In this document: piece by piece, positions 1 through 32,000 of the stretch | Position numbering within the stretch: the stretch's first letter is position 1 | How the letters are laid out: every line of letters begins with the position of its first letter | Assembly: GCA_963706795.1 (NCBI GenBank) | Contig: OY970170.1 | Location: forward strand, 1,235,897-1,267,896 | Direction of reading: 5' to 3' | From: Candidatus Saccharimonadota bacterium | Lineage (GTDB): Bacteria; Patescibacteriota; Gracilibacteria; BD1-5; UBA2023 | DNA length: 32,000 nucleotides | The notes under the pieces: model-generated | What the model saw: the letters and a program-made list of their open reading frames with translations, nothing else | The model's database searches: none | Told to the model about the DNA's origin: nothing | Program-made: the position numbers and the translations under genes

Positions 1-1300
1 CAGTATTACTAAAGGCGATATTTTCTCTCAGTGTCAGACTAAAGACTATACTGTCCTGAAAGACAAACCCAATCTGGTCATAAAATGACTTTTTATCAAA
101 GGAAGTAATATCCTGACCATCAAAGTGGATCGAGCCCGAAGTTGGCGACAAGAGCCCTGTCATGAGATAGAGCAACAGGGTCTTCCCTGCTGCAGTCGGC
201 CCAATGATTGCGGTTTTTGAATGAGGCGCAATAGTAAAAGAAACGTCCTTGAGAGCCTTTTTTTCTCAAAATGCGAGTGTGATATTTTGTACGGCAATTT
301 GTCCGCTGAGATCACTCACAGTCTTGCCTCGAGTTGGAGGAATTGGTGCATTTAAAACCTCAGAGATACGAGCATACGAAGCCGTTGCTTGAGCAATGAC
401 ACCACTCATAAATCCAATAAGAATGATTGGGAAAATTAAAATCGCGAGATATCCATTGAATGCCGCAAAATCTCCGAGACTCATGCTTCCTGTAATGACG
501 AAGTGTCCACCGAGCATGAGGATCGCAAGCATCGCGATATTTGCAGTGAATGTGATCACAGGGATGAGCATCGCAAAGAGTCCCAAAATCATGAGTCCAA
601 TTTCCTTCGCTTTGCTATTTGCCGCGAGGAATTTAACGTATTCGAAGCTTTGTGAATTAAGAAGCCTGATAAGTGCAGATCCGAGAATACTCTCATTAAT
701 GATTTTATTAAGCCAGTCAACGGTTTCTTGTGAAGTCTTAAAGAGCTTGCGCACCTTGCCGAGCACGAATGAAAAAGTTACCCCGATGATTGGCACTGAG
801 AGCAAGACCACAAGCGCTAGCTGCCAATTAATCGCTAGAAGCAAAATGCTCGAACCAATAATCAAAAATACCGAAGAAACAATCGACACAATAGCCTGTG
901 ATACAAAGGTCTTTACAGCATCGACATCAGATGTGAGATTTGTAAGCAGTTTAGAAGGCGTAGCACGCTCGATATATGCGTAGTCCTGTTCTGCAATTTT
1001 TGCGACAATCTGACCACGTAAATCACGCGCTACACGCTCCGAAGCAAAAGTCTGCACAAGACTCTGTCCATAGGTAAGCACAAACACAAAGAATGATATC
1101 GCAGCAAACTCTATAAGAAGCTTGTCGCTATCAAATGTACCACTCGTAAAAGCGTCGATTGCAGACGCAATAATCTTAGGAACTGCAAGATTAAGTCCAT
1201 TCGCCAAAATGGTCAAAACAATAAGCCCTGCAATAATCATGGCATATGGCTTCAAAAGCCCAAAAATATTCGGACTCGGAGCTGGTACTGGTTTCGTCAT
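1..1300 (-). CDS. ABC transporter, fused permease/ATP-binding protein (type-1 exporter, MsbA-like); 3' end runs off the window
   Basis: ATG at 1300. The TM-rich N-terminal half (track ORF 266..1300) continues in frame through TGA at 266-268 into '...ITLAF-G-EKKALKDVSFTIAPHSKTAIIGPTAAGKTTLLLYLMTGLLSPTSGSIHFDGQDI' (Walker A). No TAA/TAG in this frame down to nt 1. Confidence 0.9.
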
Positions 1301-1433
1301 AAAAAGAGGTGCTAACTGATCGGAAAGTATATGACAAAGAGACTAAAAGAAAATCTGGAAATTTTGAGTAAAATAATGGAAATTGGTAGATTCCATCTGT
1401 TTTTCCATACAATACGGTTTTCATGAATCTATA

Positions 1434-2090
1434 ATGACGCGCACTCTCTTGCTCACAAGAATAGGACTCAGCTGTCTTTATGGAATTGTCTTCACAATGC
1501 AAAAGAGCAGTGAATCGAGCAAAATATGAGTGATCAAACAAGGTCTCCCAGCAAAGATTCAAGAAGAATCCAGGGTGCCCACCACAGGCACGGCCGCGCT
1601 CATAATAGAATCTGTACGCAAACAACTCGGAGTGACACTTTACTACGATGGGGCATACGCTAAGCTTGAATACCCGAATGGAGATGTACCCATGATCACC
1701 GGAGTCTGCGCTGATGTCGTCATCCGAGCTCTCCGAAGTGCACTCAAAATAGATCTCCAAAAAGACGTACATCTTGATATGGCTGCAAATTTTAGTCGCT
1801 ATCCACAGGCGTGGTGACTCAAAAAAACTGACACCAATATTGATCACCGCAGAGTCCGCAATCTCATGACCTACTTTGGTCGTCAAAAATGGAATCTAGC
1901 TGATACAGATTTTGCACCAGGCGATATCGTCGCATGGAGGTTGCCGGATGGACAGCGTCATATAGGAATACTCTCAGATACTATCCGCCCCGATGGCAAA
2001 CCACTCGTAATCCATAATATCGGTGGTGGTGCACAAGAGTCTGATATTATTGATTACTACACGAGAATTGGACACTGGAGGATAAAATAA
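1434..2090 (+). CDS. DUF1287 domain-containing secreted protein
   Basis: Track ORFs 1530..1817 and 1866..2090 share a frame and join through TGA 1815-1817, giving 'YPQAW-G-LKKTDTNIDHRRVRNL' (family motif WGL...IDHRRV). A second TGA lies at 1527-1529. ATG 1434 gives a signal-peptide-like N-terminus, MTRTLLLTRIGLSCLYGIVFT. TAA stop at 2088-2090, followed by a hairpin. Confidence 0.85.
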
Positions 2091-2127
2091 AATCTCTAGC
2101 ACATTCCCGTGCTAGAGATTTTATTTT
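2091..2127. terminator. Bidirectional intrinsic terminator between convergent genes
   Basis: Perfect 12-bp stem aatctctagcac (2091-2102) / gtgctagagatt (2109-2120), 6-nt loop, then ttatttt. It lies between the stop of 1434..2090 (+) and the stop of 2126..5356 (-). Confidence 0.8.
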
Positions 2128-5100
2128 ACTTCTGTATATCTTTCCCTTCCTTGATCTTGTCTACTGCAGTTTTGGATGCATCTCAGACAATTGGGGTTCG
2201 AGTTCTGGCTGAGTCTACAAGTTTTTGGTGTGCCTCGAGTTCTTTTGCAGTATTTGCTGCTGCCTTTTCTGAAGCTTTCTGCGCGATTTGCGCTTCGGCT
2301 TCTGCGGCAGTTAAGAGTTGAACTGGATGAAGCTCAGATGGAGCAGCATCAATCACTTGTACTCCATTTCGTACTTCAACGGTACGTTTTACTTTACCAT
2401 TTCAACGTATTTCATCAAATAGGTAGCTTCTGCGACCATTTATAAGTTTACCAGAAGCATCGAATGTTCCGGATTCGACCACCATTCCTGTACCAGTATC
2501 ATCACGTCGTCTTCGGATTCCATCGGTGAGATTGCCATTTACATCAAAATTTCAACGCTCTTGGAGATTGTGATTTACAGTACCGTCGTTATTTTTAGCA
2601 TACCGAGTTCCAGCTTTGCCTGTGAGTCCATTTGGATGAAGCTCACCAATAAAGAGCGTGTGATTATTTTCGTAGCGCTGACTCGTTGTTGCCTCATGTG
2701 GCGAGACATTTGTTGGGGCTGGTGGCACAAAAGGGACTCCGAGGAATTCAGCATGATTCTCGGGAGGACGCGGAGAATTTTCTGGCTCGTATCTCACAAA
2801 TTTTCCGTCCTTTATTGCATAGTGGGCATGTGTTCAGTTTGCATTTCGCATACTCACAAGACCATCCCAGAGGATCCCATAGTTATAATTTCCAGTTTCA
2901 AATCGTTCAAAGGTGGCGGTTCCTGATCTCGATTCACCTTCTAGGAGATTTCCTTCCTTATCAAAACGCCCCTTCTTGTAGCTCTGAGGGTTGACCGTGC
3001 CATCAGCATGTTTGTCATAGAGCGTTCATTCTTTTGGCATTCCATTTTCGTATGTTTTGCCCTCAAAATGAAATCGATCACCGATTTTTGGCTTAGAAGA
3101 AAGTCCTTCGGATTGACGTGCATATGCGTATGGTTCTGGGCCAGTACGTGCGTTTTCTGGAGTAGTATTTCGAGGTTCAGGACGACTCGCACTTGGTGCT
3201 GGTTCAGAATTTGGACGCATTTCTACAACTGCGATTCCTCCGTCAGGAGTGCGCTTTACGCCCATCATTTTATTAACACCACCGGTCGCTGTACGGAAAG
3301 CCGCCGCCATGATGAATGCTTGGGCGATTTGTTCTGGCGAATATGAGAACTTGTCATCAAAGGCAAGTTTAAACGCAAGTTGACTTCCGATGCCGGCAAT
3401 ATTGAGCGCGGCTCCGTCGATAATAGCTCACGTACCAAATCGTACGAGTCCATTGCCCATACGACTCACCCGCCCAAGCATGTTATTTCCAGCAAGCACT
3501 TTAGTTACACCACCCAACACTCAAGCAAAGAGGATCGAATCCCCAAGTCCACGCCATGAGTACATATTTGTATCTTCTTGTGCAGATCTTGCAGCACCGT
3601 GTCCAAGCTCAAAAGCAGCTCATTTTCCGATGAATGTATTGCCTGCTTTCATTCCGTAATTTGCGAGCTTTGCAAAACGCGTAGCCTGAAGACCAGTGGA
3701 AGCGACATTTACAATTGCCGTACCTAGGCCGAGGGTCATCATTCCTGCAGCGAGAGCAACTGATTCAATCCCAGCCATATGCAAGAACTCTCTAAATGAG
3801 CGCGAAGAAGCATTAAATGTACCCGTTCCGAGAATCGAGGACGCCATATCGAGCTCAGAATCTTTTTCGTAGTCTCAATTCCAGTCGACATTTTGATTCA
3901 AAAAGGCTCTCAGATATGCAATGCGGAATGCCTCATCGAGACCCCGCTGCATATGGACTGATTCTGCTTTGTTTAGAAGCTCGCTTTCGGGTTTTGGATC
4001 ATTTGTCTGCGCCTTGTATGCACGAACATATGATGCGCCATTCGCCACCCAATCTTGTTGGAGCGCCTTTTTGACGGACTCCATCTCTTGGCGGATTTCT
4101 TTTGAAGCCTTTGCCTGATCTGCGACATTGAGAGGCTTCGCAAAAGGAATCGTCTCGCCGAGTTCGATCTTGGAGATGAGCGACTCTGCATTGGTGATAT
4201 TCTTTGTATGACTTCGTGCGATCTGTGAAACTACGAGATCATATTGCCCGATACTGTCTTTGATGAGTTTATAGAGTGTAGCGCGTCGCTGTACGGGATT
4301 TTTGTCATTAGAAAATGCTGACATCCAGTGCCAAACAACTCATTTGTCTGGCTCAAGAATATATGTAATTTTCTTGGCAAATTCGTTGATATCACCTCAT
4401 TTTATAACGTATTCGTCCACGAGTTTCCAGGCCTTAAGCGCTTGGGATTGCTTATTTTGGTACTGTGCGCTGTATGCCTCAAGAAAAATCGCCATATCAT
4501 CAGCCCAGCCAATTCGACTTTTTTGCTCTGGAGAAATCTGAGCTTCGGCTCACTGTTTTGCAGCATCTACATAATTTGCATGCCAGATAACTTTTTCGGT
4601 ACCATTCTCACCAATGAGATAATATGCACCATCTCGCACAACCATACCGATTGCAGGAGCACCGAGAACTTTGAGTGCCTCAGACTGTGTAGCTGGCGCG
4701 CTCTTAAGTGGAGCAGCAGGAGCCTTTTTTGGTACTGAAGCCTGAGGTACAGATGGAGTAGCATCTACCTTTGGTGCAGGCTTTGCAAGAACAGCAGGAA
4801 TAGAAACAGGTTTTTGCTCAATTTTTTGAGCATCCTGCGAAGCAGGCTTTGCAACCGAAGTTGGTGTAGGAGCAGGAGTTGGAGCTTTAGGAGTAGCAAC
4901 TACATGGGGAGGAACAGAGGCAACTGGCGCACTCTTTTGCGCTTTTGTTTGATCAACATTAGAAGTCTTAGGTTTTTCTCCGGCCTGCTTTTTGAGGACT
5001 TCAACGAGGCTCCCAAAAGTTTCGGGTCCAGGAATGCCATCTACTCGGATTTCTTCTGCAATCTGAAATTCTTTAATCGCGTGCGTGGTTTCAGTTCCCA

Positions 5101-5356
5101 TCATCCCATCAATTCCATGCTCAGGGAGTTTGTAACCAAGAGTCACCAGCGTCTTTTGGATAATAAGGACCACTGCAGCGCTATCTTTAGGAGAATCTGG
5201 ACGATGAAAAGGCTGATTTTTATACTCAGCGAGCTTTGTAAGCAAAAACTCATTGGTGAAGCCTTGGATAGCTTCTTTTACGTCCTGATCTTTTTCGAGA
5301 TTGAGACCGGTTTTTACCTGCTCTTTGACCCAGTTTGGGCTGTGCTCAATAGACAT
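2126..5356 (-). CDS. Large (1076 aa) envelope-associated protein: N-terminal peptidoglycan-binding-like domain, Pro/Ala-rich linker, Gly-rich hydrophobic segment, C-terminal MORN/YwqK-like repeats
   Basis: Five track ORFs (4550..5356, 3875..4324, 3620..3847, 3026..3310, 2552..2797) are all in one frame. I translated the gaps and they contain only TGA (12 in-frame TGAs by my count). PG_binding_1-like 'LIIQKTLVTLGYKLPEHGIDGMMGTETTHAIKEFQIAEEIRVDGIPGPETF'. Linker 'APTPAPTPTSVAKPA...'. Repeats such as 'FEGKTYENGMPKEGTLYDKHADGTV...YKKGRFDKEGNLLEG'. TAA at 2126-2128; an upstream in-frame TAA lies just 5' of ATG 5356. Confidence 0.8.
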
Positions 5357-5424
5357 AATCGTCGCGAGTTAAGTGTGATACCTTAAAATTACCACACTGT
5401 GCGCTTCTCTGTCAAATAGTGAGC

Positions 5425-6288
5425 CTATGCCTCGTCTATGGATGGTGCGAGCATCTTCGTAGTGACTTGATCATAAAATTTTTGGATGCATCTCACATCC
5501 GAAAATGCTCCAAACTCAGGCATTATAGACCTAATATTTGTCGCGAGCATCGCCTTAAGCATGCGTGCTTCAATGACATATTCTTGGCTAGATATCCCTT
5601 CGATTTTTTCGAGGATGAGATTGGTGTCGGGATCCTCTAAATTATGCTTCGTCAAAATACTCTTTTGATAGAGATGACATATCAAATGTAAGAGCGGAAG
5701 ATCTAGTGGCTCACTAAACTCATCTGGATGAGCCGGAAAATCAAAATTTTGGTCATTATCTGTAATGCGTCCAATAAATAATCACGCTACATGATCTGTC
5801 TTGCCCCATGCCACTTTAAAAGAATTGAGATCAAAAAGATGTATATTTTTTTCATGAAACATGGCTCGCTTACTGGTGATCTGTTCAGATTTAAAAATCT
5901 GAGCATTTACCTCGAGCGATGCAAGCGCTCTGAGCATGTATGCCTCTTTGTCTTGTTGAGCAATTTTTTGATTGGGGTGAACCGCAGTAAATTCGATAAA
6001 TTCGTCTACGAATAGCTCGTCAACATACAGCGTACCAATACCCACCTTGAGTAGAGAATTTCCTCGAATATTCGGCCCCTGATTGATAATCGCTATTTCC
6101 TTGCGATCCGTAAGTCTTTCAAAGAATCGAACAGCCAGGTCATCGTCTTCTTCAAAACGATCATAGAATATTTTTGTGCCAGGAAATTCGAGCACAGCAT
6201 GCACCTCTGATGCTACATCAGTAGAAGGCATAACAGGTGAATCCGTCTGAGTCCGACGAGCTGTCGGGAAAGTGAGAATATTATCCAT
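5425..6288 (-). CDS. Hypothetical protein (287 aa)
   Basis: Track ORFs 5782..6288 and 5425..5685 are in frame and joined through TGA 5782-5784. ATG at 6288, TAG at 5425-5427. No family recognised. Confidence 0.6.
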
Positions 6289-6312
6289 AACAAGGAGGTT
6301 TATGGTGCGATA

Positions 6313-7011
6313 TTATTTTGCGAGCCTAAGTGAACCGAGCGATGACATCGTTCCGATCTCGGCTCAGGTAGATTGTGTATCAAAGTGGATATATTCGTCT
6401 CCCCATGCCGTGAGCAAGCGGTCCATTTGAAAGTCGTCGTATTCATCGAGTGAAAGCCCTCGCAGCCTCTCTGTGAGCTGAACTGGATCTTTTGTAATCG
6501 ACAATGCCCAATAAAATTGACCATCATCTTCACCAAGTGGTTCATGAGTCCAATACAGGATTTCAGAAGCATTTTCACCATCAAATGACCGACCTAAAAG
6601 ATTGAGCAAATGATCTCTTTTTTCGATGCCCGTTCCAGGAATCGCATCAATCAGGATGATCCATGCTTCAGCTGAAACCAAATCCATACTGGGTGGTCGA
6701 TCAGCGACAACATATCCGCGTTTAAATACAAGATCCGTGCCATTTATAGCATCCATTTGTTCAAGAGAATGCGCGCTGATATCTGTGAGATCGATACGAT
6801 ATTGCCCGACAATAATCGCTTGGTTATCAACCTGAATATCAACTTTTCAATATACTTCAGCCCAATTTTGTAAAAGCTGCAATATTCGCTGAGACTGAGT
6901 CTCTGGCATTGCCAGAATATTTTCTGTTTGAGCTCATGCGGCAGGCAGATTCATGGGTATCTGCACTCATTCTGAAGTAGGACGTACCGTCTCAAAAGCA
7001 AGATTATTCAT
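6313..7011 (-). CDS. Hypothetical acidic protein (232 aa)
   Basis: Track ORF 6364..6756 extends upstream to ATG 7009-7011 (TGAs at 6847, 6934, 6967) and downstream through TGA 6364-6366 to TAA 6313-6315. No family recognised. Confidence 0.55.
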
Positions 7012-7109
7012 AACAAAAAATGATGAATTCTGATCACTATAGGAATACTAGCAAATAATCAAGAGAAGAGTTTGTCAAATCACCTACTTGCACCACGGAC
7101 AACTTTATA

Positions 7110-7136
7110 AAAATCCCCGACTATGTCGGGGATTTT
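7110..7136. terminator. Intrinsic terminator hairpin (A-tract/T-tract flanked, potentially bidirectional)
   Basis: aaaatccccgac (7110-7121), tat loop, gtcggggatttt (7125-7136): a perfect 12-bp stem. It starts 16 nt downstream of the TGA that closes ORF 7152..7562 on the minus strand. Confidence 0.75.
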
Positions 7137-7151
7137 GTGATGACGAATGGA

Positions 7152-7562
7152 TCAGAGAGAGAAAATTTTCTCAAGCCAGTGCGTCTCTTCCTTATCTTTC
7201 CCCTTGCAATAGGGGCCGTGGATTGTCTTGTAACAACCACCTGAATTTACCTTACGGTTCATGGTGGTGAGTATCCAATCTACGAAGACTATGCCAAGTT
7301 CGGTATCAACAGATTTGACGATCCCAATGGCACGAATACGTATATCAGAACTTCCTTGACCTAGACCCTTTTTGATCGCAATGCAATCATTTTTACGCAC
7401 TTGTGCAATGACTGAATCATACTCAGGATGTTCCCCAAGTTTCCAGCCATTTTGCCAGATACCTGCTTGAATAAAACGTTCGAATTGATCGTCTTTGCCC
7501 CACATTGCGCCAGCTAAAAAGTACTGACGACTTGGTTTGCTATTTGTTTTAGCTAATTCCAT
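7152..7562 (-). CDS. Hypothetical protein (136 aa) whose only plausible end is a TGA codon
   Basis: Clean ORF 'MELAKTNSKPSRQYFLAGAMWGKDDQFERFIQAGIWQNGW...' with no internal TGA. It ends at TGA 7152-7154, followed by the 7110-7136 terminator. Reading TGA as Gly would add about 135 aa antisense to gene 6313..7011 (next TAA at 6744-6746). Confidence 0.55.
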   Translation of the reverse strand: MELAKTNSKPSRQYFLAGAMWGKDDQFERFIQAGIWQNGWKLGEHPEYDSVIAQVRKNDCIAIKKGLGQGSSDIRIRAIGIVKSVDTELGIVFVDWILTTMNRKVNSGGCYKTIHGPYCKGKDKEETHWLEKIFSL

Positions 7563-7665
7563 TTTACTTCCTTAAGTAGACCCTCCGAGGAAACTCATCG
7601 GGTAAAATAATATCTATTGGTATTTCATCCCCACAAAGTTCATAAGGACCAAAAGAGTCTACGAA

Positions 7666-7701
7666 AAATCCCTCCAAAACCAAAGATTTCGAGAGGGATT
7701 T
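7666..7701 (-). terminator. Putative intrinsic terminator after the P-loop gene
   Basis: aaatccctc (7666-7674) pairs with gagggattt (7693-7701), with an 18-nt loop. On the minus strand it overlaps the TAA of 7700..8227 and is followed by TTTCG. Confidence 0.4.
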
Positions 7702-8227
7702 AGGAGAGATTTTTGAGTTTTATTGTGTGGCTAATAAGTTCAAATCCGTTCTCAACAGATGTGATTTCTAAAGTCTTTGATTGAAGGCTAGAAGTAGCTA
7801 TATTTTCCAGAATTCTTGGTAATTGTCGCTTCTTCCAAGTCAGTGTGCGTATCAAAAAACCAATATTGATCGAATTTGCTCCGTGGATATTTAGGTCCTG
7901 TTTATTGCGTTTTTGCTTGAAAAACAAACTCTTCATAGACCTCTTTAAGATGCGGAGAATATTGCCAAGTGGAGATGTATTAATAATCACTATCAAATCC
8001 ACTCGATCTTTCATAGATTTAATGATCGAGCAACTTGCTCATTCAATAATCCAGCTTGATTGCTGTATAGCTTCTTTTTGAAGTAATCAATAATTTGGAT
8101 TCTCAATCCAACCTTCTTGCCATTGGAGCGAATCAAGATGCACAACAGGAATGTTATATGTTTGACTCAGATCGTGTGCAAGCGTAGATTTCCCTGATCA
8201 GGCTGGGCCAGTAATGTATATGCGCAT
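7700..8227 (-). CDS. P-loop NTPase, adenylate-kinase / topology-modulation (FlaR)-like
   Basis: Track ORF 7700..8014 extends upstream through TGAs (8039, 8087, 8198) to ATG 8225-8227: 'MRIYITGPAG-S-GKSTLAHDLSQTYNIPVVHLDSLQW'. TGA 8198-8200 supplies a Walker A glycine (GPAGSGKST). TAA at 7700-7702. Confidence 0.75.
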
Positions 8228-8244
8228 AAGGAAAAAATGAATAG

Positions 8245-9708
8245 TTAATCCCTACTTTCAGTATTTCAAAAGTAGATCTCGTTTGCCTGATTTACTAATC
8301 TCATTTCTTCTTCGGCTGAGTCTTTTATAACTTTTTCTGATTCACGTTTTTGCCTGTTTTGTCGATCCTGTTTTTCTTTGTCGGCAAGCTCTTTTGCTCG
8401 AGTTTCTGTAGCAGAAATATCTTTCAATCGAGCCCCAAGCAAGATAAATTCTTGGACCTTGTTAAATTCAGTATCGAATTTTACTAACTCTTCTTCAATT
8501 TCAGTGAAATTGCCTTTTTTGGCATGTAATTCTTTGATGTGAAGCAAGGCTCATTCGAGTGCGAAGAGCGTAGATGGCAAATGAAAGAGTATAAATCTCA
8601 TATCCCCCGTTTTTTTGGCGTAGGTGGTTGCATTTTCCGTATACTGAGATTTTATCTGAATTCCTCAGAGATTCCTTTCTCTGTCGGCAATTTGAGACGT
8701 CAGGCTCTTTAGCCAGTCTATTTCTTTTTTGAGCACGTCAGCATGTGCATCCATCTGAGCAAAAAGCACTTTTTCTGCAGTATGGAGAGCTTCAAGAGCA
8801 TCTATATCTCGAAGTCGATATATCGTTCGGAAGTCATAGCTAAGTTTGTGGATTTCACTCTGAAGCCCCGTAAGGTCGAATCGGTTTTCTTTTTTATAAA
8901 GTGTTCTGTGTTTGACACTTATCTTGCTGAGTTCTGATTTTTTTGAGTCAAATGTCGACTGGATGCGTATATTAAATACATCCATCATTTCATAGAATCG
9001 TTCGAATCCTGAAAGACGTATGTGGTGAGCTCGTATATTTGCAACAATGAAATCTAGATCATCCACATCAACTGGAGATTCTGTCACAAAGGCTTGTATT
9101 TGTCTGAATTGAAAGCCAATTCGCTGGAGCGAAGACTCAAGCGTTCGTACTTCTGACATGAGCCTATCGGCCTCGTAGAGTTTTTTCGTACGTTTTTCTT
9201 CGTCTTCCTGCCACTCAGTCGCCATCGTATTCAAGAAGTCAGTTACCTCAGCAATATCTTTCTGAAAAGTCGCTTCCCAGTGAGAAAGAGACAAAATTTT
9301 AGCTAAATCCTCTTCTGCATGACCATTAAGACGTGCCAAATACGACTCGATAAGTGGAAAAAGATATCACTGCGGATATCTTGCCCTCTCTGTTTCATAT
9401 CTCTTACCTAGGTCTTTTATCTGATTCTTGAGATCATTTTTTTGCTTGGAGCGAAGGAGTCTTCTTGAGCCTATAAGTCCACCCACAGCAATACCAAAAA
9501 CCGCTGTACCAACTGCGATATCTTTAAAGAGTTCACTTGTATCGTTCTCTTTGTTACTCTCTAAGTGCTCCTGGATTTTTTGTTTCGTCTCATCTTGTAC
9601 AAGAGACAGGTTATCCGGAAGGACTTCATTTGCTGAAGTTACATTCGATCCAAGGGCCATGGCCGAACCTACAAGCACGGACTTCCATCCCGATTGATTC
9701 CTATTCAT
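8245..9708 (-). CDS. Membrane-anchored coiled-coil protein (487 aa), function unknown
   Basis: Track ORFs 9367..9708, 8665..9339 and 8266..8547 share a frame and join through TGAs at 9367, 8665, 8551 and 8266. N-terminal signal/TM region (MNRNQSGWKSVLVGSAMALG; IAVGTAVFGIAVGGLIG), then a long charged, helical sequence. TAA at 8245-8247. Confidence 0.65.
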
Positions 9709-9781
9709 GAGGAGTTTTAAAATATCCCCTGTATATCGATTTTTTATAAAAAGTCACTCTTTTTGACAGGCATCACATATG

Positions 9782-9810
9782 TTGACAAATATAATTATAG
9801 TATATATTCA
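9782..9810 (+). promoter_or_regulatory. Candidate sigma70-type promoter for gene 9909
   Basis: TTGACA at 9782-9787 is followed by an AT-rich spacer and TATATT at 9803-9808 (short 15-nt spacer) within the 200-nt AT-rich divergent intergenic region. Confidence 0.3.
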
Positions 9811-9908
9811 ACCTTGTATTTTTCTGTATGGAACGCGAGTTGCATTACAAAAAAAGCGTTCGTTAAAATCTGTAAGTTCGAGGAGTTTTCATTCCTAGGG
9901 AGGAAATT

Positions 9909-10328
9909 ATGAAAAAATTATATACAGGCTTATTGTTCTTTGTGTTGCCATTCTTTGCGTTTGCAGAGACGACGGGTCATATAAGCGACCTCTCAAAGAT
10001 ATACGAAAACACAAGCATTACCTTGCTGAGCGCACTTGCAGTCAGTTTTGTGATCATCACTCTACTCATGCCTGCAATTGTTGGCGGTATCGTGGCAGCA
10101 ATAAGCACGTATCTTCTTCTAGTACCAACCATGGCCGGTGGAATCGTTGCCGTACTGGTTATACTTGTATTTTTTATGGGCTGGGGAATCGCCTGGTTGA
10201 TCCGAAACATGATCAAGCCAAGTAGCTATTCTGGCTCGGATTCTGATGGAAGTATTGACGCTTGCAGTGCTTGGGGATTCAACTCAGGTGACTCTTGGGG
10301 AAACGACTCCAGCGGAGGTATCGATTGA
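9909..10328 (+). CDS. Small multi-TM membrane protein with Gly/Ser/Asp-rich tail (139 aa), apparently ending on TGA
   Basis: Signal-like MKKLYTGLLFFVLPFFAFA, several TM stretches, tail 'GSDSDGSIDACSAWGFNSGDSWGNDSSGGID'. No internal TGA. The ORF closes at TGA 10326-10328, 26 nt before a strong terminator. No TAA/TAG occurs in any forward frame before the hairpin. Confidence 0.55.
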   Translation: MKKLYTGLLFFVLPFFAFAETTGHISDLSKIYENTSITLLSALAVSFVIITLLMPAIVGGIVAAISTYLLLVPTMAGGIVAVLVILVFFMGWGIAWLIRNMIKPSSYSGSDSDGSIDACSAWGFNSGDSWGNDSSGGID

Positions 10329-10354
10329 ATGAACTTACAGAAAGGAGAAATCAA

Positions 10355-10384
10355 AAACAGAAGGTGAAAACCTTCTGTTTTTTT
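10355..10384. terminator. Bidirectional intrinsic terminator
   Basis: aaacagaagg (10355-10364), tgaaaa loop, ccttctgttt (10371-10380), then tttt. It lies between convergent genes 9909..10328 (+) and 10400..10912 (-). Confidence 0.8.
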
Positions 10385-10399
10385 GTGATACGATATTGC

Positions 10400-10912
10400 C
10401 TATTCAGCTTTTTTTCACTGTGCTCGTGCGATAGCATCCATGGCCTGATTATGGCTATTTTGGAGAATGTTTTCGAGTTTTTGATGAGTTTGTTCTTCGC
10501 GCTCTAAAGCAAACTTTTCATACGCTGCATACATATGCGAAATAAAGGCATGTACCACAACACGAGCCTGATCAGGAGCGAGCTTTGCTCGACCAAGGGC
10601 ATCAGTATTATTCAAAATCGCGCCCATTACATGTGACATATGAATAGGGAGCGCCAAATTTTGATGCGTGACCATTGCTCGAATAAGACCATTCATATGC
10701 TCATTCTCAAAGAAACCAAGAACTGTCTCTCTGTCTAAAGCATCTTTTTTACTTCTTCCATTCCCAGGAAGCATTGGGTATCTTGCTCCCGCAATAAATG
10801 CCTTCTTTTCGGCTGCAAATACTGTGGCGATGTTTTCTTTGAGATTGTTTTCAATCTCGGCGAGAGCCATTGCTTCGTTACCATGAAGATCCGGAGTCTG
10901 TGATGCTGACAT
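10400..10912 (-). CDS. Hypothetical His-rich protein (170 aa), last gene of the Fur/NAS/COG0523 operon
   Basis: Track ORF 10415..10978 reads through TGA 10415-10417 to TAG 10400-10402. The likely start is ATG 10910-10912 (MSASQTPDLHG...). Several His clusters (THQNLALPIHMSHVMG, VVVHAFISHMY). Confidence 0.5.
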
Positions 10913-10987
10913 ATTATCAGGGTTATTGGACGATATCCTCAAGTTTAGCACAAGAGAGATATGGACGCAAAAAAACACTAATATACC

Positions 10988-12508
10988 CTACGCGAGATAG
11001 TTCTCCCACTTCGCAATTCGGCCATCAGTTTCAAAATATTCAAATTCTGCCCATTTGGACATTACTTCCTTATCCATGGAGAGTTTTACAATGGCTCCGT
11101 CAGACTGGAGTAATTCATCGATAGTTTTTGTGGCACATGAAGGATCGAAGAGATCAATCCCATGTTTCTCCAAAAGAATTTTTACAAGGAAATCGAGCCG
11201 CTTATGACAGATATATGTTGGGCTTTTTGAATGCTCTCTGAGCTCGGCTACGGTCTCAACTTTTTTTGGAGTTCTCGCATATGCACGACGCTTGTATTCG
11301 AGCCAGCTGTAGGGATCTGGATATTTCATGGATTCACCGAGCGCTTTTTGTTCCGCCTGGATACGAGCAATTTCGAGCCAAGAAGCATCAGAAGCCCCAT
11401 CCTGAAAGCGTGATTGAATCATTGATATTTTTGCGTCCATAGCCATATACGCGTGATACTGACTCACAAGCTTATCTACGCGCTCCTCGGATAATGCCAC
11501 AAATGCCTCAATAGTATCTGGAATCATAGGAGAAGAAATTGATTGGATTGTGTGTGTAATTGAATGGTCACTCACTTGCTCAAAAATGAGTATTTGCGAA
11601 GGCGTCATGGGGCTCACAGTTATAATATTGAGATATGGAGCCACGCTTGTGTGCTTGGAATAGACGAAACTTCCGTGAACAAAATCAAATTCGGTTTGCC
11701 CGATTACACCTTTTGCACGCATGACATTTGTTCCAAGAGACGCGATGGCCAGATCAAGATCCTGCCGAGAAAAATTCGCATGCAACTCAAAGCTTCTCGT
11801 GAATACTGGCGCCTTTTTTGTAGCTGATCTGGTATTCATATGTGAGGTCGGAGCAGATGCACTTCTCAAAAAACTCGGCTTTGATTCGGGCTTTTTAGGG
11901 AGATGATCGAGTAGTCACAAAAGGGATTCGTAATCCTGCTCATGTGGATGTGATTCGAAGGATTCTTGACTCGATCAATCGATCTTTCTGAGTTGTACGA
12001 TCGGAGCAGATGGAGCGAGTCGACCTATCCATTGCAGAACATTGTCCGAATTCCCCTCAGTCCACGTGAGTCCGACGATATCCGCAGTCCTCATCTGAGT
12101 ATCCATCACCACTCTCTCCGCCTCAGAACGAAGTGGAAAATGCTCGACATCCGAGAGCACAATCGTCGTCACACGAAACCCAGTTCGCTTCATAAGAGCA
12201 AGAATGGCAGGTCATTCGGCAATTCCACTCGGCTCAACAATCAGGAGTTCTGAGGAACCCTTCGCTTGATGCAGGGCATTGGAGAGAGATTCCATGTCTT
12301 CGCAGCAGATACACCCCTCGGTGAGCGCGGTCACGTCAGCATCACTCAAACGAGCCGCATCGATATTAATTGATCCAACGTCATTGACGATAATTTTGGT
12401 TTTCTGCTTAAATCGCGAAAGCATCCATCGGATTAGTGACGTTTTTCATGATCCAAGTGGCCCAAGGACCAATAGGGCTCGCGAAGTATCGGGACTGTGC
12501 ATTGTCAT
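10988..12508 (-). CDS. COG0523-family (CobW/ZigA/YeiR-like) metallochaperone GTPase with about 200-aa extra C-terminal region
   Basis: Track ORFs 12212..12424, 11975..12193 and 10988..11869 are in one frame, joined by TGAs at 12446, 12212, 11975 and 11915. 'LVLGPLGS-G-KTSLI' Walker A (TGA 12446-12448 is the Gly of GKT); 'TEGCICCEDMESL' (GCxCC); 'LLIVEPSGIAEG'; CobW_C-like 'VMRAKGVIGQTEFDFVHGSF'. ATG 12506-12508, TAG 10988-10990. Confidence 0.85.
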
Positions 12509-12513
12509 ATCCA

Positions 12514-13332
12514 CTACAGTGATCAAAGAATACAAGAATTCACAACACCAGACGGTGGATTACAATACATCACTTCTGCGTATCCATCCGGAAGCCACGA
12601 AGTTTGCATCTCCGGATAGAGAAATGTTCTGTAACCGAATGCTGTACGAAACAATACGGTCTGTCCTGACCTACTCGAATCCAAGATAGATTGAGCAATT
12701 ATTCGTTTTGTCACTGCATCACATCCCGCAAGTGCAGCAACAAAAATACAGTCGTACTCTCCATAGCCAGAGAATTTTTCGGCTGACCCATGGAGAATTC
12801 CAACATTCTCTGCGAGCCCTATTCGGCTGATGAGCAGACGAGAGAGCTCACAGGCATTTTCATTGCTATCAAGACAATCAACCCCTTCTATAAATGCATC
12901 CTGCATTAATATTGGAGAGAGTGGCAGTGGTCCTGATCCCACAAAAAGCGCCCTACGTGCAGAACCGAGCCCACGTTCTTTTCGGTACTGATGGATCAAT
13001 GATATTTCCCATGTACTGAGCAACCGATAATTTTGCATATACGGAAATATCTCAAGATCTTTGAGACTCAAAGGGTCTTTATTTTTAAGAAGCAAATTTG
13101 CCCAATGATGCTCGAGAAGGGATTCTCACTCTGAGCACAGAGACTGCATTTTGGAGCGCAATGAGCGAGTCGGGATATCCCAAAAAAGCTCAGAAATATC
13201 CCCGTCATGCCCCATAACCGTCTCTACCAAACGCGAGAATTCACCATTTACCGTCGGCGAAGGATGAAGCGAATCCTCCCGTGAAAGCCGATCATATATC
13301 GTCTGAATTACTTCAATACTACTATGCGTCAT
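12514..13332 (-). CDS. Nicotianamine synthase-like (NAS/CntL-type) SAM-dependent aminobutyryl transferase
   Basis: Track ORFs 13126..13332 and 12523..13095 are in frame, joined by TGA 13126-13128 ('LCSE-G-ESLLEHHW'). NAS hallmarks by recollection: 'SLHPSPTVNGEFSRLV', 'FPYMQNYRLL', 'ALFVGSGPLPLSPILM'. It reads through TGA 12523 to TAG 12514-12516. Confidence 0.8.
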
Positions 13333-13735
13333 GCCCCGCTTTTGTTACACAAGAAGGACAATTTCCCACATGCGTCTCACGATGGGATTCTAGGATATTT
13401 CCTGCACTATTTTTGAAGTGCTCATCACTAATACTCCCACATCCATGACAGTGAGTGAGTTCAAAATGCCTCGATGGTTCTCGACCATTTCGGATCTCTG
13501 CACAGAGTACAAATGACTCCACGCCATGCTCATAGAGAGCATGGATAAGTCCCGCATCCCGAAAATCAGAAATACCTCGATAGAGCGTCGCAAGATTTGC
13601 ACCTGTACGAGATATGTAAGCTTCTTTGAGCGAATCAAAGTCGCACGCATTCTGCTCAGATAAAATCTCAAGCAACGCCACTCGCGACTTCGTTGCACGA
13701 CATCAGACAGAATGAATAATTGAGGAATGGTCCAT
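13322..13735 (-). CDS. Fur-family metalloregulator (Zur-like)
   Basis: 'ATLYRGISDFRDAGLIH' (wHTH), 'HFELTHCHGCGSISDEH' (HxHxxCxxC-type site) and a second 'CPSC'. ATG 13733-13735 (one TGA at 13703), TAG 13322-13324. It overlaps the NAS start by 11 nt. Confidence 0.8.
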
Positions 13736-13807
13736 GAGACAGCATTAAAAATGATCCTCACTATATGCGGATTTATTTTATTGCAAAAATTTGCATTAAA
13801 ATCTCAG

Positions 13808-13829
13808 TTATTCAATGAATTATGAATAA
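13808..13829. promoter_or_regulatory. Candidate Fur/Zur operator (7-8-7 inverted repeat) in the divergent promoter region
   Basis: TTATTCA-atgaatta-TGAATAA at 13808-13829, AT-rich, between the Fur-like gene (start 13735, minus) and gene 13885 (+). A TTGACA hexamer lies at 13843-13848. Confidence 0.3.
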
Positions 13830-13884
13830 TTCTTGGCTTTACTTGACACTTTACATATATTGCCTACATATACATCTTCTTATC

Positions 13885-14775
13885 ATGAAAGTCTTTCCAC
13901 TCGCAACGATTCTATGAGGAAGCCTTCTCACTGGAGTAACGTATTTTGCTAATCCAGACTCAGGAAGTCACGCATTGACCCAAGAGGTAAAAGCAAAGGT
14001 AAGCAATACTTCATCGTGGAGGGATTCGCCATTTGCTCATGGACAAAAATCCTCTAAACAGTGAGAGGTTTTAAGCCCTGAATGAGATGACCCTTTGGTT
14101 TGGCTCGATGCACATCGAACAGTAAAAATGCGCATACAGGGAACTTCTTGGTATCGTGATTACCTCACTTGAAAGCTGGATAAAGAACTATTTAAAAGAA
14201 ATCTCGCAGATGCTCATTCGATAGAGCTTTCACTCGAAGCAAACCAATGAATGCTCGAAAAAATACAGCATCAAGAATGGTGGCACAGATACCTCACAGG
14301 AAAGACCGAACCACATTTTATGCTCGTAAGTGTCATTTGAGCATTCATACAAAATGAACAATTCGAAAAAGGGAATCCTGAGATAGTTGCAAAGATACGA
14401 AAAGATCCACGCTGGCAAAATACGCTACTCAATCCCACAGATACCAATGTGCTCGCACAAAATATCATCATCTCTGAGCTCATAACAAATGCAATGGATA
14501 TCAACAATAATCCACAATTGCAGGAGAGGCTCTTGAAATATGGTTTTACCCAAGATGACTTTTATACAGCTGGCTGGGAAAAAACTGAATGAGTTTTTAG
14601 CGTCTTCCGTGACATCAGCATTATTGAAGATCTCAATATGTGGTCCGCGCTAGAGAGAAAGACATTCCTAGAAACGGACATATGAAAAGCCTATTTAGAA
14701 GGGAAAATTGAACCAAGCATTGCACTCACGCATATGTCAAAAATCTCGGATACATTGATGCATGGTAGCAAGTAG
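13885..14775 (+). CDS. Secreted protein of unknown function (296 aa), absent from the standard-code ORF track
   Basis: I translated it codon by codon. ATG 13885, 8 in-frame TGAs, TAG 14773-14775. Signal-like MKVFPLATILGGSLLTGVTYFA. Internal repeat 'SWYRDYLTGK' / 'WWHRYLTGK'. A strong terminator follows. Confidence 0.7.
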
Positions 14776-14783
14776 ATGGCATC

Positions 14784-14818
14784 AAAAAAAAAGATCAGTC
14801 CGAGGACTGATCTTTTTT
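14784..14818. terminator. Bidirectional intrinsic terminator
   Basis: A-tract, stem agatcagtc (14792-14800) / gactgatct (14805-14813), cgag loop, then tttttt. It lies between convergent genes 13885..14775 (+) and 14820..16949 (-). Confidence 0.8.
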
Positions 14819-14819
14819 A

Positions 14820-16949
14820 CTACGAAACTTCTTCTCATTCTGGTGGAGTATTTTTAGCATTCATGATCTTATGGATCCTATTCCCTACTATCGTTCCGAG
14901 GAGTTCTTTGTAGCGTTTTCTTTCGGGATTTACACGGGTCTTGCGACTTGGGAGAGCAGAATGAATAACAAGATCAAGTTTTTGCTCCTCGGTCATCGTC
15001 TTTTTGTAGTTCACCATATTGCGACTCGCGCGACAAGCAAAGGCGTCAATTCGGCCGTAAAAACCTGACTCTTCAGCTCGGATACGGAGATCATCCAGGG
15101 TTTGTCCACTATTCGTATTGTCATCGAAGATGAGTAGCCAGTTCTGATCTCGCATTTGATGCCTCGTATCATCATCAATAATAGACTTTTGCATGACCTC
15201 GGCGATGGGATAGTCAGCCAGCTTGAGGAATGAATTGGCATTTTTGACGTCATAGATCGAATAGACGATATTTCAGACATTCGCGAGCACCTGGCCACTA
15301 TTCACTGACTTCGAAAAAACGTATTTTGCATAGAGCCCAGTGAGCGCGCCACCATAGTTTACGCCCATGATATGCAGGACATCCTTTGTAGGCTTATAGC
15401 CCTTTTGGATAATCATATTAAGTGCATTTTGGGCAGTCTTGATCATCACGAGTGGATCGTTTTCTTCTCTATAGAGACGAATGATCTTTTTGAGTGCCTT
15501 CTCATGGACGATTGTATTTTGAGGCTTCGTCGTTTTTTGTTTCTTTTGAGCTCGCTTCTCGCCGTCAGCCACATAGCTGTCCATGAGCTTAAAATATGAC
15601 TCGAGGAGTTGTAAAATATCTACAAATTCAGCACGCATCATATCGGTTTTACCCGTGTTGATCTCAGGGAGTTTATTTGGGATTTCTCAAACAATCTTCA
15701 CATGTGCTATGTCGTTGTTTCAGAGCATTATATCCATCGAATACCCCACATGACTATCGAGCATACTCAATAAGGCATAATGTCAGTCTTCGTCTCATCG
15801 AAGAGTTTCCTGAAGCTTTTTAAACTCTGCAAATTCGTGCGGACTAGTACTCTTGATATGACGAACTTCATCGCGCTTAAACACGAGACTTCCCTCGTAG
15901 TCAGGATTAAGGAATTGCTCACTATAGAGAAGCTGAGCAGCATTCTGCATGAATGCCAGCATATTAATCTTCGCATCCAAAAGTCCGAGAAGAATCTTCT
16001 TCATCGACTTATGCGTGTTAATTTTTATATACTTGTTGAAGATCTTGTCTATATCAAGCGCAAAAGTCACCTTCGCATGCTGTAAAAGCAAACTTTGATT
16101 CGAGAGAAATTTGAGAATATGATGGAATAAATGCGCCGTCGGAGTCTTGGCAAAATCCTGGACCATATTACGAAGCTGCTCAAGACCTTGCAGTGTCTGG
16201 ATTCACTGCGTAGTAAAAAGATTGTCTAATTCTTGGTTTGAAGTTTGATTCTTTTTTTTGAGTTTCCGCTCCAAACGTCTCAGATCACCTGGAGCCAAAA
16301 GATTAAAAATATCCCGCGAGAAATCATCCAGATTATGCGTCAGCCCGTTCCAAAGCATCTCTTCGTAATAGGTGCTAAATAGTCGAATATTCTGATCGAT
16401 CGAATTATAGTGAGCCAGGAAATCATGCTTAAAACCATCCATATTTACATCGAGCACATCATGGTCATTGATCGACGAAAACCGCTCCTTGGTATCTACC
16501 AATACACTCGGAAACTGGAAATAGTATTTTTGGTTTCGAAATATGAGATTGCTGCCATGTTTATAGACAAAATCATTCTTGAGATTGAGCAAATACGCCT
16601 CATGAAGCCAATGAGATCACTCAATCGGGTTACCGTCCTTGTCTAGACTTACAAACAAACCTGTGAGCTCATTTATGTCCTCTTTGTTTAATTTGATAGC
16701 TCCATCTACATGGAAATATTCTTTAAGGAGTGAATTAATTTCATCACCTGCGAGAACATCCAATGAGCGCTGTTTTATATAATCAGTTATCCCTGTAAGC
16801 TTATTTTCAAAAGGAATACTGAGCTTTTTAATGCGCTCAGATTCACTCATTTCATCCTTGGAGAGCTCATCTGAGATTGCAAAGAGTACCTCAGGAGTGA
16901 GTTCTACACTTGGCTCGTCAGGAGATGAGACGATATGGAAATTTTTCAT
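14820..16949 (-). CDS. Large protein (709 aa) with C-terminal phosphoribosyltransferase-like domain; N-terminal about 450 aa of unknown family
   Basis: Track ORFs 16617..16949, 16203..16592, 15795..16166, 15273..15641 and 14835..15194 share one frame. The gaps contain only TGA (8 in total). PRT-type motifs 'HIMGVNYGGALTGLYAKYVF' and 'WLLIFDDNTNSGQTLDDL'. ATG 16949 (in-frame TAA upstream), TAG 14820-14822. Confidence 0.75.
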
Positions 16950-17078
16950 TGGGATGCTAAAATTTGTATTGGTAGATGAGGAGGTTTGTTATTGTAAGGA
17001 GAGAGTGGAATCTTTTAAATCGGAATTTATTTTTGGAAGGAGGAATTAATGAATTGGTAAGTATTGTAAATGAAGAGA

Positions 17079-17119
17079 AACACGGACCATATTCACTCAG
17101 CGTAAATATGGTCCGTGTT
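17079..17119 (-). terminator. Intrinsic terminator closing the type I R-M / GNAT operon
   Basis: 14-bp perfect stem aacacggaccatat (17079-17092) / atatggtccgtgtt (17106-17119), 13-nt loop. On the minus strand it is followed by a T-rich run and lies 15 nt after the GNAT stop. Confidence 0.7.
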
Positions 17120-17133
17120 AATCGACAACATCA

Positions 17134-17604
17134 CTAGTGATCTCAAAGTTTCTTCCAAAACTCCACCGTCGTTTTCTGCATGCCAGCATCTAAATAAAAT
17201 CGCTGTGAAAGCTCATTTTCAAAATCTGTGTGGGTTGTGAGGTGATCACACCCTCTTGTTATTAATTCCTGTTCAAGAGCCTGAAAAAGCTTGCCTGCGA
17301 AGCCCTTACCTCGGAGATCAGATCTCACGAATACTTCATCCACATAACCGAGTTTGCAAAACCTATGGTTCTTGCGTTCATGAACCGATCACTGCACAAA
17401 TCAACCCACTTCATCGTTGTCAGTTATCGCCACAAATATAATCTCGTCATCAAGATCGGATTCCTTTAGTGGCAAATAAGGATTTACTCGCTCATGAAAA
17501 TCCTGATTTTCTTTAGAAAAAATCTGGGAGCGATAGAGATTGAGCTCATCCATGAGGAGCTGGATTCACTGGATGTCGAATTTGGTGGCTTTGCGGATGA
17601 GCAT
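17134..17604 (-). CDS. GNAT-family N-acetyltransferase
   Basis: 'MLIRKATKFDIQGIQLLMDEL...' and 'VDEVFVRSDLRGKGFAGKLFQALEQ' (acetyl-CoA motif A, R/Q-x-x-G-x-G/A). 4 in-frame TGAs. TAG 17134-17136. The start is 26 nt after the hsdR stop. Confidence 0.8.
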
Positions 17605-17630
17605 TGGGAGAGGTGAGACTGAGATATAAC

Positions 17631-20600
17631 CTATTTTGAAAGCTCTTGAGCTAATAATTCGCTCTGTTCAATCACACGATCAGCCTCAATCTTTGCGAGG
17701 TCTGGTGGATACCCATAGCGCATGAGCACTTTTTTTACCGTGAGACGAAGTTGAGCGCGAACATCATCACGTTTGTTCCAGTCGACTGTAGCATTCTTTC
17801 GAATGATATCTACGATCATATGGATCAATTCCTTCATCTTATGATCCTCCAGAAATTCTGTCGATGTGTTCTGCGAAAGTATAGAATAAAATGCATATTC
17901 TTCGGGGGTGAGACCAATCTCCTTTGCTCGCATATCCTCAATCCTCATATCGCGTGCAATCTGTGAAAGTTCCTCGATAATCTGTGCTGTATCGAGTTGA
18001 TTGTTATGGTAACGCTTAATCACATTTCCAAGCATTTCAGAGAACTTTTTCCCTTGAGCAACATTCTTTTGTTTGCGAACCTTCACCTCCTCAGTGAGAA
18101 GTTTTTTAAGGAGTTCAAAAGCAAGATTTTTGTGCTCCATGTTTTTCACTTCTAATAGAAATTCCTCTGACAGAATCTCAAGTGAAGGAGCTTTGATTCC
18201 TGCTGCTTCAAAAATATCTACCACTCAATCCGAAGACAAAGCTTCTTCGACAATCTGTCGGATCGCCGTATTTACCTCTGCATCACTTTTTCAACCAGTA
18301 GGTGAGAATTTATTGATTCGTGATTTAATAGCCTGAAAGAAGGCAATATGATCCTTGATTTGTTCCGCCGCAACACTCGGTACAGCCATTACAAAGAGTT
18401 TTGAAAGCGCAGACACTTCAGCGAGGAATCGATTCTGTGTATCTTCACTTCGAAGGATGAAGTTTTGTGCAGCGAGCAACACATGAAGCTTCTTTCAGGT
18501 TTCAGCAGTGAAATACGACTGATAATCGAATCCGTGAAACATCTGAGAAACAATCTCGAATTTTGTTCGCATCCCAGCTATTACCTCCGCAATATCCAAT
18601 ACTGCTTGCCCCTGTCACCCATTGTCCGTATACGTCGACATCGCATTTCGCAGATCTTGTCCGATACCGATATAATCAACAATCAATCATCCTGGCTTAT
18701 CTTTGTAAACGCGGTTCACACGTGCAATTGCCTGCATAAGGTTTGCACCTTCCATTTTCTTGTCGATGTACATCGTATGGAGCGACGGTGCGTCAAATCC
18801 TGTCAGCCACATGGACTGTACGATCACGAGTTGCAGGGAATCATTCGGATCTTTGAGCCTAAGGGCTAATGCCTTGCGCTCATCCTTGGTAGTGTGATGT
18901 GGCTGGAAATCTTCAGGATCATCTGTTGAGCTCGTCATCACGATCTTCAAGAAACCCTTCGTAAGATCCTGATCATGCCATTCAGGTCTGAGTTTCACAA
19001 TCTCAGTATATAGGTTCACTGCGATCTGTCGTGTCATACACACGATCATCCCCTTTCCTTCGAAGATAGCCTGACGCGCTTCAAAGTGATCAACGATATC
19101 CTTCGCAATATCCCTCAATCTATCTGGATGCCCCACGATACTATCGATCTGTGCATTGCGTTTTTTTGCTTTCTCTTTCTGCTCAGGTGTTGCATCTTCG
19201 ATCTCATCGATCGCTATATCGATCTGAGCAACAGCCGCATCGTTCATCTTGATCTTCACAAGTCGACTCTCATAACTAATCGGCACAGTTGCGCCATCTT
19301 GAACCGCCTGTGCGATATCGTAGATATCCACATATCCACCAAATACTGCAGGTGTAGACTTATCTTCCTTCTCGATCGGAGTACCCGTGAATCCTATGAA
19401 AGAAGCCTGAGGAAGCGCATCTCTCATATACTTTGCATTCCCGTACTTGATCTCGCCATCAAGATCAACCTTTCCCGTGAAACCATACTGACTTCGATGC
19501 GCCTCATCTGCAACCACTACAACGTTTGAACGATCCGTAAGAACCTCGAAAGAATTCTGCCCATCTTCAGGATAGAATTTCTGAATTGTCGTGAAAATAA
19601 TCCCACCACCTGATACTTTGAGAAGCTCCTTCAAATGCGCACGATTATTCGCCTGGACTGGTTTTTGTCGCAGGAGGGAGACACAGTTCCCAAATGTTTG
19701 AAATAGCTGTTCATCGAGATCATTACGATCCGTGAGTATCACGATCGTAGGATTCTTCATCGCAGGTTCTACAACGAGTCTTCCAGCATAGAAGACCATG
19801 GAGAGTGACTTCCCAGATCATTGAGTATGCCACACAACCCCAATCTTCTTGTCACCATCTTCTGCAGTGGCACGCAAGGTTTCCTTCACTGCCTTCTCCA
19901 TCGCGTAATACTGATGATACGCAGCAACTTTTTTGATCTTGATTACAGAGAGCACTCCCGTTTCTTTATTCTTTACTTCTTCAGCTTCAAATACTGTATT
20001 GTATCTGATCAATTCGAGCAGAGTTTTCTTCTCGAACATTCGCTCCGCCAAGATCTGAAGCTCAGGCAATACCCCATTTTCCTTCTTCTCAGGTGATTTC
20101 CACACGAGATAACGTGAGAACGGTGCAGAGACACTCGACACTCGTGCATCGAGCCCGTCAGAGATCACGCAAAGTGCATTGTAATAGAACACAGAAGGAA
20201 CCGCCTTCTTGTAGTTCTGAATCTGTGTGAAAGCTCGCTCCAATGTAGCATCCTCATCCATTGTATTCTTGAGCTCAACCACGACAAGTGGGAGTCAATT
20301 CACAAACAACACAACATCCAGTCGCTTTTCATTGTTATTTTCCTTTACTACGAACTGATTCACCACACAGAAGTGGTTATTCTCTGGATTCACAAAATCC
20401 ACCAAGTTCACACTCACCCCCTTCGACTGCCCATCCGTGAAATACTCCACCACTACCCCATCCGTTAACATCTGATGAAATACCTCGTTGTTCATCATTA
20501 GATCATCCGAATCAAAGCGACGAATCTTTGAAAGTGCTTCGATTCGAGCAGATTCTGGGATGTGAGGATTGAGACGGTCGATAGATGTAGTTAGTACCGT

Positions 20601-20744
20601 ATCTAAAATAACGCCGTCAAAACTCGAACGCATAGGGGTTGAGCTGTATGGAGAGATATCTGGACCATAGAAATACTCGTAGCCCTGAGATTTGAGGAGA
20701 TCTACGAGGTTTTGTTCGATGGAAGATTCGGTAAGGTGGGGCAT
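17631..20744 (-). CDS. hsdR: Type I restriction enzyme, R subunit (1037 aa)
   Basis: Five track ORFs (20295..20744, 19818..20282, 18687..19799, 18291..18482, 17631..18224) share one frame. Joins: '[17 protein letters not shown]' (TGA 20295) and '[18 protein letters not shown]' (TGA 19818, helicase motif I). Also '[11 protein letters not shown]' (DEAH) and a C-terminal '[21 protein letters not shown]' region. 7 in-frame TGAs. TAG 17631-17633. Confidence 0.95.
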
Positions 20745-20748
20745 AGAC

Positions 20749-21300
20749 TTATATATGAAGTTCTTGAGGTAAGAATCTATTTATTTCATTATCTGACCAA
20801 GTAAATTCTTCATCTCTATTCTGTTTTCATAACAAAGATAACTGAGCCTCAGTGTAATCAGTATATGTTGTTTGTGAGGATAGTCAGACAATAATTTGAT
20901 ACTGTTCCTGATATAAATCTCTTCTTCAAATCGTTTCATCTTCGCTCAAACCACCTATAATATCAACTATAAAGTTTTTATATTTATCTCTCAAGTTTAG
21001 AAATTGCAGTGCAATTTTTTTAAACTCCTGTGCTCTTTGTTCTATAGAAAATTCTTTCTGGAGGAATAAGAAAATTATCTCAGAAACCGTTAATGCAACA
21101 GATACACCTCCAAAAATATTACTGTCTGGAAATTTAATCTGTAAAATAAGGAATACTAGAATCAAGAAAACATCAATGATGTTTACCCACTTAATCAATC
21201 ATTGAACTTTTTCTAGTCTATCACACGCTTTTTCATAAACCTTGTGATTAAAGACGCATTGAGCAAATTGCTGTCTTACCACTGAAAGATTTCTATTCAT
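20749..21300 (-). CDS. SLATT-like two-transmembrane effector protein (183 aa)
   Basis: ATG 21298-21300. N-terminal helix, two adjacent TM helices (LIKWVNIIDVFLILVFLILQI; IFGGVSVALTVSEIIFLFL), then a helical tail '...YTDYTEAQLSLLGKQNRDEEFTWSDNEINRFLP'. 4 in-frame TGAs. TAA 20749-20751, 4 nt before the hsdR ATG. The assignment rests on architecture plus the SMODS neighbour. Confidence 0.55.
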
Positions 21301-21311
21301 ATTTTAGAAGA

Positions 21312-22190
21312 TTATCATGTAAATTTTGATCAAAATATTTCCCTCCATTTTTGATTAGCAGAATATTCCTTTGCCTCCGATTCATACTGCATAGCCTCTA
21401 TCGCTAAGTTATATGCCAATTTTGCCTTGTACTCAAACTTTCATCCCCTCCATACGTACTGACCACTTCAAGGTGCAAGCCAGTAAGATTTATCCTCATC
21501 CTGTTCTTTAAGGAATTTAAAGAAATCCCTTACCATCCAATCATAATACAAATAAGATTTATCCTTTTGCGCCCAATTCTTCATAAAATGATAGCATAAT
21601 GTATCAATCAAAAGCCCTCACATTGGTACATTCCAATAATCTTTCCATACCCTAGTAATTCTGCATAGTCTTTTTAAATTAAAATTCCAGTCTTCATTCT
21701 TCTCCCTAATTTCCTTAATCTCAGGTTTTGGATTTGTCTTCTTCCAAGAACCTCAATCGTTTGAATCAGGAAAAGTATAACTATCGTCAGTTTTAATAAA
21801 GGCAGGTACTATTTCAAAACAGATTCAATCATTCCAGTTGATTCAAATAACTTGTCCATCCCCTTTTATATGTGTTGTAGGATATGTTTTCTGTAATGAT
21901 GATCTAATTGCTTGCAACAATGCAGACTGTCAGTTTCCAGTATAATTGTTATACGTTTCATACAGTGAATCTGGAAGTTGAAAAATTACATCAATGTCAC
22001 TTACATGTATGTCTGTATCTCTACCATAAGATCATACGTATAGACTATGGCTATATTCTGATTCTGTGGACCAAAAATCTTTATTTAATCTCTTTGTGAT
22101 AGATCTATAGCGTACTGAAATCGTATCTATATTATCAATATCGATACGAATATTATCGCAGAAATTTTCAAATTTAGTTGTAATAGACAT
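21312..22190 (-). CDS. SMODS / CD-NTase-like nucleotidyltransferase (292 aa)
   Basis: This is the only frame free of TAA/TAG across 21315..22193; I enumerated every tta/cta. 10 in-frame TGAs, so the track shows no ORF here. Pol-beta NTase core 'YVGSYGRDTDIHVSDIDVIFQLP', 'GICFEIVPAF', 'PDSNDGGSWKKTNPKPEIKEI', 'RLCRITRVWK'. ATG 22188-22190, TAA 21312-21314. Confidence 0.75.
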
Positions 22191-22203
22191 AGATTAACAA
22201 GAA

Positions 22204-23436
22204 CTAAATTAAAGATGGTAAAATTTCTCCGCTCATCAACCTTGGCAATAGCTCATCGCGAGTTCTCGAGAGCAATGCTACTTGAGCTAAGTTATTATAG
22301 ATTTTTCGAAAAATTGGCTTAACTTTCTCATCAAATCCCCTTACTCTCTCAATATTTGGAACAAGCACCTCAAGTTCTTTTATCATGGTCGAATTAATCG
22401 CTGTGACTATCGATGAAGTACTTCATAGTGAGTTGAAATCCAGTTTCTGAAGATAGCAATATATAAATTCGGTACTCAATGCAGAGTTGCCCTTGATTTT
22501 CAGGTGAGCAATTGCTTCATTTGAGAGCATCTCTTCGGTGGTAATCGTTAGTTTACCGACAGTCATTTTGAAACTCAATATCGTTGTATTGATAGGAATT
22601 ACTGAGATATTGAATTTCTTAATTGCCTCATCTATCAGATATTCTGAAGTTTCAAAAATATATGTTTTACTATTTCCGATATCCTTTATAGAAATCCACT
22701 TTTTCCCTGTTGGAGATTTTGAAAACCACTCCGGTTGAATACGAGGAGGAGTTCTTCAGATTGTAATATCAAACTCCGTCCCTAATTTTCCTACTCTCCA
22801 ACCCTCCGGCAACTCATCATCTACGCCATACTTCCCAAATAACTCCTGAAAAATTGTCTGCGCAGTTTTCTCAAGTGTCTCATTTTGCTCTCGAAGAAGT
22901 TCGATCTTATCATCGAAACTTGAAAGTATTTGAGCGATTGCTTGTTGTTCAGGGAGAGAAGGAAGAAGAATAGGATATTCAGTAATTTGTCTCTGGCTTA
23001 TATGCGGGATAGATGTTCCAGTATGAACCTTTGCTACATAGGATTCAAAATTCTTATTTAGAATGAGATGTGCTATGAAATGCTGATCTGAGATTCATGG
23101 TTTCCTTCTTAAACATGCTACTCGCTGAGCCAATATTAGTGGCAGTTCTTTTTCTTGAACCATAGACCTATTTTTTCCAACCTTTGATCCATCCATTCAA
23201 ATTACTATGTCATCTTTTTGTAAGAAACACTTTTCCAATCCATCCGTAGAATGATTCCAATACTTCACAATATCCCATCTAAGAAATCATTCCGAGACAT
23301 TTTCTCATCTTACGACTCTCAAATTTCAATTCGAATCATATAAATTTCACTTGAATGATTCTCACGTAAAAATATCCACAACCTTCCCCAAAGTCGTCTC
23401 CATCCACCCTTCAGGAATCATTTTTTCATTTCTCAT
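22204..23436 (-). CDS. hsdS: Type I restriction enzyme, S (specificity) subunit (410 aa)
   Basis: The frame is open from 23496 to TAG 22204, with 9 in-frame TGAs. 'IPEGWMETTLGKVVDIFTG', 'LAQRVACLRRK', 'HTGTSIPHISQRQI', central 'LPEQQAIAQILSSFDDKIELLREQNETLEKTAQTIFQELF', second TRD 'LPEGWRVGKLG...', C-terminal 'RTRDELLPRLMSGEI'. Confidence 0.9.
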
Positions 23437-23437
23437 A

Positions 23438-23908
23438 CTACTTTTGAGGATTACTCATTTGATTAAGTACGCTATCCACCGCCTTTCATGGTAAGTTTAT
23501 ATCTCCTGTGTTAGTTCATGGAGTGTTTACTTTCTCAGCAATGTTCTCATAATCTGGCGTAACTTTATAATTTCCTCGATTACTCCTATAAAGCTTCCAA
23601 TTCTGTGCCCATTCAATCGCAGTATCTCGGAAACTTTTGTCTATCTTACCGTAATTTACAAGTGTCTCTGAGCCTCAAAATCAGATAGTCATAAATGTTA
23701 CGAGATAGGCCACAGTAATCACCCCGACTTTGTTCTTAAACCATTCAACTTTTGTAGTCAGAAGATATGTCAGAAAAACGAGCAAACAAGCGATTCCGAT
23801 TGCTATAAGCCAGAAGATGATCGTGAATACCGCATAAATAATCACCGCGAGGATTACAATTCCTATCACTCATTGTTCTACGAATCTTTCTTTTCATTTT
23901 CGACCCAT
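23438..23908 (-). CDS. Small membrane protein (156 aa; 2 N-terminal TM helices plus soluble tail), unknown function
   Basis: Track ORF 23681..23869 extends to ATG 23906-23908 and through TGAs (23681, 23675, 23516, 23486) to TAG 23438-23440, 1 nt before the hsdS ATG. Confidence 0.55.
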
Positions 23909-23952
23909 ACTACTTTTGGTTATCAGACAAAGGTTTATGCACTTCAAATAAT

Positions 23953-25089
23953 TTATTTCTCCAGGATATCAAAATAAGACCTAAATACGAAGAGTCGATT
24001 TCTTTTGTTGCCAGTGATTTCCACAAGTATGCCAAGCTTCACAAAATCTTGTATGAGATCGTTTGTCGCTTTTGGGGAGAGATCTGTAATCAATTGCACG
24101 TTTCGCGAAGATACGATGGGCTTCTCGAAAAGTTTCTCAAGCAAGGTATGTGCGCTTTGCATCTTCCTTCCAAGAGTGGGAAGTGAATTTTTGGTATGAT
24201 AGTCTTTCAGATCTAGGACTGCCTTGAGCGAAAGCGTTGCTTCATTTGCAGTTTGTTCCACTCACTCAAGGAAGAAAAGCACCCAAGAGAGAAGATCGTT
24301 TTTCTCTCTAACCCAGGTGAGCTTGTCGTAGTAGAGGGATTTGTTCTTTTCGAAGAAATCAGATACATACAAGAGTGGTCTATGGAGTATACCGTTACTT
24401 ACTAGATAGAGCGGTATCATGAGTCTCCCAGTTCTGCCGTTCCCATCGAGAAATGGGTGTATAGTCTCGAACTGATAGTGAGCTATGGCAATCTTTATGA
24501 GATGAGGAAGTCACACGGCGTCATTATGGAGGAATTTCTCTAGATCAGACATGAGATCACTTACGTGTTCTTGACTCGGGGGTATAAATTTTGCATCAGA
24601 CAGACCCGCACCGCCAATCCAATTTTGACTCGTTCTGAATTCTCAGGGACTCTTATCCCTTCCTCGCACATGAGAGAGAAGGATCTTGTGGATTGATTTA
24701 ATCAAGCGGTTTGAGAGTGGGATATTCTCAAGTTCTTCGATAGCAAAATTGAGAGATTCACGATATTGAATAGTTTCCCTCCAGTCATCCCGTTTTTCTG
24801 GTTGGATATCTCATTCATCAGAAAAAGCCTCTTCAATATTGGTTTTTGTTCCCTCTATTCGGCTTGATGTGACCGCTTCCTTCATGACATATGATTGAAG
24901 GAAAAGTTCGATATTTGGGACAAATTTTGAAAAGGAATTGAGCTCACCAAGCTTAAATGATGCGGATTCAAGTTTCTTCTGAAGAAGAGGATGTGAAAAA
25001 GTCCATTCATGATTTATGGTTTCAGGAAGGAAGTACTTATACTGATAAGCATTTCTCCAAACTCCAGATGTAAAGGTCTCGATCTGCAT
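23953..25089 (-). CDS. Fic/DOC family protein (378 aa)
   Basis: Track ORFs 24811..25089 and 23953..24261 are in frame. The translated gap contains the Fic motif '[12 protein letters not shown]', preceded by '[14 protein letters not shown]'. N-terminal Fic_N-like 'SSRIEGTKT', wHTH-like C-terminus. 4 in-frame TGAs. TAA 23953-23955. Confidence 0.9.
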
Positions 25090-25175
25090 AGAAGTAAATT
25101 ATATATTTCTATAATTTAGTTTATCAGTTAAAAGTAAAATTACAATATCCATATTTTACTTTTGAACGTTATCCA

Positions 25176-26690
25176 CTAAAGCTCAAATCCTATCTTCGCA
25201 AGCTGTCTTTTGATCTCTTCATCGAGTTCTTTCTCTCGTGCCATCTGCTCACCGAGCTTAGTGGTGAGTTCTTTCATCTTTACTTCAAATGGAATCCCAT
25301 CGTCAACTGCGTCTACAATCCCAACATATCGACCTGGAGTAAGTACAAATCCATGTTTCTCGATGTCAGCGAGGCTTGCAGACTTACAATATCCTTTCTG
25401 ATCTTCGTAGGTATTCCCTTTTCTCCAGTTGTGATACGTTTCAGCGATCTTATTCATATGATCTTCGGAGAGATCTCTATGAACACGATCCTTCATATAT
25501 CCCATCTCAGAAGCATCGATGAAAAGCGTTTCACCTTTGCGCTCTGTTCTCTCACGTCGGAGAAACCAGATACAGGCTGGGATACCAGTATTGTAGAAAA
25601 GTTGTTTTGGAAGCGCGACGATACAGTCTACGAGGTCTGCAAGGACGAGCTTTTTGCGGATTTCTCCTTCTCCACTTGTATTAGATGAGAGTGAACCGTT
25701 AGCAAGAACGGTCGCCATGACTCCATGAGGCGCAAGGTGGTAAAGCATATGTTGAATCCATCCGAAATTCGCATTCCCTGAGGGTGGAACTCCGTATTTC
25801 CAGCGCGCATCGTCTTGGAGGATATCGACTCCCCACTCTGATTGATTGAAGGGCGGATTTGCGATGATAAAGTCAGCCTTGAGATCAGGATGCTCATCAC
25901 GAAGAAAAGAGCCCTCTGTATTCCAACGCACAAACTGCGAGTTGATATTACGGATTGCTAGATTCATCTTTGAGAGTTTCCAGGTTGTTTGGTTACTCTC
26001 TTGGCCGTAGATAGTGATATCTTTGATATTTCCCTGGTGTTCTTTGATGAATTTCTCACTCATTATGAACATACCACCGGAACCACAGGCTGGGTCGTAA
26101 ACACGTCCTTTGTATGGCTCGATCATCTCGACCATGAGTTTAACAATGGCTTTTGGCGTGTAAAACTGACCACCCTTTTTTCCTTCGGCATTTGCGAATT
26201 CACCGAGGAAATATTCATAAACTCGACCGAGGAGGTCTTTTGTATTGGCATTTGCAGCCTTGAGTTCGATGTCAGAGATTACGTCGATAAGTTCACCTAG
26301 AGAGGTTTTGTCGAGATTGGGCTTACCGTAGACTTTGGATAGTACATTGCGAAGCTCCGAGTTCTCTTTCTCTATGGACTCCATCGCATCGTCGAGATCC
26401 ACTCCAATCGTTGGAAGTTTTGCTCGTGCATGGAGTGTTTTCCAACGAGCATTTTCTGGCACGAAGAATACATTTTTTGCCTTGTACTCATCACGGTCCT
26501 CTGGATCAGAAAATTCATCTGCCTCAAGTTCGTCGTAGAGCTCTTGAAAACTATCAGAAATATACTTGAGGAAGACAAGTCCAAGAACGACGTTTTTGTA
26601 TTCTGCTGCGTCGATGTTTTTACGAAGCTTGTCAGCAGTCTTGAAGAGTTGTGCTTCGAAATTATTATTGGCTTGATTCTGCGCTGCCAT
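25176..26690 (-). CDS. hsdM: Type I restriction enzyme, M (N6-adenine methyltransferase) subunit (504 aa)
   Basis: Intact in the track. 'VVLGLVFLKYISDSF' (HsdM_N), 'GQFYTPKAIVKLMVEMI', 'VYDPACGSGGMF' (SAM motif I), 'FIIANPPFN' (motif IV NPPF). TAG stop. No in-frame TGA at all. Confidence 0.95.
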   Translation of the reverse strand: MAAQNQANNNFEAQLFKTADKLRKNIDAAEYKNVVLGLVFLKYISDSFQELYDELEADEFSDPEDRDEYKAKNVFFVPENARWKTLHARAKLPTIGVDLDDAMESIEKENSELRNVLSKVYGKPNLDKTSLGELIDVISDIELKAANANTKDLLGRVYEYFLGEFANAEGKKGGQFYTPKAIVKLMVEMIEPYKGRVYDPACGSGGMFIMSEKFIKEHQGNIKDITIYGQESNQTTWKLSKMNLAIRNINSQFVRWNTEGSFLRDEHPDLKADFIIANPPFNQSEWGVDILQDDARWKYGVPPSGNANFGWIQHMLYHLAPHGVMATVLANGSLSSNTSGEGEIRKKLVLADLVDCIVALPKQLFYNTGIPACIWFLRRERTERKGETLFIDASEMGYMKDRVHRDLSEDHMNKIAETYHNWRKGNTYEDQKGYCKSASLADIEKHGFVLTPGRYVGIVDAVDDGIPFEVKMKELTTKLGEQMAREKELDEEIKRQLAKIGFEL

Positions 26691-26719
26691 GAGGAATGAG
26701 TCAGGAATTTTCTTGAAAT

Positions 26720-26748
26720 TTTACCCAATACTGATGCATTGGGTAAAT
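26720..26748. repeat. 10-bp inverted repeat upstream of hsdM (terminator of the preceding gene or an operator)
   Basis: tttacccaat (26720-26729) / attgggtaaa (26739-26748), 9-nt loop. It lies 30 nt upstream of the hsdM ATG and 58 nt downstream of the stop at 26806. The T-tract is weak. Confidence 0.4.
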
Positions 26749-26805
26749 AACTCGTAAAGTATAGTGTTTTAGAGGAAAAGACAATAAGGATAGCCGTGCT
26801 GAATT

Positions 26806-27456
26806 TTATGGGGTTACAGAATTTAATTCATTTCTTCTTATAAAATAGATATACATCCTAGTTCATAGCATAGTGAGTTCTTGGTGAGTTCTTACTAGTT
26901 CGAATTTTGAGTATTCAGAACTATCAAAGAAAGCTTGTATATCTTCAATAGAATATTTGTCTCTCTGAAAACTTACTTTCTCGGGGTAAATTGCAAAAAC
27001 AACACTCATCTTATAAACAGCATCAGTACTACTAACTTTCTTTAATCCGATTTTGGCATTTAGAACATCAGCTGCATCTTGTCACTTATTGTTTTTCACA
27101 TCCCTTATTGCTCTAAGGGACACGGCTCATTGAGAAAAAAGTTCTCTCAATTTTGATCAGGTACATTTCTTCACATGCACAAATTGACTCGTTTTCTCAA
27201 TAAACAAATCACATATTTCCAAACCATTTAATGTAAGTGATTGGTCATGAGAATCACCAAGATCTAAACAGTGATATCAAGCTTTATGAAGAACTGGATG
27301 ACTAGAATCAACATAGAATGCATCCGACTTATCATGAACAGCATTAAATGCAGCTTCATTATGAGTCCACCTGTATCAACCCACTGTACTATTTATTTTA
27401 TCTATAGTTGATTCCCATGGGTTCAAGAAATCATCCTTCAAGGGGCAATACCTCTT
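26806..27456 (-). CDS. C-terminal fragment of a PD-(D/E)xK-like, TIGR04141/DUF6119-like protein (frameshifted relative to 27402..28763)
   Basis: The frame is open from 27456 to TAA 26806-26808 with no ATG near its top. 'HCLDLGDSHDQSLTLNGLEICDLFIEKTSQFVHVKKCTGSKLRELFSQGAVSLRAI' gives a D...E-x-K nuclease-like core. The 'HVK...LxxLFxQGxxS' signature is one I associate with TIGR04141. 6 in-frame TGAs. Confidence 0.55.
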
Positions 27457-28763
27457 TTAAATAAATTTGAGAACTCCTCTTCTACACAGGTAAATAGATC
27501 GGCATTGGGCTCGTAAAAAGCCTCTCAGTACTTGAAATATCGACCATGGGGATTCTCAAGCAAAATTTCACCCTCAATAAGTTCTTCAAATGTAAGTCGC
27601 ACAGAGTCATCCTTGGATCAATCATTATAACTGATGAGTAACTCAAGATTTTTTATAGAGGTAAGATTCGGGAAATCTCGAAGATTAATTTTAACGGCAT
27701 CATCGATAATGAGATCAATTGAATCGAATTCAATTCAATCACTTTGATCACAGGTATCTCTAATTATCGCGTTATTAAAAACATATTCATTCTCTATCAT
27801 GTTCTCTCGTAATTCTTCAAGAGTCGAAACTGATATACTAAAATCACTCAATCCTTTTTCCAAAACACGCTTATTCAGTTCCACTAGAAGCAATCTATGT
27901 AATGCGGAATCTTCTGGCACTCTCAGCAGTTCCGGTATTTTTAATCAATCAAGCACATTTACATCATACCAATAAATCCGATCGATAATCTCAGTTAGTA
28001 ATTGACGATCAATTTTTTCAATTTTTAGCTGCAAAGACTCAGTTCCTGTAGCACTAAATGCAAGTCTTCTGTATTCTTTTCTAGAACTGTTTCTAGGATT
28101 AAAGTTTGAGTCTTCGTGGAAAAATTTACTGAGATTTACTTTTCAGATGAGCTCTTTTAGTACTCTTGTTGCATTTGTAAAATCTTCTGAAGGCCTATAT
28201 TTTGTTTTTCAATTCGACTTAAAAGTTCTCATTATTTCATCCAACAAGTTACCACTTCCACCAGTTTCTTTTTGAAAACTACGTCGTAAGTCGCCATCTT
28301 CGGATATAAGCTTTTTTGTCATTTCAATTCAGAATCTCTCTTCAAAAATATCTCGTAAGTATTGAAATCCTCTTCCGAAAGAAATCAGGTAGTATTCTCA
28401 CCCAATATGGAATCCACCAATTATCCCCTTATTTATAGTCTTATACTCAGATGAAATTTCCTCAAAATCATCTTCAAGACCTACTAGCTTAAGAAAATTG
28501 AACCAGGACTCCTTTTCGATAATCTCTGTACCTTCATGCTTCATCCAGGCAAATAAACAATACCTAGCACTAGATGACGTATGAAGCTGCAGAGGACGCC
28601 ACTCTTTTACAATCTGTGTACCTCCAGTACTAGCACTTGTATTAGATAGTAATCCAGCATTCTCTAGTTTCCCCTGAACTGTCTTAAACAATTTCTCTTC
28701 GTCCTTTAAGTTACTTTTTACCTTGTAAATCCTAAGCTCACTAATGAATGTTGACTGAGACAT
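27402..28763 (-). CDS. N-terminal fragment (453 codons) of the same TIGR04141-like gene
   Basis: Track ORFs 28398..28763 and 27735..27920 share a frame. There is no TAA/TAG in that frame until TAG 27402-27404. ATG at 28761-28763. The last about 17 codons overlap the open top of the 26806..27456 frame. Confidence 0.55.
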
Positions 28764-28847
28764 AAATGTTTTTTAACGCTAGAAAAACCTCCCATCCACA
28801 CCAACAAAGTGTTTCAAGGAGGTTTCCTTATTTTGAGATTCTTCTAA

Positions 28848-28924
28848 TGGTGGACCGGGAGGGGCTCGAACCCTCGACCTAAAGATTAAGAGTCTTCCGC
28901 TCTAACCAACTGAGCTACCGATCC
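28848..28924 (-). tRNA. tRNA-Lys (anticodon CUU), CCA encoded
   Basis: Minus-strand read: GGATCGG-TA-GCTC-AGTTGGTTA-GAGC-G-GAAGA-CTCTTAA-TCTTT-AGGTC-GAGGG-TTCGAGC-CCCTC-CCGGTCC-A-CCA. 7-bp acceptor stem (one G-U), T-loop TTCGAGC, 7-nt anticodon loop with CTT at positions 34-36. Confidence 0.9.
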
Positions 28925-28997
28925 AAGGTGATGTGCTTGCGACATAGGCTCACAAAGCTCGCGAAATATATCGAAAAAAAGTGCGAAATCAAATCTT

Positions 28998-29717
28998 TTA
29001 TGGAGAAGATTGCTTTCCGCGGAGGAGTGAGAGAATAACGCGGTCAATCTGGTACTTGGTGATAGCGTTAGTGGAGGCGATATCGGTGATGGCTTTGGCG
29101 AGGATATCAAAGAAATCTGGGGGCAATTCTCCTGTGCGACGGCGGGCGGTGTCTTGGAGGGCGAAGAGGAGCTCGAGGGCTTCGTCGCGCTTGAATGTTT
29201 TGGTTGCGTAGTATTCGGCGATGGCGGGCTTGGAGAGGGTGATGAGGCCGAGGGCAAGCTCACGGGTATCAGGGCTGATATCGCGGGCAACATCGGTGAT
29301 CTCGAGGAATTGGACGCGTGAGGCTATGGTTTCGAGGAGGGCTTCGCGGGACTCGAGGGTGAGGAGGATGAGTGTGCGAGCAGGGACATCTTCAAATGTT
29401 TTGAGGAGGGCGTTGGCAGCTTCTTTGCTCATTTCGTCGACTTGGGAGACGATGATTACTTGGTAGGGGCCAGATGAGCGAATAGTTGCTCGGGTGATGA
29501 TTTCACGGACTTCTTCGACTTTGTAGGAGTCTTCGCGTGGGGCAAAAAAGGCGATGTCGGGGTGGGCAATCTCGGGAAGTTCTTCAAAAAATACTCGATG
29601 ATTAAAGAGTACTTGGATGATTTTTTCGGTCTGGGACTCGCTTACGACGATGGGTGCGACAGAGCCACCTGCTGTGAAGCGGTCGAGGACGGATGCGAGA
29701 CTTGGAGAGAGTGACAA
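28998..29717 (-). CDS. holB: DNA polymerase III delta-prime (HolB)-like clamp-loader subunit
   Basis: 'EAANALLKTFEDVPARTLILLTLESREALLETIASRVQFLEI' matches the clamp-loader sensor-1/SRC region. TTG start at 29715-29717 (in-frame TAG just upstream), TAA 28998-29000. Visibly GC-richer than the island; no in-frame TGA. Confidence 0.75.
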   Translation of the reverse strand: MSLSPSLASVLDRFTAGGSVAPIVVSESQTEKIIQVLFNHRVFFEELPEIAHPDIAFFAPREDSYKVEEVREIITRATIRSSGPYQVIIVSQVDEMSKEAANALLKTFEDVPARTLILLTLESREALLETIASRVQFLEITDVARDISPDTRELALGLITLSKPAIAEYYATKTFKRDEALELLFALQDTARRRTGELPPDFFDILAKAITDIASTNAITKYQIDRVILSLLRGKQSSP

Positions 29718-29741
29718 ATTGGGCTTTATTTCGGACTATTT

Positions 29742-30869
29742 GTGCCTATTCTATGGCAAACATCGCCCGTGAAAAGTCTCATTTCTTTGTATATCGAATA
29801 TCAGGCCCAGATTATTGCTCTGTCGGCAGTTTTTTTGGCGCTTATTTTGTGGAGGTTTTCGTTTGTGCGAAGGATTGGATATTTCTTTGCCAACCTTCCA
29901 AACAAGCTTTTGGCATTACTGATGCTGTTAGTGCTCGTGCCGGCAATTGGTGGAGCATTGTATTATATCTTTGCGCTGAATACTGGATCACTTGAAGTGC
30001 AGGTTTCTGGAGGCTCGGATGTGACTATCGGGTTGAAGCGATCTGATGTAAATGCATTTGAGCGGGTCTGTGCGGATATTTGTCGATTTGAGAATATTCC
30101 CGCCGGAAGCTACGATGTTATGTATTCCTGATCTGGCATTGTCGAGACGCGAGAAGTTGCCACCATCAAGCGTGGTGAAAATCTCAGGATTTCATTTGTG
30201 CCCGCCGGTAAAATCGCCCTGGAGCCAACGGATCGAGTCACCGCAACTGGCAGTGTGAGTGATGATGACAACTACGTCTTTGCTGGAGCATTCCGTGGGA
30301 AAAACTACAATATCAAACTCTCCCCTTTTGGTTTTGGAGAAGCGAGTGGCAGCGGACAAAATACGCTCTATGAGGCAAATTGACTCGTTGGATATCTGAC
30401 AGGATCAATTCAATATGGATATTTTGTAACGACTACAGCGGACAAAAATCTCCATGTGCTCGATCTTGTTTCGCTTGCGGTCCATGATTTTGGTTCGCCG
30501 GATGAGAGTGTCGCGCTCAGTATCAAATCGACTGGTAAAAAAGATATGGCTGTGCTCGAGACCAAATCTTGATCTTATCTCGTAAATCTCGGTGATAATA
30601 CGCTCACTCCCCTTGCGCTCTATGATGACCTCGCTCTCAGTGCGCGCGGGACACTCATCGGGCTTGTGCGCGGAGAAAGCGCGACAAAAAGATCGCTCCT
30701 TAATCTCGATACGAGATCATGAGACATCCTCATCGATACAACACGTATAGATAGTAAGCGAGTACTGATGGACGGACTCTCGGCGATTGCGCATATCCAC
30801 ACGATTGGTGGCAAATTTATGGTCGAATATATCGACGGAAGCTGGGCAAATCTTAATGGAATCAATTAA
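29742..30869 (+). CDS. Membrane-anchored protein with beta-rich extracytoplasmic region (375 aa), unknown function
   Basis: Track ORFs 29742..30131 and 30198..30383 are in frame. Reading through TGAs at 30129, 30381, 30570 and 30720 reaches TAA 30867-30869. Two N-terminal TM helices. GTG start at 29742 is uncertain. The stop overlaps the next ATG (TAATG). Confidence 0.6.
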
Positions 30870-31714
30870 TGGCAACCAAAAAAGTCTACTGGAACACGAT
30901 TGCACAAATTGGTGGGAAGATCTCAACGGCGCTCATCTCGATCTTCCTCGTCAAGATCCTGACGAACTATCTCGATCTCGAGGGCTACGGACTCTATTCA
31001 AAGATATATAATTATCTCTCAATCTTTTCGGTAATTGCGGATCTTGGGCTCTATACAGTGACTGTTCGAGAGATTTCAGCCCACAAAGACGATCCCGAAA
31101 AAGTCCGAAATATCGCCGGAAATATCCTCACGCTCCGCACTGGAATGGGACTTGCGATCATCGTGCTTTCACTCGCGATGGGACTCATATTGCCAGGATA
31201 CAACTCAAAAGTCGCACTGATTGGAATTTTGATCGCGGGGATTTTTACACTCTTTGGGCTCGTAAATAGCTCGATCATGTCGATGCTTCAGGCCTATCTT
31301 AAGACGGAGTTTTCATTTATTTCGACTACTGCTGGTAAGGTTGTAAATCTCTTGGGAGTGCTCGCCGTGGTCTTTATGATCTTACCGAGACCCTTCCCTG
31401 CTGTAAACGAATCGATTGCCTTTGCCTTGATCATGGTGGCGGGACTCCTTGGAAATATCGTGATGACTGCGATGGTGTATTGGTATAGTCTGAAGGTCGA
31501 AAAAGTCGGATTTCGATTTGATCCGGTATTTATGAAGTCGATCCTGCGTTCGTCTCTGCCATACGGGCTCGCACTTCGCATCATTAACACCATTTGTTCT
31601 TTCTCATATTCGGTATATTTTCCATGAGCGGCTTTATTTCTTAGATCAAGCCACGCAGTGGCTGACTTTTGATCCAATTTTGTGTATACATATGTGCCAT
31701 CAGTAGCTGATTAA
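30869..31714 (+). CDS. MOP/Wzx-family polysaccharide flippase, apparently 3'-truncated (about 236 of an expected 400+ aa)
   Basis: 'MATKKVYWNTIAQIGGKISTALISIFLVKILTNYL...' with multiple TM helices up to '...ILRSSLPYGLAL'. After about 31577 the sequence loses TM character, crosses TGA 31625 and stops at TAA 31712-31714. Composition also changes there. Confidence 0.6.
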
Positions 31715-31904
31715 ACTCTGAATAATGGGAGTGCTCTTTACCATACACCATAGTTATAAATGACAATACTGACGCCCTTAGCCCAGCTAGCTTACCTGAA
31801 TCAACATAGTCACATGTATATTGGTCTGATCTCTTAGTAGACAGAGCAACTTGGGACTGCTCTACTAACTGCTGAATCCTTGTTGACAATTCTTTTAAGT
31901 GCAT
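31641..31904 (-). CDS. Hypothetical protein (87 aa); probable N-terminal part of a frameshifted HEPN-like gene
   Basis: ATG 31902-31904, TAA 31641-31643. The overlapping frame (open 31710 down to the junction) encodes 'LDQKSATAWLDLRNKAAHGKYTEYEKEQMVLMM', which contains an R-x4-H HEPN-type motif. Confidence 0.4.
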   Translation of the reverse strand: MHLKELSTRIQQLVEQSQVALSTKRSDQYTCDYVDSGKLAGLRASVLSFITMVYGKEHSHYSEFNQLLMAHMYTQNWIKSQPLRGLI

Positions 31905-32000
31905 AATCTTCCTTCCGATACAAAAAGTACAAACTCAACGAAATATAATTACAAACATAAATTAGAAATCAAAAAATTAAGATTGATTAGTTGATTTACC

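Follow-up and report, generated by a model that had tools for sequence, protein, structure and literature searches.

UGA as a glycine codon in a 32-kb region of a Gracilibacteria-class bacterium

The stretch of DNA analysed here (32 kb, hereafter the window) raises the question of which genetic code its genes are written in. Under table 11, ORFs reaching 100 aa are missing from 46% of the window, and the genes for HsdR, HsdS, Fic and cobW fall apart into fragments. NCBI translation table 25, the Candidate Division SR1 (Absconditabacteria) and Gracilibacteria code, reads UGA as glycine, while table 4, used by Mycoplasmatales, Entomoplasmatales and several insect endosymbionts, reads it as tryptophan. 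The original prediction held that TGA is a glycine sense codon across the window. UGA is known to encode glycine in Gracilibacteria and Absconditabacteria (PMC8629427), a code reported since 2013 (Campbell et al. 2013 and Rinke et al. 2013, as cited in PMC8629427) and also described by Hanke et al. 2014 (PMC4032931).

Coverage was measured as the best non-overlapping tiling of the window with ORFs of at least 100 aa. Table 11 covered 54%, as opposed to 95% when TGA was read as sense and only TAA and TAG as stops; this is the table comparison put forward with the original prediction, and it came out in its favour. Control tilings with TAG or TAA as sense reached 59% and 70%, respectively. At standard-code outgroup loci, coverage changed little between table 11 and TGA as sense (0.78 to 0.83, 0.88 to 0.94, 0.87 to 0.88 and 0.94 to 0.93). 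With TGA as sense, the table-11 fragments fuse into full-length genes: HsdR is read through its TGAs with all five Pfam domains in order, and the SMODS cyclase matches profile positions 1-164 of 164, with 5 TGAs inside the match. The gene calls of the window contain 114 in-frame TGAs across 24 genes and no internal TAA or TAG, a density of 12 TGAs per 1000 codons (9290 codons). Gene ends are evenly divided between TAA (11) and TAG (11), counting 21 complete genes and the 3' part of the split DUF6119 gene. TGA occupies approximately 20% of glycine positions (window average 19.6%), the share being higher in AT-rich genes. A point on the other side is that the ABC transporter, flippase and HolB genes, which are native genes of the window, carry few TGAs or none.

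Table 1 Genes of the window discussed in the text, with positions, supporting matches and in-frame TGA codons.
Feature	Position	Strand	Evidence	In-frame TGAs
ABC transporter, 3' end cut by window edge	2..1300	-	Pfam ABC_membrane + ABC_tran	1 (266)
DUF1287 protein, 218 aa	1434..2090	+	Pfam DUF1287 198 bits	1527, 1815
Large protein with peptidoglycan-binding domain, 1076 aa	2126..5356	-	single ORF with TAA/TAG stops; Pfam PG_binding_1	12
Small P-loop kinase-like protein, 175 aa	7700..8227	-	AAA_18 25.3 bits (Gly), below threshold with Trp	3
cobW/COG0523 GTPase, 506 aa	10988..12508	-	Pfam cobW 82.7 bits (Gly) vs 74.9 (Trp)	4
Nicotianamine-synthase-like protein (NAS), 272 aa	12514..13332	-	Pfam NAS	12523, 13126
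Hypothetical protein, 296 aa	13885..14775	+	TGA-sense ORF	8
Hypothetical protein, 709 aa	14820..16949	-	single ORF with TAA/TAG stops	8
GNAT acetyltransferase, 156 aa	17134..17604	-	Acetyltransf_1 51.1 bits (Gly) vs 45.1 (Trp)	4
hsdR, type I restriction subunit R, 1037 aa	17631..20744	-	five Pfam domains	7 (18225, 18291, 18495, 18615, 18687, 19818, 20295)
SLATT_4 two-transmembrane effector, 183 aa	20749..21300	-	Pfam SLATT_4; PADLOC 2TM effector	4
SMODS / CBASS oligonucleotide cyclase, 292 aa	21312..22190	-	Pfam SMODS; PADLOC Cyclase 460 bits	10
hsdS specificity subunit, 410 aa	22204..23436	-	Pfam Methylase_S 99.5 bits (Gly) vs 82.9 (Trp)	9
SoFic-type Fic protein, 378 aa	23953..25089	-	Pfam Fic_N + Fic; PADLOC SoFic 393 bits	4
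hsdM methylase, 504 aa	25176..26690	-	Pfam N6_Mtase + HsdM_N	none
DUF6119 gene, two frames	26806..28763	-	frameshift near 27,420	16
Membrane protein, ~423 aa	29598..30869	+	orthologue 56% identical in closest relative (L002)	5

ORF structure leaves the amino acid undecided, as tables 4 and 25 give identical ORF boundaries and coding density. A tryptophan reading, as in Mycoplasma and some insect endosymbionts, thus shares the reassigned codon, the ORF structure and a small genome with the case at hand. It is also the form in which public pipelines have rendered genes of the window (P0122, P0242), and W does stand at TGA columns in some HsdR and SMODS homologues. The difference lies in the amino acid. 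Alignments of HsdR, the SMODS cyclase and DUF1287 provided 18 informative TGAs, of which 14 fall on columns with at least 80% Gly and the remaining 4 on variable columns. The log-odds summed over the 18 columns were +67.9 bits for Gly, +5.9 for Trp and -83 for Cys. In none of the 14 Trp-conserved columns of these three alignments does the window use TGA; all are TGG, in line with the original argument that Trp does not fit. In HsdR (120 homologues), Gly makes up at least 85% of the column at 6 of the 7 TGAs, the seventh standing on a variable N/G column; the 47 Gly-majority columns are met by GGN (40), TGA (6) or an Asp codon (1), and all five Trp-majority columns by TGG. Similarly, 8 of the 10 SMODS TGAs lie on columns with at least 85% Gly, the other 2 being variable with Gly the commonest residue, and Trp-majority columns have TGG in 8/8. 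Translating TGA as Gly rather than Trp improved the Pfam score in 12 of 13 domains, by approximately 82 bits in sum. The W residues of the homologues sit on otherwise Gly-conserved columns in approximately 30 of the 120 HsdR homologues, at different Gly columns in each, the pattern expected if the TGAs of relatives had been translated with table 4. Column identity and scores thus refute the tryptophan reading at the level of the window, and we consider it highly improbable.

The other possibility is that the standard code applies and the in-frame TGAs are pseudogene lesions, sequencing errors, selenocysteine sites or occasional programmed readthrough. Some decay is indeed present: the DUF6119 gene is split between two frames, its C-terminal part alone scoring 42.8 bits and the two parts joined at FSNLFK/RYCPLK scoring 91 bits in a match to profile positions 52-523 of 524. 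This frameshift is real, and the same sequence is found in the independent assembly L001. The original statement that the pieces of interrupted genes always stay in frame therefore holds in general, with DUF6119 as the exception. However, the absence of in-frame TAA and TAG beside so many TGAs argues against lesions, and the TGA positions are Gly-specific, with Cys strongly disfavoured. L001 comes from a separate run, and its sequence matches that of the window at 100% identity over 7.8 kb. The same asymmetry recurs in the PolA genes of relatives, where TGA occurs in frame 368 times and TAA and TAG never. Furthermore, a recoded relative (L028) carries a 79-nt tRNA(UCA) beside tRNA-Gly(GCC); this tRNA(UCA) has a 5-nt variable loop and is not Sec-like. 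The standard-code reading is refuted by stop-codon asymmetry and column identity, and its probability is negligible.

A dual meaning, with UGA mostly glycine and still a stop in some contexts (through a retained RF2, or at tandem 'TGA TAA' ends), must also be weighed. The final TGA of SMODS directly precedes TAA, and 36 of 120 homologues stop short of that last column; in addition, Shulgina and Eddy describe RF2 without tRNA(UCA) in two Gracilibacteria species (PMC8629427). Against this, the read-through lengths fit those of homologues (HsdR 1037 aa, compared with 1013-1069 aa; SMODS 292 aa, compared with 290-305 aa, mostly 290-294), a stop at TGA is not required for any gene to come out at its normal length, and the TGA density given above is incompatible with efficient termination at TGA. 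We therefore regard a dual meaning as very unlikely, and UGA as glycine throughout as the preferred reading.

The six TGAs singled out in the original prediction (20295-7, 19818-20, 12446-8, 8198-8200 and 13126-8 on the minus strand, 1815-7 on the plus strand) all lie in frame within long ORFs. Five of the quoted contexts are right; for NAS the sequence reads CSE-TGA-ESLLE rather than 'AE-G'. The accompanying claim that TGA falls on invariant glycines finds support in the HsdR columns described above and in cobW, where the TGA at 12446 in the Walker A motif ('GPLGS-TGA-KT', compared with 'GFLGAGKT' in YjiA) corresponds to the G before K. It is too strong for the kinase-like protein and DUF1287, where glycine dominates without being invariant: the P-loop TGA at 8198 ('GPA-TGA-SGKST') corresponds to Gly in ClpX ('GPTGSGKT') and to Cys in shikimate kinase ('GFMCSGKST'), and at TGA 1815 the DUF1287 column has Gly in 106 of 148 representatives (72%), TGA 1527 lying in an unaligned N-terminal stretch. 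It does not hold for NAS, whose TGAs stand opposite G/A/A and A/V/A in an alignment with the three homologues that were found, and whose Pfam score differs by 0.1 bit between Gly and Trp. In Fic, the TGA at aa 149 aligns with the Gly of SoFic 'KVPG', and the other three are opposite Glu, Ala and a gap, with few homologues available. On the basis of these alignments, the NAS TGAs and the three Fic TGAs (opposite Ala, Val, Glu or a gap) are compatible with Gly and no proof of it. It had also been stated that two genes lack any ORF as long as 60 aa. This is correct for the coding strand, where the longest table-11 ORFs are 47 aa (13885-14775) and 52 aa (SMODS, 21312-22190), while antisense ORFs of 62, 78 and 63 aa overlap them in the mechanical ORF list. 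The former of these genes is the weakest call of the set because its product has no Pfam match; the 709-aa hypothetical protein likewise has none.

Which organism carries this code was addressed through PolA. In L001, polA flanks the window region, and the protein has one Patescibacteria MAG as a relative at 84% identity and approximately 40 'Candidatus Gracilibacteria' MAGs at 40-56%. Nearly all of the PolA relatives contain in-frame TGA, and most are named Gracilibacteria. TGA cells in conserved PolA columns are at Gly in 144 of 149 cases and at Trp in none, and the sole Trp column has W 57 times and TGA 0 times. No in-frame TGA was found in the PolA of 6 outgroup loci (three Ktedonobacteraceae, a Chloroflexia, an Eubacteriales and one unclassified MAG). 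Membership of the Gracilibacteria/Absconditabacteria clade, as originally proposed, is supported by these sequence comparisons, the placement resting on PolA similarity ranking and synteny and not on a tree. The HsdM protein of the window has an exact copy on a public contig of 1,267,896 bp. The tRNA(UCA) of L028 has the Gly identity elements G1:C72, C2:G71, G3:C70 and U73. Judging from this relative and the lineage literature, UGA would be read by a tRNA-Gly of its own (anticodon UCA), one that retains these same elements for glycyl-tRNA synthetase, and release factor 2 would have been lost. Within the 32-kb window, tRNA-Lys(CTT) is the only tRNA gene, and no prfB is present.

Some members of these clades carry a further reassignment: CGA and CGG encode Trp in Absconditabacteria, and CGG does so in some Gracilibacteria (Shulgina and Eddy 2021, PMC8629427). 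The window resembles this system in that CGG is rare (16 in 9290 codons, none of them in HsdR, SMODS or DUF1287). It differs in that CGA is clearly Arg: among 19 CGA codons, Arg is found at 13 of the 14 on conserved columns. CGG at the one conserved site (NAS aa 103, 'ENYR') is opposite Arg in 2 of 3 homologues, the meaning of CGG being judged from this single site. We thus see no sign of a second codon reassignment, on the evidence of CGA on conserved columns and of CGG at one site only. Codon-by-codon inference from the three aligned families agrees, with TGA alone departing from table 11 and all other observed codons standard.

Taken together, UGA is almost certainly a glycine codon here, with TAA and TAG as the only stops, corresponding to NCBI table 25 in a small-genome bacterium of the Gracilibacteria class. 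The likeness extends to the standard meaning of the other tested codons, the small genome (a 1.27-Mb contig), Gracilibacteria PolA relatives with TGA at Gly columns and a relative's tRNA(UCA) with Gly identity elements. No difference was seen among the tested features, the GC content of 41.7% lying inside the 0.21-0.53 range of these clades (PMC8629427). The assignment is correct for this locus, is already known and adds no new principle.

The choice of genetic code decides whether the region can be annotated at all. As had been predicted for standard-code annotation, genes are missed or truncated: the public collections searched hold no correct Gly version of the window's proteins, only table-11 fragments or table-4 Trp forms. 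DUF1287 is represented by table-11 fragments of 95 and 74 aa and NAS by a 171-aa table-11 fragment (P0243), while the SLATT_4 effector is present in its Trp (table 4) version only. Table 4 puts tryptophan in place of each TGA-encoded glycine, and the glycines of P-loop and catalytic-core motifs are among those affected. Among the closest HsdR homologues, about one in four has spurious Trp where the column is conserved as Gly; mistranslated code-25 proteins are therefore already in reference sets.

The type I R-M and CBASS genes, among the best tested here, lie in a horizontally mobile defence island, and evidence from them can for this reason not be separated from gene transfer among recoded lineages. 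The island is located beside tRNA-Lys and comprises type I R-M, a CBASS cyclase with its 2TM effector, SoFic and DUF6119. HsdR is 70-84% identical to proteins of standard-code Zetaproteobacteria, methanotrophs and Campylobacterota, and also of recoded CPR bacteria. The TGA share of glycine codons in neighbouring island genes ranges from 0% in hsdM (0/35, low against the window average, binomial P = 5e-4) to 56% in SMODS. It is conceivable, if rather doubtful, that the island preserves a record of genes passing between genomes with different genetic codes. If hsdM had arrived recently from a standard-code donor and the TGA-rich genes had been resident for long, the TGA content of a gene could be used to date its stay in a code-25 genome, and it would also show directly how readily defence genes leak through the recoding barrier.

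The six codons quoted in the original prediction as glycine codons are TGA on the strands given, and each is in frame within a long ORF. The quoted sequence contexts are also correct, except in the nicotianamine-synthase-like protein (NAS), where the sequence reads CSE-TGA-ESLLE and not 'AE-G'. When only TAA and TAG were used as stops, a gene set was obtained that tiles the 32,000 bp window (GC 41.7%). Genes were re-called as proposed, and coverage was measured as the window fraction taken up when ORFs of 100 aa or more are tiled optimally without overlap. It rose from 0.54 with table 11 (standard) stops to 0.95 with TGA as sense, compared with 0.59 and 0.70 in controls where TAG or TAA, respectively, was read as sense. 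Loci of recoded relatives resembled the window in this shift (e.g. 0.52 to 0.93), and the change was small at standard-code outgroup loci (0.78 to 0.83, 0.88 to 0.94, 0.87 to 0.88 and 0.94 to 0.93). Across the 24 window genes, TGA occurs in frame 114 times and TAA or TAG never internally; gene ends are equally TAA (11) and TAG (11), counted over 21 complete genes and the 3' part of the split DUF6119 gene. This stop-codon asymmetry stands, together with the residues found in alignment columns, the agreement of protein lengths with those of homologues and an identical independent assembly, against table 4 (UGA as Trp), pseudogenes or sequencing errors, selenocysteine and dual use of UGA, each of which is excluded or made unlikely.

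Pfam architectures of the TGA-sense genes are full-length and run through the TGAs. In the case of HsdR of the type I restriction-modification (R-M) system (1037 aa), HSDR_N, SWI2_SNF2, T1R_D3-like and T1RH-like_C follow in order across 7 TGAs, with ResIII also matching in overlap with SWI2_SNF2. The gene for SMODS, the CBASS cyclase, matches profile positions 1-164 of 164, and DUF1287, NAS, cobW, Fic_N + Fic, Methylase_S, SLATT_4, GNAT and ABC transporter domains were likewise recovered through TGAs. Two complete genes had been predicted to have no table 11 ORF of at least 60 aa. This holds for the coding strand, where the longest ORFs reach 47 and 52 aa, but not for the antisense strand, where ORFs of 62, 78 and 63 aa overlap them. 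With TGA as sense, overlapping false ORFs become inflated, and ORF length alone is therefore untrustworthy under code 25 (UGA as Gly). Several ORFs antisense to or overlapping better-supported genes are probably not genes and were left out of the codon counts; the long plus-strand TGA-sense ORF antisense to the HolB-like gene, whose last 145 codons have an unusually high GC of 0.56, is almost certainly spurious.

Coordinates of the features discussed (window positions unless a contig is named)
Feature	Position	Strand	Remark
ORF, probably not a gene	6744-7571	-	left out of codon counts
ORF, probably not a gene	9876-11000	+	left out of codon counts
ORF, probably not a gene	13390-13863	-	left out of codon counts
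ORF, 5' part probably not a gene	28890-30869	+	5' part left out of codon counts
Defence island	17631-28924		adjoins tRNA-Lys(CTT)
SMODS gene, 3' end	21312-21317	-	TGA followed directly by TAA
Stretch shared with contig L001	23772-31575		100% identical
hsdM	25176-26690	-	
DUF6119 gene	26806-28763	-	two overlapping frames, shift near 27,420
HolB-like gene (DNA_pol3_delta2)	28890-29717	-	zero TGA
Flippase gene (Polysacc_synt)			broken after 31575
AT-rich DNA	31576-32000		unrelated; minus-strand ORF of ~88 aa
Flippase gene of L001	L001 4284-5834		intact, 517 aa
tRNA(UCA) and tRNA-Gly(GCC) pair	L028 2255-2425	-	

The amino acid read at TGA was examined in alignment columns. HsdR was aligned with its 120 best homologues (70-84% identity), which include Mariprofundus, a Zetaproteobacterium, Methyloprofundus and Hydrogenimonas. 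At six TGA columns Gly is found in 113, 115, 108, 114, 102 and 109 of the 120 sequences, and the seventh is variable (N 42, G 33). The 47 Gly-majority columns carry GGN (40), TGA (6) or an Asp codon (1) in the query, and all 5 Trp-majority columns carry TGG. For SMODS, 8 of 10 TGAs fall at columns with at least 85% Gly, with Gly still the commonest residue at the two variable ones; TGA accounts for 8 and GGN for 5 of 13 Gly-majority columns, and TGG occupies 8/8 Trp-majority columns. At the last SMODS column, Gly is present in 39 homologues, and another 36 stop short of it.

The claim that TGA falls on invariant glycines fared differently across families. The cobW Walker A motif 'GPLGS-TGA-KT' aligns with YjiA 'GFLGAGKT', placing TGA at the invariant G before K. 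For the DUF1287 'W-x-L' motif Gly is dominant but not invariant (106/148 representatives), and the kinase 'GPA-TGA-SGKST' position is Gly in ClpX but Cys in shikimate kinase. The NAS assignment was not upheld: its TGAs align with G/A/A and A/V/A, and the glycine of the family 'AEG' motif aligns two residues downstream of the TGA, at a Ser of the query. As a large-database search found only 3 NAS homologues, these columns are weakly sampled, and the TGA lies outside the coverage of the PDB alignment. Of the four Fic TGAs, one corresponds to the 'KVPG' Gly of SoFic, and the remaining ones to Glu, Ala and a gap. A comparison at codon level with L002, the closest relative, for TGA/GGN exchanges yielded just 12 codon pairs, several of them from spurious antisense ORFs, and was set aside.

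Over 18 informative columns, combined log-odds at TGA were +67.9 bits for Gly, +5.9 for Trp, -52 for Ser as the next residue and -83 for Cys; selenocysteine was rejected on this Cys score and the 114 sites. Codon by codon in the HsdR, SMODS and DUF1287 alignments, every other observed codon infers to its table 11 meaning: TGG to Trp (n = 20, +107 bits), CGA to Arg (n = 19, +66 bits), and GGA (n = 22, +71 bits), GGC (n = 7, +17 bits), GGG (n = 21, +80 bits) and GGT (n = 20, +65 bits) to Gly. About 30 of the 120 HsdR homologues have W at otherwise Gly-conserved columns, at different columns in each sequence and with up to 24 W per protein. Table 4 translation of TGA in relatives yields such a scattered pattern, and the low positive score of Trp is therefore artefactual. 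One HsdR match is labelled 'uncultured bacterium (gcode 4)'. When either Gly or Trp was put in at every TGA of ten proteins and scored against curated Pfam models, Gly scored higher in 12/13 domains (net ~+82 bits), with Gly-minus-Trp differences of +15.8 (SMODS), +16.6 (Methylase_S), +10.4 (T1RH-like_C), +7.8 (cobW), +0.1 (NAS) and -0.6 bits (Fic_N), and the AAA_18 match of the kinase was lost with Trp. Columns, log-odds and Pfam scores all support the predicted Gly rather than Trp, and demonstrate glycine as the amino acid at TGA.

TGA makes up 19.6% of glycine codons in the window genes (12.3 per 1000 codons). Per gene, this share drops steeply with rising GC (Spearman rho -0.82, P = 7e-7), from 50-60% in SLATT, SMODS and the C-terminal part of DUF6119 (GC 0.30-0.33) to 0% in hsdM, HolB and the flippase fragment (GC 0.44-0.56). 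Within the R-M genes, TGA accounts for 7/53 Gly codons in hsdR, 9/26 in hsdS and 0/35 in hsdM, which is low even for the GC of hsdM (binomial P = 5e-4 against the window mean, uncorrected for 24 genes). hsdM may have been imported recently from a donor with the standard code, and selection and chance are further possibilities. A CGG-to-Trp change has been described for some relatives (PMC8629427). CGG is rare here (16/9290 codons; zero in HsdR, SMODS and DUF1287), and the sole informative one (NAS aa 103) aligns with Arg, thus giving no sign of such a change; CGA is common and clearly Arg. A second reassignment of CGA/CGG to Trp was rejected on these grounds.

Pieces split by TGA had been predicted always to stay in frame. 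This was mostly the case, with the exception of DUF6119, whose frame shifts close to an A-run (TTTAAAAGAGG). Joined over the shift, the parts score 91 bits against profile positions 52-523 of 524, compared with 42.8 bits when the C-terminal part is scored by itself. The same sequence occurs in an independent assembly, indicating a real frameshift as opposed to a read error, and the gene is either a pseudogene or subject to programmed slippage. The surrounding defence island runs hsdR, SLATT (a 2TM effector), the SMODS cyclase, hsdS, a small membrane protein, SoFic, hsdM and DUF6119, and the type I R-M operon encloses a CBASS type I pair (SLATT + SMODS) and SoFic. On this side of tRNA-Lys, L002 carries unrelated genes.

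As hsdM lacks TGA, its protein is called identically under any code, and it was found in public data on an NCBI/ENA contig of 1,267,896 bp and on a 13.5-kb Logan contig of the same strain (L001, run ERR12037365). L001 extends into a short PolA gene. There the flippase gene is intact and followed by PolA, the contig being otherwise 100% identical; either the window's strain carries an insertion or island at this point, or the break stems from an assembly join. When PolA was searched against GTDB with one genome for each species, a set that does not include the window's own genome, the best relative was a 'Patescibacteria group bacterium' MAG (L002, 84% identity), followed by ~40 'Candidatus Gracilibacteria bacterium' MAGs at 40-56% identity, some labelled Peribacteria. 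L002 is syntenic with the window region, and chromosomal contigs of relatives share the gene order tRNA-Lys, HolB, membrane protein, flippase, PolA; a phage or plasmid origin was set aside in view of this synteny. PolA genes of the 57 relatives analysed contain TGA in frame 368 times, and TAA or TAG never. Residues at the TGA columns are 52% Gly (background 4.8%), and at columns at least 80% conserved, 144 of 149 TGA cells fall on Gly columns and none on Trp columns. No in-frame TGA was found in PolA of six outgroup loci (three Ktedonobacteraceae, a Chloroflexia, an Eubacteriales and one unclassified MAG). The PolA matches and the TGAs at Gly columns in relatives support the proposed Gracilibacteria-type organism.

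The expectation that standard annotation misses or truncates most genes agrees with public data, which hold Trp versions or table 11 fragments. In exact-sequence look-ups among 15 billion proteins, Gly translations of SMODS, SLATT, HsdR, NAS and Fic had no match, and all-Trp versions were present only for SMODS and SLATT. NAS and DUF1287 occur solely as table 11 fragments (171, 95 and 74 aa), and the PolA gene of L001 appears as two calls of 411 and 53 aa, the longer of which stops at its in-frame TGA. Around a quarter of the closest public HsdR homologues have Trp at Gly-conserved columns, indicating table 4 translation of code 25 genes.

The only tRNA gene in the window is tRNA-Lys(CTT). Among 54 related loci scanned, one informative tRNA(UCA) was found, in the recoded relative L028. 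It is 79 nt long, lies 15 nt upstream of tRNA-Gly(GCC) and has G1:C72, C2:G71, G3:C70, discriminator U73, a 5-nt variable loop and an encoded CCA. ARAGORN calls it tRNA-SeC only through its anticodon; a selenocysteine tRNA was rejected given the glycine identity set and the 5-nt variable loop. The set G1:C72, C2:G71, G3:C70 and U73 was used by Shulgina and Eddy to class the clade's tRNA(UCA) as a glycine acceptor (PMC8629427). The literature on these lineages (PMC8629427; PMC4032931) describes reassignment of UGA to Gly in Absconditabacteria and Gracilibacteria, and the few 'Gracilibacteria' without it are reported to have RF2 and lack tRNA(UCA) (PMC8629427). For a BD1-5 bacterium, metaproteomic peptides across TGA positions have been used to read the codon directly (PMC4032931). 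Reading of UGA as Gly is thus an already known phenomenon with its own NCBI table. With minor corrections, the TGA observation is confirmed for the window, and code 25 in a Gracilibacteria-type organism, with Gly rather than Trp, is supported. In the window's genome, UGA would be decoded by a tRNA-Gly(UCA), together with loss of RF2.

What the first reader, a model, noticed from the sequence alone, without database searches (positions are those of the whole stretch)
7107..7562. ORF that can only end on TGA, immediately before an intrinsic terminator, in a TGA=Gly genome
ORF 7152..7562 is clean, protein-like and has no internal TGA. It closes at TGA 7152-7154, and a perfect 12-bp hairpin with a T-tract begins 16 nt later. 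If this TGA is read as Gly, translation runs through the terminator and continues about 135 codons antisense to gene 6313..7011 before the first TAA (6744-6746). There are three possible explanations. The gene may be a recent import from a standard-code donor that is now mis-terminated (non-stop mRNA or pseudogene). An indel may hide the real stop. Or TGA may have a context-dependent termination role near transcript 3' ends.
Basis: partly seen in the sequence, partly recalled or inferred. Interest (0 to 1): 0.65.

Follow-up and report, generated by a model that had tools for sequence, protein, structure and literature searches.

The report
Gene ending on unreadable stop codon
A small, horizontally acquired DNA/RNA-modification-reader-like gene in a bacterium that reads TGA as glycine still ends on TGA just before a transcription terminator; relatives and other genes do the same, so either the terminator substitutes for a stop codon or TGA keeps a hidden stop role.

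Summary
ORF 7152..7562 (-) encodes a 136-aa protein, contains no internal TGA, closes on TGA 7154..7152, and a perfect 12-bp hairpin with a T-tract follows after a 15-nt spacer. The window reads TGA as Gly: it aligns to conserved Gly residues of HsdR and supplies 19 % of Gly codons.

All homologues end at exactly this residue, so no indel hides a stop. That column holds only TGA or TAA. TGA plus a terminator recurs in seven other TGA=Gly assemblies: L001, L002, L006, L007, L008, L014 and L016.

The family is widespread (347 homologues) and TGA-free everywhere. In 25 %-GC hosts it is compositionally foreign. It therefore looks like an import that kept standard-code punctuation.

It is not a one-off. 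A second window gene (9909..10328, +) and dapD plus a 751-aa gene in relatives are also TGA-ended and TGA-free. They evolve under purifying selection and never gain TGA, while neighbouring genes do (0/99 versus 18/116).

Best reading (about 0.5): TGA is read as Gly, ribosomes run into the terminator, and the transcript's 3' end with ribosome rescue ends translation. A genuine context-dependent stop role is not excluded (about 0.2).

The parts
7152..7562 (-). ORF of 136 aa: a stand-alone EVE/YTH-like (PUA-superfamily) domain protein. It is TGA-free and its apparent stop is TGA.
   Evidence: Searches give the ORF. One search shows that homologues end at the same residue. Searches give a model with pLDDT 90 whose best Foldseek matches are PH1033, MJECL36, YTHDF2 and VcaM4I. 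Searches found no Pfam, PADLOC or NCBIfam hit.
7567..7573 (-). Shine-Dalgarno-like AAGGAAG, ending 4 nt before the ATG
   Evidence: Read directly from the sequence.
7152..7154 (-). Terminal TGA at the family's conserved C-terminus. This column is TGA or TAA in every homologue.
7109..7136 (-). Intrinsic-terminator-like hairpin. Stem 7136..7125 pairs with 7121..7110, the loop is ATA, and five T lie at 7113..7109.
   Evidence: (-18.7 kcal/mol, z = -4.05).
6744..7151 (-). Read-through frame if TGA is read as Gly: 135 codons to TAA 6746..6744. It is not conserved as protein and overlaps gene 6313..7011 out of frame.
   Evidence: In homologues the hairpin lies in different frames relative to the TGA. 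Pfam finds nothing in the extension.
6313..7011 (-). Downstream gene on the same strand: 232 aa, 4 in-frame TGA, ends TAA.
7662..7699 (-). Hairpin plus T-run (AAATCCCTC ... GAGGGATTTTT) directly after the TAA of upstream gene 7700..8227. This makes the ORF a self-contained unit between two hairpins.
   Evidence: Read from the sequence. It was not folded separately.
9909..10328 (+). Second TGA-ended, TGA-free gene of the window: 139 aa, with a GGGAGG Shine-Dalgarno, a signal-peptide-like N-terminus and hydrophobic segments. It ends on TGA 10326..10328.
   Evidence: It has no homologues. The read-through frame stays open for 224 codons, antisense to genes 10400..10912 and 10988..12508.
10353..10382 (.). 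Bidirectional terminator hairpin, 24 nt after the TGA of gene 9909..10328 and 17 nt after the TAG of the convergent gene 10400..10912.

Best explanation
The ORF is a horizontally acquired, stand-alone EVE/YTH-like domain gene, probably a reader of modified bases. It arrived as a self-contained cassette (Shine-Dalgarno, ORF, stop, terminator) written in standard-code punctuation, with no sense TGA and TGA as its stop.

In this TGA=Gly host the TGA is most likely decoded as glycine. The protein then has no recognised stop at its natural end. Ribosomes continue about 14 codons into the terminator hairpin. On terminated transcripts they reach the RNA 3' end and are released by stop-codon-independent ribosome rescue. 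On read-through transcripts they run on to TAA 6746..6744. In effect the intrinsic terminator takes the place of the stop codon, and the short unstructured tail is tolerated.

Shown here: the code of the host, the true C-terminus, the terminator, the foreign and TGA-free nature of the family, the recurrence of the arrangement, and purifying selection on it.

Inferred: that TGA is read as Gly at this particular site, where the transcript ends, and how the ribosome is released.
For: - TGA = Gly in the window. prfB (RF2) is reported absent from all BD1-5 genomes then available (PMC6851277). A BD1-5 metaproteome gave no peptides unique to a UGA=stop database (PMC4032931).
- The natural C-terminus lies exactly at the TGA.
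- The extension is not conserved, and the hairpin sits in different frames in L001 and L002.
- Import signature. There are 347 homologues, mostly 120-135 aa. Every member examined has 0 internal TGA, with P about 1e-8 in each low-GC host. Gene GC is 37-42 % against 24 % for the host.
- The same 'TGA + 15-25 nt + hairpin' layout is found in L001, L002, L006, L007, L008, L014 and L016, which are code-25 contigs. TGA aligns to GGN in the Zip gene, and MgsA and the M3 peptidase carry in-frame TGA.
- dN/dS is 0.07-0.2 within the TGA-ended clade, so the gene works despite the TGA.
- Other cases: window gene 9909..10328, and dapD and a 751-aa gene in relatives.
- In L016 a TAG follows 5 codons after the TGA. 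That is the kind of short read-through this model expects to be harmless.
Against: - If the TGA were only a Gly codon at the head of a junk tail, it should drift. Yet it is retained across a tree of about 1.5 substitutions per silent site. The neutral expectation is about 0.01 for this gene and about 0.07 for dapD. The column shows only TGA or TAA and never a sense codon.
- The 751-aa orthologues swap TAA (L006) and TGA (L001, L008) at the same spot, as synonymous stops do.
- TGA-ended genes never gain internal TGA, although their GGN codons turn over. The count is 0/99 against 18/116 in neighbouring genes, P = 8e-6. Simple read-through does not explain this.
- tmRNA rescue would normally tag the product for degradation, which fits poorly with a housekeeping gene such as dapD.
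- There is no sign of selection for back-up stops. The frames stay open for 36-342 codons in the TGA-ended loci other than L016.
Confidence: 0.5

Rival explanations
1. TGA keeps a genuine termination role at these sites. UGA would be decoded ambiguously: as Gly inside most genes, and as stop at the 3' end of a subset of mRNAs. This would require either a retained RF2 or RF2-like factor competing with tRNA-Gly(UCA), or conditional availability of that tRNA. The genome would then hold two punctuation classes of genes.
For: - The terminal codon is only TGA or TAA in 17 loci and is conserved over dS of about 1.
- Orthologues of the 751-aa gene interchange TAA and TGA.
- TGA-ended genes are strictly TGA-free. 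In L001 they have 104 Gly codons and 0 TGA, P = 6e-8. In the window the count is 29 and 0, P = 0.002. They do not acquire TGA over time: 0/99 against 18/116.
- No back-up stops follow the TGA.
- In the window, 7 of 23 other genes carry a TGA within their last 8 codons. The expectation is 2.2, P = 0.005.
- The contigs of relatives L012 and L013 show no sense TGA, so the boundary of the code change may be phylogenetically close.
Against: - prfB was reported absent from all BD1-5 genomes then available (PMC6851277).
- UGA=stop peptides were not found in a BD1-5 proteome (PMC4032931).
- Genes with 7-12 internal TGA need near-complete read-through at each one.
- No bacterial mechanism for position-dependent stop recognition is known (own knowledge).
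- The gene-level association rests on few families (3/5 against 0/11, P = 0.018).
- Terminal and internal TGA show no distinctive +4 nucleotide.
Confidence: 0.2
2. The gene is a resident whose TAA stop mutated to TGA, a transition that causes stop loss under code 25. The change was fixed because it is nearly neutral. No import is involved.
For: - TAA is the stop in seven homologues. These include L012 and L013, which share the same terminator hairpin as the TGA-ended clade.
- A TAA/TGA difference exists between close relatives in the 751-aa gene.
- The enrichment of TGA a few codons before TAA or TAG in window genes could be the footprint of repeated stop losses.
- The ORF's GC (0.426) and GC3 (0.397) match the window.
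Against: - A resident gene should share the host's 19 % use of TGA for Gly. This one has 0 of 14, and the family is TGA-free in every host.
- The family is compositionally foreign in low-GC hosts.
- The window's flanking genes differ from those in the other loci.
Confidence: 0.15
3. The gene is dead on arrival. It is mis-terminated, its product is tagged and degraded, and it is a pseudogene in waiting with no function in this host.
For: There is no recognised stop. The extension is junk and overlaps the next gene. tmRNA tagging of non-stop products usually leads to proteolysis (own knowledge).
Against: - The ORF is intact and all invariant family residues are kept.
- dN/dS between the window copy and its relatives is about 0.11-0.13, and within the TGA-ended clade it is 0.07-0.2.
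- The same layout is maintained in at least four different terminator contexts.
Confidence: 0.1
4. A sequencing or assembly error, or a hidden indel, masks a normal TAA or TAG stop.
For: None was found. Read data were not available.
Against: The same TGA at the same column occurs in eight independent assemblies besides the window's (L001, L002, L006, L007, L008, L014, L015, L016). The alignment is gap-free up to the last residue.
Confidence: 0.02

Closest known systems
Code-11-compatible phages predicted to infect code-25 Gracilibacteria/Absconditabacteria (Liu et al. 2023, PMC10746230)
   Same: Genes living in TGA=Gly hosts that contain no in-frame TGA and sometimes still use TGA as their stop.
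   Different: In the phages, TGA stops are followed closely by TAA or TAG. Here the next one is 135 codons away (36-342 in most relatives, 5 only in L016) and an intrinsic terminator comes first. The genes here are chromosomal and no viral contig encodes the family. The arrangement is inherited under purifying selection.
ArfA-type expression from a non-stop mRNA (E. coli arfA; own knowledge: Garza-Sanchez 2011, Chadani 2011)
   Same: A hairpin inside the translated frame truncates the mRNA, so translation ends at an RNA 3' end without a stop codon and depends on ribosome rescue.
   Different: There is no sequence or functional relation. For ArfA the non-stop state is a regulatory sensor of tmRNA activity. 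Here it would be a by-product of the host's genetic code. None of the rescue factors could be examined.
Context-dependent stop codons in eukaryotes with fully or partly reassigned stops (Condylostoma, Blastocrithidia; e.g. PMC12153298)
   Same: One codon would be sense inside genes and stop at the 3' end of mRNAs.
   Different: That mechanism relies on eukaryotic release factors and on proximity to the poly(A) tail and 3' UTR. It is unknown in bacteria. Here the TGA-ended genes contain no sense TGA at all, which is not the ciliate pattern.
Ambiguous-intermediate stage of UGA reassignment (Schultz-Yarus model; discussed for Hodgkinia and Eggerthellaceae, PMC13462651)
   Same: Sense TGA and apparent TGA stops coexist in one genome. 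Close relatives (L012, L013) show no sense TGA.
   Different: Co-presence of RF2 and tRNA-Gly(UCA) has not been shown. TGA is already 19 % of Gly codons in the window.
EVE / YTH / PUA-like modified-base reader domains (PH1033, MJECL36, YTHDF2, the EVE domain of VcaM4I)
   Same: The predicted fold matches (Foldseek probability about 1.0, TM 0.45-0.54). The size is about 130 aa. The gene lies near restriction-modification genes in L005 and 10 kb from a type I system in the window. One family member is fused to an HNH domain.
   Different: No Pfam, NCBIfam or PADLOC model matches. Identity to the structural matches is 12-18 %. The ligand is unknown.

Membership tests
Genetic code 25 host (TGA = Gly) | In-frame TGA at conserved glycine positions of conserved proteins | tested here: met
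   TGA in HsdR aligns to Gly of EcoR124 HsdR at two motifs. Long ORFs exist only with TGA as sense. In relatives TGA aligns to GGN.
Genetic code 25 host (TGA = Gly) | tRNA-Gly(UCA) present and prfB (RF2) absent | not testable with these tools
   The window holds only tRNA-Lys(CUU). No tRNA-Gly(UCA), RF or SmpB signal was found in any held locus.
Intrinsic (Rho-independent) terminator | Stable G+C-containing hairpin followed directly by a U-tract, downstream of an ORF | tested here: met
   A 12-bp perfect stem, a 3-nt loop and five T; -18.7 kcal/mol, z = -4.05. Homologues carry equivalent hairpins with different sequences.
Intrinsic (Rho-independent) terminator | Transcripts end in the U-tract | not testable with these tools
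   No transcript data are available.
Non-stop mRNA with ribosome rescue (ArfA-like logic) | No stop codon recognised by the host between the start codon and the transcript 3' end | tested here: met
   Under code 25 there is no TAA or TAG between 7562 and 6746, and the terminator lies at 7136..7109. This is met only on the assumption that TGA is always sense.
Non-stop mRNA with ribosome rescue (ArfA-like logic) | tmRNA/SmpB or ArfB-type rescue factor present, and product released at the 3' end | not testable with these tools
   None of these genes lies in the window or in the loci.
Context-dependent (dual-meaning) stop codon | The same codon is sense inside genes and stop at homology-verified C-termini in one genome | tested here: inconclusive
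   Sense TGA is found in 23 genes. TGA lies at the verified C-terminus of this ORF and of dapD in relatives, to within about 25 residues. Whether termination occurs there is unknown.
Context-dependent (dual-meaning) stop codon | A distinguishing sequence context, or a release factor able to read the codon | tested here: not met
   The +4 nucleotide after terminal TGA varies (T, A, C, G) and overlaps the internal distribution. The release factor could not be tested.
Code-11-compatible mobile genes in code-25 hosts (PMC10746230) | No in-frame TGA | tested here: met
   All 17 sequenced family loci have 0 TGA. P is about 1e-8 in each low-GC host.
Code-11-compatible mobile genes in code-25 hosts (PMC10746230) | TGA stops backed by a nearby TAA or TAG | tested here: not met
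   The next TAA or TAG is 135 codons away in the window, 107, 342, 51, 100, 54 and 36 codons away in relatives, and 5 codons away only in L016.
Code-11-compatible mobile genes in code-25 hosts (PMC10746230) | Carried on a phage genome | tested here: not met
   No relative was found in 2.9 million viral contigs. The host contigs are cellular and range from 135 kb to 1.27 Mb.
EVE / PUA-like domain superfamily | PUA-like beta-barrel fold similar to solved EVE/YTH domains | tested here: met
   AlphaFold model with pLDDT 90.1 and pTM 0.84. Foldseek top hits are 2p5d, 2hd9, YTHDF2 and VcaM4I, with probability about 1.0 and TM 0.45-0.54.
EVE / PUA-like domain superfamily | Match to the curated sequence model (Pfam EVE/YTH/ASCH) | tested here: not met
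   No Pfam-A family at E <= 0.01, and no NCBIfam or PADLOC match either.
Bacterial selenocysteine insertion (UGA + SECIS hairpin) | SECIS-type hairpin after UGA inside a selenoprotein frame that continues as conserved protein | tested here: not met
   No Rfam SECIS match. The hairpin ends in a T-tract, protein conservation stops at the TGA, and TAA replaces TGA in homologues.

The most novel reading that the evidence does not exclude
In a clade of mid- to high-GC code-25 bacteria, one genome contains two punctuation classes of genes. Most genes use TGA as glycine and end on TAA or TAG. A minority never use TGA as sense, are kept free of it by selection, and end on TGA before an intrinsic terminator. 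UGA would then retain, or be conditionally given, a real termination function. That would be a living 'ambiguous intermediate', or a condition-dependent genetic code, in a cellular organism.
Probability: 0.2. Interest if true: 0.9.

Novelty: new variant of a known kind. Interest (0 to 1): 0.62.

Why it matters
Models of codon reassignment differ on what happens to old stop codons. They may vanish first (codon capture), or the codon may be read in two ways for a time (ambiguous intermediate).

These are chromosomal genes in TGA=Gly bacteria that keep TGA at their verified C-terminus for a long time, stay free of sense TGA, and rely on a terminator 15-25 nt downstream. There are two possibilities.
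- Bacteria can end translation without a stop codon for ordinary, even housekeeping, genes. The terminator plus ribosome rescue would act as the full stop.
- UGA is not fully reassigned in these lineages.

Either outcome bears on several practical matters.
- How such genomes should be annotated. Table-25 gene calls here produce false 135- to 340-codon extensions and spurious overlaps.
- How genes cross genetic-code barriers by horizontal transfer.
- How recoded organisms can be engineered or contained.

The question becomes directly testable with one complete genome, one metaproteome and 3'-end mapping.

Tried and rejected
- Indel or frameshift hiding a stop: rejected, because the C-terminal alignment is gap-free.
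- Selenocysteine/SECIS reading of 'TGA + hairpin': rejected, because there is no Rfam hit, TAA appears in homologues and conservation ends at the TGA.
- Conserved C-terminal extension: rejected. The extension has no Pfam hit, and the hairpin is in different frames in L001 and L002.
- Phage origin: no relatives in viral contigs.
- Looking up the window's own contig to reach prfB, ssrA or tRNA-Gly(UCA): the record is not available. tblastn for RF and SmpB motifs and ARAGORN on all held loci found nothing, so the release-factor question stayed open.
- Homologues of the second TGA-ended gene (9909..10328): none exist, so its C-terminus rests on the Shine-Dalgarno, the terminator and the convergent-gene overlap only.
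- Testing whether near-terminal TGAs in other window genes mark former stops: PDB alignments of the GNAT protein and the nucleotidyltransferase did not resolve the last residues.
- Distinctive nucleotide context for terminal versus internal TGA: none seen, and the sample of terminal cases is small.
- C-terminal TGA enrichment in other code-25 loci: absent in the low-GC loci and in L001. It may therefore be specific to the window genome or be a small-sample effect. The tail length was chosen after seeing the data, although P stays at or below 0.015 for tails of 5, 8 and 10 codons.
- The metagenome scan added only one short locus.
- The code of L012, L013 and L015 could not be settled on 2.8-3.6 kb contigs.
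Full report
**1. The observation**

On the - strand, ATG 7562..7560 opens a 136-codon frame. An AAGGAAG Shine-Dalgarno at 7573..7567 precedes it. The frame contains no TGA and closes on TGA 7154..7152.

After a 15-nt spacer comes a perfect hairpin, AAAATCCCCGAC-ATA-GTCGGGGATTTT (7136..7110), whose 3' arm runs into five T (7113..7109). The 66-nt stretch folds at -18.7 kcal/mol, z = -4.05, and none of 200 shuffles folds as well. The simple terminator scan skipped it because the A-U pairs at the base of the stem absorb the T-tract. My own scan finds it.

The host reads TGA as sense.
- ORFs of 1081, 1050 and 723 aa exist only if TGA is read through.
- In the type I restriction subunit HsdR (17631..20744, -), TGA aligns with the glycine of 'vnGlplv' and of the Walker A motif 'htGsgk' of EcoR124 HsdR.
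- TGA is 1.2 % of codons and 19 % of glycine codons in the other genes.

Read as glycine, the frame stays open for 135 more codons, to TAA 6746..6744.

One detail of the finding is wrong. Gene 6313..7011 is on the same strand, so the extension overlaps it out of frame rather than antisense.

**2. Where the protein really ends**

Thirteen homologues found with the single sequence all end at the same residue, with the motif W-x-x-x-[IV]-F-[SC]-[LI]. A DNA alignment of eleven loci shows that the next codon is T-[G/A]-A everywhere. No indel hides a stop, and no homologue carries the extension.

What follows the TGA is not conserved as protein. The conserved hairpin of L001 and L002 lies in different reading frames relative to the TGA, and the extension has no family match.

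**3. What the protein is**

No Pfam, NCBIfam or PADLOC model matches. An AlphaFold model built on the alignment is confident (pLDDT 90, pTM 0.84). Its best structural matches are the EVE proteins PH1033 and MJECL36, YTH domains, and the EVE domain of the modification-dependent endonuclease VcaM4I (probability about 1.0, TM 0.45-0.54).

A profile search finds 347 relatives, nearly all 120-135 aa. They include an Ottowia protein and one fusion to an HNH nuclease domain. A Victivallales genome also has a copy.

The ORF is therefore a stand-alone EVE/YTH-like domain, plausibly a reader of modified nucleic-acid bases. The ligand is inferred, not shown.

**4. The gene looks imported**

Every family member whose DNA I could read has zero in-frame TGA.

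In three 25 %-GC code-25 contigs (L004, L005, L009) TGA supplies 66-75 % of glycine codons. The homologue nevertheless has 13-14 GGN codons and no TGA, P about 1e-8 each. Its GC is 37-42 % against 24 % for the host, and its GC3 is 0.26-0.38 against 0.11-0.14. In L016 the gene has 46 % GC against 36 % for the host.

In the window the ORF has 14 GGN and 0 TGA. No viral contig encodes the family.

**5. The TGA end recurs**

TGA followed by a terminator hairpin 15-25 nt downstream closes the homologue in L001, L002 (and its duplicate L003), L006, L007, L008 and L014. These share a UUCG-loop hairpin, CCCGGAC-TTCG-GTCCGGG.

The same layout occurs in L016, which is clearly code 25. There a different hairpin is used and a TAG follows 5 codons after the TGA. 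It also occurs in L015, with a different hairpin and an unclear code.

The GC-rich contigs do read TGA as glycine. Their Zip-transporter genes have TGA where relatives have GGN. MgsA and an M3 peptidase carry in-frame TGA at glycine positions.

TAA closes the gene in L004, L005, L009, L010, L011, L012 and L013.

Within the TGA-ended clade dN/dS is 0.07-0.2 while dS reaches 0.8-1.0. The gene has therefore been kept functional for a long time with TGA at its end.

**6. Other genes behave the same way**

In the window, gene 9909..10328 (+) encodes 139 aa. It has a strong Shine-Dalgarno, a signal-peptide-like N-terminus and no internal TGA. It ends on TGA 24 nt before the bidirectional terminator 10353..10382. 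Its read-through frame would run 224 codons antisense to the convergent genes. It has no homologues.

In the relatives, two more genes are TGA-ended.
- dapD (396 aa) ends on TGA 21-22 nt before a hairpin in L001, L006, L007 and L014. Homology to solved DapD structures runs to about 26 residues before that TGA.
- A 751-aa gene ends on TGA 15-16 nt before a hairpin in L001 and L008. Its L006 orthologue has TAA at the same place.

**7. Two classes of genes**

In L001 the three TGA-ended genes hold 104 glycine codons and no TGA. The other thirteen genes use TGA for 14.7 % of glycines, P = 6e-8.

Between L001 and L006, 18 of 116 conserved glycines that are GGN in L001 are TGA in L006 in ordinary genes. 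In the TGA-ended genes the count is 0 of 99, although their GGN third positions have turned over just as much (Fisher P = 8e-6). The TGA-free state is therefore maintained and is not merely inherited from a donor.

At the level of gene families, TGA ends occur in 3 of 5 TGA-free families and in 0 of 11 TGA-using families, P = 0.018.

In the window, the two TGA-ended genes together have 29 GGN and 0 TGA, P about 0.002.

**8. A further pattern in the window**

Seven of the 23 genes that end on TAA or TAG carry a TGA within their last eight codons. One of them ends ACA-TGA-TAA. The expectation is 2.2, P = 0.005. TGA accounts for 8 of 17 glycine codons in these tails against 19 % in gene bodies, P = 0.009.

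The tail length was chosen after seeing the data, but P stays at or below 0.015 for 5, 8 and 10 codons. The low-GC code-25 loci and L001 show no such enrichment.

This could be the footprint of former TGA stops or of TAA-to-TGA stop losses rescued by a nearby back-up stop. I could not verify this with homologues.

**9. Mechanism**

Published work reports no prfB in any BD1-5 genome available in 2019 (PMC6851277). A BD1-5 metaproteome gave no peptides unique to a UGA=stop database (PMC4032931).

On that basis the most likely course is as follows.
- The TGA is read as glycine.
- Ribosomes go on for about 14 codons into the hairpin.
- On terminated transcripts they reach the RNA 3' end and are freed by stop-independent rescue.
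- On read-through transcripts they continue to 6744.

The terminator then acts as the practical end of translation. This is inference, because no transcript, proteome or rescue-factor data were available.

Three observations fit this model poorly, and fit better a TGA that still works as a stop.
- The terminal codon is only ever TGA or TAA. It is retained over a tree of about 1.5 silent substitutions per site, where the neutral expectation is about 0.01.
- Orthologues swap TAA and TGA at the same position.
- TGA-ended genes are kept free of sense TGA.

Against a stop role stand the reported lack of RF2, the need for efficient read-through of up to 12 TGA in one gene, and the lack of any distinctive context.

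I put the read-through and rescue model at about 0.5 and a genuine stop role at about 0.2. A resident gene with a stop-loss mutation gets 0.15, a dead gene 0.1 and an error 0.02.

**10. Comparison with what is known**

The nearest published case is the code-11-compatible phages of code-25 hosts. They avoid in-frame TGA and back their TGA stops with nearby TAA or TAG (PMC10746230). The genes here are chromosomal, are inherited under selection, and mostly lack a back-up stop, so a terminator comes first.

The logic of translation ending at a hairpin-defined RNA end resembles arfA expression (own knowledge), without any homology.

Dual-meaning stops are known in ciliates and trypanosomatids (PMC12153298) but not in bacteria.

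The ambiguous-intermediate model of reassignment (discussed in PMC13462651) would be illustrated directly if RF2 and tRNA-Gly(UCA) coexist here.

**11. Verdict**

The finding is real and reproducible across assemblies. It is part of a wider, previously undescribed pattern of standard-punctuated genes inside TGA=Gly genomes.

The mundane reading, import plus tolerated read-through, is the most probable but leaves significant observations unexplained.

Novelty: a new variant of a known kind. Interest: 0.62.

Noticed in passing
window 9909..10328 (+) and hairpin 10353..10382: A second TGA-free gene (139 aa, signal-peptide-like N-terminus, hydrophobic segments) closes on TGA 24 nt before a bidirectional terminator. 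Read through, it would run 224 codons antisense to the convergent genes. It has no homologues in 5.8 billion proteins.
   Followed up: partly
window, last 8 codons of genes ending at 8245, 10400, 12514, 14820, 17134, 21312 and 27402 (all - strand): Seven of 23 TAA/TAG-ended genes have a TGA 1-7 codons before the stop. The expectation is 2.2, P = 0.005. Gene 21312..22190 ends ACA-TGA-TAA. These may be relics of TGA stops or of TAA-to-TGA stop losses. The pattern is not seen in the low-GC code-25 loci or in L001.
   Followed up: partly
window 25176..26690 (-): HsdM (504 aa) has 35 GGN and no TGA. HsdR and HsdS of the same type I system have 7 and 9 TGA. HsdM ends on TAG. It is another TGA-free gene inside a TGA-using operon.
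   Followed up: no
window 17631..26690 (-): The type I restriction-modification locus is interrupted by extra genes. These are a 183-aa protein (20749..21300), a nucleotidyltransferase with CD-NTase-like PDB matches (21312..22190), a small membrane protein (23438..23908) and a Fic-domain protein carrying the HPFxDGNGRxGR motif (23953..25089).
   Followed up: partly
L001 7090..8280 and 12394..14649(-); L006, L007, L008, L014 orthologues: dapD and a 751-aa gene of unknown function are TGA-free and end on TGA 15-22 nt before hairpins in code-25 relatives. The 751-aa gene has TAA at the same position in L006.
   Followed up: partly
L001 10423..10446, and the same element in L002, L006, L007, L008, L012, L013, L014: The terminator after the EVE-like gene (CCCGGAC-TTCG-GTCCGGG, a UUCG tetraloop) is identical across lineages that differ by about one silent substitution per site. 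The spacer before it varies. That is unusually strong conservation for a terminator.
   Followed up: no
L012 and L013 (GC 56-61 %): These contigs are syntenic with the code-25 clade (Zip gene 70-76 % nucleotide identity). They show no in-frame TGA in their identified genes (Zip, pyrG, the EVE-like gene), and pyrG ends on TGA. The boundary between TGA=stop and TGA=Gly may lie within a narrow clade. The contigs are too short to settle this.
   Followed up: partly
window 28886..31244: This region has raised GC (0.51) and strong GC skew (+0.31 at 29001..30000). Long table-25 ORFs lie on both strands (28890..30869 + and 29928..31244 -). The true gene was not determined. tRNA-Lys(CUU) lies at 28848..28924 (-).
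   Followed up: no
protein P0119: One family member (255 aa) is fused to an HNH nuclease domain (PF01844). This supports a role for the domain in recognising modified DNA for restriction.
   Followed up: no

What the first reader, a model, noticed from the sequence alone, without database searches (positions are those of the whole stretch)
9909..10384. Second TGA-terminated ORF followed by a terminator
This is the same anomaly as at 7152. The 139-aa membrane protein has roughly 20 Gly residues, and none is encoded by TGA. It ends at TGA 10326-10328, and the strong hairpin at 10355-10384 follows. I checked all three forward frames and none contains TAA/TAG before the hairpin. Read-through would run antisense across the convergent gene 10400..10912 for more than 180 codons. 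Two independent cases within 3 kb, both lacking internal TGA, make a simple coincidence less likely. They point to foreign standard-code genes or to position-dependent TGA decoding.
Basis: partly seen in the sequence, partly recalled or inferred. Interest (0 to 1): 0.65.

Follow-up and report, generated by a model that had tools for sequence, protein, structure and literature searches.

The report
Stop-less foreign gene in UGA-glycine bacterium
In a bacterium that reads TGA as glycine, this small membrane-protein gene still ends with TGA and a transcription terminator, as a gene written in the standard code would; it is most likely an imported gene with no usable stop codon, and how its translation ends is unknown.

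Summary
The window comes from a genome that reads TGA as glycine (code 25). ORF 9909..10328 is a real gene. It is an in-frame, internally deleted relative of YgcG/TPM-type membrane proteins, and it keeps the signal peptide, the membrane segment and the Gly/Ser/Asp tail. Homology ends exactly at TGA 10326-10328. A bidirectional terminator follows at 10353-10384. The next in-frame TAA/TAG lies 224 codons downstream, antisense to the neighbouring gene.

Its only informative relative (L008) ends with TGA at the same place and carries a near-identical hairpin. The ORF's codon usage is the most atypical of 25 genes in the window.

The pattern recurs. TGA-free genes that end in TGA plus a hairpin occur in at least three other code-25 lineages, next to genes full of in-frame TGA. 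They are under purifying selection (dN/dS 0.08-0.26). In one locus they are clearly foreign in composition.

Best reading: this is an imported, standard-code-style gene whose TGA is a legacy stop. The host most likely reads it as glycine, the ribosome runs to the terminator-defined mRNA end, and rescue factors release it. That last step is inferred.

A true position-dependent stop at UGA is not excluded (about 0.15). prfB, arfB and ssrA could not be checked.

The parts
9772..9801 (+). promoter-like site (ATCACA, 18 nt, TATAGT) upstream of the ORF; TTGACA at 9782-9787 is also present
   Evidence: consensus scan; sequence read. Consensus match only; function not shown.
9898..9903 (+). Shine-Dalgarno-like GGGAGG, 5 nt before the ATG
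   Evidence: sequence
9909..10325 (+). coding sequence, 139 codons: signal peptide (9909-9965, MKKLYTGLLFFVLPFFAFA), deletion junction (about 9996-10004), membrane segment (10005-10217), Gly/Ser/Asp-rich tail (10218-10325)
   Evidence: HMMER hit to P0016, E = 4e-9 across the library. BLASTP gives two collinear segments, 1-29 to 1-34 and 33-103 to 180-250. tblastn shows both segments in one frame, 9909-9995 and 10005-10325, matching P0016 residues 1-34 and 180-283 of 291. No TPM domain is present, whereas P0016 has PF04536.
10326..10328 (+). terminal TGA: a stop in the standard code, glycine in this genome's code; homology to relatives ends here
10329..10352 (+). spacer between the TGA and the terminator; contains a purine-rich AAAGGAGAAA; partly conserved with L008
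10353..10384 (.). bidirectional Rho-independent terminator (A5, 8-bp stem, GAAA loop, T7) shared with the convergent gene; a second in-frame TGA lies at 10365-10367 inside it
   Evidence: near-identical hairpin in L008 with one compensatory pair
10329..11000 (+). read-through frame under code 25: 224 codons, 10 TGA, antisense to 10400..10912; not coding
   Evidence: TGA density is about 4.5%, against about 1.3% in real genes.
10400..10912 (-). convergent neighbour gene, 170 aa, ends TAG 22 nt from the same hairpin; an orphan; has a TGA 5 codons before its stop
7152..7562 (-). sister case: 136-aa gene, 0 TGA among 14 Gly codons, ends with TGA 7152-7154 exactly at the family's conserved C-terminus (..FSL)
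7110..7138 (-). terminator hairpin of the sister case (AAAATCCCCGAC ATAG TCGGGGATTTTT), 19 nt after its TGA

Best explanation
ORF 9909..10328 is a real protein-coding gene of foreign, standard-code type living in a genome that reads UGA as glycine. It is an in-frame, internally deleted derivative of a YgcG/TPM-family membrane protein. About 145 codons of TPM domain are lost. The signal peptide, the membrane segment and the Gly/Ser/Asp tail are kept. It came with its own TGA stop and its own Rho-independent terminator. In the host's code the gene therefore has no stop codon.

The most likely course of events is this. The ribosome inserts Gly at 10326-10328 and continues for about 19 codons (GMNLQKGEIKNRRGKPSVF). 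It reaches the 3' end of the transcript made by the terminator at 10353-10384. There it is released by ribosome rescue, either tmRNA-SmpB or an ArfB-type hydrolase. In that case the terminator, not a codon, sets the end of the protein.

Shown: the gene is real; the natural C-terminus coincides with the TGA; the genome is code 25; the terminator is present; the composition looks foreign; and the same architecture recurs in other code-25 genomes under purifying selection. Inferred: Gly insertion at this particular TGA, transcript termination at the hairpin, and release by rescue factors.
For: 1. Code 25.
2. Real gene with its natural end at the TGA.
3. L008, the only informative homologue, ends with TGA at the same place. 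Its hairpin is near-identical (ACgGAAGGTGAAAgCCTTCcGTTTTTTTGTG against ACaGAAGGTGAAAaCCTTCtGTTTTTTTGTG), although third codon positions are saturated at 28% identity. L008's two ORFs hold 42 GGN codons and no internal TGA.
4. The ORF has the most atypical synonymous codon usage of 25 window genes (z = -3.4) and the second-highest GC3.
5. The class recurs:
- The 136-aa family ends TGA plus hairpin in the window and in code-25 loci L001-L005 and L011.
- A DapD-like gene and a 751-aa gene do the same in L003/L004/L005/L011.
- These genes have 0 TGA among 104 Gly codons, while neighbours on the same contigs have 20 TGA against 84 GGN.
- dN/dS is 0.08-0.26.
6. Import is demonstrable in L006. Two TGA-free genes of 33-37% GC sit among native genes of 18-27% GC that use TGA for most Gly. 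One of the two ends TGA plus hairpin.
7. The 136-aa family occurs on plasmids of standard-code bacteria. It also occurs, with TAA and the same hairpin, in the TGA-free contigs L014 and L015.
8. After the TGA the sequence carries indels and no protein-level conservation.
9. prfB is reported absent from all BD1-5 genomes (PMC6851277). In that case nothing known would read UGA as a stop.
Against: Non-stop products are normally tagged by tmRNA and degraded. That fits poorly with the purifying selection seen on the TGA-terminated genes of relatives.

If the TGA were only a neutral Gly codon in a useless tail it should drift. Instead it is unchanged in every orthologue examined, or replaced by TAA (the 751-aa gene, L011 against L003/L005), while the adjacent spacers diverge by 20-50% and carry indels. 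Rough within-clade probability under neutrality is about 0.02.

For the window ORF itself there is no direct evidence of expression or of selection. It has lost its TPM domain and has no close relatives, so it may be an inert remnant.

The genetic code of L008's organism cannot be determined from 1.2 kb.

The rescue factors, prfB and tRNA-Gly(UCA) of the source genome were not seen.
Confidence: 0.55

Rival explanations
1. UGA has two meanings in these bacteria: glycine inside genes, and a true termination signal at gene ends that lie 15-36 nt upstream of a terminator hairpin. This would be context- or position-dependent decoding. A minority class of genes would still be written in the standard code.
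For: In every hard-stop-less gene checked, TGA sits exactly where homology ends: window 9909 and 7152, L001, L003-5, L011, L006 and L008. The terminal TGA is kept across dS of 0.7 to more than 1, while the spacers diverge. The only change seen is TGA to or from TAA. These genes are under purifying selection (dN/dS 0.08-0.26). They contain no internal TGA: 0 of 104 Gly codons against 19% in neighbours, p about 3e-10. In the window, TGA but not GGN is enriched in the last 7 codons of TAA/TAG-terminated genes: 7 observed against 1.9 expected, p = 0.004.
Against: No factor that reads UGA as a stop is known in this group, and prfB is reported absent (PMC6851277, PMC8629427). Internal TGAs are frequent (about 1.3% of codons) and sit at essential glycines, so decoding by tRNA must be efficient. 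Terminal and internal TGAs show no distinguishing sequence context, although the sample is small. Every feature is also explained by import from standard-code donors plus slow amelioration; TGA/GGN turnover between L003 and L011 is low. No literature report was found.
Confidence: 0.15
2. The ORF is an inert remnant. It would be a horizontally acquired gene fragment (TPM domain deleted) that is not usefully translated in this host. Its TGA end matters to nobody, and the open frame persists only because the acquisition is recent.
For: There is an internal deletion of the family's defining domain. Its synonymous codon usage is the furthest from the rest of the window of all 25 genes tested. No close homologue exists among 5.8 billion proteins. 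No selection test is possible for this ORF, because synonymous sites against L008 are saturated.
Against: The deletion is cleanly in frame and keeps the signal peptide, the membrane segment and the tail. Promoter-like, SD and terminator signals are intact. There are 139 codons without any of the three stops. A free-standing protein made of only the membrane segment and tail exists elsewhere (P0017). The terminator is conserved far beyond synonymous saturation. Analogous TGA-terminated genes in relatives are clearly under selection.
Confidence: 0.2
3. The gene is resident, not foreign. Its TAA stop mutated to TGA under rising G+C pressure, and this was tolerated because a terminator (or, in other genes, a nearby TAA/TAG) limits the extension.
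For: Family members end in TAA in 25-28% GC code-25 genomes and in TGA in 42-55% GC ones. There is a TGA/TAA difference between close relatives. TGA is enriched near the C-terminus in the window but not in the low-GC loci.
Against: It does not explain the atypical codon usage, the lack of internal TGA in the whole class, or the shared TGA plus hairpin with the distant L008. The high-GC homologues L014 and L015 end in TAA.
Confidence: 0.07
4. Sequencing or assembly error at 10326-10328, or a chance ORF in an intergenic region.
For: No reads were available to check. The ORF is short.
Against: The same codon at the same position is present in an independent assembly (L008). Homology in two collinear segments is database-wide significant. 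A second independent case lies 3 kb away, and more occur in other assemblies.
Confidence: 0.03

Closest known systems
Code-11-compatible phages predicted to infect Gracilibacteria/Absconditabacteria (Liu et al. 2023, mBio, PMC10746230)
   Same: These are genes associated with UGA=Gly hosts that avoid in-frame TGA and may still end in TGA, so they can be read in both codes. That is consistent with movement between standard-code and code-25 cells.
   Different: In those phages a TGA stop is followed by another stop codon close by. Here the next TAA/TAG is 224 codons away and only a transcription terminator follows. These genes are chromosomal, and no relative was found in viral or phage collections.
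Non-stop mRNAs and ribosome rescue (tmRNA-SmpB, ArfB; review PMC8012679; own knowledge)
   Same: Under code 25 the transcript would end at the terminator with no in-frame stop, which is the defining substrate of rescue systems.
   Different: Rescue is normally quality control of damaged mRNA, and tmRNA marks the product for degradation. Here the stop-less state is encoded in the genome, recurs, and in relatives is conserved under purifying selection. The rescue genes of this genome were not seen.
Position-dependent stop codons in eukaryotes (Condylostoma magnum, karyorelict ciliates, Blastocrithidia; own knowledge)
   Same: The same codon appears as a sense codon inside genes and as the last codon of genes, close to the mRNA 3' end.
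   Different: Those systems keep a release factor that recognises the codon, and use poly(A)-binding protein or special tRNAs. In these bacteria RF2 is reported lost, and no bacterial case is known. There is no direct evidence here that termination happens at the UGA.
YgcG / TPM-domain membrane proteins (Pfam PF04536), often paired with LemA
   Same: Signal peptide, C-terminal membrane segment and Gly/Ser-rich tail are homologous to P0016. P0016 has a LemA fragment upstream.
   Different: The TPM domain itself is missing through a clean in-frame deletion of about 145 codons. No LemA gene is adjacent in the window.

Membership tests
Genetic code 25 genome (UGA = Gly; JAEDAM01: BD1-5 / Absconditabacterales) | In-frame TGA in conserved genes, aligned to glycine | tested here: met
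   Walker-A glycines are encoded by TGA. Two HsdR TGAs align to invariant Gly of EcoR124I HsdR. Coding capacity is 9.7k aa with TGA as a stop and 28k aa without.
Genetic code 25 genome (UGA = Gly; JAEDAM01: BD1-5 / Absconditabacterales) | Loss of prfB (RF2) and presence of tRNA-Gly(UCA) | not testable with these tools
   Only 32 kb of a 1.27-Mb contig is available. The window holds one tRNA, tRNA-Lys(CTT).
YgcG/TPM family (PF04536) | TPM (phosphatase-like) domain | tested here: not met
   Pfam finds no TPM domain in the ORF. tblastn shows that P0016 residues 35-179 have no counterpart.
YgcG/TPM family (PF04536) | N-terminal signal peptide plus C-terminal membrane segment and Gly-rich tail, homologous to family members | tested here: met
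   phmmer E = 4e-9. BLASTP gives two collinear segments, 42-47% identity.
Rho-independent (intrinsic) terminator | G+C-containing hairpin directly followed by a U-run | tested here: met
   8-bp stem, GAAA loop, T7; A5 on the other side makes it bidirectional. Energy is -18.6 kcal/mol, z = -3.4. Termination activity itself is not testable here.
Dual-code-compatible genes with backup stops (as in code-11-compatible Gracilibacteria phages) | No in-frame TGA | tested here: met
   0 TGA among 15 Gly codons.
Dual-code-compatible genes with backup stops (as in code-11-compatible Gracilibacteria phages) | A TGA stop followed closely by TAA/TAG | tested here: not met
   The next in-frame TAA/TAG is 224 codons downstream, and none occurs in any frame before the hairpin.
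Selenocysteine insertion (UGA + SECIS) | SECIS hairpin immediately 3' of the UGA, with coding sequence continuing after it | tested here: not met
   No Rfam family other than tRNA reaches threshold in the window. The hairpin starts 29 nt after the UGA and carries a T7 run. The downstream frame is non-coding and antisense to another gene.
Non-stop mRNA / ribosome-rescue substrate | No in-frame stop between the start codon and the transcript 3' end | tested here: inconclusive
   This holds if UGA is read as Gly and the transcript ends at 10378-10385. Neither the 3' end nor the decoding of this UGA can be observed with these tools.
Context-dependent stop codon (sense inside genes, stop at gene ends) | Peptide release at the terminal codon despite sense decoding elsewhere | not testable with these tools
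   There is only indirect evidence: conservation of the terminal TGA and a TGA/TAA swap, and TGA enrichment near C-termini.

The most novel reading that the evidence does not exclude
In some UGA=Gly bacteria, functional chromosomal genes have no UAA/UAG at all and end with UGA followed 15-36 nt later by a terminator hairpin. Two readings would be new. Either UGA keeps a position-dependent stop function in a bacterium without RF2, which would be the first bacterial case of dual sense/stop decoding. Or termination by ribosome rescue at a terminator-defined 3' end is used as a regular, heritable way of ending proteins.
Probability: 0.2. Interest if true: 0.9.

Novelty: new variant of a known kind. 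Interest (0 to 1): 0.55.

Why it matters
Stop-codon reassignment is usually treated as complete, and as a barrier to gene exchange. These loci show standard-code-style genes being kept, under purifying selection, inside UGA=Gly genomes without any usable stop codon. That leaves three possibilities. The code barrier to gene transfer may be leakier than assumed. Ribosome rescue may serve as a routine terminator. Or UGA may retain a stop meaning at gene ends. There is also a practical consequence: gene callers run in code 25 or code 4 will fuse such genes to long antisense tails (here 363 aa instead of 139).

Tried and rejected
- Chance ORF: rejected because of homology in two collinear segments.
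- Sequencing error: unlikely, because L008 carries the same TGA. Reads could not be checked.
- SECIS or another RNA element: no Rfam hit, and the geometry is wrong.
- Backup stop in another frame, or a frameshift route to a stop: none before the hairpin. The +1 frame stays open to 10507.
- Phage origin: no relative in viral contigs or phage genomes.
- Orthologous locus in relatives through the neighbouring gene 10400..10912: it is an orphan. The ORF itself is not on record in the contig index. The source genome is absent from genome contigs. The metagenome scan gave one short contig.
- "The 136-aa family is specific to code-25 bacteria": rejected after tblastn found it on plasmids of Enterobacter, Shewanella and E. 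coli, in Neisseria gonorrhoeae records of about 2.17 Mb listed in that collection, and as the N-terminal part of AAA ATPases.
- Sequence context of terminal versus internal TGA (-1 and +4 bases): no clear difference; the sample is small.
- "Selection against internal TGA since import": not supported, because TGA/GGN turnover between L003 and L011 is low anyway.
- Cross-locus blastp in all frames was too noisy until it was restricted to the best non-overlapping matches.

Full report
**The genome.** The window is from a bacterium that reads TGA as a sense codon.
- ORFs of at least 100 aa sum to 9.7k aa under the standard code and to 28k aa if TGA is not a stop. Removing TAG or TAA instead has much less effect.
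- In-frame TGAs sit at Walker-A glycines of a CobW-like GTPase, a P-loop kinase-like protein and HsdR.
- Two HsdR TGAs align to invariant glycines of EcoR124I HsdR.
- TGA makes up about 19% of glycine codons.
- The source contig is 1,267,896 bp.
- This is genetic code 25, known from BD1-5/Gracilibacteria and Absconditabacteria. RF2 is reported absent from that group (PMC6851277, PMC8629427).

**The observation.** ORF 9909..10328 (+) has a GGGAGG 5 nt before its ATG, 139 sense codons, and TGA at 10326-10328.
- A hairpin follows: CAGAAGGT-GAAA-ACCTTCTG, flanked by A5 and T7 (10353-10384). Its energy is -18.6 kcal/mol, z = -3.4.
- The hairpin also serves the convergent gene 10400..10912, which ends in TAG.
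- No TAA/TAG occurs in any forward frame before the hairpin.
- The next in-frame TAA/TAG is 224 codons on. That stretch is antisense to the neighbour and carries 10 further TGAs, a density typical of non-coding frames.
- The ORF has 15 glycine codons, not about 20, and none is TGA. On its own this is weak evidence (p about 0.04-0.15).

**Is it a gene?** Yes.
- An exhaustive HMMER search found, besides the ORF itself, two hits: P0016 (291 aa, E = 4e-9) and P0017 (105 aa, E = 2e-4).
- P0016 is a TPM-domain (YgcG-like) protein with a LemA fragment upstream.
- The window ORF matches it in two collinear, in-frame pieces. The signal peptide (residues 1-29) matches P0016 residues 1-34. The membrane segment and Gly/Ser tail (33-139) match residues 180-283 of 291. 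Only three codons lie between the two pieces.
- So the ORF is a clean in-frame deletion derivative that has lost the TPM domain. Its homology runs right up to the TGA.

**The stop and terminator are inherited features.**
- P0016's gene (L008, 56% GC) also ends in TGA at the same position, followed by a near-identical hairpin with one compensatory base pair.
- Coding nucleotide identity between the two genes is 48%, and third positions are at 28%, which means saturation. The stretch from TGA to the T-run is about 75% identical.
- L008's two ORFs contain 42 GGN codons and no internal TGA.
- The window ORF has the most atypical synonymous codon usage of 25 window genes (z = -3.4; the others range from -2.4 to +2.0) and a high GC3.

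**The sister case and the wider pattern.**
- ORF 7152..7562 (-) ends with TGA exactly at the conserved C-terminus (..FSL/FSI/FCL) of a 14-member family, and a hairpin follows.
- Its homologues in a 51-55% GC clade (L001-L005, L011) also end in TGA plus a conserved hairpin. In that clade TGA aligns to Gly in 33 of 47 informative positions, and CreD, a dienelactone hydrolase and MetRS carry in-frame TGA. No TAA/TAG follows for 50-340 codons.
- dN/dS in this family is 0.10-0.26. The spacer after the TGA carries a 2-nt indel, so it is not coding.
- On the same contigs two further genes are built the same way: a DapD-like gene (396 aa) and a 751-aa gene.
- Together the three genes have 0 TGA among 104 glycine codons. 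Their neighbours have 20 TGA against 84 GGN and end in TAA.
- dN/dS is 0.08 and 0.14 at dS of about 0.75.
- In L011 the 751-aa gene has TAA where L003 and L005 have TGA.

**Where such genes come from.**
- In L006 (24.5% GC) native genes use TGA for most glycines, for example 25 TGA against 2 GGN.
- Two convergent genes there are different. One is the 136-aa family member (TAA). The other is a 152-codon gene that ends in TGA 36 nt before the shared hairpin. Both have no internal TGA, 14-15 GGN codons, and 33-37% GC against 18-27% around them. That is imported DNA.
- The 136-aa family occurs on plasmids of Enterobacter, Shewanella and E. coli, and as the N-terminus of AAA ATPases.
- It also occurs, with TAA and the same hairpin, in the TGA-free 56-61% GC contigs L014 and L015.
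- The nearest precedent in the literature is the code-11-compatible phages of these bacteria. They avoid in-frame TGA and back up TGA stops with nearby stops (PMC10746230).
- I found no paper on chromosomal genes that end only in TGA.

**How it most likely works.**
- With no RF2, the simplest reading is that the TGA is a legacy stop which the host reads as glycine.
- Translation would then continue through the hairpin to the transcript end, adding about 19 residues, and release would depend on ribosome rescue.
- This explains why all such genes are followed closely by terminators.
- It does not easily explain two things. The genes stay under purifying selection even though tmRNA tagging would destroy the products. 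And the terminal TGA never drifts to a sense codon while the spacers do.

**A window-wide signal.** TGA, but not GGN, is enriched in the last seven codons of TAA/TAG-terminated genes (7 against 1.9 expected, p = 0.004). The low-GC loci show no such enrichment. These points keep a position-dependent stop function alive as a minority reading. For the window ORF itself, an inert remnant cannot be excluded.

**Limits.**
- The rest of the source genome (prfB, arfB, ssrA, tRNA-Gly(UCA)) could not be inspected.
- No close relative of this organism is in the collections.
- The genetic code of L008's organism is unknown.
- The gene maps of the high-GC loci rest on cross-species conservation.

Noticed in passing
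window-wide; e.g. 10400..10912, 12514..13332, 14820..16949, 17134..17604, 21312..22190, 8245..9708: TGA is enriched in the last 7 codons of genes that end in TAA/TAG (7 observed, 1.9 expected, p = 0.004). GGN glycine codons are not (6 against 7.5). One gene ends ...TGA TAA. This looks like legacy TGA stops with a nearby backup stop. Three low-GC code-25 loci show no such enrichment.
   Followed up: partly
window 17631..28924: Defence island next to tRNA-Lys(CTT) at 28848..28924. It holds type I R-M genes (HsdR 17631..20744, HsdS 22204..23436, HsdM 25176..26690), SMODS 21312..22190 with SLATT_4 20749..21300, Fic 23953..25089 and DUF6119. Several genes have 30-37% GC and encode 35-60% of their Gly with TGA, so they probably came from low-GC code-25 donors.
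   Followed up: partly
window 26806..27441 and 27402..28763 (-): One DUF6119 gene is split into two ORFs that overlap by 40 nt (Pfam model positions 52-362 and 387-523). This is a frameshift, a pseudogene or an assembly error.
   Followed up: no
window 25176..26690 (-) and 28998..29735 (-): HsdM (504 aa, 35 GGN) and a DNA polymerase III delta'-like ORF (245 codons) have no in-frame TGA but end in TAG/TAA. TGA-free genes with proper stops therefore also exist in this genome.
   Followed up: no
window 6313..7011 (-): A gene missed by simple ORF picking, because the read-through of the 7152 ORF overlaps it. It has a TGA 17 codons before its TAA, and the code-11 ORF 6364..6756 ends at that TGA. 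This may be another legacy stop.
   Followed up: no
window 10353..10384 vs L008 1160..1190; L001 6425..6442, L003 6426..6443, L011 3805..3822, and the hairpins just after the genes in L014 (ends 955) and L015 (ends 2792): Terminator hairpins are conserved in sequence even though synonymous sites of the adjacent genes are saturated. CCCGGACTTCGGTCCGGG is identical in seven loci, whether the gene ends in TGA or TAA.
   Followed up: partly
L003 3090..4280 and 8394..10649 (-); L004; L005; L011 2015..3205 and 5771..8026 (-): A DapD-like gene and a 751-aa gene in a 51-55% GC code-25 clade have no internal TGA and end in TGA plus a hairpin. The 751-aa gene has TAA at that codon in L011.
   Followed up: yes
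L006 4998..5938: A pair of convergent, compositionally foreign, TGA-free genes sharing one hairpin, inside a 24.5% GC genome that uses TGA for most glycines. One of them ends in TGA.
   Followed up: yes
window 10365..10367: A second in-frame TGA lies across the stem/loop boundary of the terminator hairpin. It is not in frame in L008.
   Followed up: no
window 10988..13735 (-): Likely metal-homeostasis cluster: a CobW-like GTPase, a nicotianamine-synthase-like protein (PF03059, E = 1.6e-42) and a Fur-family regulator. A nicotianamine synthase is unusual in a genome of about 1.27 Mb.
   Followed up: no
window 7152..7562 (-): The 136-aa family has homologues on small plasmids of standard-code bacteria and forms the N-terminal part of proteins annotated as AAA family ATPases (Rhizobium, Proteus, Paracoccus plasmids). 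This suggests a domain linked to mobile elements or defence.
   Followed up: partly

What the first reader, a model, noticed from the sequence alone, without database searches (positions are those of the whole stretch)
10400..13735. Fur/Zur-like regulator, nicotianamine-synthase-like enzyme, COG0523 GTPase and His-rich protein: a metallophore/zinc-sparing operon in a CPR-type genome
Four co-directional genes have overlapping or 5-nt spacing for the first three. The NAS-like enzyme carries the GSGPLPL SAM-binding signature. In bacteria, such enzymes are the CntL step of opine metallophore (staphylopine/pseudopaline) synthesis. No CntM-type opine dehydrogenase or CntK gene is adjacent. The product, if any, would therefore be nicotianamine-like, or the pathway differs. 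Coupling to a COG0523 metallochaperone and a Fur-family repressor is the classic signature of a zinc-limitation regulon. Metallophore biosynthesis is unexpected for an organism type thought to be a metabolically minimal episymbiont.
Basis: partly seen in the sequence, partly recalled or inferred. Interest (0 to 1): 0.75.

Follow-up and report, generated by a model that had tools for sequence, protein, structure and literature searches.

The report
Nicotianamine-synthase and metallochaperone operon, Patescibacteria
An ultra-small bacterium that reads UGA as glycine carries a metal-regulated operon. It pairs an enzyme for a nicotianamine-type metal chelator with a metal-delivery GTPase fused to an unknown protein domain. 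The same three-part module is conserved in about 80 species of ultra-small bacteria, including human oral ones, and I found no description of it in the literature I could search.

Summary
The genes are real once TGA is read as glycine (code 25). On the minus strand lie a Fur-family regulator (13322-13735), a full-length nicotianamine-synthase (NAS) homologue (12514-13332), a 506-aa COG0523 GTPase (10988-12508) and an orphan ORF (10400-10912/10978).

There are two corrections. The GTPase is a fusion: its last ~175 residues are a conserved, unannotated all-alpha domain ("X") with no Pfam model and no relative in the PDB. The "His-rich protein" has only 5.3% His and no relative anywhere I searched.

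NAS->COG0523->X sits in the same order in 66 of 67 testable species-representative loci. These are mostly Saccharibacteria, including oral Nanosynbacter, plus Gracilibacteria. A metalloregulator is usually adjacent: Fur-type in most, MntR-type in two.

The NAS keeps the catalytic Glu and Tyr. It also keeps a Glu reported as specific to nicotianamine-forming plant NAS. It scores closer to archaeal NAS than to CntL. No CntM, CntK or transporter belongs to the conserved core.

The best reading is a metal-repressed module that makes a nicotianamine-type ligand for a cytosolic chaperone. A secreted zincophore is less likely, and zinc specificity is unproven. I found no prior description in the searchable literature.

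The parts
13782..13795 (-). Palindrome TGCAAATTTTTGCA, the candidate operator of the Fur-family regulator
   Evidence: It is the only TGCAA-N3-6-TTGCA match in the 32 kb window, where 0.27 are expected by chance. It resembles the conserved TTATTGCAAC-AAA-TTTGCAATAA found 50-60 nt upstream of NAS in Saccharibacteria loci, TGCAAATTATTTGCA in L002, and GCAACTAAGTTGC upstream of Fur in L003. The spacer is 1 nt shorter here. Binding has not been tested.
13760..13787 (-). Promoter-like site TTTGCA-16 nt-TATAGT upstream of g1
   Evidence: Consensus scan, 9 of 12 matches. Its -35 hexamer is the right arm of the palindrome. A consensus match only.
13322..13735 (-). g1: Fur-family metalloregulator, 137 aa, one in-frame TGA=Gly at 13703-13705
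   Evidence: Pfam FUR 27.1 bits against a cut-off of 23.1. Two CxxC motifs (CHGC, CPSC) are read directly from the sequence. Metal specificity is unresolved.
12514..13332 (-). g2: nicotianamine-synthase-family aminocarboxypropyl transferase, 272 aa, TGA=Gly at 13126-13128 and 12523-12525
   Evidence: PF03059 E=1.6e-42 over the full length. Best PDB relative is MtNAS; the profile scores MtNAS at 118 bits and CntL at 55 bits. GSGPLPL is at residues 132-138. E74 and Y102 align to the catalytic MtNAS E81 and Y107, which correspond to AtNAS1 E77 and Y106. E70 corresponds to AtNAS1 E73.
11519..12508 (-). g3, N-terminal two thirds: COG0523 (CobW-type) P-loop NTPase plus a CobW_C-like region
   Evidence: PF02492 E=3.2e-23 over aa 12-156. 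The alignment to YjiA shows Walker A GPLGSGKT, the CxCC motif GCICC and the switch-II motif EPSG. The G4 motif reads TWTE instead of (N/T/S)KxD. CobW_C scores only 12 bits, below its cut-off.
10988..11515 (-). g3, C-terminal 175 aa: domain X, a conserved unannotated all-alpha domain, here fused to the GTPase
   Evidence: BLASTP gives 32% identity, E=2e-23, to the separate 201-aa gene downstream of cobW in L002, and 31%, E=3e-21, in L003. The family holds at least 280 proteins, none with a Pfam domain. AF2 model pLDDT is 96.5. Foldseek finds no PDB match (best E=1.5) and the sequence profile finds none (best E=0.18). Motifs: H-x-x-SPTYICHKR and GRIAKWENY.
10400..10978 (-). g4: lineage-specific helical ORF. 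Its start is ATG 10912 (170 aa) or GTG 10978 (192 aa). One TGA lies at 10415-10417.
   Evidence: No Pfam or NCBIfam hit. 5.3% His. No relative in 86 loci or in metagenome contigs. The AF2 single-sequence model has pLDDT 58.6. It lies inside the transcription unit by position only.
10353..10382 (-). Terminator-like hairpin (13-bp stem) just downstream of the g4 stop
   Evidence: Consensus scan. It lies between g4 and the convergent plus-strand gene that ends at 10328.

Best explanation
This is a metal-repressed operon for handling metal inside the cell.

Proposed steps:
1. When the cognate metal is scarce, the Fur-family repressor (g1) leaves a palindromic operator that overlaps the -35 box. 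g1-g4 are then transcribed as one unit.
2. The NAS homologue (g2) transfers aminocarboxypropyl groups from S-adenosylmethionine to build a nicotianamine-type polyamino-carboxylate chelator. No opine-dehydrogenase step follows.
3. The chelator serves mainly as a cytosolic, low-molecular-weight metal ligand.
4. The COG0523 NTPase, with its fused X domain (g3), moves the metal between the chelator pool and apo-proteins. X acts as the adaptor that binds the chelator-metal complex or the client protein.

The metal is most likely Zn, but Fe or Mn are not excluded. g4 is a lineage-specific add-on of unknown role.

Shown: the gene identities, the conserved catalytic residues, the conserved NAS-COG0523-X synteny and fusions, and the metalloregulator adjacency. 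Inferred: the product, the metal, the cytosolic site of action, the role of X, and repression at the palindrome.
For: - NAS family membership with conserved catalytic residues in 73-74 of 74 module enzymes.
- E70, which corresponds to AtNAS1 E73, is invariant. An insertion sits where plants have VGMD. Both features are reported as specific to nicotianamine-forming plant NAS and required for activity (PMC10248798).
- No CntM or CntK in the window or in the relatives' flanks.
- NAS->cobW->X occurs in 66 of 67 testable loci, with 2-4 nt spacings or overlaps, for example in L055.
- cobW and X are fused in the window, L006, L007, L008, L009 and L089, which argues that they work together physically.
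- Relatives' chaperones carry His/Cys-rich metal-binding tracts: L089 has HHDHCCHDHGHSHGTHHHSHPH and L087 has HIHEHVHGADCDHEHSHDD.
- A metalloregulator is adjacent in nearly all loci: Fur divergent in 58 loci and MntR-type in L006 and L009.
- L006 adds two MinD/CooC-like ATPases between NAS and cobW-X.
- A conserved palindrome sits at the promoter.
- No transporter belongs to the deep-conserved core. The ArsP_1+DUF1980 pair is present in only 40 of 70 loci, all within one Saccharibacteria subclade.
- High-GC NAS loci in other bacteria place NAS among Opp-type permeases and an MFS gene.
Against: - No biochemical data exist, so the product and the metal are unknown.
- All characterised prokaryotic NAS-like enzymes belong to exported metallophore pathways (CntL) or have an untested physiological role (MtNAS).
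- Exporters or importers could be encoded elsewhere in the 1.27-Mb genome, which I could not read.
- In one Saccharibacteria subclade a permease pair lies directly downstream.
- The G4 motif of this GTPase is degenerate (TWTE), so its nucleotide cycle may differ or be lost.
- The window's palindrome has a spacer 1 nt shorter than in Saccharibacteria.
- The Fur match in g1 is only marginally above the Pfam cut-off.
Confidence: 0.45

Rival explanations
1. Secreted metallophore. The NAS product is exported, scavenges Zn or another metal outside the cell or from the host surface, and is re-imported. The COG0523 protein only distributes the imported metal.
For: NAS-family enzymes in bacteria are known as the CntL step of exported opine metallophores (PMC7438024). 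The operon has a metalloregulator and a COG0523 gene. In Nanosynbacter-type loci an ArsP_1 permease plus DUF1980 pair and a DUF475/TerC membrane protein follow the module. Many carriers appear, from their record titles, to be host-associated MAGs, where metal withholding by the host would apply (the ecological point is inference).
Against: No exporter or importer lies in the window, and none belongs to the core conserved across Gracilibacteria, L002, L003, L089 and deep Saccharibacteria. There is no CntM. The enzyme scores closer to MtNAS than to CntL, 118 against 55 bits. NAS clusters that look like true metallophore clusters do include Opp and MFS genes.
Confidence: 0.3
2. X is an enzyme or client that completes a different pathway. 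NAS makes an intermediate that X, metallated or assisted by the COG0523 NTPase, converts into a new nicotianamine derivative or cofactor. X would functionally replace CntM.
For: X always follows cobW and NAS. It has invariant His, Cys, Lys, Arg, Tyr, Trp and Glu residues suggestive of a ligand or metal pocket. Its fold has no known relative. There is one weak hit to the octopine-DH helical domain, E=0.094, in 1 of 33 members.
Against: X has no nucleotide-binding motif. It is all-alpha and small (175 aa), with a long coiled-coil hairpin. The octopine-DH hit is at chance level, and neither the structure search nor the PDB profile search reproduces it.
Confidence: 0.12
3. The NAS-family enzyme has a role unrelated to metals, for example making an azetidine or aminocarboxypropyl compound used for host interaction. 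The chaperone and regulator adjacency would then be incidental.
For: SAM-derived azetidine chemistry has been reported in CPR genomes for the unrelated AzeJ family (PMC11794875). The product here is untested.
Against: Two different metalloregulator families (Fur and MntR) and up to three metallochaperone-type NTPases are recruited to the same module in different lineages. The context differs from AzeJ clusters, which carry radical-SAM enzymes and aminoacyl-tRNA synthetases.
Confidence: 0.08
4. The block is a decaying or silent horizontally acquired island in this genome.
For: GC is slightly raised (0.43-0.48 against 0.38-0.42 in the flanks). It lies next to a defence island. It has a mosaic pattern of nearest relatives. 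The G4 motif is degenerate.
Against: All reading frames are intact under code 25, with catalytic residues kept. The genes are tightly coupled. A promoter/operator and a terminator are in place.
Confidence: 0.05

Closest known systems
Nicotianamine synthases proper (plant and fungal NAS, e.g. AtNAS1) and archaeal MtNAS (thermonicotianamine synthase, PDB 3FPE)
   Same: Same Pfam family over its full length. The SAM motif GxGPLPL and the catalytic Glu and Tyr are kept. Like plant NAS, and unlike MtNAS, the module enzymes keep the second Glu (AtNAS1 E73), usually Cys69, and an insertion at the VGMD site.
   Different: Only about 30% identical to MtNAS. I made no direct alignment to a plant sequence; the correspondence rests on residue spacing and the paper's numbering. 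The product is unknown. The enzyme is encoded in an operon with a COG0523 chaperone and a metalloregulator, which I did not find described for NAS.
Cnt opine-metallophore operons (staphylopine, pseudopaline, yersinopine: CntK/L/M plus exporter and importer)
   Same: A NAS-family enzyme in a metal-regulated operon.
   Different: No CntM opine dehydrogenase, no CntK, no EamA or MFS exporter, and no Opp or FecCD importer in the window or the conserved core. The enzyme profile scores CntL at only 55 bits against 118 bits for MtNAS.
Zur-regulated COG0523 metallochaperones (ZigA, ZagA/YciC, YeiR, YjiA, eukaryotic ZNG1)
   Same: Walker A, CxCC and switch-II motifs. The gene is adjacent to a Fur-family regulator. 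Relatives carry His-rich tracts. From my own knowledge, ZigA has been linked to mobilising a histidine-bound Zn pool, which is conceptually close to a chaperone working on a small-molecule ligand pool.
   Different: No NCBIfam subfamily cut-off is reached; the best score is 44 bits. The G4 motif is degenerate in the Gracilibacteria-type proteins. The C-terminus is fused or coupled to domain X. The gene is obligately linked to a chelator synthase. Zn specificity is not shown.
High-GC bacterial NAS clusters without CntM (L001, L088)
   Same: NAS without an opine dehydrogenase. A Fur-family gene lies nearby in L001.
   Different: Those clusters embed NAS among SBP_bac_5 and BPD_transp_1 permeases, a methyltransferase and an MFS gene, and they lack cobW and X. 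That is the layout expected for an exported metallophore.

Membership tests
Nicotianamine synthase family (PF03059) | Full-length match above the Pfam gathering score | tested here: met
   146.2 bits against a cut-off of 27.1, E=1.6e-42, profile positions 9-268 of 276.
Nicotianamine synthase family (PF03059) | SAM-binding glycine-rich motif G-x-G-P-L-P-L | tested here: met
   GSGPLPL at g2 residues 132-138. G132, G134 and P137 are invariant in 74 of 74 module enzymes.
Nicotianamine synthase family (PF03059) | Catalytic Glu and Tyr (MtNAS E81/Y107, AtNAS1 E77/Y106, essential by mutagenesis) | tested here: met
   g2 E74 aligns with the residue that is Q in the E81Q mutant chain 3FPG. g2 Y102 aligns with MtNAS Y107. 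Both are conserved in 73 of 74 enzymes. Essentiality is taken from PMC10248798.
Nicotianamine-forming NAS (plant and fungal type) as opposed to NAS-like enzymes (MtNAS, CntL) | Second Glu (AtNAS1 E73) and the VGMD motif near the reaction chamber | tested here: inconclusive
   E70 is invariant in 74 of 74 enzymes where MtNAS has Gly. g2 has AGCD, and most relatives AGDS, where MtNAS has a gap. The correspondence to AtNAS1 rests on residue spacing, not on a direct alignment, and the product is untested.
Nicotianamine synthase family (PF03059) | Aminocarboxypropyl transfer from SAM with release of MTA | not testable with these tools
   This needs an enzyme assay.
Cnt-type opine metallophore system | CntM opine dehydrogenase adjacent to the NAS-like gene | tested here: not met
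   No PF10100 or PF02317 hit in any window ORF. No such gene in the flanks of L002, L003, L005 or L055.
Cnt-type opine metallophore system | Dedicated exporter and importer in the cluster | tested here: not met
   None in the 32-kb window. A permease pair is present only in one Saccharibacteria subclade, 40 of 70 loci. The rest of the genome was not available.
COG0523 (CobW-type G3E GTPase) | Walker A GxxGxGK[ST], the CxCC metal motif, and switch II ExxG | tested here: met
   GPLGSGKT, GCICC and VEPSG, aligned to YjiA. PF02492 E=3.2e-23.
COG0523 (CobW-type G3E GTPase) | G4 guanine-specificity motif (N/T/S)KxD | tested here: not met
   g3 reads TWTE where YjiA has TKTD. L006, L009, L005 and L089 read TWNN, TWIS, TRDD and TWWE. 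Saccharibacteria keep SKLD.
COG0523 (CobW-type G3E GTPase) | CobW_C C-terminal domain | tested here: inconclusive
   12 bits against a cut-off of 22, over aa 239-269.
Fur family; specifically Zur | Fur fold with the two structural-Zn CxxC pairs | tested here: met
   PF01475 27.1 bits against a cut-off of 23.1. CHGC and CPSC are present.
Fur family; specifically Zur | Assignment to the zinc-sensing Zur subfamily | tested here: inconclusive
   g1 hits only Irr and Fur models at 21-24 bits. The relatives' regulators score 54-63 bits against Fur and 25-33 bits against Zur, all below cut-off. L006 and L009 use an MntR-like regulator.
Genetic code 25 (Gracilibacteria/Absconditabacteria) | In-frame TGA at positions that are conserved Gly in homologues | tested here: met
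   The Walker A Gly in g3, the LCxxGE Gly in g2, and the GGG of the SAM motif in L005. The X domain's best match is in a Gracilibacteria MAG, 46%.

The most novel reading that the evidence does not exclude
NAS-COG0523-X is a self-contained metal-trafficking system largely specific to Patescibacteria. In it, a bacterial enzyme makes authentic nicotianamine or a close analogue as the cell's intracellular metal currency. A COG0523 NTPase, working through the previously unseen X fold, loads metal from that ligand onto client proteins. This would be the first true nicotianamine synthase in bacteria, the first small-molecule partner defined for a COG0523 chaperone, and a host-relevant trait of human oral Saccharibacteria.
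Probability: 0.3. Interest if true: 0.85.

Novelty: new variant of a known kind. Interest (0 to 1): 0.7.

Why it matters
Patescibacteria are viewed as metabolically minimal. A conserved, SAM-consuming chelator pathway tied to a metallochaperone would show that they invest in their own metal economy.

The module is present in Nanosynbacter-type Saccharibacteria from human-associated samples. That group has cultivable and genetically tractable members, so the hypothesis can be tested directly.

The module could give COG0523 chaperones, whose ligands and clients are mostly unknown, a defined small-molecule partner. It could extend nicotianamine biology from plants and fungi to bacteria. It also supplies a new, confidently modelled protein fold (X) with a clear genomic hook for working out its function.

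Tried and rejected
- Table 11 reading: rejected, because the genes are fragmented.
- TGA=Trp (code 4): rejected, because TGA falls on the Walker A Gly and on the GxGxG glycines.
- First genome-contig scan with g2 alone: no relative found, so this genome is not a GTDB species representative.
- Exact look-ups of the table-11 fragments P0001 and P0155: not on record. The HsdM look-up gave only a 13.5-kb Logan contig, so the organism name and the rest of the genome were not obtained.
It was re-run with an alignment headed by the table-11 fragment.
- Generic methyltransferase reading of g2: rejected (GidB E=0.22).
- CntL membership: rejected on profile scores and the absence of CntM.
- X as an opine-dehydrogenase helical domain: one hit at E=0.094 in 1 of 33 members, not reproduced by Foldseek or the PDB profile search.
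- X as a seryl-tRNA-synthetase arm: 5 of 33 members hit, read as coiled-coil resemblance only.
- g4 characterisation: the AF2 single-sequence model was too poor to search, and there are no relatives in the loci or in metagenome contigs.
- Metagenome scan with Gracilibacteria-type X patterns: nothing found.
- AzeJ-type azetidine synthases reported in CPR: a different family and context.
- ArsP_1/DUF1980 literature search for a zinc link: uninformative.
- Rfam scan: only the tRNA-Lys gene.
Full report
**Observation**

Under the standard bacterial code the region is a set of short fragments. If only TAA and TAG are stops, the minus strand is tiled by long ORFs. The largest ORF grows from 504 to 1,076 aa, and the summed ORF length from 7,907 to 21,909 aa.

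TGA encodes glycine, not tryptophan:
- In g3 the TGA at 12446-12448 is the invariant Gly of the Walker A motif GPLGS-G-KT.
- In g2 the TGA at 13126-13128 is the conserved Gly of LCxxGE.
- In a related locus (L005) the three glycines of the SAM motif are written TGA-TGA-TGA.

The transcription unit on the minus strand is:

| Gene | Coordinates | Length |
|---|---|---|
| g1 | 13322-13735 | 137 aa |
| g2 | 12514-13332 | 272 aa |
| g3 | 10988-12508 | 506 aa |
| g4 | 10400-10912 or -10978 | 170-192 aa |

g1 and g2 overlap by 11 nt. The g2-g3 gap is 5 nt and the g3-g4 gap is 9 nt. All four genes end in TAG. A promoter-like site (TTTGCA-16-TATAGT, 13787-13760) precedes g1. A 13-bp-stem hairpin (10382-10353) follows g4.

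**Identities**

- g2 is a full-length nicotianamine-synthase family protein (PF03059, E=1.6e-42, profile positions 9-268 of 276).
- g3 starts with a CobW/COG0523 P-loop domain (E=3.2e-23).
- g1 passes the Fur gathering score only narrowly (27.1 against 23.1 bits).
- g4 matches nothing. NCBIfam adds no subfamily assignment.

Against solved structures, g2 matches only the archaeal thermonicotianamine synthase MtNAS. A profile of g2 and its relatives scores MtNAS at 118 bits and S. aureus CntL at 55 bits.

That alignment places g2 E74 on MtNAS E81. The E81Q mutant chain shows Q at that column. It also places g2 Y102 on Y107. According to PMC10248798, the equivalent AtNAS1 residues E77 and Y106 are essential. 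The same paper reports that E73 and the VGMD motif are conserved in plant NAS, differ in microbial NAS-like enzymes, and are also required for activity.

In 74 module enzymes:
- The E73 equivalent (g2 E70) is invariant, whereas MtNAS has Gly.
- The catalytic Glu and Tyr are each present in 73 of 74.
- The Cys69 equivalent is present in 64 of 74.
- A 3-4-residue insertion (AGCD in g2) sits where MtNAS has a gap.

So the enzyme is not a generic methyltransferase. It resembles nicotianamine-forming NAS more than CntL. The product remains untested.

**The missed component**

The closest relatives of g2 in 1.84 billion representative proteins are only about 37% identical. Their contigs show the same gene order: Fur, NAS, cobW, then an unannotated gene of about 200 aa (L002, L003/L004).

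BLASTP shows that residues 337-504 of g3 are homologous to that fourth gene (32% identity, E=2e-23; 31%, E=3e-21). So g3 is a fusion of COG0523 with this domain, which I call X.

Properties of X:
- It defines a family of at least 280 proteins of 175-205 aa. None has a Pfam domain, and the few that carry a source name are called 'hypothetical protein'.
- It has invariant Tyr, Trp, Lys, Arg, Glu, His and Cys positions, and the motifs FRxHCSKPGYICTKR and GRVAKWENY.
- With a 33-sequence alignment, AlphaFold2 gives a confident all-alpha model (pLDDT 96.5, pTM 0.89).
- Foldseek finds no PDB relative (best E=1.5, TM no higher than 0.34). A sequence profile finds none either (best E=0.18).

**Co-conservation**

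I scanned one genome per GTDB species with the X alignment. This returned 80 loci, nearly all Saccharibacteria, including Nanosynbacter and MAGs whose record titles mark them as oral. The rest were Gracilibacteria, 'Peribacteria'-labelled MAGs, an unclassified Patescibacteria MAG, one MAG labelled only 'uncultured bacterium', and one 1.34-Mb contig labelled Gammaproteobacteria.

I built HMMs from my own alignments and ran them on six-frame ORFs:
- NAS and cobW lie upstream of X on the same strand in 66 of the 67 loci with enough flank.
- A Fur gene is divergent and adjacent in 58 loci.
- A second cobW lies downstream in 57 loci.

Gene junctions are tight. In L055 the NAS-cobW gap is 2 nt and cobW and X overlap by 4 nt.

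cobW and X are fused in L006, L007, L008, L009, L089 and the window, but separate in L005.

Other variations:
- In L006 and L009 the divergent regulator is MntR/DtxR-type rather than Fur-type.
- L006 has two MinD/CooC-like ATPases inserted between NAS and cobW-X.
- L089 and L087 chaperones carry His/Cys-rich tracts.
- The ArsP_1 + DUF1980 permease pair that follows X in Nanosynbacter is confined to one subclade, 40 of 70 loci.
- g4 and the other window neighbours have no counterpart in any locus.

**Regulation**

Saccharibacteria loci share the palindrome TTATTGCAAC-AAA-TTTGCAATAA about 50-60 nt upstream of NAS, in the Fur/NAS divergent region. L002 has TGCAAATTATTTGCA. L003, where Fur is co-directional, has GCAACTAAGTTGC upstream of Fur.

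The window has aATGCAAATTTTTGCAATAA at 13782-13795. This is the only such palindrome in 32 kb, against 0.27 expected. It overlaps the -35 hexamer. Its spacer is 1 nt shorter than in Saccharibacteria.

This supports autoregulated, metal-dependent repression, but it is inference.

Zinc specificity is not established. The regulators score higher against Fur and PerR models than against Zur, all below cut-off. MntR-type regulators replace Fur in two lineages.

**Mechanism**

The conserved partners of NAS are cytosolic: a G3E-type chaperone, X, extra NTPases and metalloregulators. No transporter is conserved with them.

By contrast, high-GC NAS loci from other bacteria place NAS among Opp-type permeases and an MFS gene (L001, L088).

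I therefore favour a cytosolic ligand-plus-chaperone system (0.45) over a secreted zincophore (0.30). X acting as a pathway enzyme (0.12), a non-metal role (0.08) and a silent island (0.05) are minor rivals.

The degenerate G4 motif in Gracilibacteria-type proteins (TWTE) suggests altered nucleotide use.

**Literature**

Full-text searches found no paper that links nicotianamine synthase with Saccharibacteria, Patescibacteria or CPR in this sense. None describes a NAS-CobW operon.

The CntM-anchored survey of opine zincophores would, by its own statement, miss pathways that lack CntM (PMC7438024).

AzeJ-type azetidine synthases reported in CPR are a different family, found in a radical-SAM and aminoacyl-tRNA-synthetase context (PMC11794875).

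**Verdict**

- The broader result is a conserved module, undescribed in the searched literature, that pairs a nicotianamine-type synthase with a metallochaperone and a new domain. It occurs almost only in Patescibacteria in the collection scanned.
- Novelty: a new variant of a known kind.
- Interest: 0.7.

Noticed in passing
window 20749-22190 (minus strand), inside the type I R-M operon at 17631-26690: A SMODS nucleotide-synthetase gene (21312-22190, E=4e-51) and a SLATT_4 two-TM effector gene (20749-21300) sit between hsdR (17631-20744) and hsdS/hsdM (22204-23436, 25176-26690). A Fic gene lies at 23953-25089. This looks like a defence island next to the metal operon.
   Followed up: partly
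window 26806-28763 (minus strand): DUF6119 is split across two overlapping ORFs. 27402-28763 matches profile positions 52-362, and 26806-27441 matches positions 387-523. This could be a frameshift, a pseudogene or a programmed feature.
   Followed up: no
window 13885-14775 (plus strand): An ORF of about 296 aa with about 10 in-frame TGA codons and a signal-peptide-like N-terminus is transcribed divergently from g1 and shares the 150-bp control region. It contains repeated W-Y/H-R-x-Y-L-T-G-K motifs. It has no Pfam hit and no relative in the 86 loci. Whether it belongs to the regulon is unknown.
   Followed up: partly
window g2 against g3 C-terminus; loci L002, L003, L005-L009: The parts have different nearest relatives. 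The window's NAS is nearest to L002, L003 and L089 (about 37% identity) and only 24-26% identical to NAS of Gracilibacteria L005, L006, L007 and L009. Its X domain is nearest to Gracilibacteria (L006 46%, L005 43%) and about 30% identical to L002 and L003. This suggests recombination or gene replacement within the module.
   Followed up: partly
window 12041-12060 region (g3 G4 motif); L005, L006, L009, L089: The (N/T/S)KxD guanine-specificity motif of COG0523 is replaced by TWTE, TWNN, TWIS, TRDD or TWWE in the Gracilibacteria-type chaperones. Saccharibacteria keep it as SKLD.
   Followed up: partly
L006 5111-6869: In a 23%-GC Gracilibacteria MAG, two paralogous MinD/CooC-like P-loop ATPases (PF01656) are inserted between NAS and the cobW-X fusion. 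An MntR-like regulator replaces Fur.
   Followed up: partly
L055 8337-13002, and 57 other Saccharibacteria loci: Downstream of the module in Nanosynbacter-type genomes lie DUF1980 plus an ArsP_1 permease, a DUF475/TerC membrane protein, pth, and a second COG0523 paralogue. This may be a wider metal-homeostasis neighbourhood.
   Followed up: partly
L010 (CAZQUL010000001.1, a 1.34-Mb contig): A MAG labelled 'uncultured Gammaproteobacteria' carries NAS-cobW-X-cobW2 on a single 1.34-Mb contig. Its size and the presence of the module suggest that the taxonomic label may be wrong.
   Followed up: no
window 14820-16949 (minus strand): A 709-aa ORF has no Pfam hit. Its C-terminus contains a PRPP-binding-like motif (LLIFDDNTNSGQTLDDL) typical of phosphoribosyltransferases. 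I read the motif by eye only.
   Followed up: no
window 2126-5356 (minus strand): A 1,076-aa protein has an N-terminal peptidoglycan-binding domain (PF01471), a Pro/Ala-rich linker and a Gly-rich hydrophobic region. It could be a surface or host-interaction protein.
   Followed up: no

Follow-up and report, generated by a model that had tools for sequence, protein, structure and literature searches.

Putative defence modules in both inter-subunit slots of a type I restriction-modification operon from a code-25 CPR bacterium

Defence genes inside type I restriction-modification (R-M) operons have already been published, among them PrrC in EcoprrI, TgvAB in V. cholerae VPI-2 and the embedded genes RloA-H (including RloF) in Campylobacter, and Payne et al. 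(2024) have described the 'guilt-by-embedding' of defence genes. These systems share co-oriented foreign defence genes between the hsd subunits, cargo without regulatory regions of its own and a slot content that varies among related operons. The locus at positions 17134-26690 of the 32,000-nt stretch of DNA analysed here (the window) is a clear example of this nesting and not a new kind of system, because such nesting has precedents and is also present in further public genomes. The original prediction had held that the arrangement was not known to be described; this has to be given up, since embedding is published and the order hsdS-CD-NTase-SLATT-hsdR recurs in public records. The reading favoured here, at a probability of about 0.68, is that of an intact type I R-M operon in which both inter-subunit slots are filled by self-contained defence modules and a GNAT acetyltransferase gene is a resident neighbour.

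The locus consists of eight co-oriented minus-strand genes when open reading frames are called with TGA as a sense codon, in the order hsdM, Fic, TM2, hsdS, SMODS (the CD-NTase), SLATT, hsdR and GNAT, with spacers in transcription order of 86, 44, 1, 13, 11, 4 and 26 nt. The gene positions are identical to those first predicted and the coordinates reproduce the last five spacers, from TM2 to GNAT, as originally given; the SMODS, SLATT, Fic, GNAT and R-M domain calls are likewise each backed by Pfam and/or PADLOC (GNAT by Pfam). In SMODS and hsdR, 17 in-frame TGA sites align to glycine in homologues. TGA at the GS motif of the CD-NTase corresponds to glycine in 119/119 homologues and TGA at the Walker A motif of HsdR in 67/67, and alignment thus confirms that TGA is read as glycine in the window, which is code 25. 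The nearest relatives of HsdR are found in Gracilibacteria MAGs, and the genome, of Gracilibacteria type, is that of a CPR bacterium using code 25.

The three R-M subunits appear complete. More specifically, hsdM (25176..26690, minus strand) encodes a methyltransferase of 504 aa (Pfam N6_Mtase 1e-111 and HsdM_N 2.5e-24; PADLOC MTase_I 4e-199) with intact motif I (DPACGSGG, at 199) and motif IV (NPPF, at 278). The specificity subunit HsdS (22204..23436, minus strand; 410 aa) matches full-length models (PADLOC Specificity_I 5e-76) and has two target-recognition domains, Pfam Methylase_S being found in two stretches. HsdR, the restriction/translocase subunit (17631..20744, minus strand; 1037 aa; Pfam HSDR_N, SWI2_SNF2, T1R_D3-like and T1RH-like_C; PADLOC REase_I 1177 bits), combines an N-terminal PD-(D/E)xK nuclease, an SF2 motor (SWI2_SNF2/ResIII) and a C-terminal assembly domain (T1RH-like_C), and its nuclease residues (D143...E157-L-K159), Walker A (GSGKS) and DEAH motifs are intact. 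The order hsdM-hsdS-hsdR is constant in 46 related loci and the identity ranks run parallel, HsdM being 73-90% identical where HsdR is 67-83% identical. This shared order and matching rank support the original prediction in that hsdR belongs with hsdM and hsdS to one coherent, co-inherited R-M system. Its HsdR is of the family whose C-terminus is T1RH-like, and the system is predicted to perform sequence-specific methylation and ATP-dependent restriction.

The spaces between these subunits are occupied in most relatives, as revealed by 80 species-representative loci of the window's HsdR clade. More than 1 kb separates hsdS from hsdR in 41/57 species-representative loci, and more than 300 nt separate hsdM from hsdS in 33/46; the cargo comprises 160 ORFs in about 110 clusters, nearly all co-oriented. 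RhuM/PDC-S05, Fic, HEPN-MNT, PIN, Abi_C, YhcG and Schlafen are among its families, which are typical of embedded defence genes; RhuM/PDC-S05, Fic, PDC-S13 and Abi_C are families that PADLOC derived from embedding. The suggestion that the hsdS-hsdR cassette might be variable in related genomes is thus borne out across the clade. The slot holds a Pycsar system (PycC 7e-100 and PycTM 2e-33) plus PDC-S13 in one close relative (L007), a Hachiman-type HamB helicase pair in a second (L005), and AAA_21, a kinase and a reverse transcriptase in another (L104). Because Fic, TM2, SMODS and SLATT lie between core genes, are co-oriented with them and occupy positions whose content varies among homologous systems, they qualify as embedded cargo sensu Payne et al. 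(2024).

The locus is also a compositional mosaic: hsdM and hsdR have a GC content of 0.44 and use TGA for 0% and 13% of glycines, respectively, and the TM2-hsdS-SMODS-SLATT segment has a GC content of 0.30-0.38 and a TGA share of 35-56%. TGA is absent from the 35 glycine codons of hsdM, a departure from the window background (P=3e-4). Such differences, with hsdM unlike the rest and the hsdS and cargo segments foreign in composition, might be expected of a decaying locus, in which insertions disrupted an earlier R-M operon through polar effects, leaving some components as non-functional remnants. This is very improbable, however, as every ORF is full length, the catalytic motifs of the enzymes are intact and occupied slots are the norm in the HsdR clade. 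In addition, a standard-code Patescibacteria MAG (L085) contains almost the same composite (hsdM-Fic-...-hsdS-SMODS-SLATT-hsdR) with HsdM, HsdR and CD-NTase 73-79% identical to those of the window, and the retention of the layout at this distance implies purifying selection on the composite.

The hsdM-hsdS slot carries two genes. The first (23953..25089, minus strand) encodes a SoFic-like Fic/AMPylase of 378 aa (Pfam Fic_N and Fic; PADLOC SoFic 3e-118, covering 16-377 of 378) that aligns with the SoFic structures 3eqx/3zcn over 32-376 (2e-40). It is full length as in SoFic, with Fic_N, the Fic domain and a C-terminal wHTH-like region, and both the active-site motif HxFx(D/E)GNGRxxR (at 211) and the inhibitory motif SxxxEG are intact. 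The protein misses the NCBIfam SoFic equivalog cut-off (182.6 versus 550 bits) and on its sequence is classed as SoFic-like, not as an orthologue of SoFic. It is cargo of this slot, and relatives 57-58% identical are also embedded between hsdM and hsdS in two further loci (L069 and L079). The second gene, TM2 (23438..23908, minus strand; 156 aa), lies 1 nt upstream of hsdS. Originally described as a two-TM protein, it more likely has about three TM helices by hydropathy, and Pfam, PADLOC and NCBIfam yield no family match. Homologues of TM2 number only 5 among 5.8 billion proteins, and the gene also stands immediately upstream of hsdS in L007, L005 and L104; it is a lineage-specific partner that travels with hsdS.

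Between hsdS and hsdR, the gene at 21312..22190 (minus strand) encodes a CD-NTase cyclase of 292 aa (Pfam SMODS 4e-51; PADLOC Cyclase PDLC00786 7e-139, full length) with TGA at 10/18 glycine codons. Its catalytic residues GS(53-54), DID(65-67) and E126 are intact when aligned to the CdnD-type structure 6p8u, the nearest solved structures being distant (E=3e-8), and Pfam reveals no appended sensor domain. At 106.8 versus 200 bits it misses the NCBIfam CBASS_cyclase_b equivalog cut-off and belongs to a clade outside the coverage of that model. Because both this cut-off and that for SoFic are missed, characterised members are no guide to the exact product or target. The SLATT_4 two-TM effector gene (20749..21300, minus strand; 183 aa; Pfam SLATT_4 1.6e-24; PADLOC 2TM Effector 1e-31; NCBIfam SLATT_4 72.6 against a threshold of 55) begins 11 nt downstream, and no Cap2/Cap3 or HORMA/TRIP13 accessory genes are found among the eight genes or those flanking them. 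The pair is a minimal type I CBASS, predicted to synthesise a cyclic nucleotide and to protect against phage.

This cassette recurs in the same position elsewhere. CD-NTase-SLATT pairs lie between hsdS and hsdR in Aeromonas veronii pAV1812-2, in an Arcobacter plasmid and in several metagenome contigs. Within the subclade of CD-NTases at least 65% identical to that of the window, 7 of 8 contexts (a small sample, drawn by sequence length alone) are R-M-embedded across unrelated backbones, with HsdR only 27-73% identical and one backbone a type II system; this association may be a new point. It could reflect functional coupling instead of independent modules. The divergence of the backbones argues against homologous recombination as the route of entry into the slot, which suggests that the position is selected. 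In a rough neighbour-joining tree, based on distances only, these members group together as a single clade. PrrC in EcoprrI is a precedent for an embedded guardian of an R-M complex, and by that precedent the CD-NTase/SLATT_4 subclade might monitor the R-M complex and trigger a membrane-disrupting abortive infection when restriction is subverted, the cue being, for example, anti-restriction proteins that inhibit the complex or a stalled or translocating HsdR. The possibly selected position, the single clade and a cyclase without an appended sensor domain are consistent with such a role, which is nevertheless unlikely. The partners (several type I families, a type II R-M system and a methylase-helicase pair) are too different for one conserved interface, the closest backbones hold unrelated systems in the same slot, and the sample is small and its tree rough. 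Moreover, the sister lineage (L094) and 8/11 plasmid relatives are standalone cassettes beside recombinases or IS elements, only 3/11 plasmid relatives being R-M-embedded. The embedded pair has no sequence similarity to PrrC.

The junctions of the embedded cassettes measure -8 to +18 nt, and the standalone plasmid copies have upstream regions of 160-600 nt and flanking recombinases or IS elements. It is conceivable, and we consider it quite unlikely, that the subclade is an R-M-dependent CBASS that has lost autonomous regulation, takes the state of the surrounding R-M system as its infection signal and has been transferred repeatedly from one unrelated R-M system to another. The state that serves as signal would be either inhibition of the R-M machinery by anti-restriction proteins or its restriction and translocation activity on invading DNA. 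Such a system would be the nucleotide-signalling counterpart of PrrC.

The last gene has a different standing. GNAT (17134..17604, minus strand; 156 aa), 26 nt after hsdR, encodes a generic acetyltransferase (Pfam Acetyltransf_1 2e-13) with no PADLOC match and only weak, sub-threshold NCBIfam matches to small-molecule acetyltransferases. In other Gracilibacteria, homologues of about 60% identity sit in ordinary non-R-M neighbourhoods, and none of the 80 related loci has a GNAT gene after hsdR; for these reasons GNAT is most likely a native gene that lies downstream and uses the same terminator, and not defence cargo. Of the five passenger genes first proposed, Fic, TM2, SMODS and SLATT are therefore retained and GNAT, which follows the last core gene, is not. 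A TacT/AtaT-like type II toxin was also considered for GNAT and rejected, as an adjacent RHH/DUF1778 antitoxin ORF is absent and the terminator follows directly. This intrinsic terminator (17079..17119, minus strand), found where it had been predicted, closes the gene string; 7 pairs of its 18-bp stem are G-C, the loop measures 5 nt and the tail is T-rich (surrounding region dG -31 kcal/mol).

Stem-loop inverted repeats are confined to three sites, namely the region upstream of hsdM, the hsdM-Fic spacer and the sequence that follows GNAT. In the window as a whole, inverted repeats that are perfect over at least 10 bp per arm occupy 19 positions, versus 0.5 in shuffles. One of them, the palindrome TTTACCCAAT-N8-ATTGGGTAAA (26720..26747, minus strand; perfect 10-bp arms), lies 30-57 nt upstream of hsdM and overlaps the promoter-like -35/-10 pair TTTACC-18-TAAAAT, and is a candidate for the operator/promoter of the operon. 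The hsdM-Fic spacer elements (25092..25163, minus strand) comprise two AT-rich stem-loops, an 11-bp perfect one ending in T4 (25130-25163) and one of 12 bp (25092-25121) that overlaps CTGATA-18-TATAAT (25127-25098), the region's best promoter-like match (10/12, to a consensus that may not be that of a CPR host). This spacer is possibly an attenuator with an internal promoter, and its stem-loops and promoter-like match suggest that expression of hsdM may to some extent be separate from that of the other genes.

In EcoKI-type loci hsdMS and hsdR have separate promoters. By extension, the present genes might form several transcription units: hsdM would be transcribed by itself, or its transcript attenuated at the AT-rich hairpin, the genes from Fic to hsdS would be read from the internal promoter-like site and hsdR from a promoter inside the AT-rich cargo, in which case the modules would be neighbours and not a single expression unit. 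The 86-nt hsdM-Fic spacer fits this division, as do the GC content of the cargo, only 30-33%, and minus-strand promoter-like sites inside SLATT upstream of hsdR (20994-20966, 10/12; 21145-21116; 20887-20860). The division is possible but doubtful. Promoter-like matches are not enriched (26 versus 32 +/- 6 in shuffles, again for a consensus that may not be the host's), no junction from TM2 to GNAT has a terminator-like hairpin, and the 1- to 13-nt spacers up to hsdR, like the overlaps of stop and start codons seen in relatives, point to an operonic or translationally coupled organisation. The spacers from TM2 to GNAT are too short for promoters or terminators. Co-transcription of the eight genes is plausible, and the single expression unit of the original prediction is an inference.

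On the favoured reading of an intact operon with two filled slots, the hsdM-hsdS slot would contribute the SoFic-like AMPylase and the TM2 protein travelling with hsdS. In the hsdS-hsdR slot, the CD-NTase would make a cyclic (oligo)nucleotide upon infection and the SLATT_4 effector would then permeabilise the membrane, leading to abortive infection. Because the embedded modules lack regulatory regions of their own, they would presumably be transcribed from the R-M operon promoter(s), with a second start possible in the hsdM-Fic spacer, and GNAT would be read through to the shared terminator. The modules are assumed, by analogy, to back up restriction as further layers that each work on their own, and the slots would be turnover sites at which whole cassettes are swapped between genomes.

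Several known systems come close to parts of the locus. The Fic protein shares with SoFic (Shewanella oneidensis Fic, a single-gene defence) the full-length model match, the Fic motif and the N-terminal inhibitory motif, and differs in falling under the NCBIfam equivalog threshold and in its embedding between hsdM and hsdS. With type I CBASS carrying a 2TM/SLATT effector, the CD-NTase pair shares the GS/DxD/acidic active site, a SLATT_4 two-TM gene directly after the cyclase and the absence of Cap2/Cap3 and HORMA/TRIP13; it differs in being nested in an R-M operon without a promoter region of its own, and standalone relatives on plasmids have upstream regions of 160-600 nt. Our literature search found no description of a complete CBASS in the hsdS-hsdR position. 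The Pycsar system of the sister operon L007, also in a code-25 genome and on a backbone whose HsdR is 81% identical, likewise has its hsdS-hsdR interval occupied by a cyclase and a small TM effector; its class-III-type pyrimidine cyclase and PycTM are unrelated to the CD-NTase and SLATT_4 of the window, whereas the logic is analogous. Compared with the published embedded systems, the locus differs in having both slots filled, in belonging to a CPR bacterium with code 25 and in carrying a complete nucleotide-signalling system between hsdS and hsdR.

The operon is best interpreted as a predicted functional type I R-M operon in which two slots, between hsdM and hsdS and between hsdS and hsdR, carry autonomous second-line defences, a reading given a probability of roughly 0.7. 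The SoFic-like protein would occupy the first slot and a minimal CBASS pair the second, and both would be expressed from the host R-M operon. TM2, the small membrane protein encoded directly upstream of hsdS, would be an hsdS-associated accessory, and GNAT a neighbour reached by read-through.

The longest ORF in the window extends from 514 to 1080 aa once TGA is read through, and homologues have glycine at 17 positions where the CD-NTase or HsdR gene has an in-frame TGA. Glycine is found at the TGA site of the CD-NTase 'GS' motif in 119 of 119 homologues and at that of the HsdR Walker A motif 'GSGK' in 67 of 67. By this alignment the window uses code 25, with TGA as a sense codon for glycine. 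The nearest HsdR relatives, at 75-83% identity, are encoded in MAGs assigned to Candidatus Gracilibacteria and Patescibacteria. Under code 25, the eight minus-strand genes of the original prediction (17134-26690: hsdM, Fic, TM2, hsdS, the SMODS-type CD-NTase gene, SLATT, hsdR and GNAT) are reproduced at the same coordinates, with intergenic spacers of 86, 44, 1, 13, 11, 4 and 26 nt from hsdM to GNAT, and so is the intrinsic terminator after GNAT (18-bp stem, 17079-17119). Gene calling with table 11 would fragment all operon genes but hsdM.

All domain calls made from the sequence alone (R-M subunits, SMODS, SLATT, Fic and GNAT) are upheld by Pfam, and by PADLOC for all but GNAT, a generic acetyltransferase. 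HsdM contains N6_Mtase and HsdM_N domains (Pfam, PADLOC), HsdS has two Methylase_S stretches, and HsdR combines HSDR_N, SWI2_SNF2, T1R_D3-like and T1RH-like_C domains (PADLOC REase_I, 1177 bits). The Fic protein matches the PADLOC SoFic model over its full length (3e-118) and SoFic crystal structures at 2e-40; the SMODS protein is a full-length match to the PADLOC CBASS cyclase model (7e-139), and the SLATT gene product is a SLATT_4 two-TM CBASS effector (Pfam 1.6e-24, PADLOC 1e-31). Intact motifs are present in HsdM (DPACGSGG, NPPF), HsdR (D..ELK, GSGKS, DEAH) and GNAT (RGKGFAG), as are the catalytic residues of the CD-NTase (GS, DID, E126) and both the active-site and SxxxEG inhibitory motifs of Fic. 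Neither Fic nor the CD-NTase reaches the NCBIfam equivalog threshold for SoFic or the CBASS cyclase, and they are thus family members and not orthologues of characterised proteins; the similarity of the CD-NTase to solved structures is only remote (3e-8). Resolved in this way, the proposed passengers are a SoFic-like Fic gene, TM2, the two genes of a minimal type I CBASS, and GNAT.

A scan with HsdR, limited to one genome per species, returned 80 loci onto which all eight window proteins were mapped. The gene order hsdM-(X)-hsdS-(Y)-hsdR is kept throughout the mapped loci, and across them hsdM and hsdR identities vary in parallel. Thus the three subunits form one system, which settles in the affirmative whether the hsdR of the window belongs with its hsdM and hsdS. 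More than 1 kb separates hsdS from hsdR in 41 of 57 loci (median about 1.7 kb), and hsdM and hsdS are over 300 nt apart in 33 of 46, sizes that are possibly too large by a few hundred nt, as tblastn spans of hsdS may miss variable TRDs; the ORF content of the intervals confirms that the slots are occupied. Together they hold 160 ORFs in about 110 sequence clusters, nearly all co-oriented with the hsd genes. The domains recorded were RhuM/PDC-S05 (10), Fic (6), HEPN-MNT type NTase_sub_bind (5), PIN_12 (5), Abi_C (5), YhcG nuclease (4), KilA-N/ORF6N (4), Schlafen AlbA_2 (3) and FRG (3), families typical of embedded defence cargo. Homologues of SMODS, SLATT and GNAT were found in none of the 80 loci.

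The cargo between hsdS and hsdR, whose possible variability had been raised in the original prediction, does vary among relatives. In locus L007 (a code 25 Patescibacteria MAG, 81% HsdR identity) this slot carries a complete Pycsar system (6791-8187; PycC 7e-100, PycTM 2e-33) with PDC-S13, and in locus L005 (75% HsdR identity) a gene for a 256-aa protein and a Hachiman-type HamB helicase. The Pycsar system of L007 is a second nucleotide-signalling system in the hsdS-hsdR slot. In a further recoded genome (L104, 551-7058), a TM2-hsdS pair with 1-nt spacing is followed by a different cargo set again in the slot downstream of hsdS, with genes for an AAA_21 ATPase, a Ser/Thr kinase and a reverse transcriptase. 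The hsdM-hsdS and hsdS-hsdR slots are cassette-exchange sites, and the locus can be annotated as a clear example, in a CPR bacterium, of a type I R-M operon that serves as a scaffold and offers two slots for exchangeable cargo. CPR bacteria have very small genomes and rarely carry CRISPR.

The family of the CD-NTase is large, numbering 6,627 proteins at E<=1e-20. Contexts were inspected for eight close relatives (65-74% identity), selected solely for their long contigs, and seven of the eight lie inside R-M loci, the independent count being nearer 6 of 7 since P0010 and P0012 are near-duplicates of one arrangement. The relative P0003 (L085, Patescibacteria GCA_021734125.1) lies in essentially the composite operon of the window, hsdM-Fic-150aa-238aa-hsdS-SMODS-SLATT_4-hsdR. 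The others are P0002 (hsdM-hsdS-SMODS-SLATT_4-hsdR), P0010 and P0012 (hsdM-RhuM-hsdS-SMODS-SMODS/AGS_C-SLATT-hsdR), P0035 (hsdM-hsdS-HATPase-SMODS-SLATT_4-hsdR), P0098 (hsdM-SMODS-SLATT_4-(390 aa)-hsdR, with an EcoR124_C-type HsdR) and P0007 from Sulfuricurvum, where the CBASS pair is flanked on one side by an NgoPII-type REase fragment and on the other by a C5 methylase. The exception, P0109, adjoins an integrase. In the Sulfuricurvum MAG locus L088 (6788-9500; cassette identity 71%), a type II R-M locus, the flanking NgoPII-type fragment is 65 aa and the R gene is seemingly truncated.

Across these loci the cassette is 66-74% identical, but the flanking HsdR is 73% identical to that of the window in L085 and just 27-33% in the others, showing that the cassette entered several unrelated R-M backbones. 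In a rough NJ tree all embedded close relatives fall in one subclade. Of 11 copies inspected on annotated plasmids (38-59% identity), eight stand alone as two-gene cassettes that have upstream regions of 160-600 nt and recombinases or IS elements next to them. The three embedded copies are those of Aeromonas veronii pAV1812-2, of an Arcobacter plasmid and of a Microcystis methylase-helicase pair. The junctions of embedded cassettes are -8 to +18 nt, so these copies are without regulatory regions of their own. A metagenome scan for CD-NTase relatives gave three loci (L082-L084), none clearly R-M-embedded. One CBASS subclade occurs almost solely in R-M loci of unrelated backbones, an association suggested by 8 close and 14 more distant contexts. 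The main alternative to independent cargo is that this subclade is functionally coupled to R-M in a PrrC-like manner, a reading judged improbable. Its association with unrelated backbones in seven of eight cases favours such coupling; the diversity of the R-M partners, the existence of standalone CBASS relatives and the interchangeable cargo of the same slot speak against it. The near-exclusive R-M setting makes it testable whether some CBASS systems draw their trigger or regulation from restriction systems.

TM2 (156 aa) has no match in Pfam, PADLOC or NCBIfam. The original description of a two-TM protein holds as regards a membrane protein, but the TM helices number about three. Its only database relatives, P0121-P0125, show W at the positions of TGA-encoded G in the window; all five thus appear to come from recoded genomes and were translated with code 4, not code 25, an error that large protein collections make systematically for Gracilibacteria-type genomes. 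The predicted structure of P0121, used as a proxy, is too poor to use (pLDDT 58.8, pTM 0.25). TM2 or a homologue directly precedes hsdS in the window and in L104, with a 1-nt spacer in both and other downstream cargo in L104, and likewise in L005 and L007; TM2 is thus a lineage-specific companion of hsdS. A role as a component of the Fic module was ruled out, as TM2 pairs with hsdS without Fic in L007, L005 and L104. As a conserved membrane protein with predicted translational coupling to hsdS, TM2 is worth pursuing.

Five passenger genes had been proposed, of which Fic, TM2 and the CBASS pair stand as cargo or accessory, but GNAT does not. Its relatives in other Gracilibacteria (about 60% identity) occur in ordinary contexts, often beside a second GNAT, and it is best read as a probable resident downstream gene; a co-oriented gene lies within 300 nt after hsdR in only 19 of 62 related loci. 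Defence cargo and a TA toxin were ruled out as roles for GNAT by the homologue contexts and the absence of an antitoxin. On the Arcobacter plasmid CP146529.1 (L099, 951-1478), a GNAT gene lies directly upstream of a type I R-M operon with an embedded CD-NTase-SLATT pair; its position differs from that in the window and the co-occurrence may be coincidental.

The operon is a compositional mosaic. hsdM has a GC content of 0.44 and TGA in 0 of 35 Gly codons (P=3e-4), and hsdR has a GC content of 0.44 with 13% TGA-Gly; the values for TM2, hsdS, SMODS and SLATT are 0.38, 0.36, 0.33 and 0.30, with TGA-Gly at 43, 35, 56 and 50%, respectively. The low GC and high TGA-Gly of the CBASS cassette indicate that it has long been resident in low-GC recoded genomes. 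The sister operon in L085 has no in-frame TGA, which places it in a standard-code genome. The hsdM of L007 is 90% identical to that of the window and is also TGA-free, and in both genomes hsdM has the look of a later acquisition, or of a recombinant derived from a standard-code source. The contrast between hsdM (0%) and the CBASS pair (50-56%) shows cassette exchange within a recoded lineage. TGA-Gly fraction may mark the residence time of horizontally acquired DNA in code-25 genomes.

The proposal that all eight genes form one transcription unit is best considered in two parts. The junctions from TM2 to GNAT are too tight for signals, and TM2-hsdS-CBASS-hsdR-GNAT are therefore likely, by prediction, to be co-transcribed; hsdM and Fic may or may not share this transcript. 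Stem-loop inverted repeats occur at three places only between 16900 and 27500, one of them the terminator after GNAT. Another, in the hsdM-Fic spacer (25092-25163), comprises two AT-rich stem-loops with the best promoter-like match of the region. A split of the operon by at least one internal promoter, which would overlap both the layered-defence and the coupling readings, is rather unlikely, if less so than coupling itself. There is no enrichment of promoter-like matches taken as a class, their count being below shuffle expectation, and the promoter scan was set aside as evidence, single sites serving as leads only. The third place, upstream of hsdM (26720-26747), is a perfect palindrome, TTTACCCAAT-N8-ATTGGGTAAA, with arms that fall on promoter-like -35 (TTTACC) and -10 (TAAAAT) elements. 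It looks like a candidate operator, and perfect inverted repeats of its size are about 40 times commoner in the window than in shuffled sequence; the 711 nt between hsdM and the next gene contain no evident regulator gene.

That next gene encodes a DUF6119 protein (453 aa, 27402-28763, minus strand; GC 0.35, 31% TGA-Gly) between the operon and tRNA-Lys(CTT) (28848-28924), and is possibly a further defence or mobile gene of uncharacterised type; neither an integrase nor an att repeat was found near it. A tRNA-integrated island was considered and rejected: tRNA-Lys lies 2.1 kb upstream of hsdM, but the neighbour is the DUF6119 protein and not an integrase, and no tRNA-derived direct repeat of at least 12 nt exists anywhere in the window. 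Just past the tRNA (29001-30000), GC reaches 0.51 with a strongly positive GC skew (0.31), and this stretch includes a DNA pol III delta'-like gene fragment (GC 0.56). The terminator is followed directly by a gene for a 709-aa protein (14820-16949, minus strand) with no Pfam, NCBIfam or PADLOC match, whose C-terminus contains 'LLIFDDNTNSGQTL', by eye similar to a phosphoribosyltransferase PRPP-binding motif. PADLOC likewise gave no match for the flanking DUF6119 and 336-aa proteins. At 10988-13735 (minus strand), genes for a nicotianamine-synthase-like protein (NAS, 1.6e-42), a CobW-family GTPase and a Fur-family regulator are clustered and hint that this small CPR genome has a module for metallophore production or metal homeostasis.

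Among the papers searched, none deals with CBASS between hsdS and hsdR or with an R-M-associated CD-NTase clade. The 2015 work of Burroughs et al., which defined SMODS and SLATT, may mention R-M-associated SMODS operons. The arrangement, which the original prediction did not know to be described, has precedents: defence embedding in type I R-M operons is published and L085 shares the composite operon. A systematic 'guilt-by-embedding' survey states that known systems likewise occur embedded (Payne 2024), and the strings 'cbass', 'SoFic' and 'pycsar' are absent from its supplements. What makes the locus interesting is the R-M association at the level of a subclade, its setting in a recoded genome, and TM2. 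In carrying defence genes inside a type I R-M operon, the window resembles the established cases of PrrC/EcoprrI, TgvAB and RloF.

What the first reader, a model, noticed from the sequence alone, without database searches (positions are those of the whole stretch)
20749..22190. Hidden CBASS-like pair: SMODS nucleotidyltransferase plus SLATT-like 2TM effector, nested between hsdS and hsdR
Frame analysis of 21304-22203 leaves exactly one minus-strand frame free of TAA/TAG. It encodes a 292-aa protein with a pol-beta NTase core (GS...SDIDV...FEIVPAF, 'GGSWKKTNP') typical of SMODS/CD-NTase second-messenger synthases. It contains 10 in-frame TGA codons. Eleven nt downstream starts a 183-aa protein with an N-terminal helix, two adjacent TM helices and a helical tail. 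That is the architecture of SLATT pore-type effectors, which partner with SMODS. A minimal nucleotide-signalling abortive-infection module in an ultra-small, alternative-code CPR genome, physically embedded in an R-M operon, would be a new context. It raises the question of what signal activates the cyclase.
Basis: partly seen in the sequence, partly recalled or inferred. Interest (0 to 1): 0.85.

Follow-up and report, generated by a model that had tools for sequence, protein, structure and literature searches.

The report
CBASS defence pair inside restriction operon
Two genes hidden by an unusual genetic code (TGA read as glycine) form an ordinary minimal CBASS anti-phage suicide module, and its position inside a restriction-modification operon turns out to be a recurrent habit of this gene lineage, not a one-off.

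Summary
With TGA read as Gly, 21312-22190(-) encodes a 292-aa protein with 10 in-frame TGA. It matches Pfam SMODS (E=4e-51) and a PADLOC CBASS cyclase model end to end (E=7e-139). Eleven nt downstream, 20749-21300(-) encodes a 183-aa protein that matches SLATT_4 (E=2e-24) and has two adjacent TM helices. The catalytic G53-S54, D65xD67 and E126 are invariant in the aligned homologues, and eight of the ten TGA codons fall on columns that are Gly in at least 30 of 33 standard-code homologues.

The pair is a type I CBASS, packed 13/11/4 nt between hsdS and hsdR in one operon: hsdM-SoFic-ORF-hsdS-SMODS-SLATT-hsdR-GNAT.

It is not a new context. Relatives occur in at least 410 species genomes, always with a ~169-218-aa ORF immediately downstream (two hydrophobic segments in 71 of 84 loci). 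A standard-code Patescibacteria genome carries the same operon. In a quick tree, the window's sublineage lies inside at least 9 different type I R-M backbones and one type II system.

Function is inferred: cyclic-nucleotide synthesis, SLATT membrane disruption, abortive infection. The trigger is unknown. Verdict: a new member of a known kind, of modest interest. The persistent R-M residence leaves room for a PrrC-like guardian role.

The parts
21312..22190 (-). CD-NTase / SMODS cyclase gene: 292 aa, 10 TGA=Gly codons, TAA stop at 21312-21314.
   Evidence: Pfam SMODS PF18144 E=4.4e-51, covering profile positions 1-164 of 164. PADLOC Cyclase PDLC00786 E=7e-139 over 1-291. G53-S54, D65xD67 and E126 are invariant in 36 aligned family members. 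TGA positions fall on Gly columns. A 74%-identical proxy folds as a CD-NTase, TM 0.78 to PaCdnD 6P82.
20749..21300 (-). SLATT_4 two-TM effector gene: 183 aa, 4 TGA codons. It starts 11 nt after the cyclase stop and ends 4 nt before the hsdR ATG.
   Evidence: Pfam SLATT_4 PF18186 E=1.6e-24, 86.9 bits against a cut-off of 27. PADLOC 2TM effector PDLC00696 E=1.1e-31. Hydrophobic helices at about 35-57 and 61-80. A 66%-identical proxy is all-helical with pLDDT 90.7.
22204..23436 (-). hsdS, the type I R-M specificity subunit. Its stop lies 13 nt before the cyclase ATG.
   Evidence: Pfam Methylase_S, two stretches, E=3.2e-28; sequence.
17631..20744 (-). hsdR, the type I restriction endonuclease/translocase, full length (1037 aa).
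   Evidence: Pfam HSDR_N, SWI2_SNF2, T1R_D3-like and T1RH-like_C. PADLOC REase_I at 1176.7 bits, end to end.
25176..26690 (-). hsdM, the type I R-M methyltransferase and first gene of the operon. None of its Gly codons is TGA.
   Evidence: Pfam N6_Mtase E=1.3e-111 plus HsdM_N; TGA count 0 of 35.
23953..25089 (-). Fic-domain gene of the SoFic defence family, embedded between hsdM and hsdS.
   Evidence: PADLOC SoFic PDLC03963 E=3e-118 end to end. Pfam Fic_N + Fic. Motif [12 protein letters not shown].
23438..23908 (-). 156-aa membrane ORF of unknown function between Fic and hsdS. It abuts the hsdS start.
   Evidence: Open only with TGA as sense (6 TGA). No Pfam or PADLOC hit. Found elsewhere only in the same-sample contig L001.
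17134..17604 (-). GNAT acetyltransferase gene, last gene before the terminator.
   Evidence: Pfam Acetyltransf_1 E=2e-13.
17079..17119 (-). Terminator-like hairpin with an 18-bp stem that closes the hsdM..hsdR-GNAT transcription unit.
   Evidence: No terminator-like site on the minus strand within the SMODS-SLATT cassette or any hsd junction; the only other minus-strand matches are two weak 6-bp stems (3-4 GC pairs) inside hsdR.

Best explanation
This is a type I (two-gene) CBASS abortive-infection module. It consists of a compact clade-D-like CD-NTase (SMODS) and a SLATT_4 two-TM effector, and it sits as a promoter-less cassette inside a type I R-M operon that also carries a SoFic gene.

Shown here: both genes are intact when TGA is read as Gly. 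The catalytic GS / DxD / E residues are conserved. The NTase is followed by a downstream ORF of about 169-218 aa in every related locus with complete downstream sequence, and a simple hydropathy scan finds two hydrophobic segments in 71 of those 84. The pair is packed with gaps of 13, 11 and 4 nt between hsdS and hsdR, with no internal terminator.

Inferred from family knowledge: during infection the NTase is switched on by an unknown cue and makes a cyclic oligonucleotide. The nucleotide binds the cytoplasmic helical tail of the SLATT protein (predicted N-in/C-in hairpin). The SLATT protein then oligomerises and breaches the membrane, killing or arresting the cell before phage release.

The R-M enzyme is the first line of defence. 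The CBASS and SoFic genes are independent second lines that are co-transcribed and co-inherited with it. The cassette belongs to a sublineage that habitually resides in R-M operons.
For: - **Family matches:** SMODS 4.4e-51, PADLOC cyclase 7e-139, SLATT_4 1.6e-24, PADLOC 2TM effector 1.1e-31.
- **Catalytic residues:** invariant in 36 family members. They align with the PaCdnD DxD (mutated to NxN in 6P8J) and the third acidic residue.
- **Profile against PDB sequences:** PaCdnD E=5e-16 over the full length.
- **Fold:** the AF2 model of a 74%-identical, indel-free proxy gives only bacterial CD-NTases in the top 50 PDB fold hits, the best at TM 0.78.
- **Pairing:** 84 of 84 related loci with complete downstream sequence have a 169-218-aa ORF directly downstream; the hydropathy scan finds two hydrophobic segments in 71, one in 11 and four in 2.
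- **Spread:** relatives occur in at least 410 species genomes.
- **Type I assignment:** no Cap2/Cap3, HORMA/Trip13 or other accessory domains in the neighbouring genes.
- **Operon structure:**
- **Recurrent R-M embedding:**
- **Experimental precedent:** anti-phage activity of type I CBASS with SLATT effectors (PMC11381338; EcCdnF04-SLATT6 in 10.1101/2023.05.21.541620).
Against: - No biochemical or phenotypic data exist for this pair or, as far as I found, for any SMODS + SLATT_4 member of this sublineage.
- SLATT_4 has no solved structure and no fold match. The best PDB fold hit is E=0.5 and the best sequence hit E=0.56. Ligand binding and pore formation are therefore predictions.
- NCBIfam's CBASS cyclase equivalog models score below their cut-offs (106.8 bits against 200).
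- The third acidic residue is Glu rather than the Asp of the characterised enzymes, although this is family-wide.
- The trigger is unknown.
Confidence: 0.75

Rival explanations
1. R-M guardian, analogous to PrrC. The embedded CBASS is functionally wired to the type I R-M complex. The NTase would be held inactive by, or would read out the state of, HsdM/S/R, and would fire when a phage anti-restriction protein disables the enzyme.
For: In a quick NJ tree, the R-M-embedded loci fall into three clades, and every member with enough flanking sequence is embedded. All other clades with full flanks are not embedded: 6 of 6 against 0 of 38. The NTase stays 58-74% identical while the surrounding HsdR ranges from 24 to 73%, so the cassette has entered or been kept in at least 9 different R-M backbones, plus one type II system. 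Gaps or overlaps to the hsd genes are mostly 0-26 nt. The position between hsdS and hsdR is, from my memory, the same as that of prrC in the EcoprrI locus. The PrrC precedent is summarised in PMC12707154. No intrinsic sensor is visible: there is no AGS-C domain and no large activation loop.
Against: Relatives that are 57-68% identical are standalone or integrase-adjacent (L007, L012, L093), so the pair can exist without R-M. Insertion points vary (after hsdM, after hsdS, after other cargo). Embedding is common for many unrelated defence genes and can be explained by co-regulation and co-mobility. There is no evidence of a protein-protein interface. The clade pattern rests on a quick NJ tree and on non-independent lineages.
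Confidence: 0.12
2. Inverse (Panoptes-like) signalling. The NTase is constitutively active, its nucleotide keeps the SLATT toxin off, and phage nucleotide sponges or nucleases release the toxin.
For: The system has two genes and no sensor, with a membrane effector. That architecture is the same as mCpol-2TMbeta, where this logic was demonstrated (PMC12657230). The NTase is compact and lacks regulatory insertions.
Against: Panoptes uses a Cas10-like mCpol and a beta-barrel 2TM effector, not SMODS/SLATT. Tested SMODS-based type I CBASS operons, including SLATT6 ones, behave as classical activate-on-infection systems. The window carries no second CBASS that such a system would guard.
Confidence: 0.06
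3. The pair is an inactive or decaying remnant, or it has a non-defence signalling role.
For: The composition is atypical (GC3 0.24-0.28 against 0.44 in hsdM/hsdR), which suggests foreign origin. There are no expression data.
Against: Both frames are intact under code 25 with no frameshifts or indels relative to homologues. All invariant family residues are retained. TGA codons sit on Gly columns. Tight operon packing means hsdR expression runs through the pair. The neighbours are all defence genes.
Confidence: 0.05

Closest known systems
Type I CBASS with transmembrane effectors (minimal CD-NTase + Cap operons; e.g. EcCdnF04-SLATT6, EcCdnD12-4TM; 10.1101/2023.05.21.541620)
   Same: It is a two-gene operon of a SMODS-type CD-NTase followed by a small TM effector, with no Cap2/3 or HORMA/Trip13 accessory genes. 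Type I operons most often pair clade D/E/F enzymes with 2- or 4-TM effectors.
   Different: The effector here is SLATT_4, not SLATT_6, Cap15 or a 4TM protein. The NTase is a compact 292-aa enzyme without AGS-C. The host uses TGA=Gly. The operon has no promoter region of its own and lies inside hsdS-hsdR.
Lactococcal plasmid type I CBASS pUCCL631_167/168 (PMC11381338)
   Same: It has the same effector Pfam family (SLATT_4, PF18186; 190 aa), and its anti-phage activity was confirmed experimentally.
   Different: Its cyclase is a 408-aa NTase with an AGS-C domain whose best structural match is CdnB 7LJO. The gene order is effector then cyclase in locus-tag order. It is plasmid-borne and not R-M embedded.
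Pseudomonas aeruginosa CdnD (PDB 6P82/6P8J/6P8U; clade D, PMC8096243)
   Same: It is the closest solved structure by both sequence and fold: profile E=5e-16 end to end, fold TM 0.78, similar length (about 300 aa).
   Different: Identity is only about 20%. PaCdnD belongs to a HORMA/Trip13-regulated (type III) CBASS, and no such genes are present here. The third catalytic acidic residue is Asp in PaCdnD and Glu here.
PrrC anticodon nuclease in the EcoprrI type Ic R-M locus (PMC12707154)
   Same: It is an abortive-infection effector encoded inside a type I R-M operon. By my memory of the prrA-B-C-D order, it occupies the same hsdS|hsdR position.
   Different: The protein is unrelated (ABC-ATPase/tRNA nuclease). 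Physical and functional coupling to the R-M enzyme is demonstrated for PrrC and untested here.
Defence genes 'embedded' in type I R-M, BREX and DISARM (Payne et al. 2024 preprint, 10.1101/2024.01.29.577857)
   Same: It describes the general phenomenon of cargo defence genes nested within multi-gene defence operons, including type I R-M.
   Different: That paper's main text does not mention CBASS (0 occurrences). The lineage-specific residence of a SMODS-SLATT_4 clade in R-M operons is my observation from about 90 loci and not a published result that I could find.
Panoptes (mCpol + 2TM-beta; PMC12657230, PMC12657218)
   Same: It is a two-gene nucleotide cyclase plus membrane effector system.
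   Different: The cyclase fold differs (Cas10 palm against pol-beta NTase), and so does the effector (beta-barrel against all-helical SLATT). The inhibitory signalling logic is demonstrated there and is only a rival hypothesis here.

Membership tests
CD-NTase / SMODS (CBASS cyclase) | Significant match to the SMODS/CD-NTase family model above the curated threshold | tested here: met
   Pfam PF18144 scores 173.8 bits against a cut-off of 26.5, over the full profile. PADLOC cyclase PDLC00786 E=7e-139. The NCBIfam CBASS_cyclase_b equivalog is below its cut-off (106.8 against 200), so the protein is not an equivalog of those specific models.
CD-NTase / SMODS (CBASS cyclase) | Pol-beta NTase catalytic signature G-S ... 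[DE]x[DE] ... [DE] | tested here: met
   G53-S54, D65-I-D67 and E126 are invariant in 36 aligned members. They align to the PaCdnD DxD and third acidic residue. The third residue is Glu, not Asp.
CD-NTase / SMODS (CBASS cyclase) | cGAS/DncV-like bilobed fold with a C-terminal helical lobe | tested here: met
   The AF2 model of proxy P0003 (74% identical, no internal indels, pLDDT 81) gives bacterial CD-NTases for all top-50 PDB hits, the best being PaCdnD at TM 0.78, E=3e-11. This was tested on a proxy, not on the window protein itself.
CD-NTase / SMODS (CBASS cyclase) | Synthesis of a cyclic di- or tri-nucleotide second messenger | not testable with these tools
   This needs enzyme assays or LC-MS.
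Type I CBASS | Cyclase and effector adjacent and co-oriented, conserved as a pair across genomes | tested here: met
   The gap is 11 nt. In 84 of 84 related loci with complete downstream sequence an ORF of 169-218 aa follows directly, with two hydrophobic segments in 71 of them.
Type I CBASS | Absence of Cap2/Cap3 (E1/E2/JAB), HORMA/Trip13 and type IV accessory genes | tested here: met
   Pfam and PADLOC scans of all genes from 14.8 to 28.8 kb show only hsdM/S/R, SoFic, GNAT, DUF6119 and two unknown ORFs.
Type I CBASS | Anti-phage protection by abortive infection | not testable with these tools
   This is known for other type I CBASS with SLATT effectors and is untested for this sublineage.
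SLATT_4 effector | Match to the SLATT_4 model above the curated threshold | tested here: met
   PF18186 scores 86.9 bits against a cut-off of 27. NCBIfam SLATT_4 scores 72.6 against 55. PADLOC 2TM effector E=1.1e-31.
SLATT_4 effector | Two adjacent TM helices forming a hairpin, with a helical soluble region | tested here: met
   Kyte-Doolittle windows above 1.6 lie at about 35-57 and 61-80. The proxy AF2 model (pLDDT 90.7) has helices 3-57, 63-84, 87-116, 121-141 and 147-158. K/R-rich flanks suggest an N-in/C-in topology (inference).
SLATT_4 effector | Nucleotide-triggered oligomerisation and membrane permeabilisation | not testable with these tools
   There is no solved homologue and no recognisable nucleotide-binding domain. 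This is prediction only.
Protease-tripwire CD-NTases (clade A/G and some D; PMC12991175) | A surface-exposed disordered activation loop of about 30 aa in the centre of the enzyme | tested here: not met
   The proxy model has no long disordered insertion. The only segment with pLDDT below 50 is residues 54-64, and the total length is 290-292 aa. Loop definition.
Type I restriction-modification system (host operon) | Complete hsdM, hsdS and hsdR in one co-oriented cluster | tested here: met
   N6_Mtase + HsdM_N; Methylase_S x2; HSDR_N + SWI2_SNF2 + T1R_D3-like + T1RH-like_C.
PrrC-type R-M guardian | Physical or functional dependence of the embedded effector on the R-M complex | not testable with these tools
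   Only the genomic association was tested, and it is strong and lineage-specific. Standalone relatives exist.

The most novel reading that the evidence does not exclude
The SMODS-SLATT_4 sublineage to which this pair belongs would be a dedicated resident of R-M operons that acts as a nucleotide-signalling guardian of restriction. In this reading its cyclase, which has no visible sensor, is activated when the co-encoded type I R-M complex is inhibited or overwhelmed, by PrrC-like logic carried out through a CBASS pathway. That would answer, for this clade, the open question of what switches on a sensor-less type I CD-NTase.
Probability: 0.12. Interest if true: 0.7.

Novelty: new member of a known kind. 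Interest (0 to 1): 0.3.

Why it matters
There are three points of practical and modest conceptual value.

1. **Annotation.** Standard-code or code-4 gene calling of TGA=Gly genomes hides or corrupts defence genes. The public calls for this organism truncate proteins at TGA or put Trp at all 10 Gly positions. Defensome surveys of Gracilibacteria/Absconditabacteria-type genomes will therefore under-count systems such as CBASS.

2. **Defence load.** A genome of roughly 1.3 Mb spends about 9.6 kb on one operon that stacks three defence layers: type I R-M, SoFic and CBASS.

3. **R-M residence.** The comparative result is that one CBASS sublineage is found again and again inside different R-M operons. 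This gives a concrete, testable case for asking whether embedding is only co-regulation and hitch-hiking or reflects functional coupling.

None of this changes what CBASS is understood to be.

Tried and rejected
- **Structure prediction of the window's own proteins:** I used 74%- and 66%-identical proxies from the syntenic Patescibacteria locus instead.
- **SLATT_4 against PDB, by sequence and by fold:** nothing significant, so the effector mechanism gets no structural support.
- **att-like direct repeats around the cassette or island (16.5-29.2 kb):** only short chance-level matches. There is no integrase in the window, so no insertion mechanism was identified despite the adjacent tRNA-Lys.
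- **Promoter scan:** fewer sigma-70-like sites than in shuffled sequence (21 against 33 +/- 6.5). No internal promoter can be claimed.
- **Protease-activated 'tripwire' model (PMC12991175):** considered and rejected, because the enzyme lacks the large disordered loop.
- **HORMA/Trip13 regulation, as for the closest structure PaCdnD:** rejected, because no such genes are nearby.
- **Code 4 (TGA=Trp):** rejected, because the TGA columns are Gly and never Trp in standard-code homologues.
- **A gene pool restricted to recoded genomes:** not supported, because the nearest relatives (73-74%) are in standard-code genomes.
- **Exact taxon:** not resolved. Named relatives of a housekeeping ABC protein are only 63-67% identical (Peregrinibacteria, Gracilibacteria and others). 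The genome-contig scan did not return the source genome among its best 80 loci.
- **Papers not held:** Burroughs et al. 2015 and Richmond-Buccola et al. 2024 could not be read.
Full report
**1. The observation**

The window uses TGA as a sense codon. With TAA/TAG as the only stops, long frames appear throughout. Examples are a 1,050-codon open frame holding hsdR (1,037 aa from its ATG, 7 TGA) and a 1,081-codon frame (12 TGA).

TGA fills the Walker-A glycine of HsdR (HTQ-G-SGKS) and the conserved 'VNGLPL' glycine. This matches NCBI table 25, which from established knowledge is assigned to SR1/Absconditabacteria and Gracilibacteria.

Under that code:
- 21312-22190(-) is a 292-codon gene with 10 TGA.
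- 20749-21300(-) is a 183-codon gene with 4 TGA, starting 11 nt downstream.
- In an alignment with 33 standard-code homologues, 8 of the 10 TGA positions are Gly in at least 30 of 33 sequences. The other two are Gly in the plurality, and none is Trp.
- Two database entries of the same family (P0001, P0039) carry Trp at such columns because they were translated with code 4.

**2. What the two genes are**

The 292-aa protein:
- It matches Pfam SMODS over the whole model (E=4.4e-51) and a PADLOC CBASS cyclase model end to end (E=7e-139).
- NCBIfam CBASS cyclase equivalogs are hit but below their cut-offs.
- G53-S54, D65xD67 and E126 are invariant across 36 family members. They align with the catalytic residues of P. 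aeruginosa CdnD. The third acidic residue is Glu throughout this family.
- A family profile finds PaCdnD (6P82/6P8J/6P8U; clade D per PMC8096243) end to end at E=5e-16.
- The tool would not accept code-25 translations, so I modelled P0003. It is 74% identical, has no internal indels, and comes from a syntenic operon.
- That model has pLDDT 81. All 50 best PDB fold matches are bacterial CD-NTases, with PaCdnD best at TM 0.78.

The 183-aa protein:
- It matches SLATT_4 (E=1.6e-24) and a PADLOC CBASS '2TM' effector model (1.1e-31).
- It has two adjacent hydrophobic helices at about 35-57 and 61-80.
- Its 66%-identical proxy is confidently all-helical (pLDDT 90.7).
- No solved structure resembles it by sequence or fold.

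No Cap2/3, HORMA/Trip13 or other accessory genes lie nearby. The pair is therefore a type I CBASS.

**3. Surroundings**

The genes on the minus strand run in this order:
- hsdM (25176-26690)
- a Fic gene that matches the SoFic defence model end to end (3e-118; 23953-25089)
- a 156-aa membrane ORF with no family (23438-23908)
- hsdS (22204-23436)
- SMODS
- SLATT_4
- a complete hsdR (17631-20744)
- a GNAT gene (17134-17604)
- an 18-bp-stem terminator-like hairpin (17119-17079)

The gaps are 13 nt (hsdS to SMODS), 11 nt (SMODS to SLATT) and 4 nt (SLATT to hsdR). No terminator-like site on the minus strand lies within the cassette or at any hsd junction; two weak 6-bp matches lie inside hsdR. Promoter-like sites are not enriched.

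The simplest reading is a single polycistron in which hsdR expression runs through the CBASS genes. Upstream of hsdM lie a DUF6119 gene and tRNA-Lys(CTT). No integrase or att-like repeat was found.

**4. Relatives and context**

The NTase has 6,637 database homologues and relatives in at least 410 GTDB species genomes across many phyla. It also occurs, more distantly (60% identity or less), on 29 IMG/VR viral contigs.

In all 84 loci with complete downstream sequence, a 169-218-aa ORF follows directly; the hydropathy scan finds two hydrophobic segments in 71, one in 11 and four in 2. The pair is therefore a conserved unit.

The R-M nesting is not unique:
- A standard-code, 25%-GC Patescibacteria MAG (GCA_021734125.1) has hsdM-Fic-ORF-ORF-hsdS-SMODS-SLATT_4-hsdR. 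Identities to the window are HsdM 79%, HsdR 73%, NTase 74% and SLATT 66%, and its NTase has no in-frame TGA.
- Seven other close relatives (66-73% identity) were examined through gene calls:

| Protein | Context |
|---|---|
| P0002 | hsdM-hsdS-pair-hsdR |
| P0039 (another recoded genome) | RhuM/Fic-hsdM-pair-ORF-AAA_13-hsdR |
| P0010 | hsdM-RhuM/Fic-hsdS-SMODS-SMODS+AGS_C-SLATT-hsdR |
| P0035 | hsdM-hsdS-HATPase-pair-hsdR |
| P0018 | hsdM-pair-hsdS |
| P0007 | NgoPII-like REase remnant-pair-C5 methylase (type II) |
| P0109 | integrase-adjacent, not in an R-M operon |

- Among GTDB loci with full flanks, 6 of 44 are flanked on both sides by co-oriented hsd genes.
- On a quick NJ tree, these and the shorter embedded loci fall into three clades whose informative members are all embedded. 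No member of the other clades is embedded.
- Within the embedded clades the NTase stays 58-74% identical to the window's, while HsdR ranges from 24 to 73% and HsdM from 27 to 79%. The cassette is therefore not co-diverging with one R-M system. It recurs in at least 9 different backbones.

Caveats: the tree is crude, the lineages are not independent, and hsd detection was by tblastn.

**5. Composition**

- TGA supplies 56% (10/18) of Gly codons in SMODS and 50% (4/8) in SLATT. The window average is 19%, and hsdM has 0/35. Fisher tests give p=6e-5 for the pair and p=6e-4 for hsdM.
- GC3 is 0.24-0.28 in the pair against 0.44-0.45 in hsdM and hsdR.
- The operon is therefore mosaic. The cassette, with hsdS and the membrane ORF, looks as if it has a longer or different history in a lower-GC TGA=Gly background than the hsdM/hsdR frame.
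- An inference I could not test: the conserved hsdM and hsdR flanks may serve as recombination anchors for swapping hsdS plus cargo.

**6. Mechanism**

Shown here:
- The genes are intact.
- The catalytic residues are conserved.
- The NTase has a CD-NTase fold (tested on a proxy).
- The cyclase-effector pairing is conserved across genomes.
- The pair is packed tightly inside the operon.

Inferred from family knowledge:
- On infection the NTase makes a cyclic oligonucleotide.
- The nucleotide binds the cytoplasmic helical tail of the SLATT hairpin (N-in/C-in, judged from the K/R-rich flanks).
- The SLATT protein then oligomerises and collapses the membrane, aborting the infection.

Experimental precedent: type I CBASS operons with SLATT effectors protect against phage. 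These are the lactococcal NTase-AGS-C + SLATT_4 system (PMC11381338) and EcCdnF04-SLATT6 (10.1101/2023.05.21.541620).

The trigger is unknown. The recently described protease-cleaved activation loop (PMC12991175) is absent from the model. No AGS-C domain or HORMA partner is present.

Two rivals remain open:
- A PrrC-like guardian of the R-M enzyme. It is supported only by the persistent embedding. It is weakened by standalone relatives and by the generality of embedding.
- Panoptes-like inhibitory signalling (PMC12657230).

**7. Comparison and novelty**

- The pair fits the existing class 'type I CBASS with a 2TM/SLATT effector' and hits PADLOC's existing models end to end.
- NCBI already labels homologues in Patescibacteria as 'nucleotidyltransferase' and 'SLATT domain-containing protein'.
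- CPR defensomes have been surveyed (PMC12259885).
- Embedding in type I R-M is a described phenomenon.
- No held paper mentions CBASS together with Gracilibacteria.
- The public gene calls for this organism (a 1,267,896-bp contig) appear to use the wrong code. An ABC protein is cut at its TGA, and P0001 carries Trp at every TGA position. The 'hidden' label is fair.

This is a new member of a known kind, and its interest is modest. The most useful by-product is the lineage-specific residence of this CBASS clade in R-M operons, which is testable.

Noticed in passing
window 23953-25089 (-): The Fic gene between hsdM and hsdS matches the PADLOC SoFic defence model end to end (E=3e-118) and keeps the [12 protein letters not shown] motif. 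The R-M operon therefore carries two embedded defence modules, SoFic and CBASS. Fic or RhuM/Fic genes recur at the same place in related operons (L002, L085, L090/91, L063).
   Followed up: partly
window 25176-26690 (-) versus 20749-23908 (-): hsdM uses TGA for 0 of 35 Gly codons (p=6e-4). SMODS, SLATT, hsdS and the membrane ORF use it for 35-56%, against a window mean of 19%. GC3 is 0.24-0.36 in these genes and 0.44 in hsdM. The operon is compositionally mosaic, which suggests that cargo plus hsdS was exchanged within a conserved hsdM/hsdR frame.
   Followed up: partly
window 28848-28924 (-) and 27402-28763 (-): tRNA-Lys(CTT) and a DUF6119 gene (10 TGA codons) lie immediately upstream of the R-M operon. 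This could be a genomic-island boundary, but no integrase or att-like repeat was found.
   Followed up: partly
window 23438-23908 (-): A 156-aa ORF with several hydrophobic helices and 6 TGA codons has no Pfam or PADLOC family. It was found only in the same-sample contig L001. The syntenic Patescibacteria operon has two unrelated ORFs (150 and 238 aa) at this position.
   Followed up: no
source contig (public record; proteins P0200, P0201, P0001): The window's hsdM is on a 1,267,896-bp contig held by NCBI, ENA and Logan. The ABC transporter call there stops at its TGA (344 aa), and a Logan call of the NTase has Trp at all 10 TGA positions. Public annotations of this organism appear to use code 11 or code 4 instead of code 25.
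   Followed up: partly
L090 8001-11730 and L091 8001-10706: Two otherwise syntenic metagenomic contigs carry hsdS-SMODS(292 aa)-SMODS+AGS_C(~440 aa)-effector-hsdR. One has SLATT_6 plus two extra ORFs, and the other has SLATT_4. This shows tandem cyclases and effector swapping inside an R-M operon.
   Followed up: no
L088 7788-10500 (Sulfuricurvum MAG): A 71%-identical SMODS-SLATT_4 pair sits between a 65-aa NgoPII-like restriction-enzyme remnant and a C5 DNA methylase. This is embedding in a type II R-M system whose nuclease may have been disrupted.
   Followed up: no
window 14820-16949 (-): A 709-aa ORF (8 TGA) downstream of the operon's terminator has no Pfam or PADLOC match.
   Followed up: no
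window 28886-31244: This is the GC-richest stretch of the window (0.51) and has a strong GC skew. It contains overlapping long open frames on both strands. Same-sample gene calls (L087) place a DNA pol III delta'-like gene on the minus strand (about 28998-29717) and fragments of a plus-strand gene. The gene model here is unresolved.
   Followed up: no
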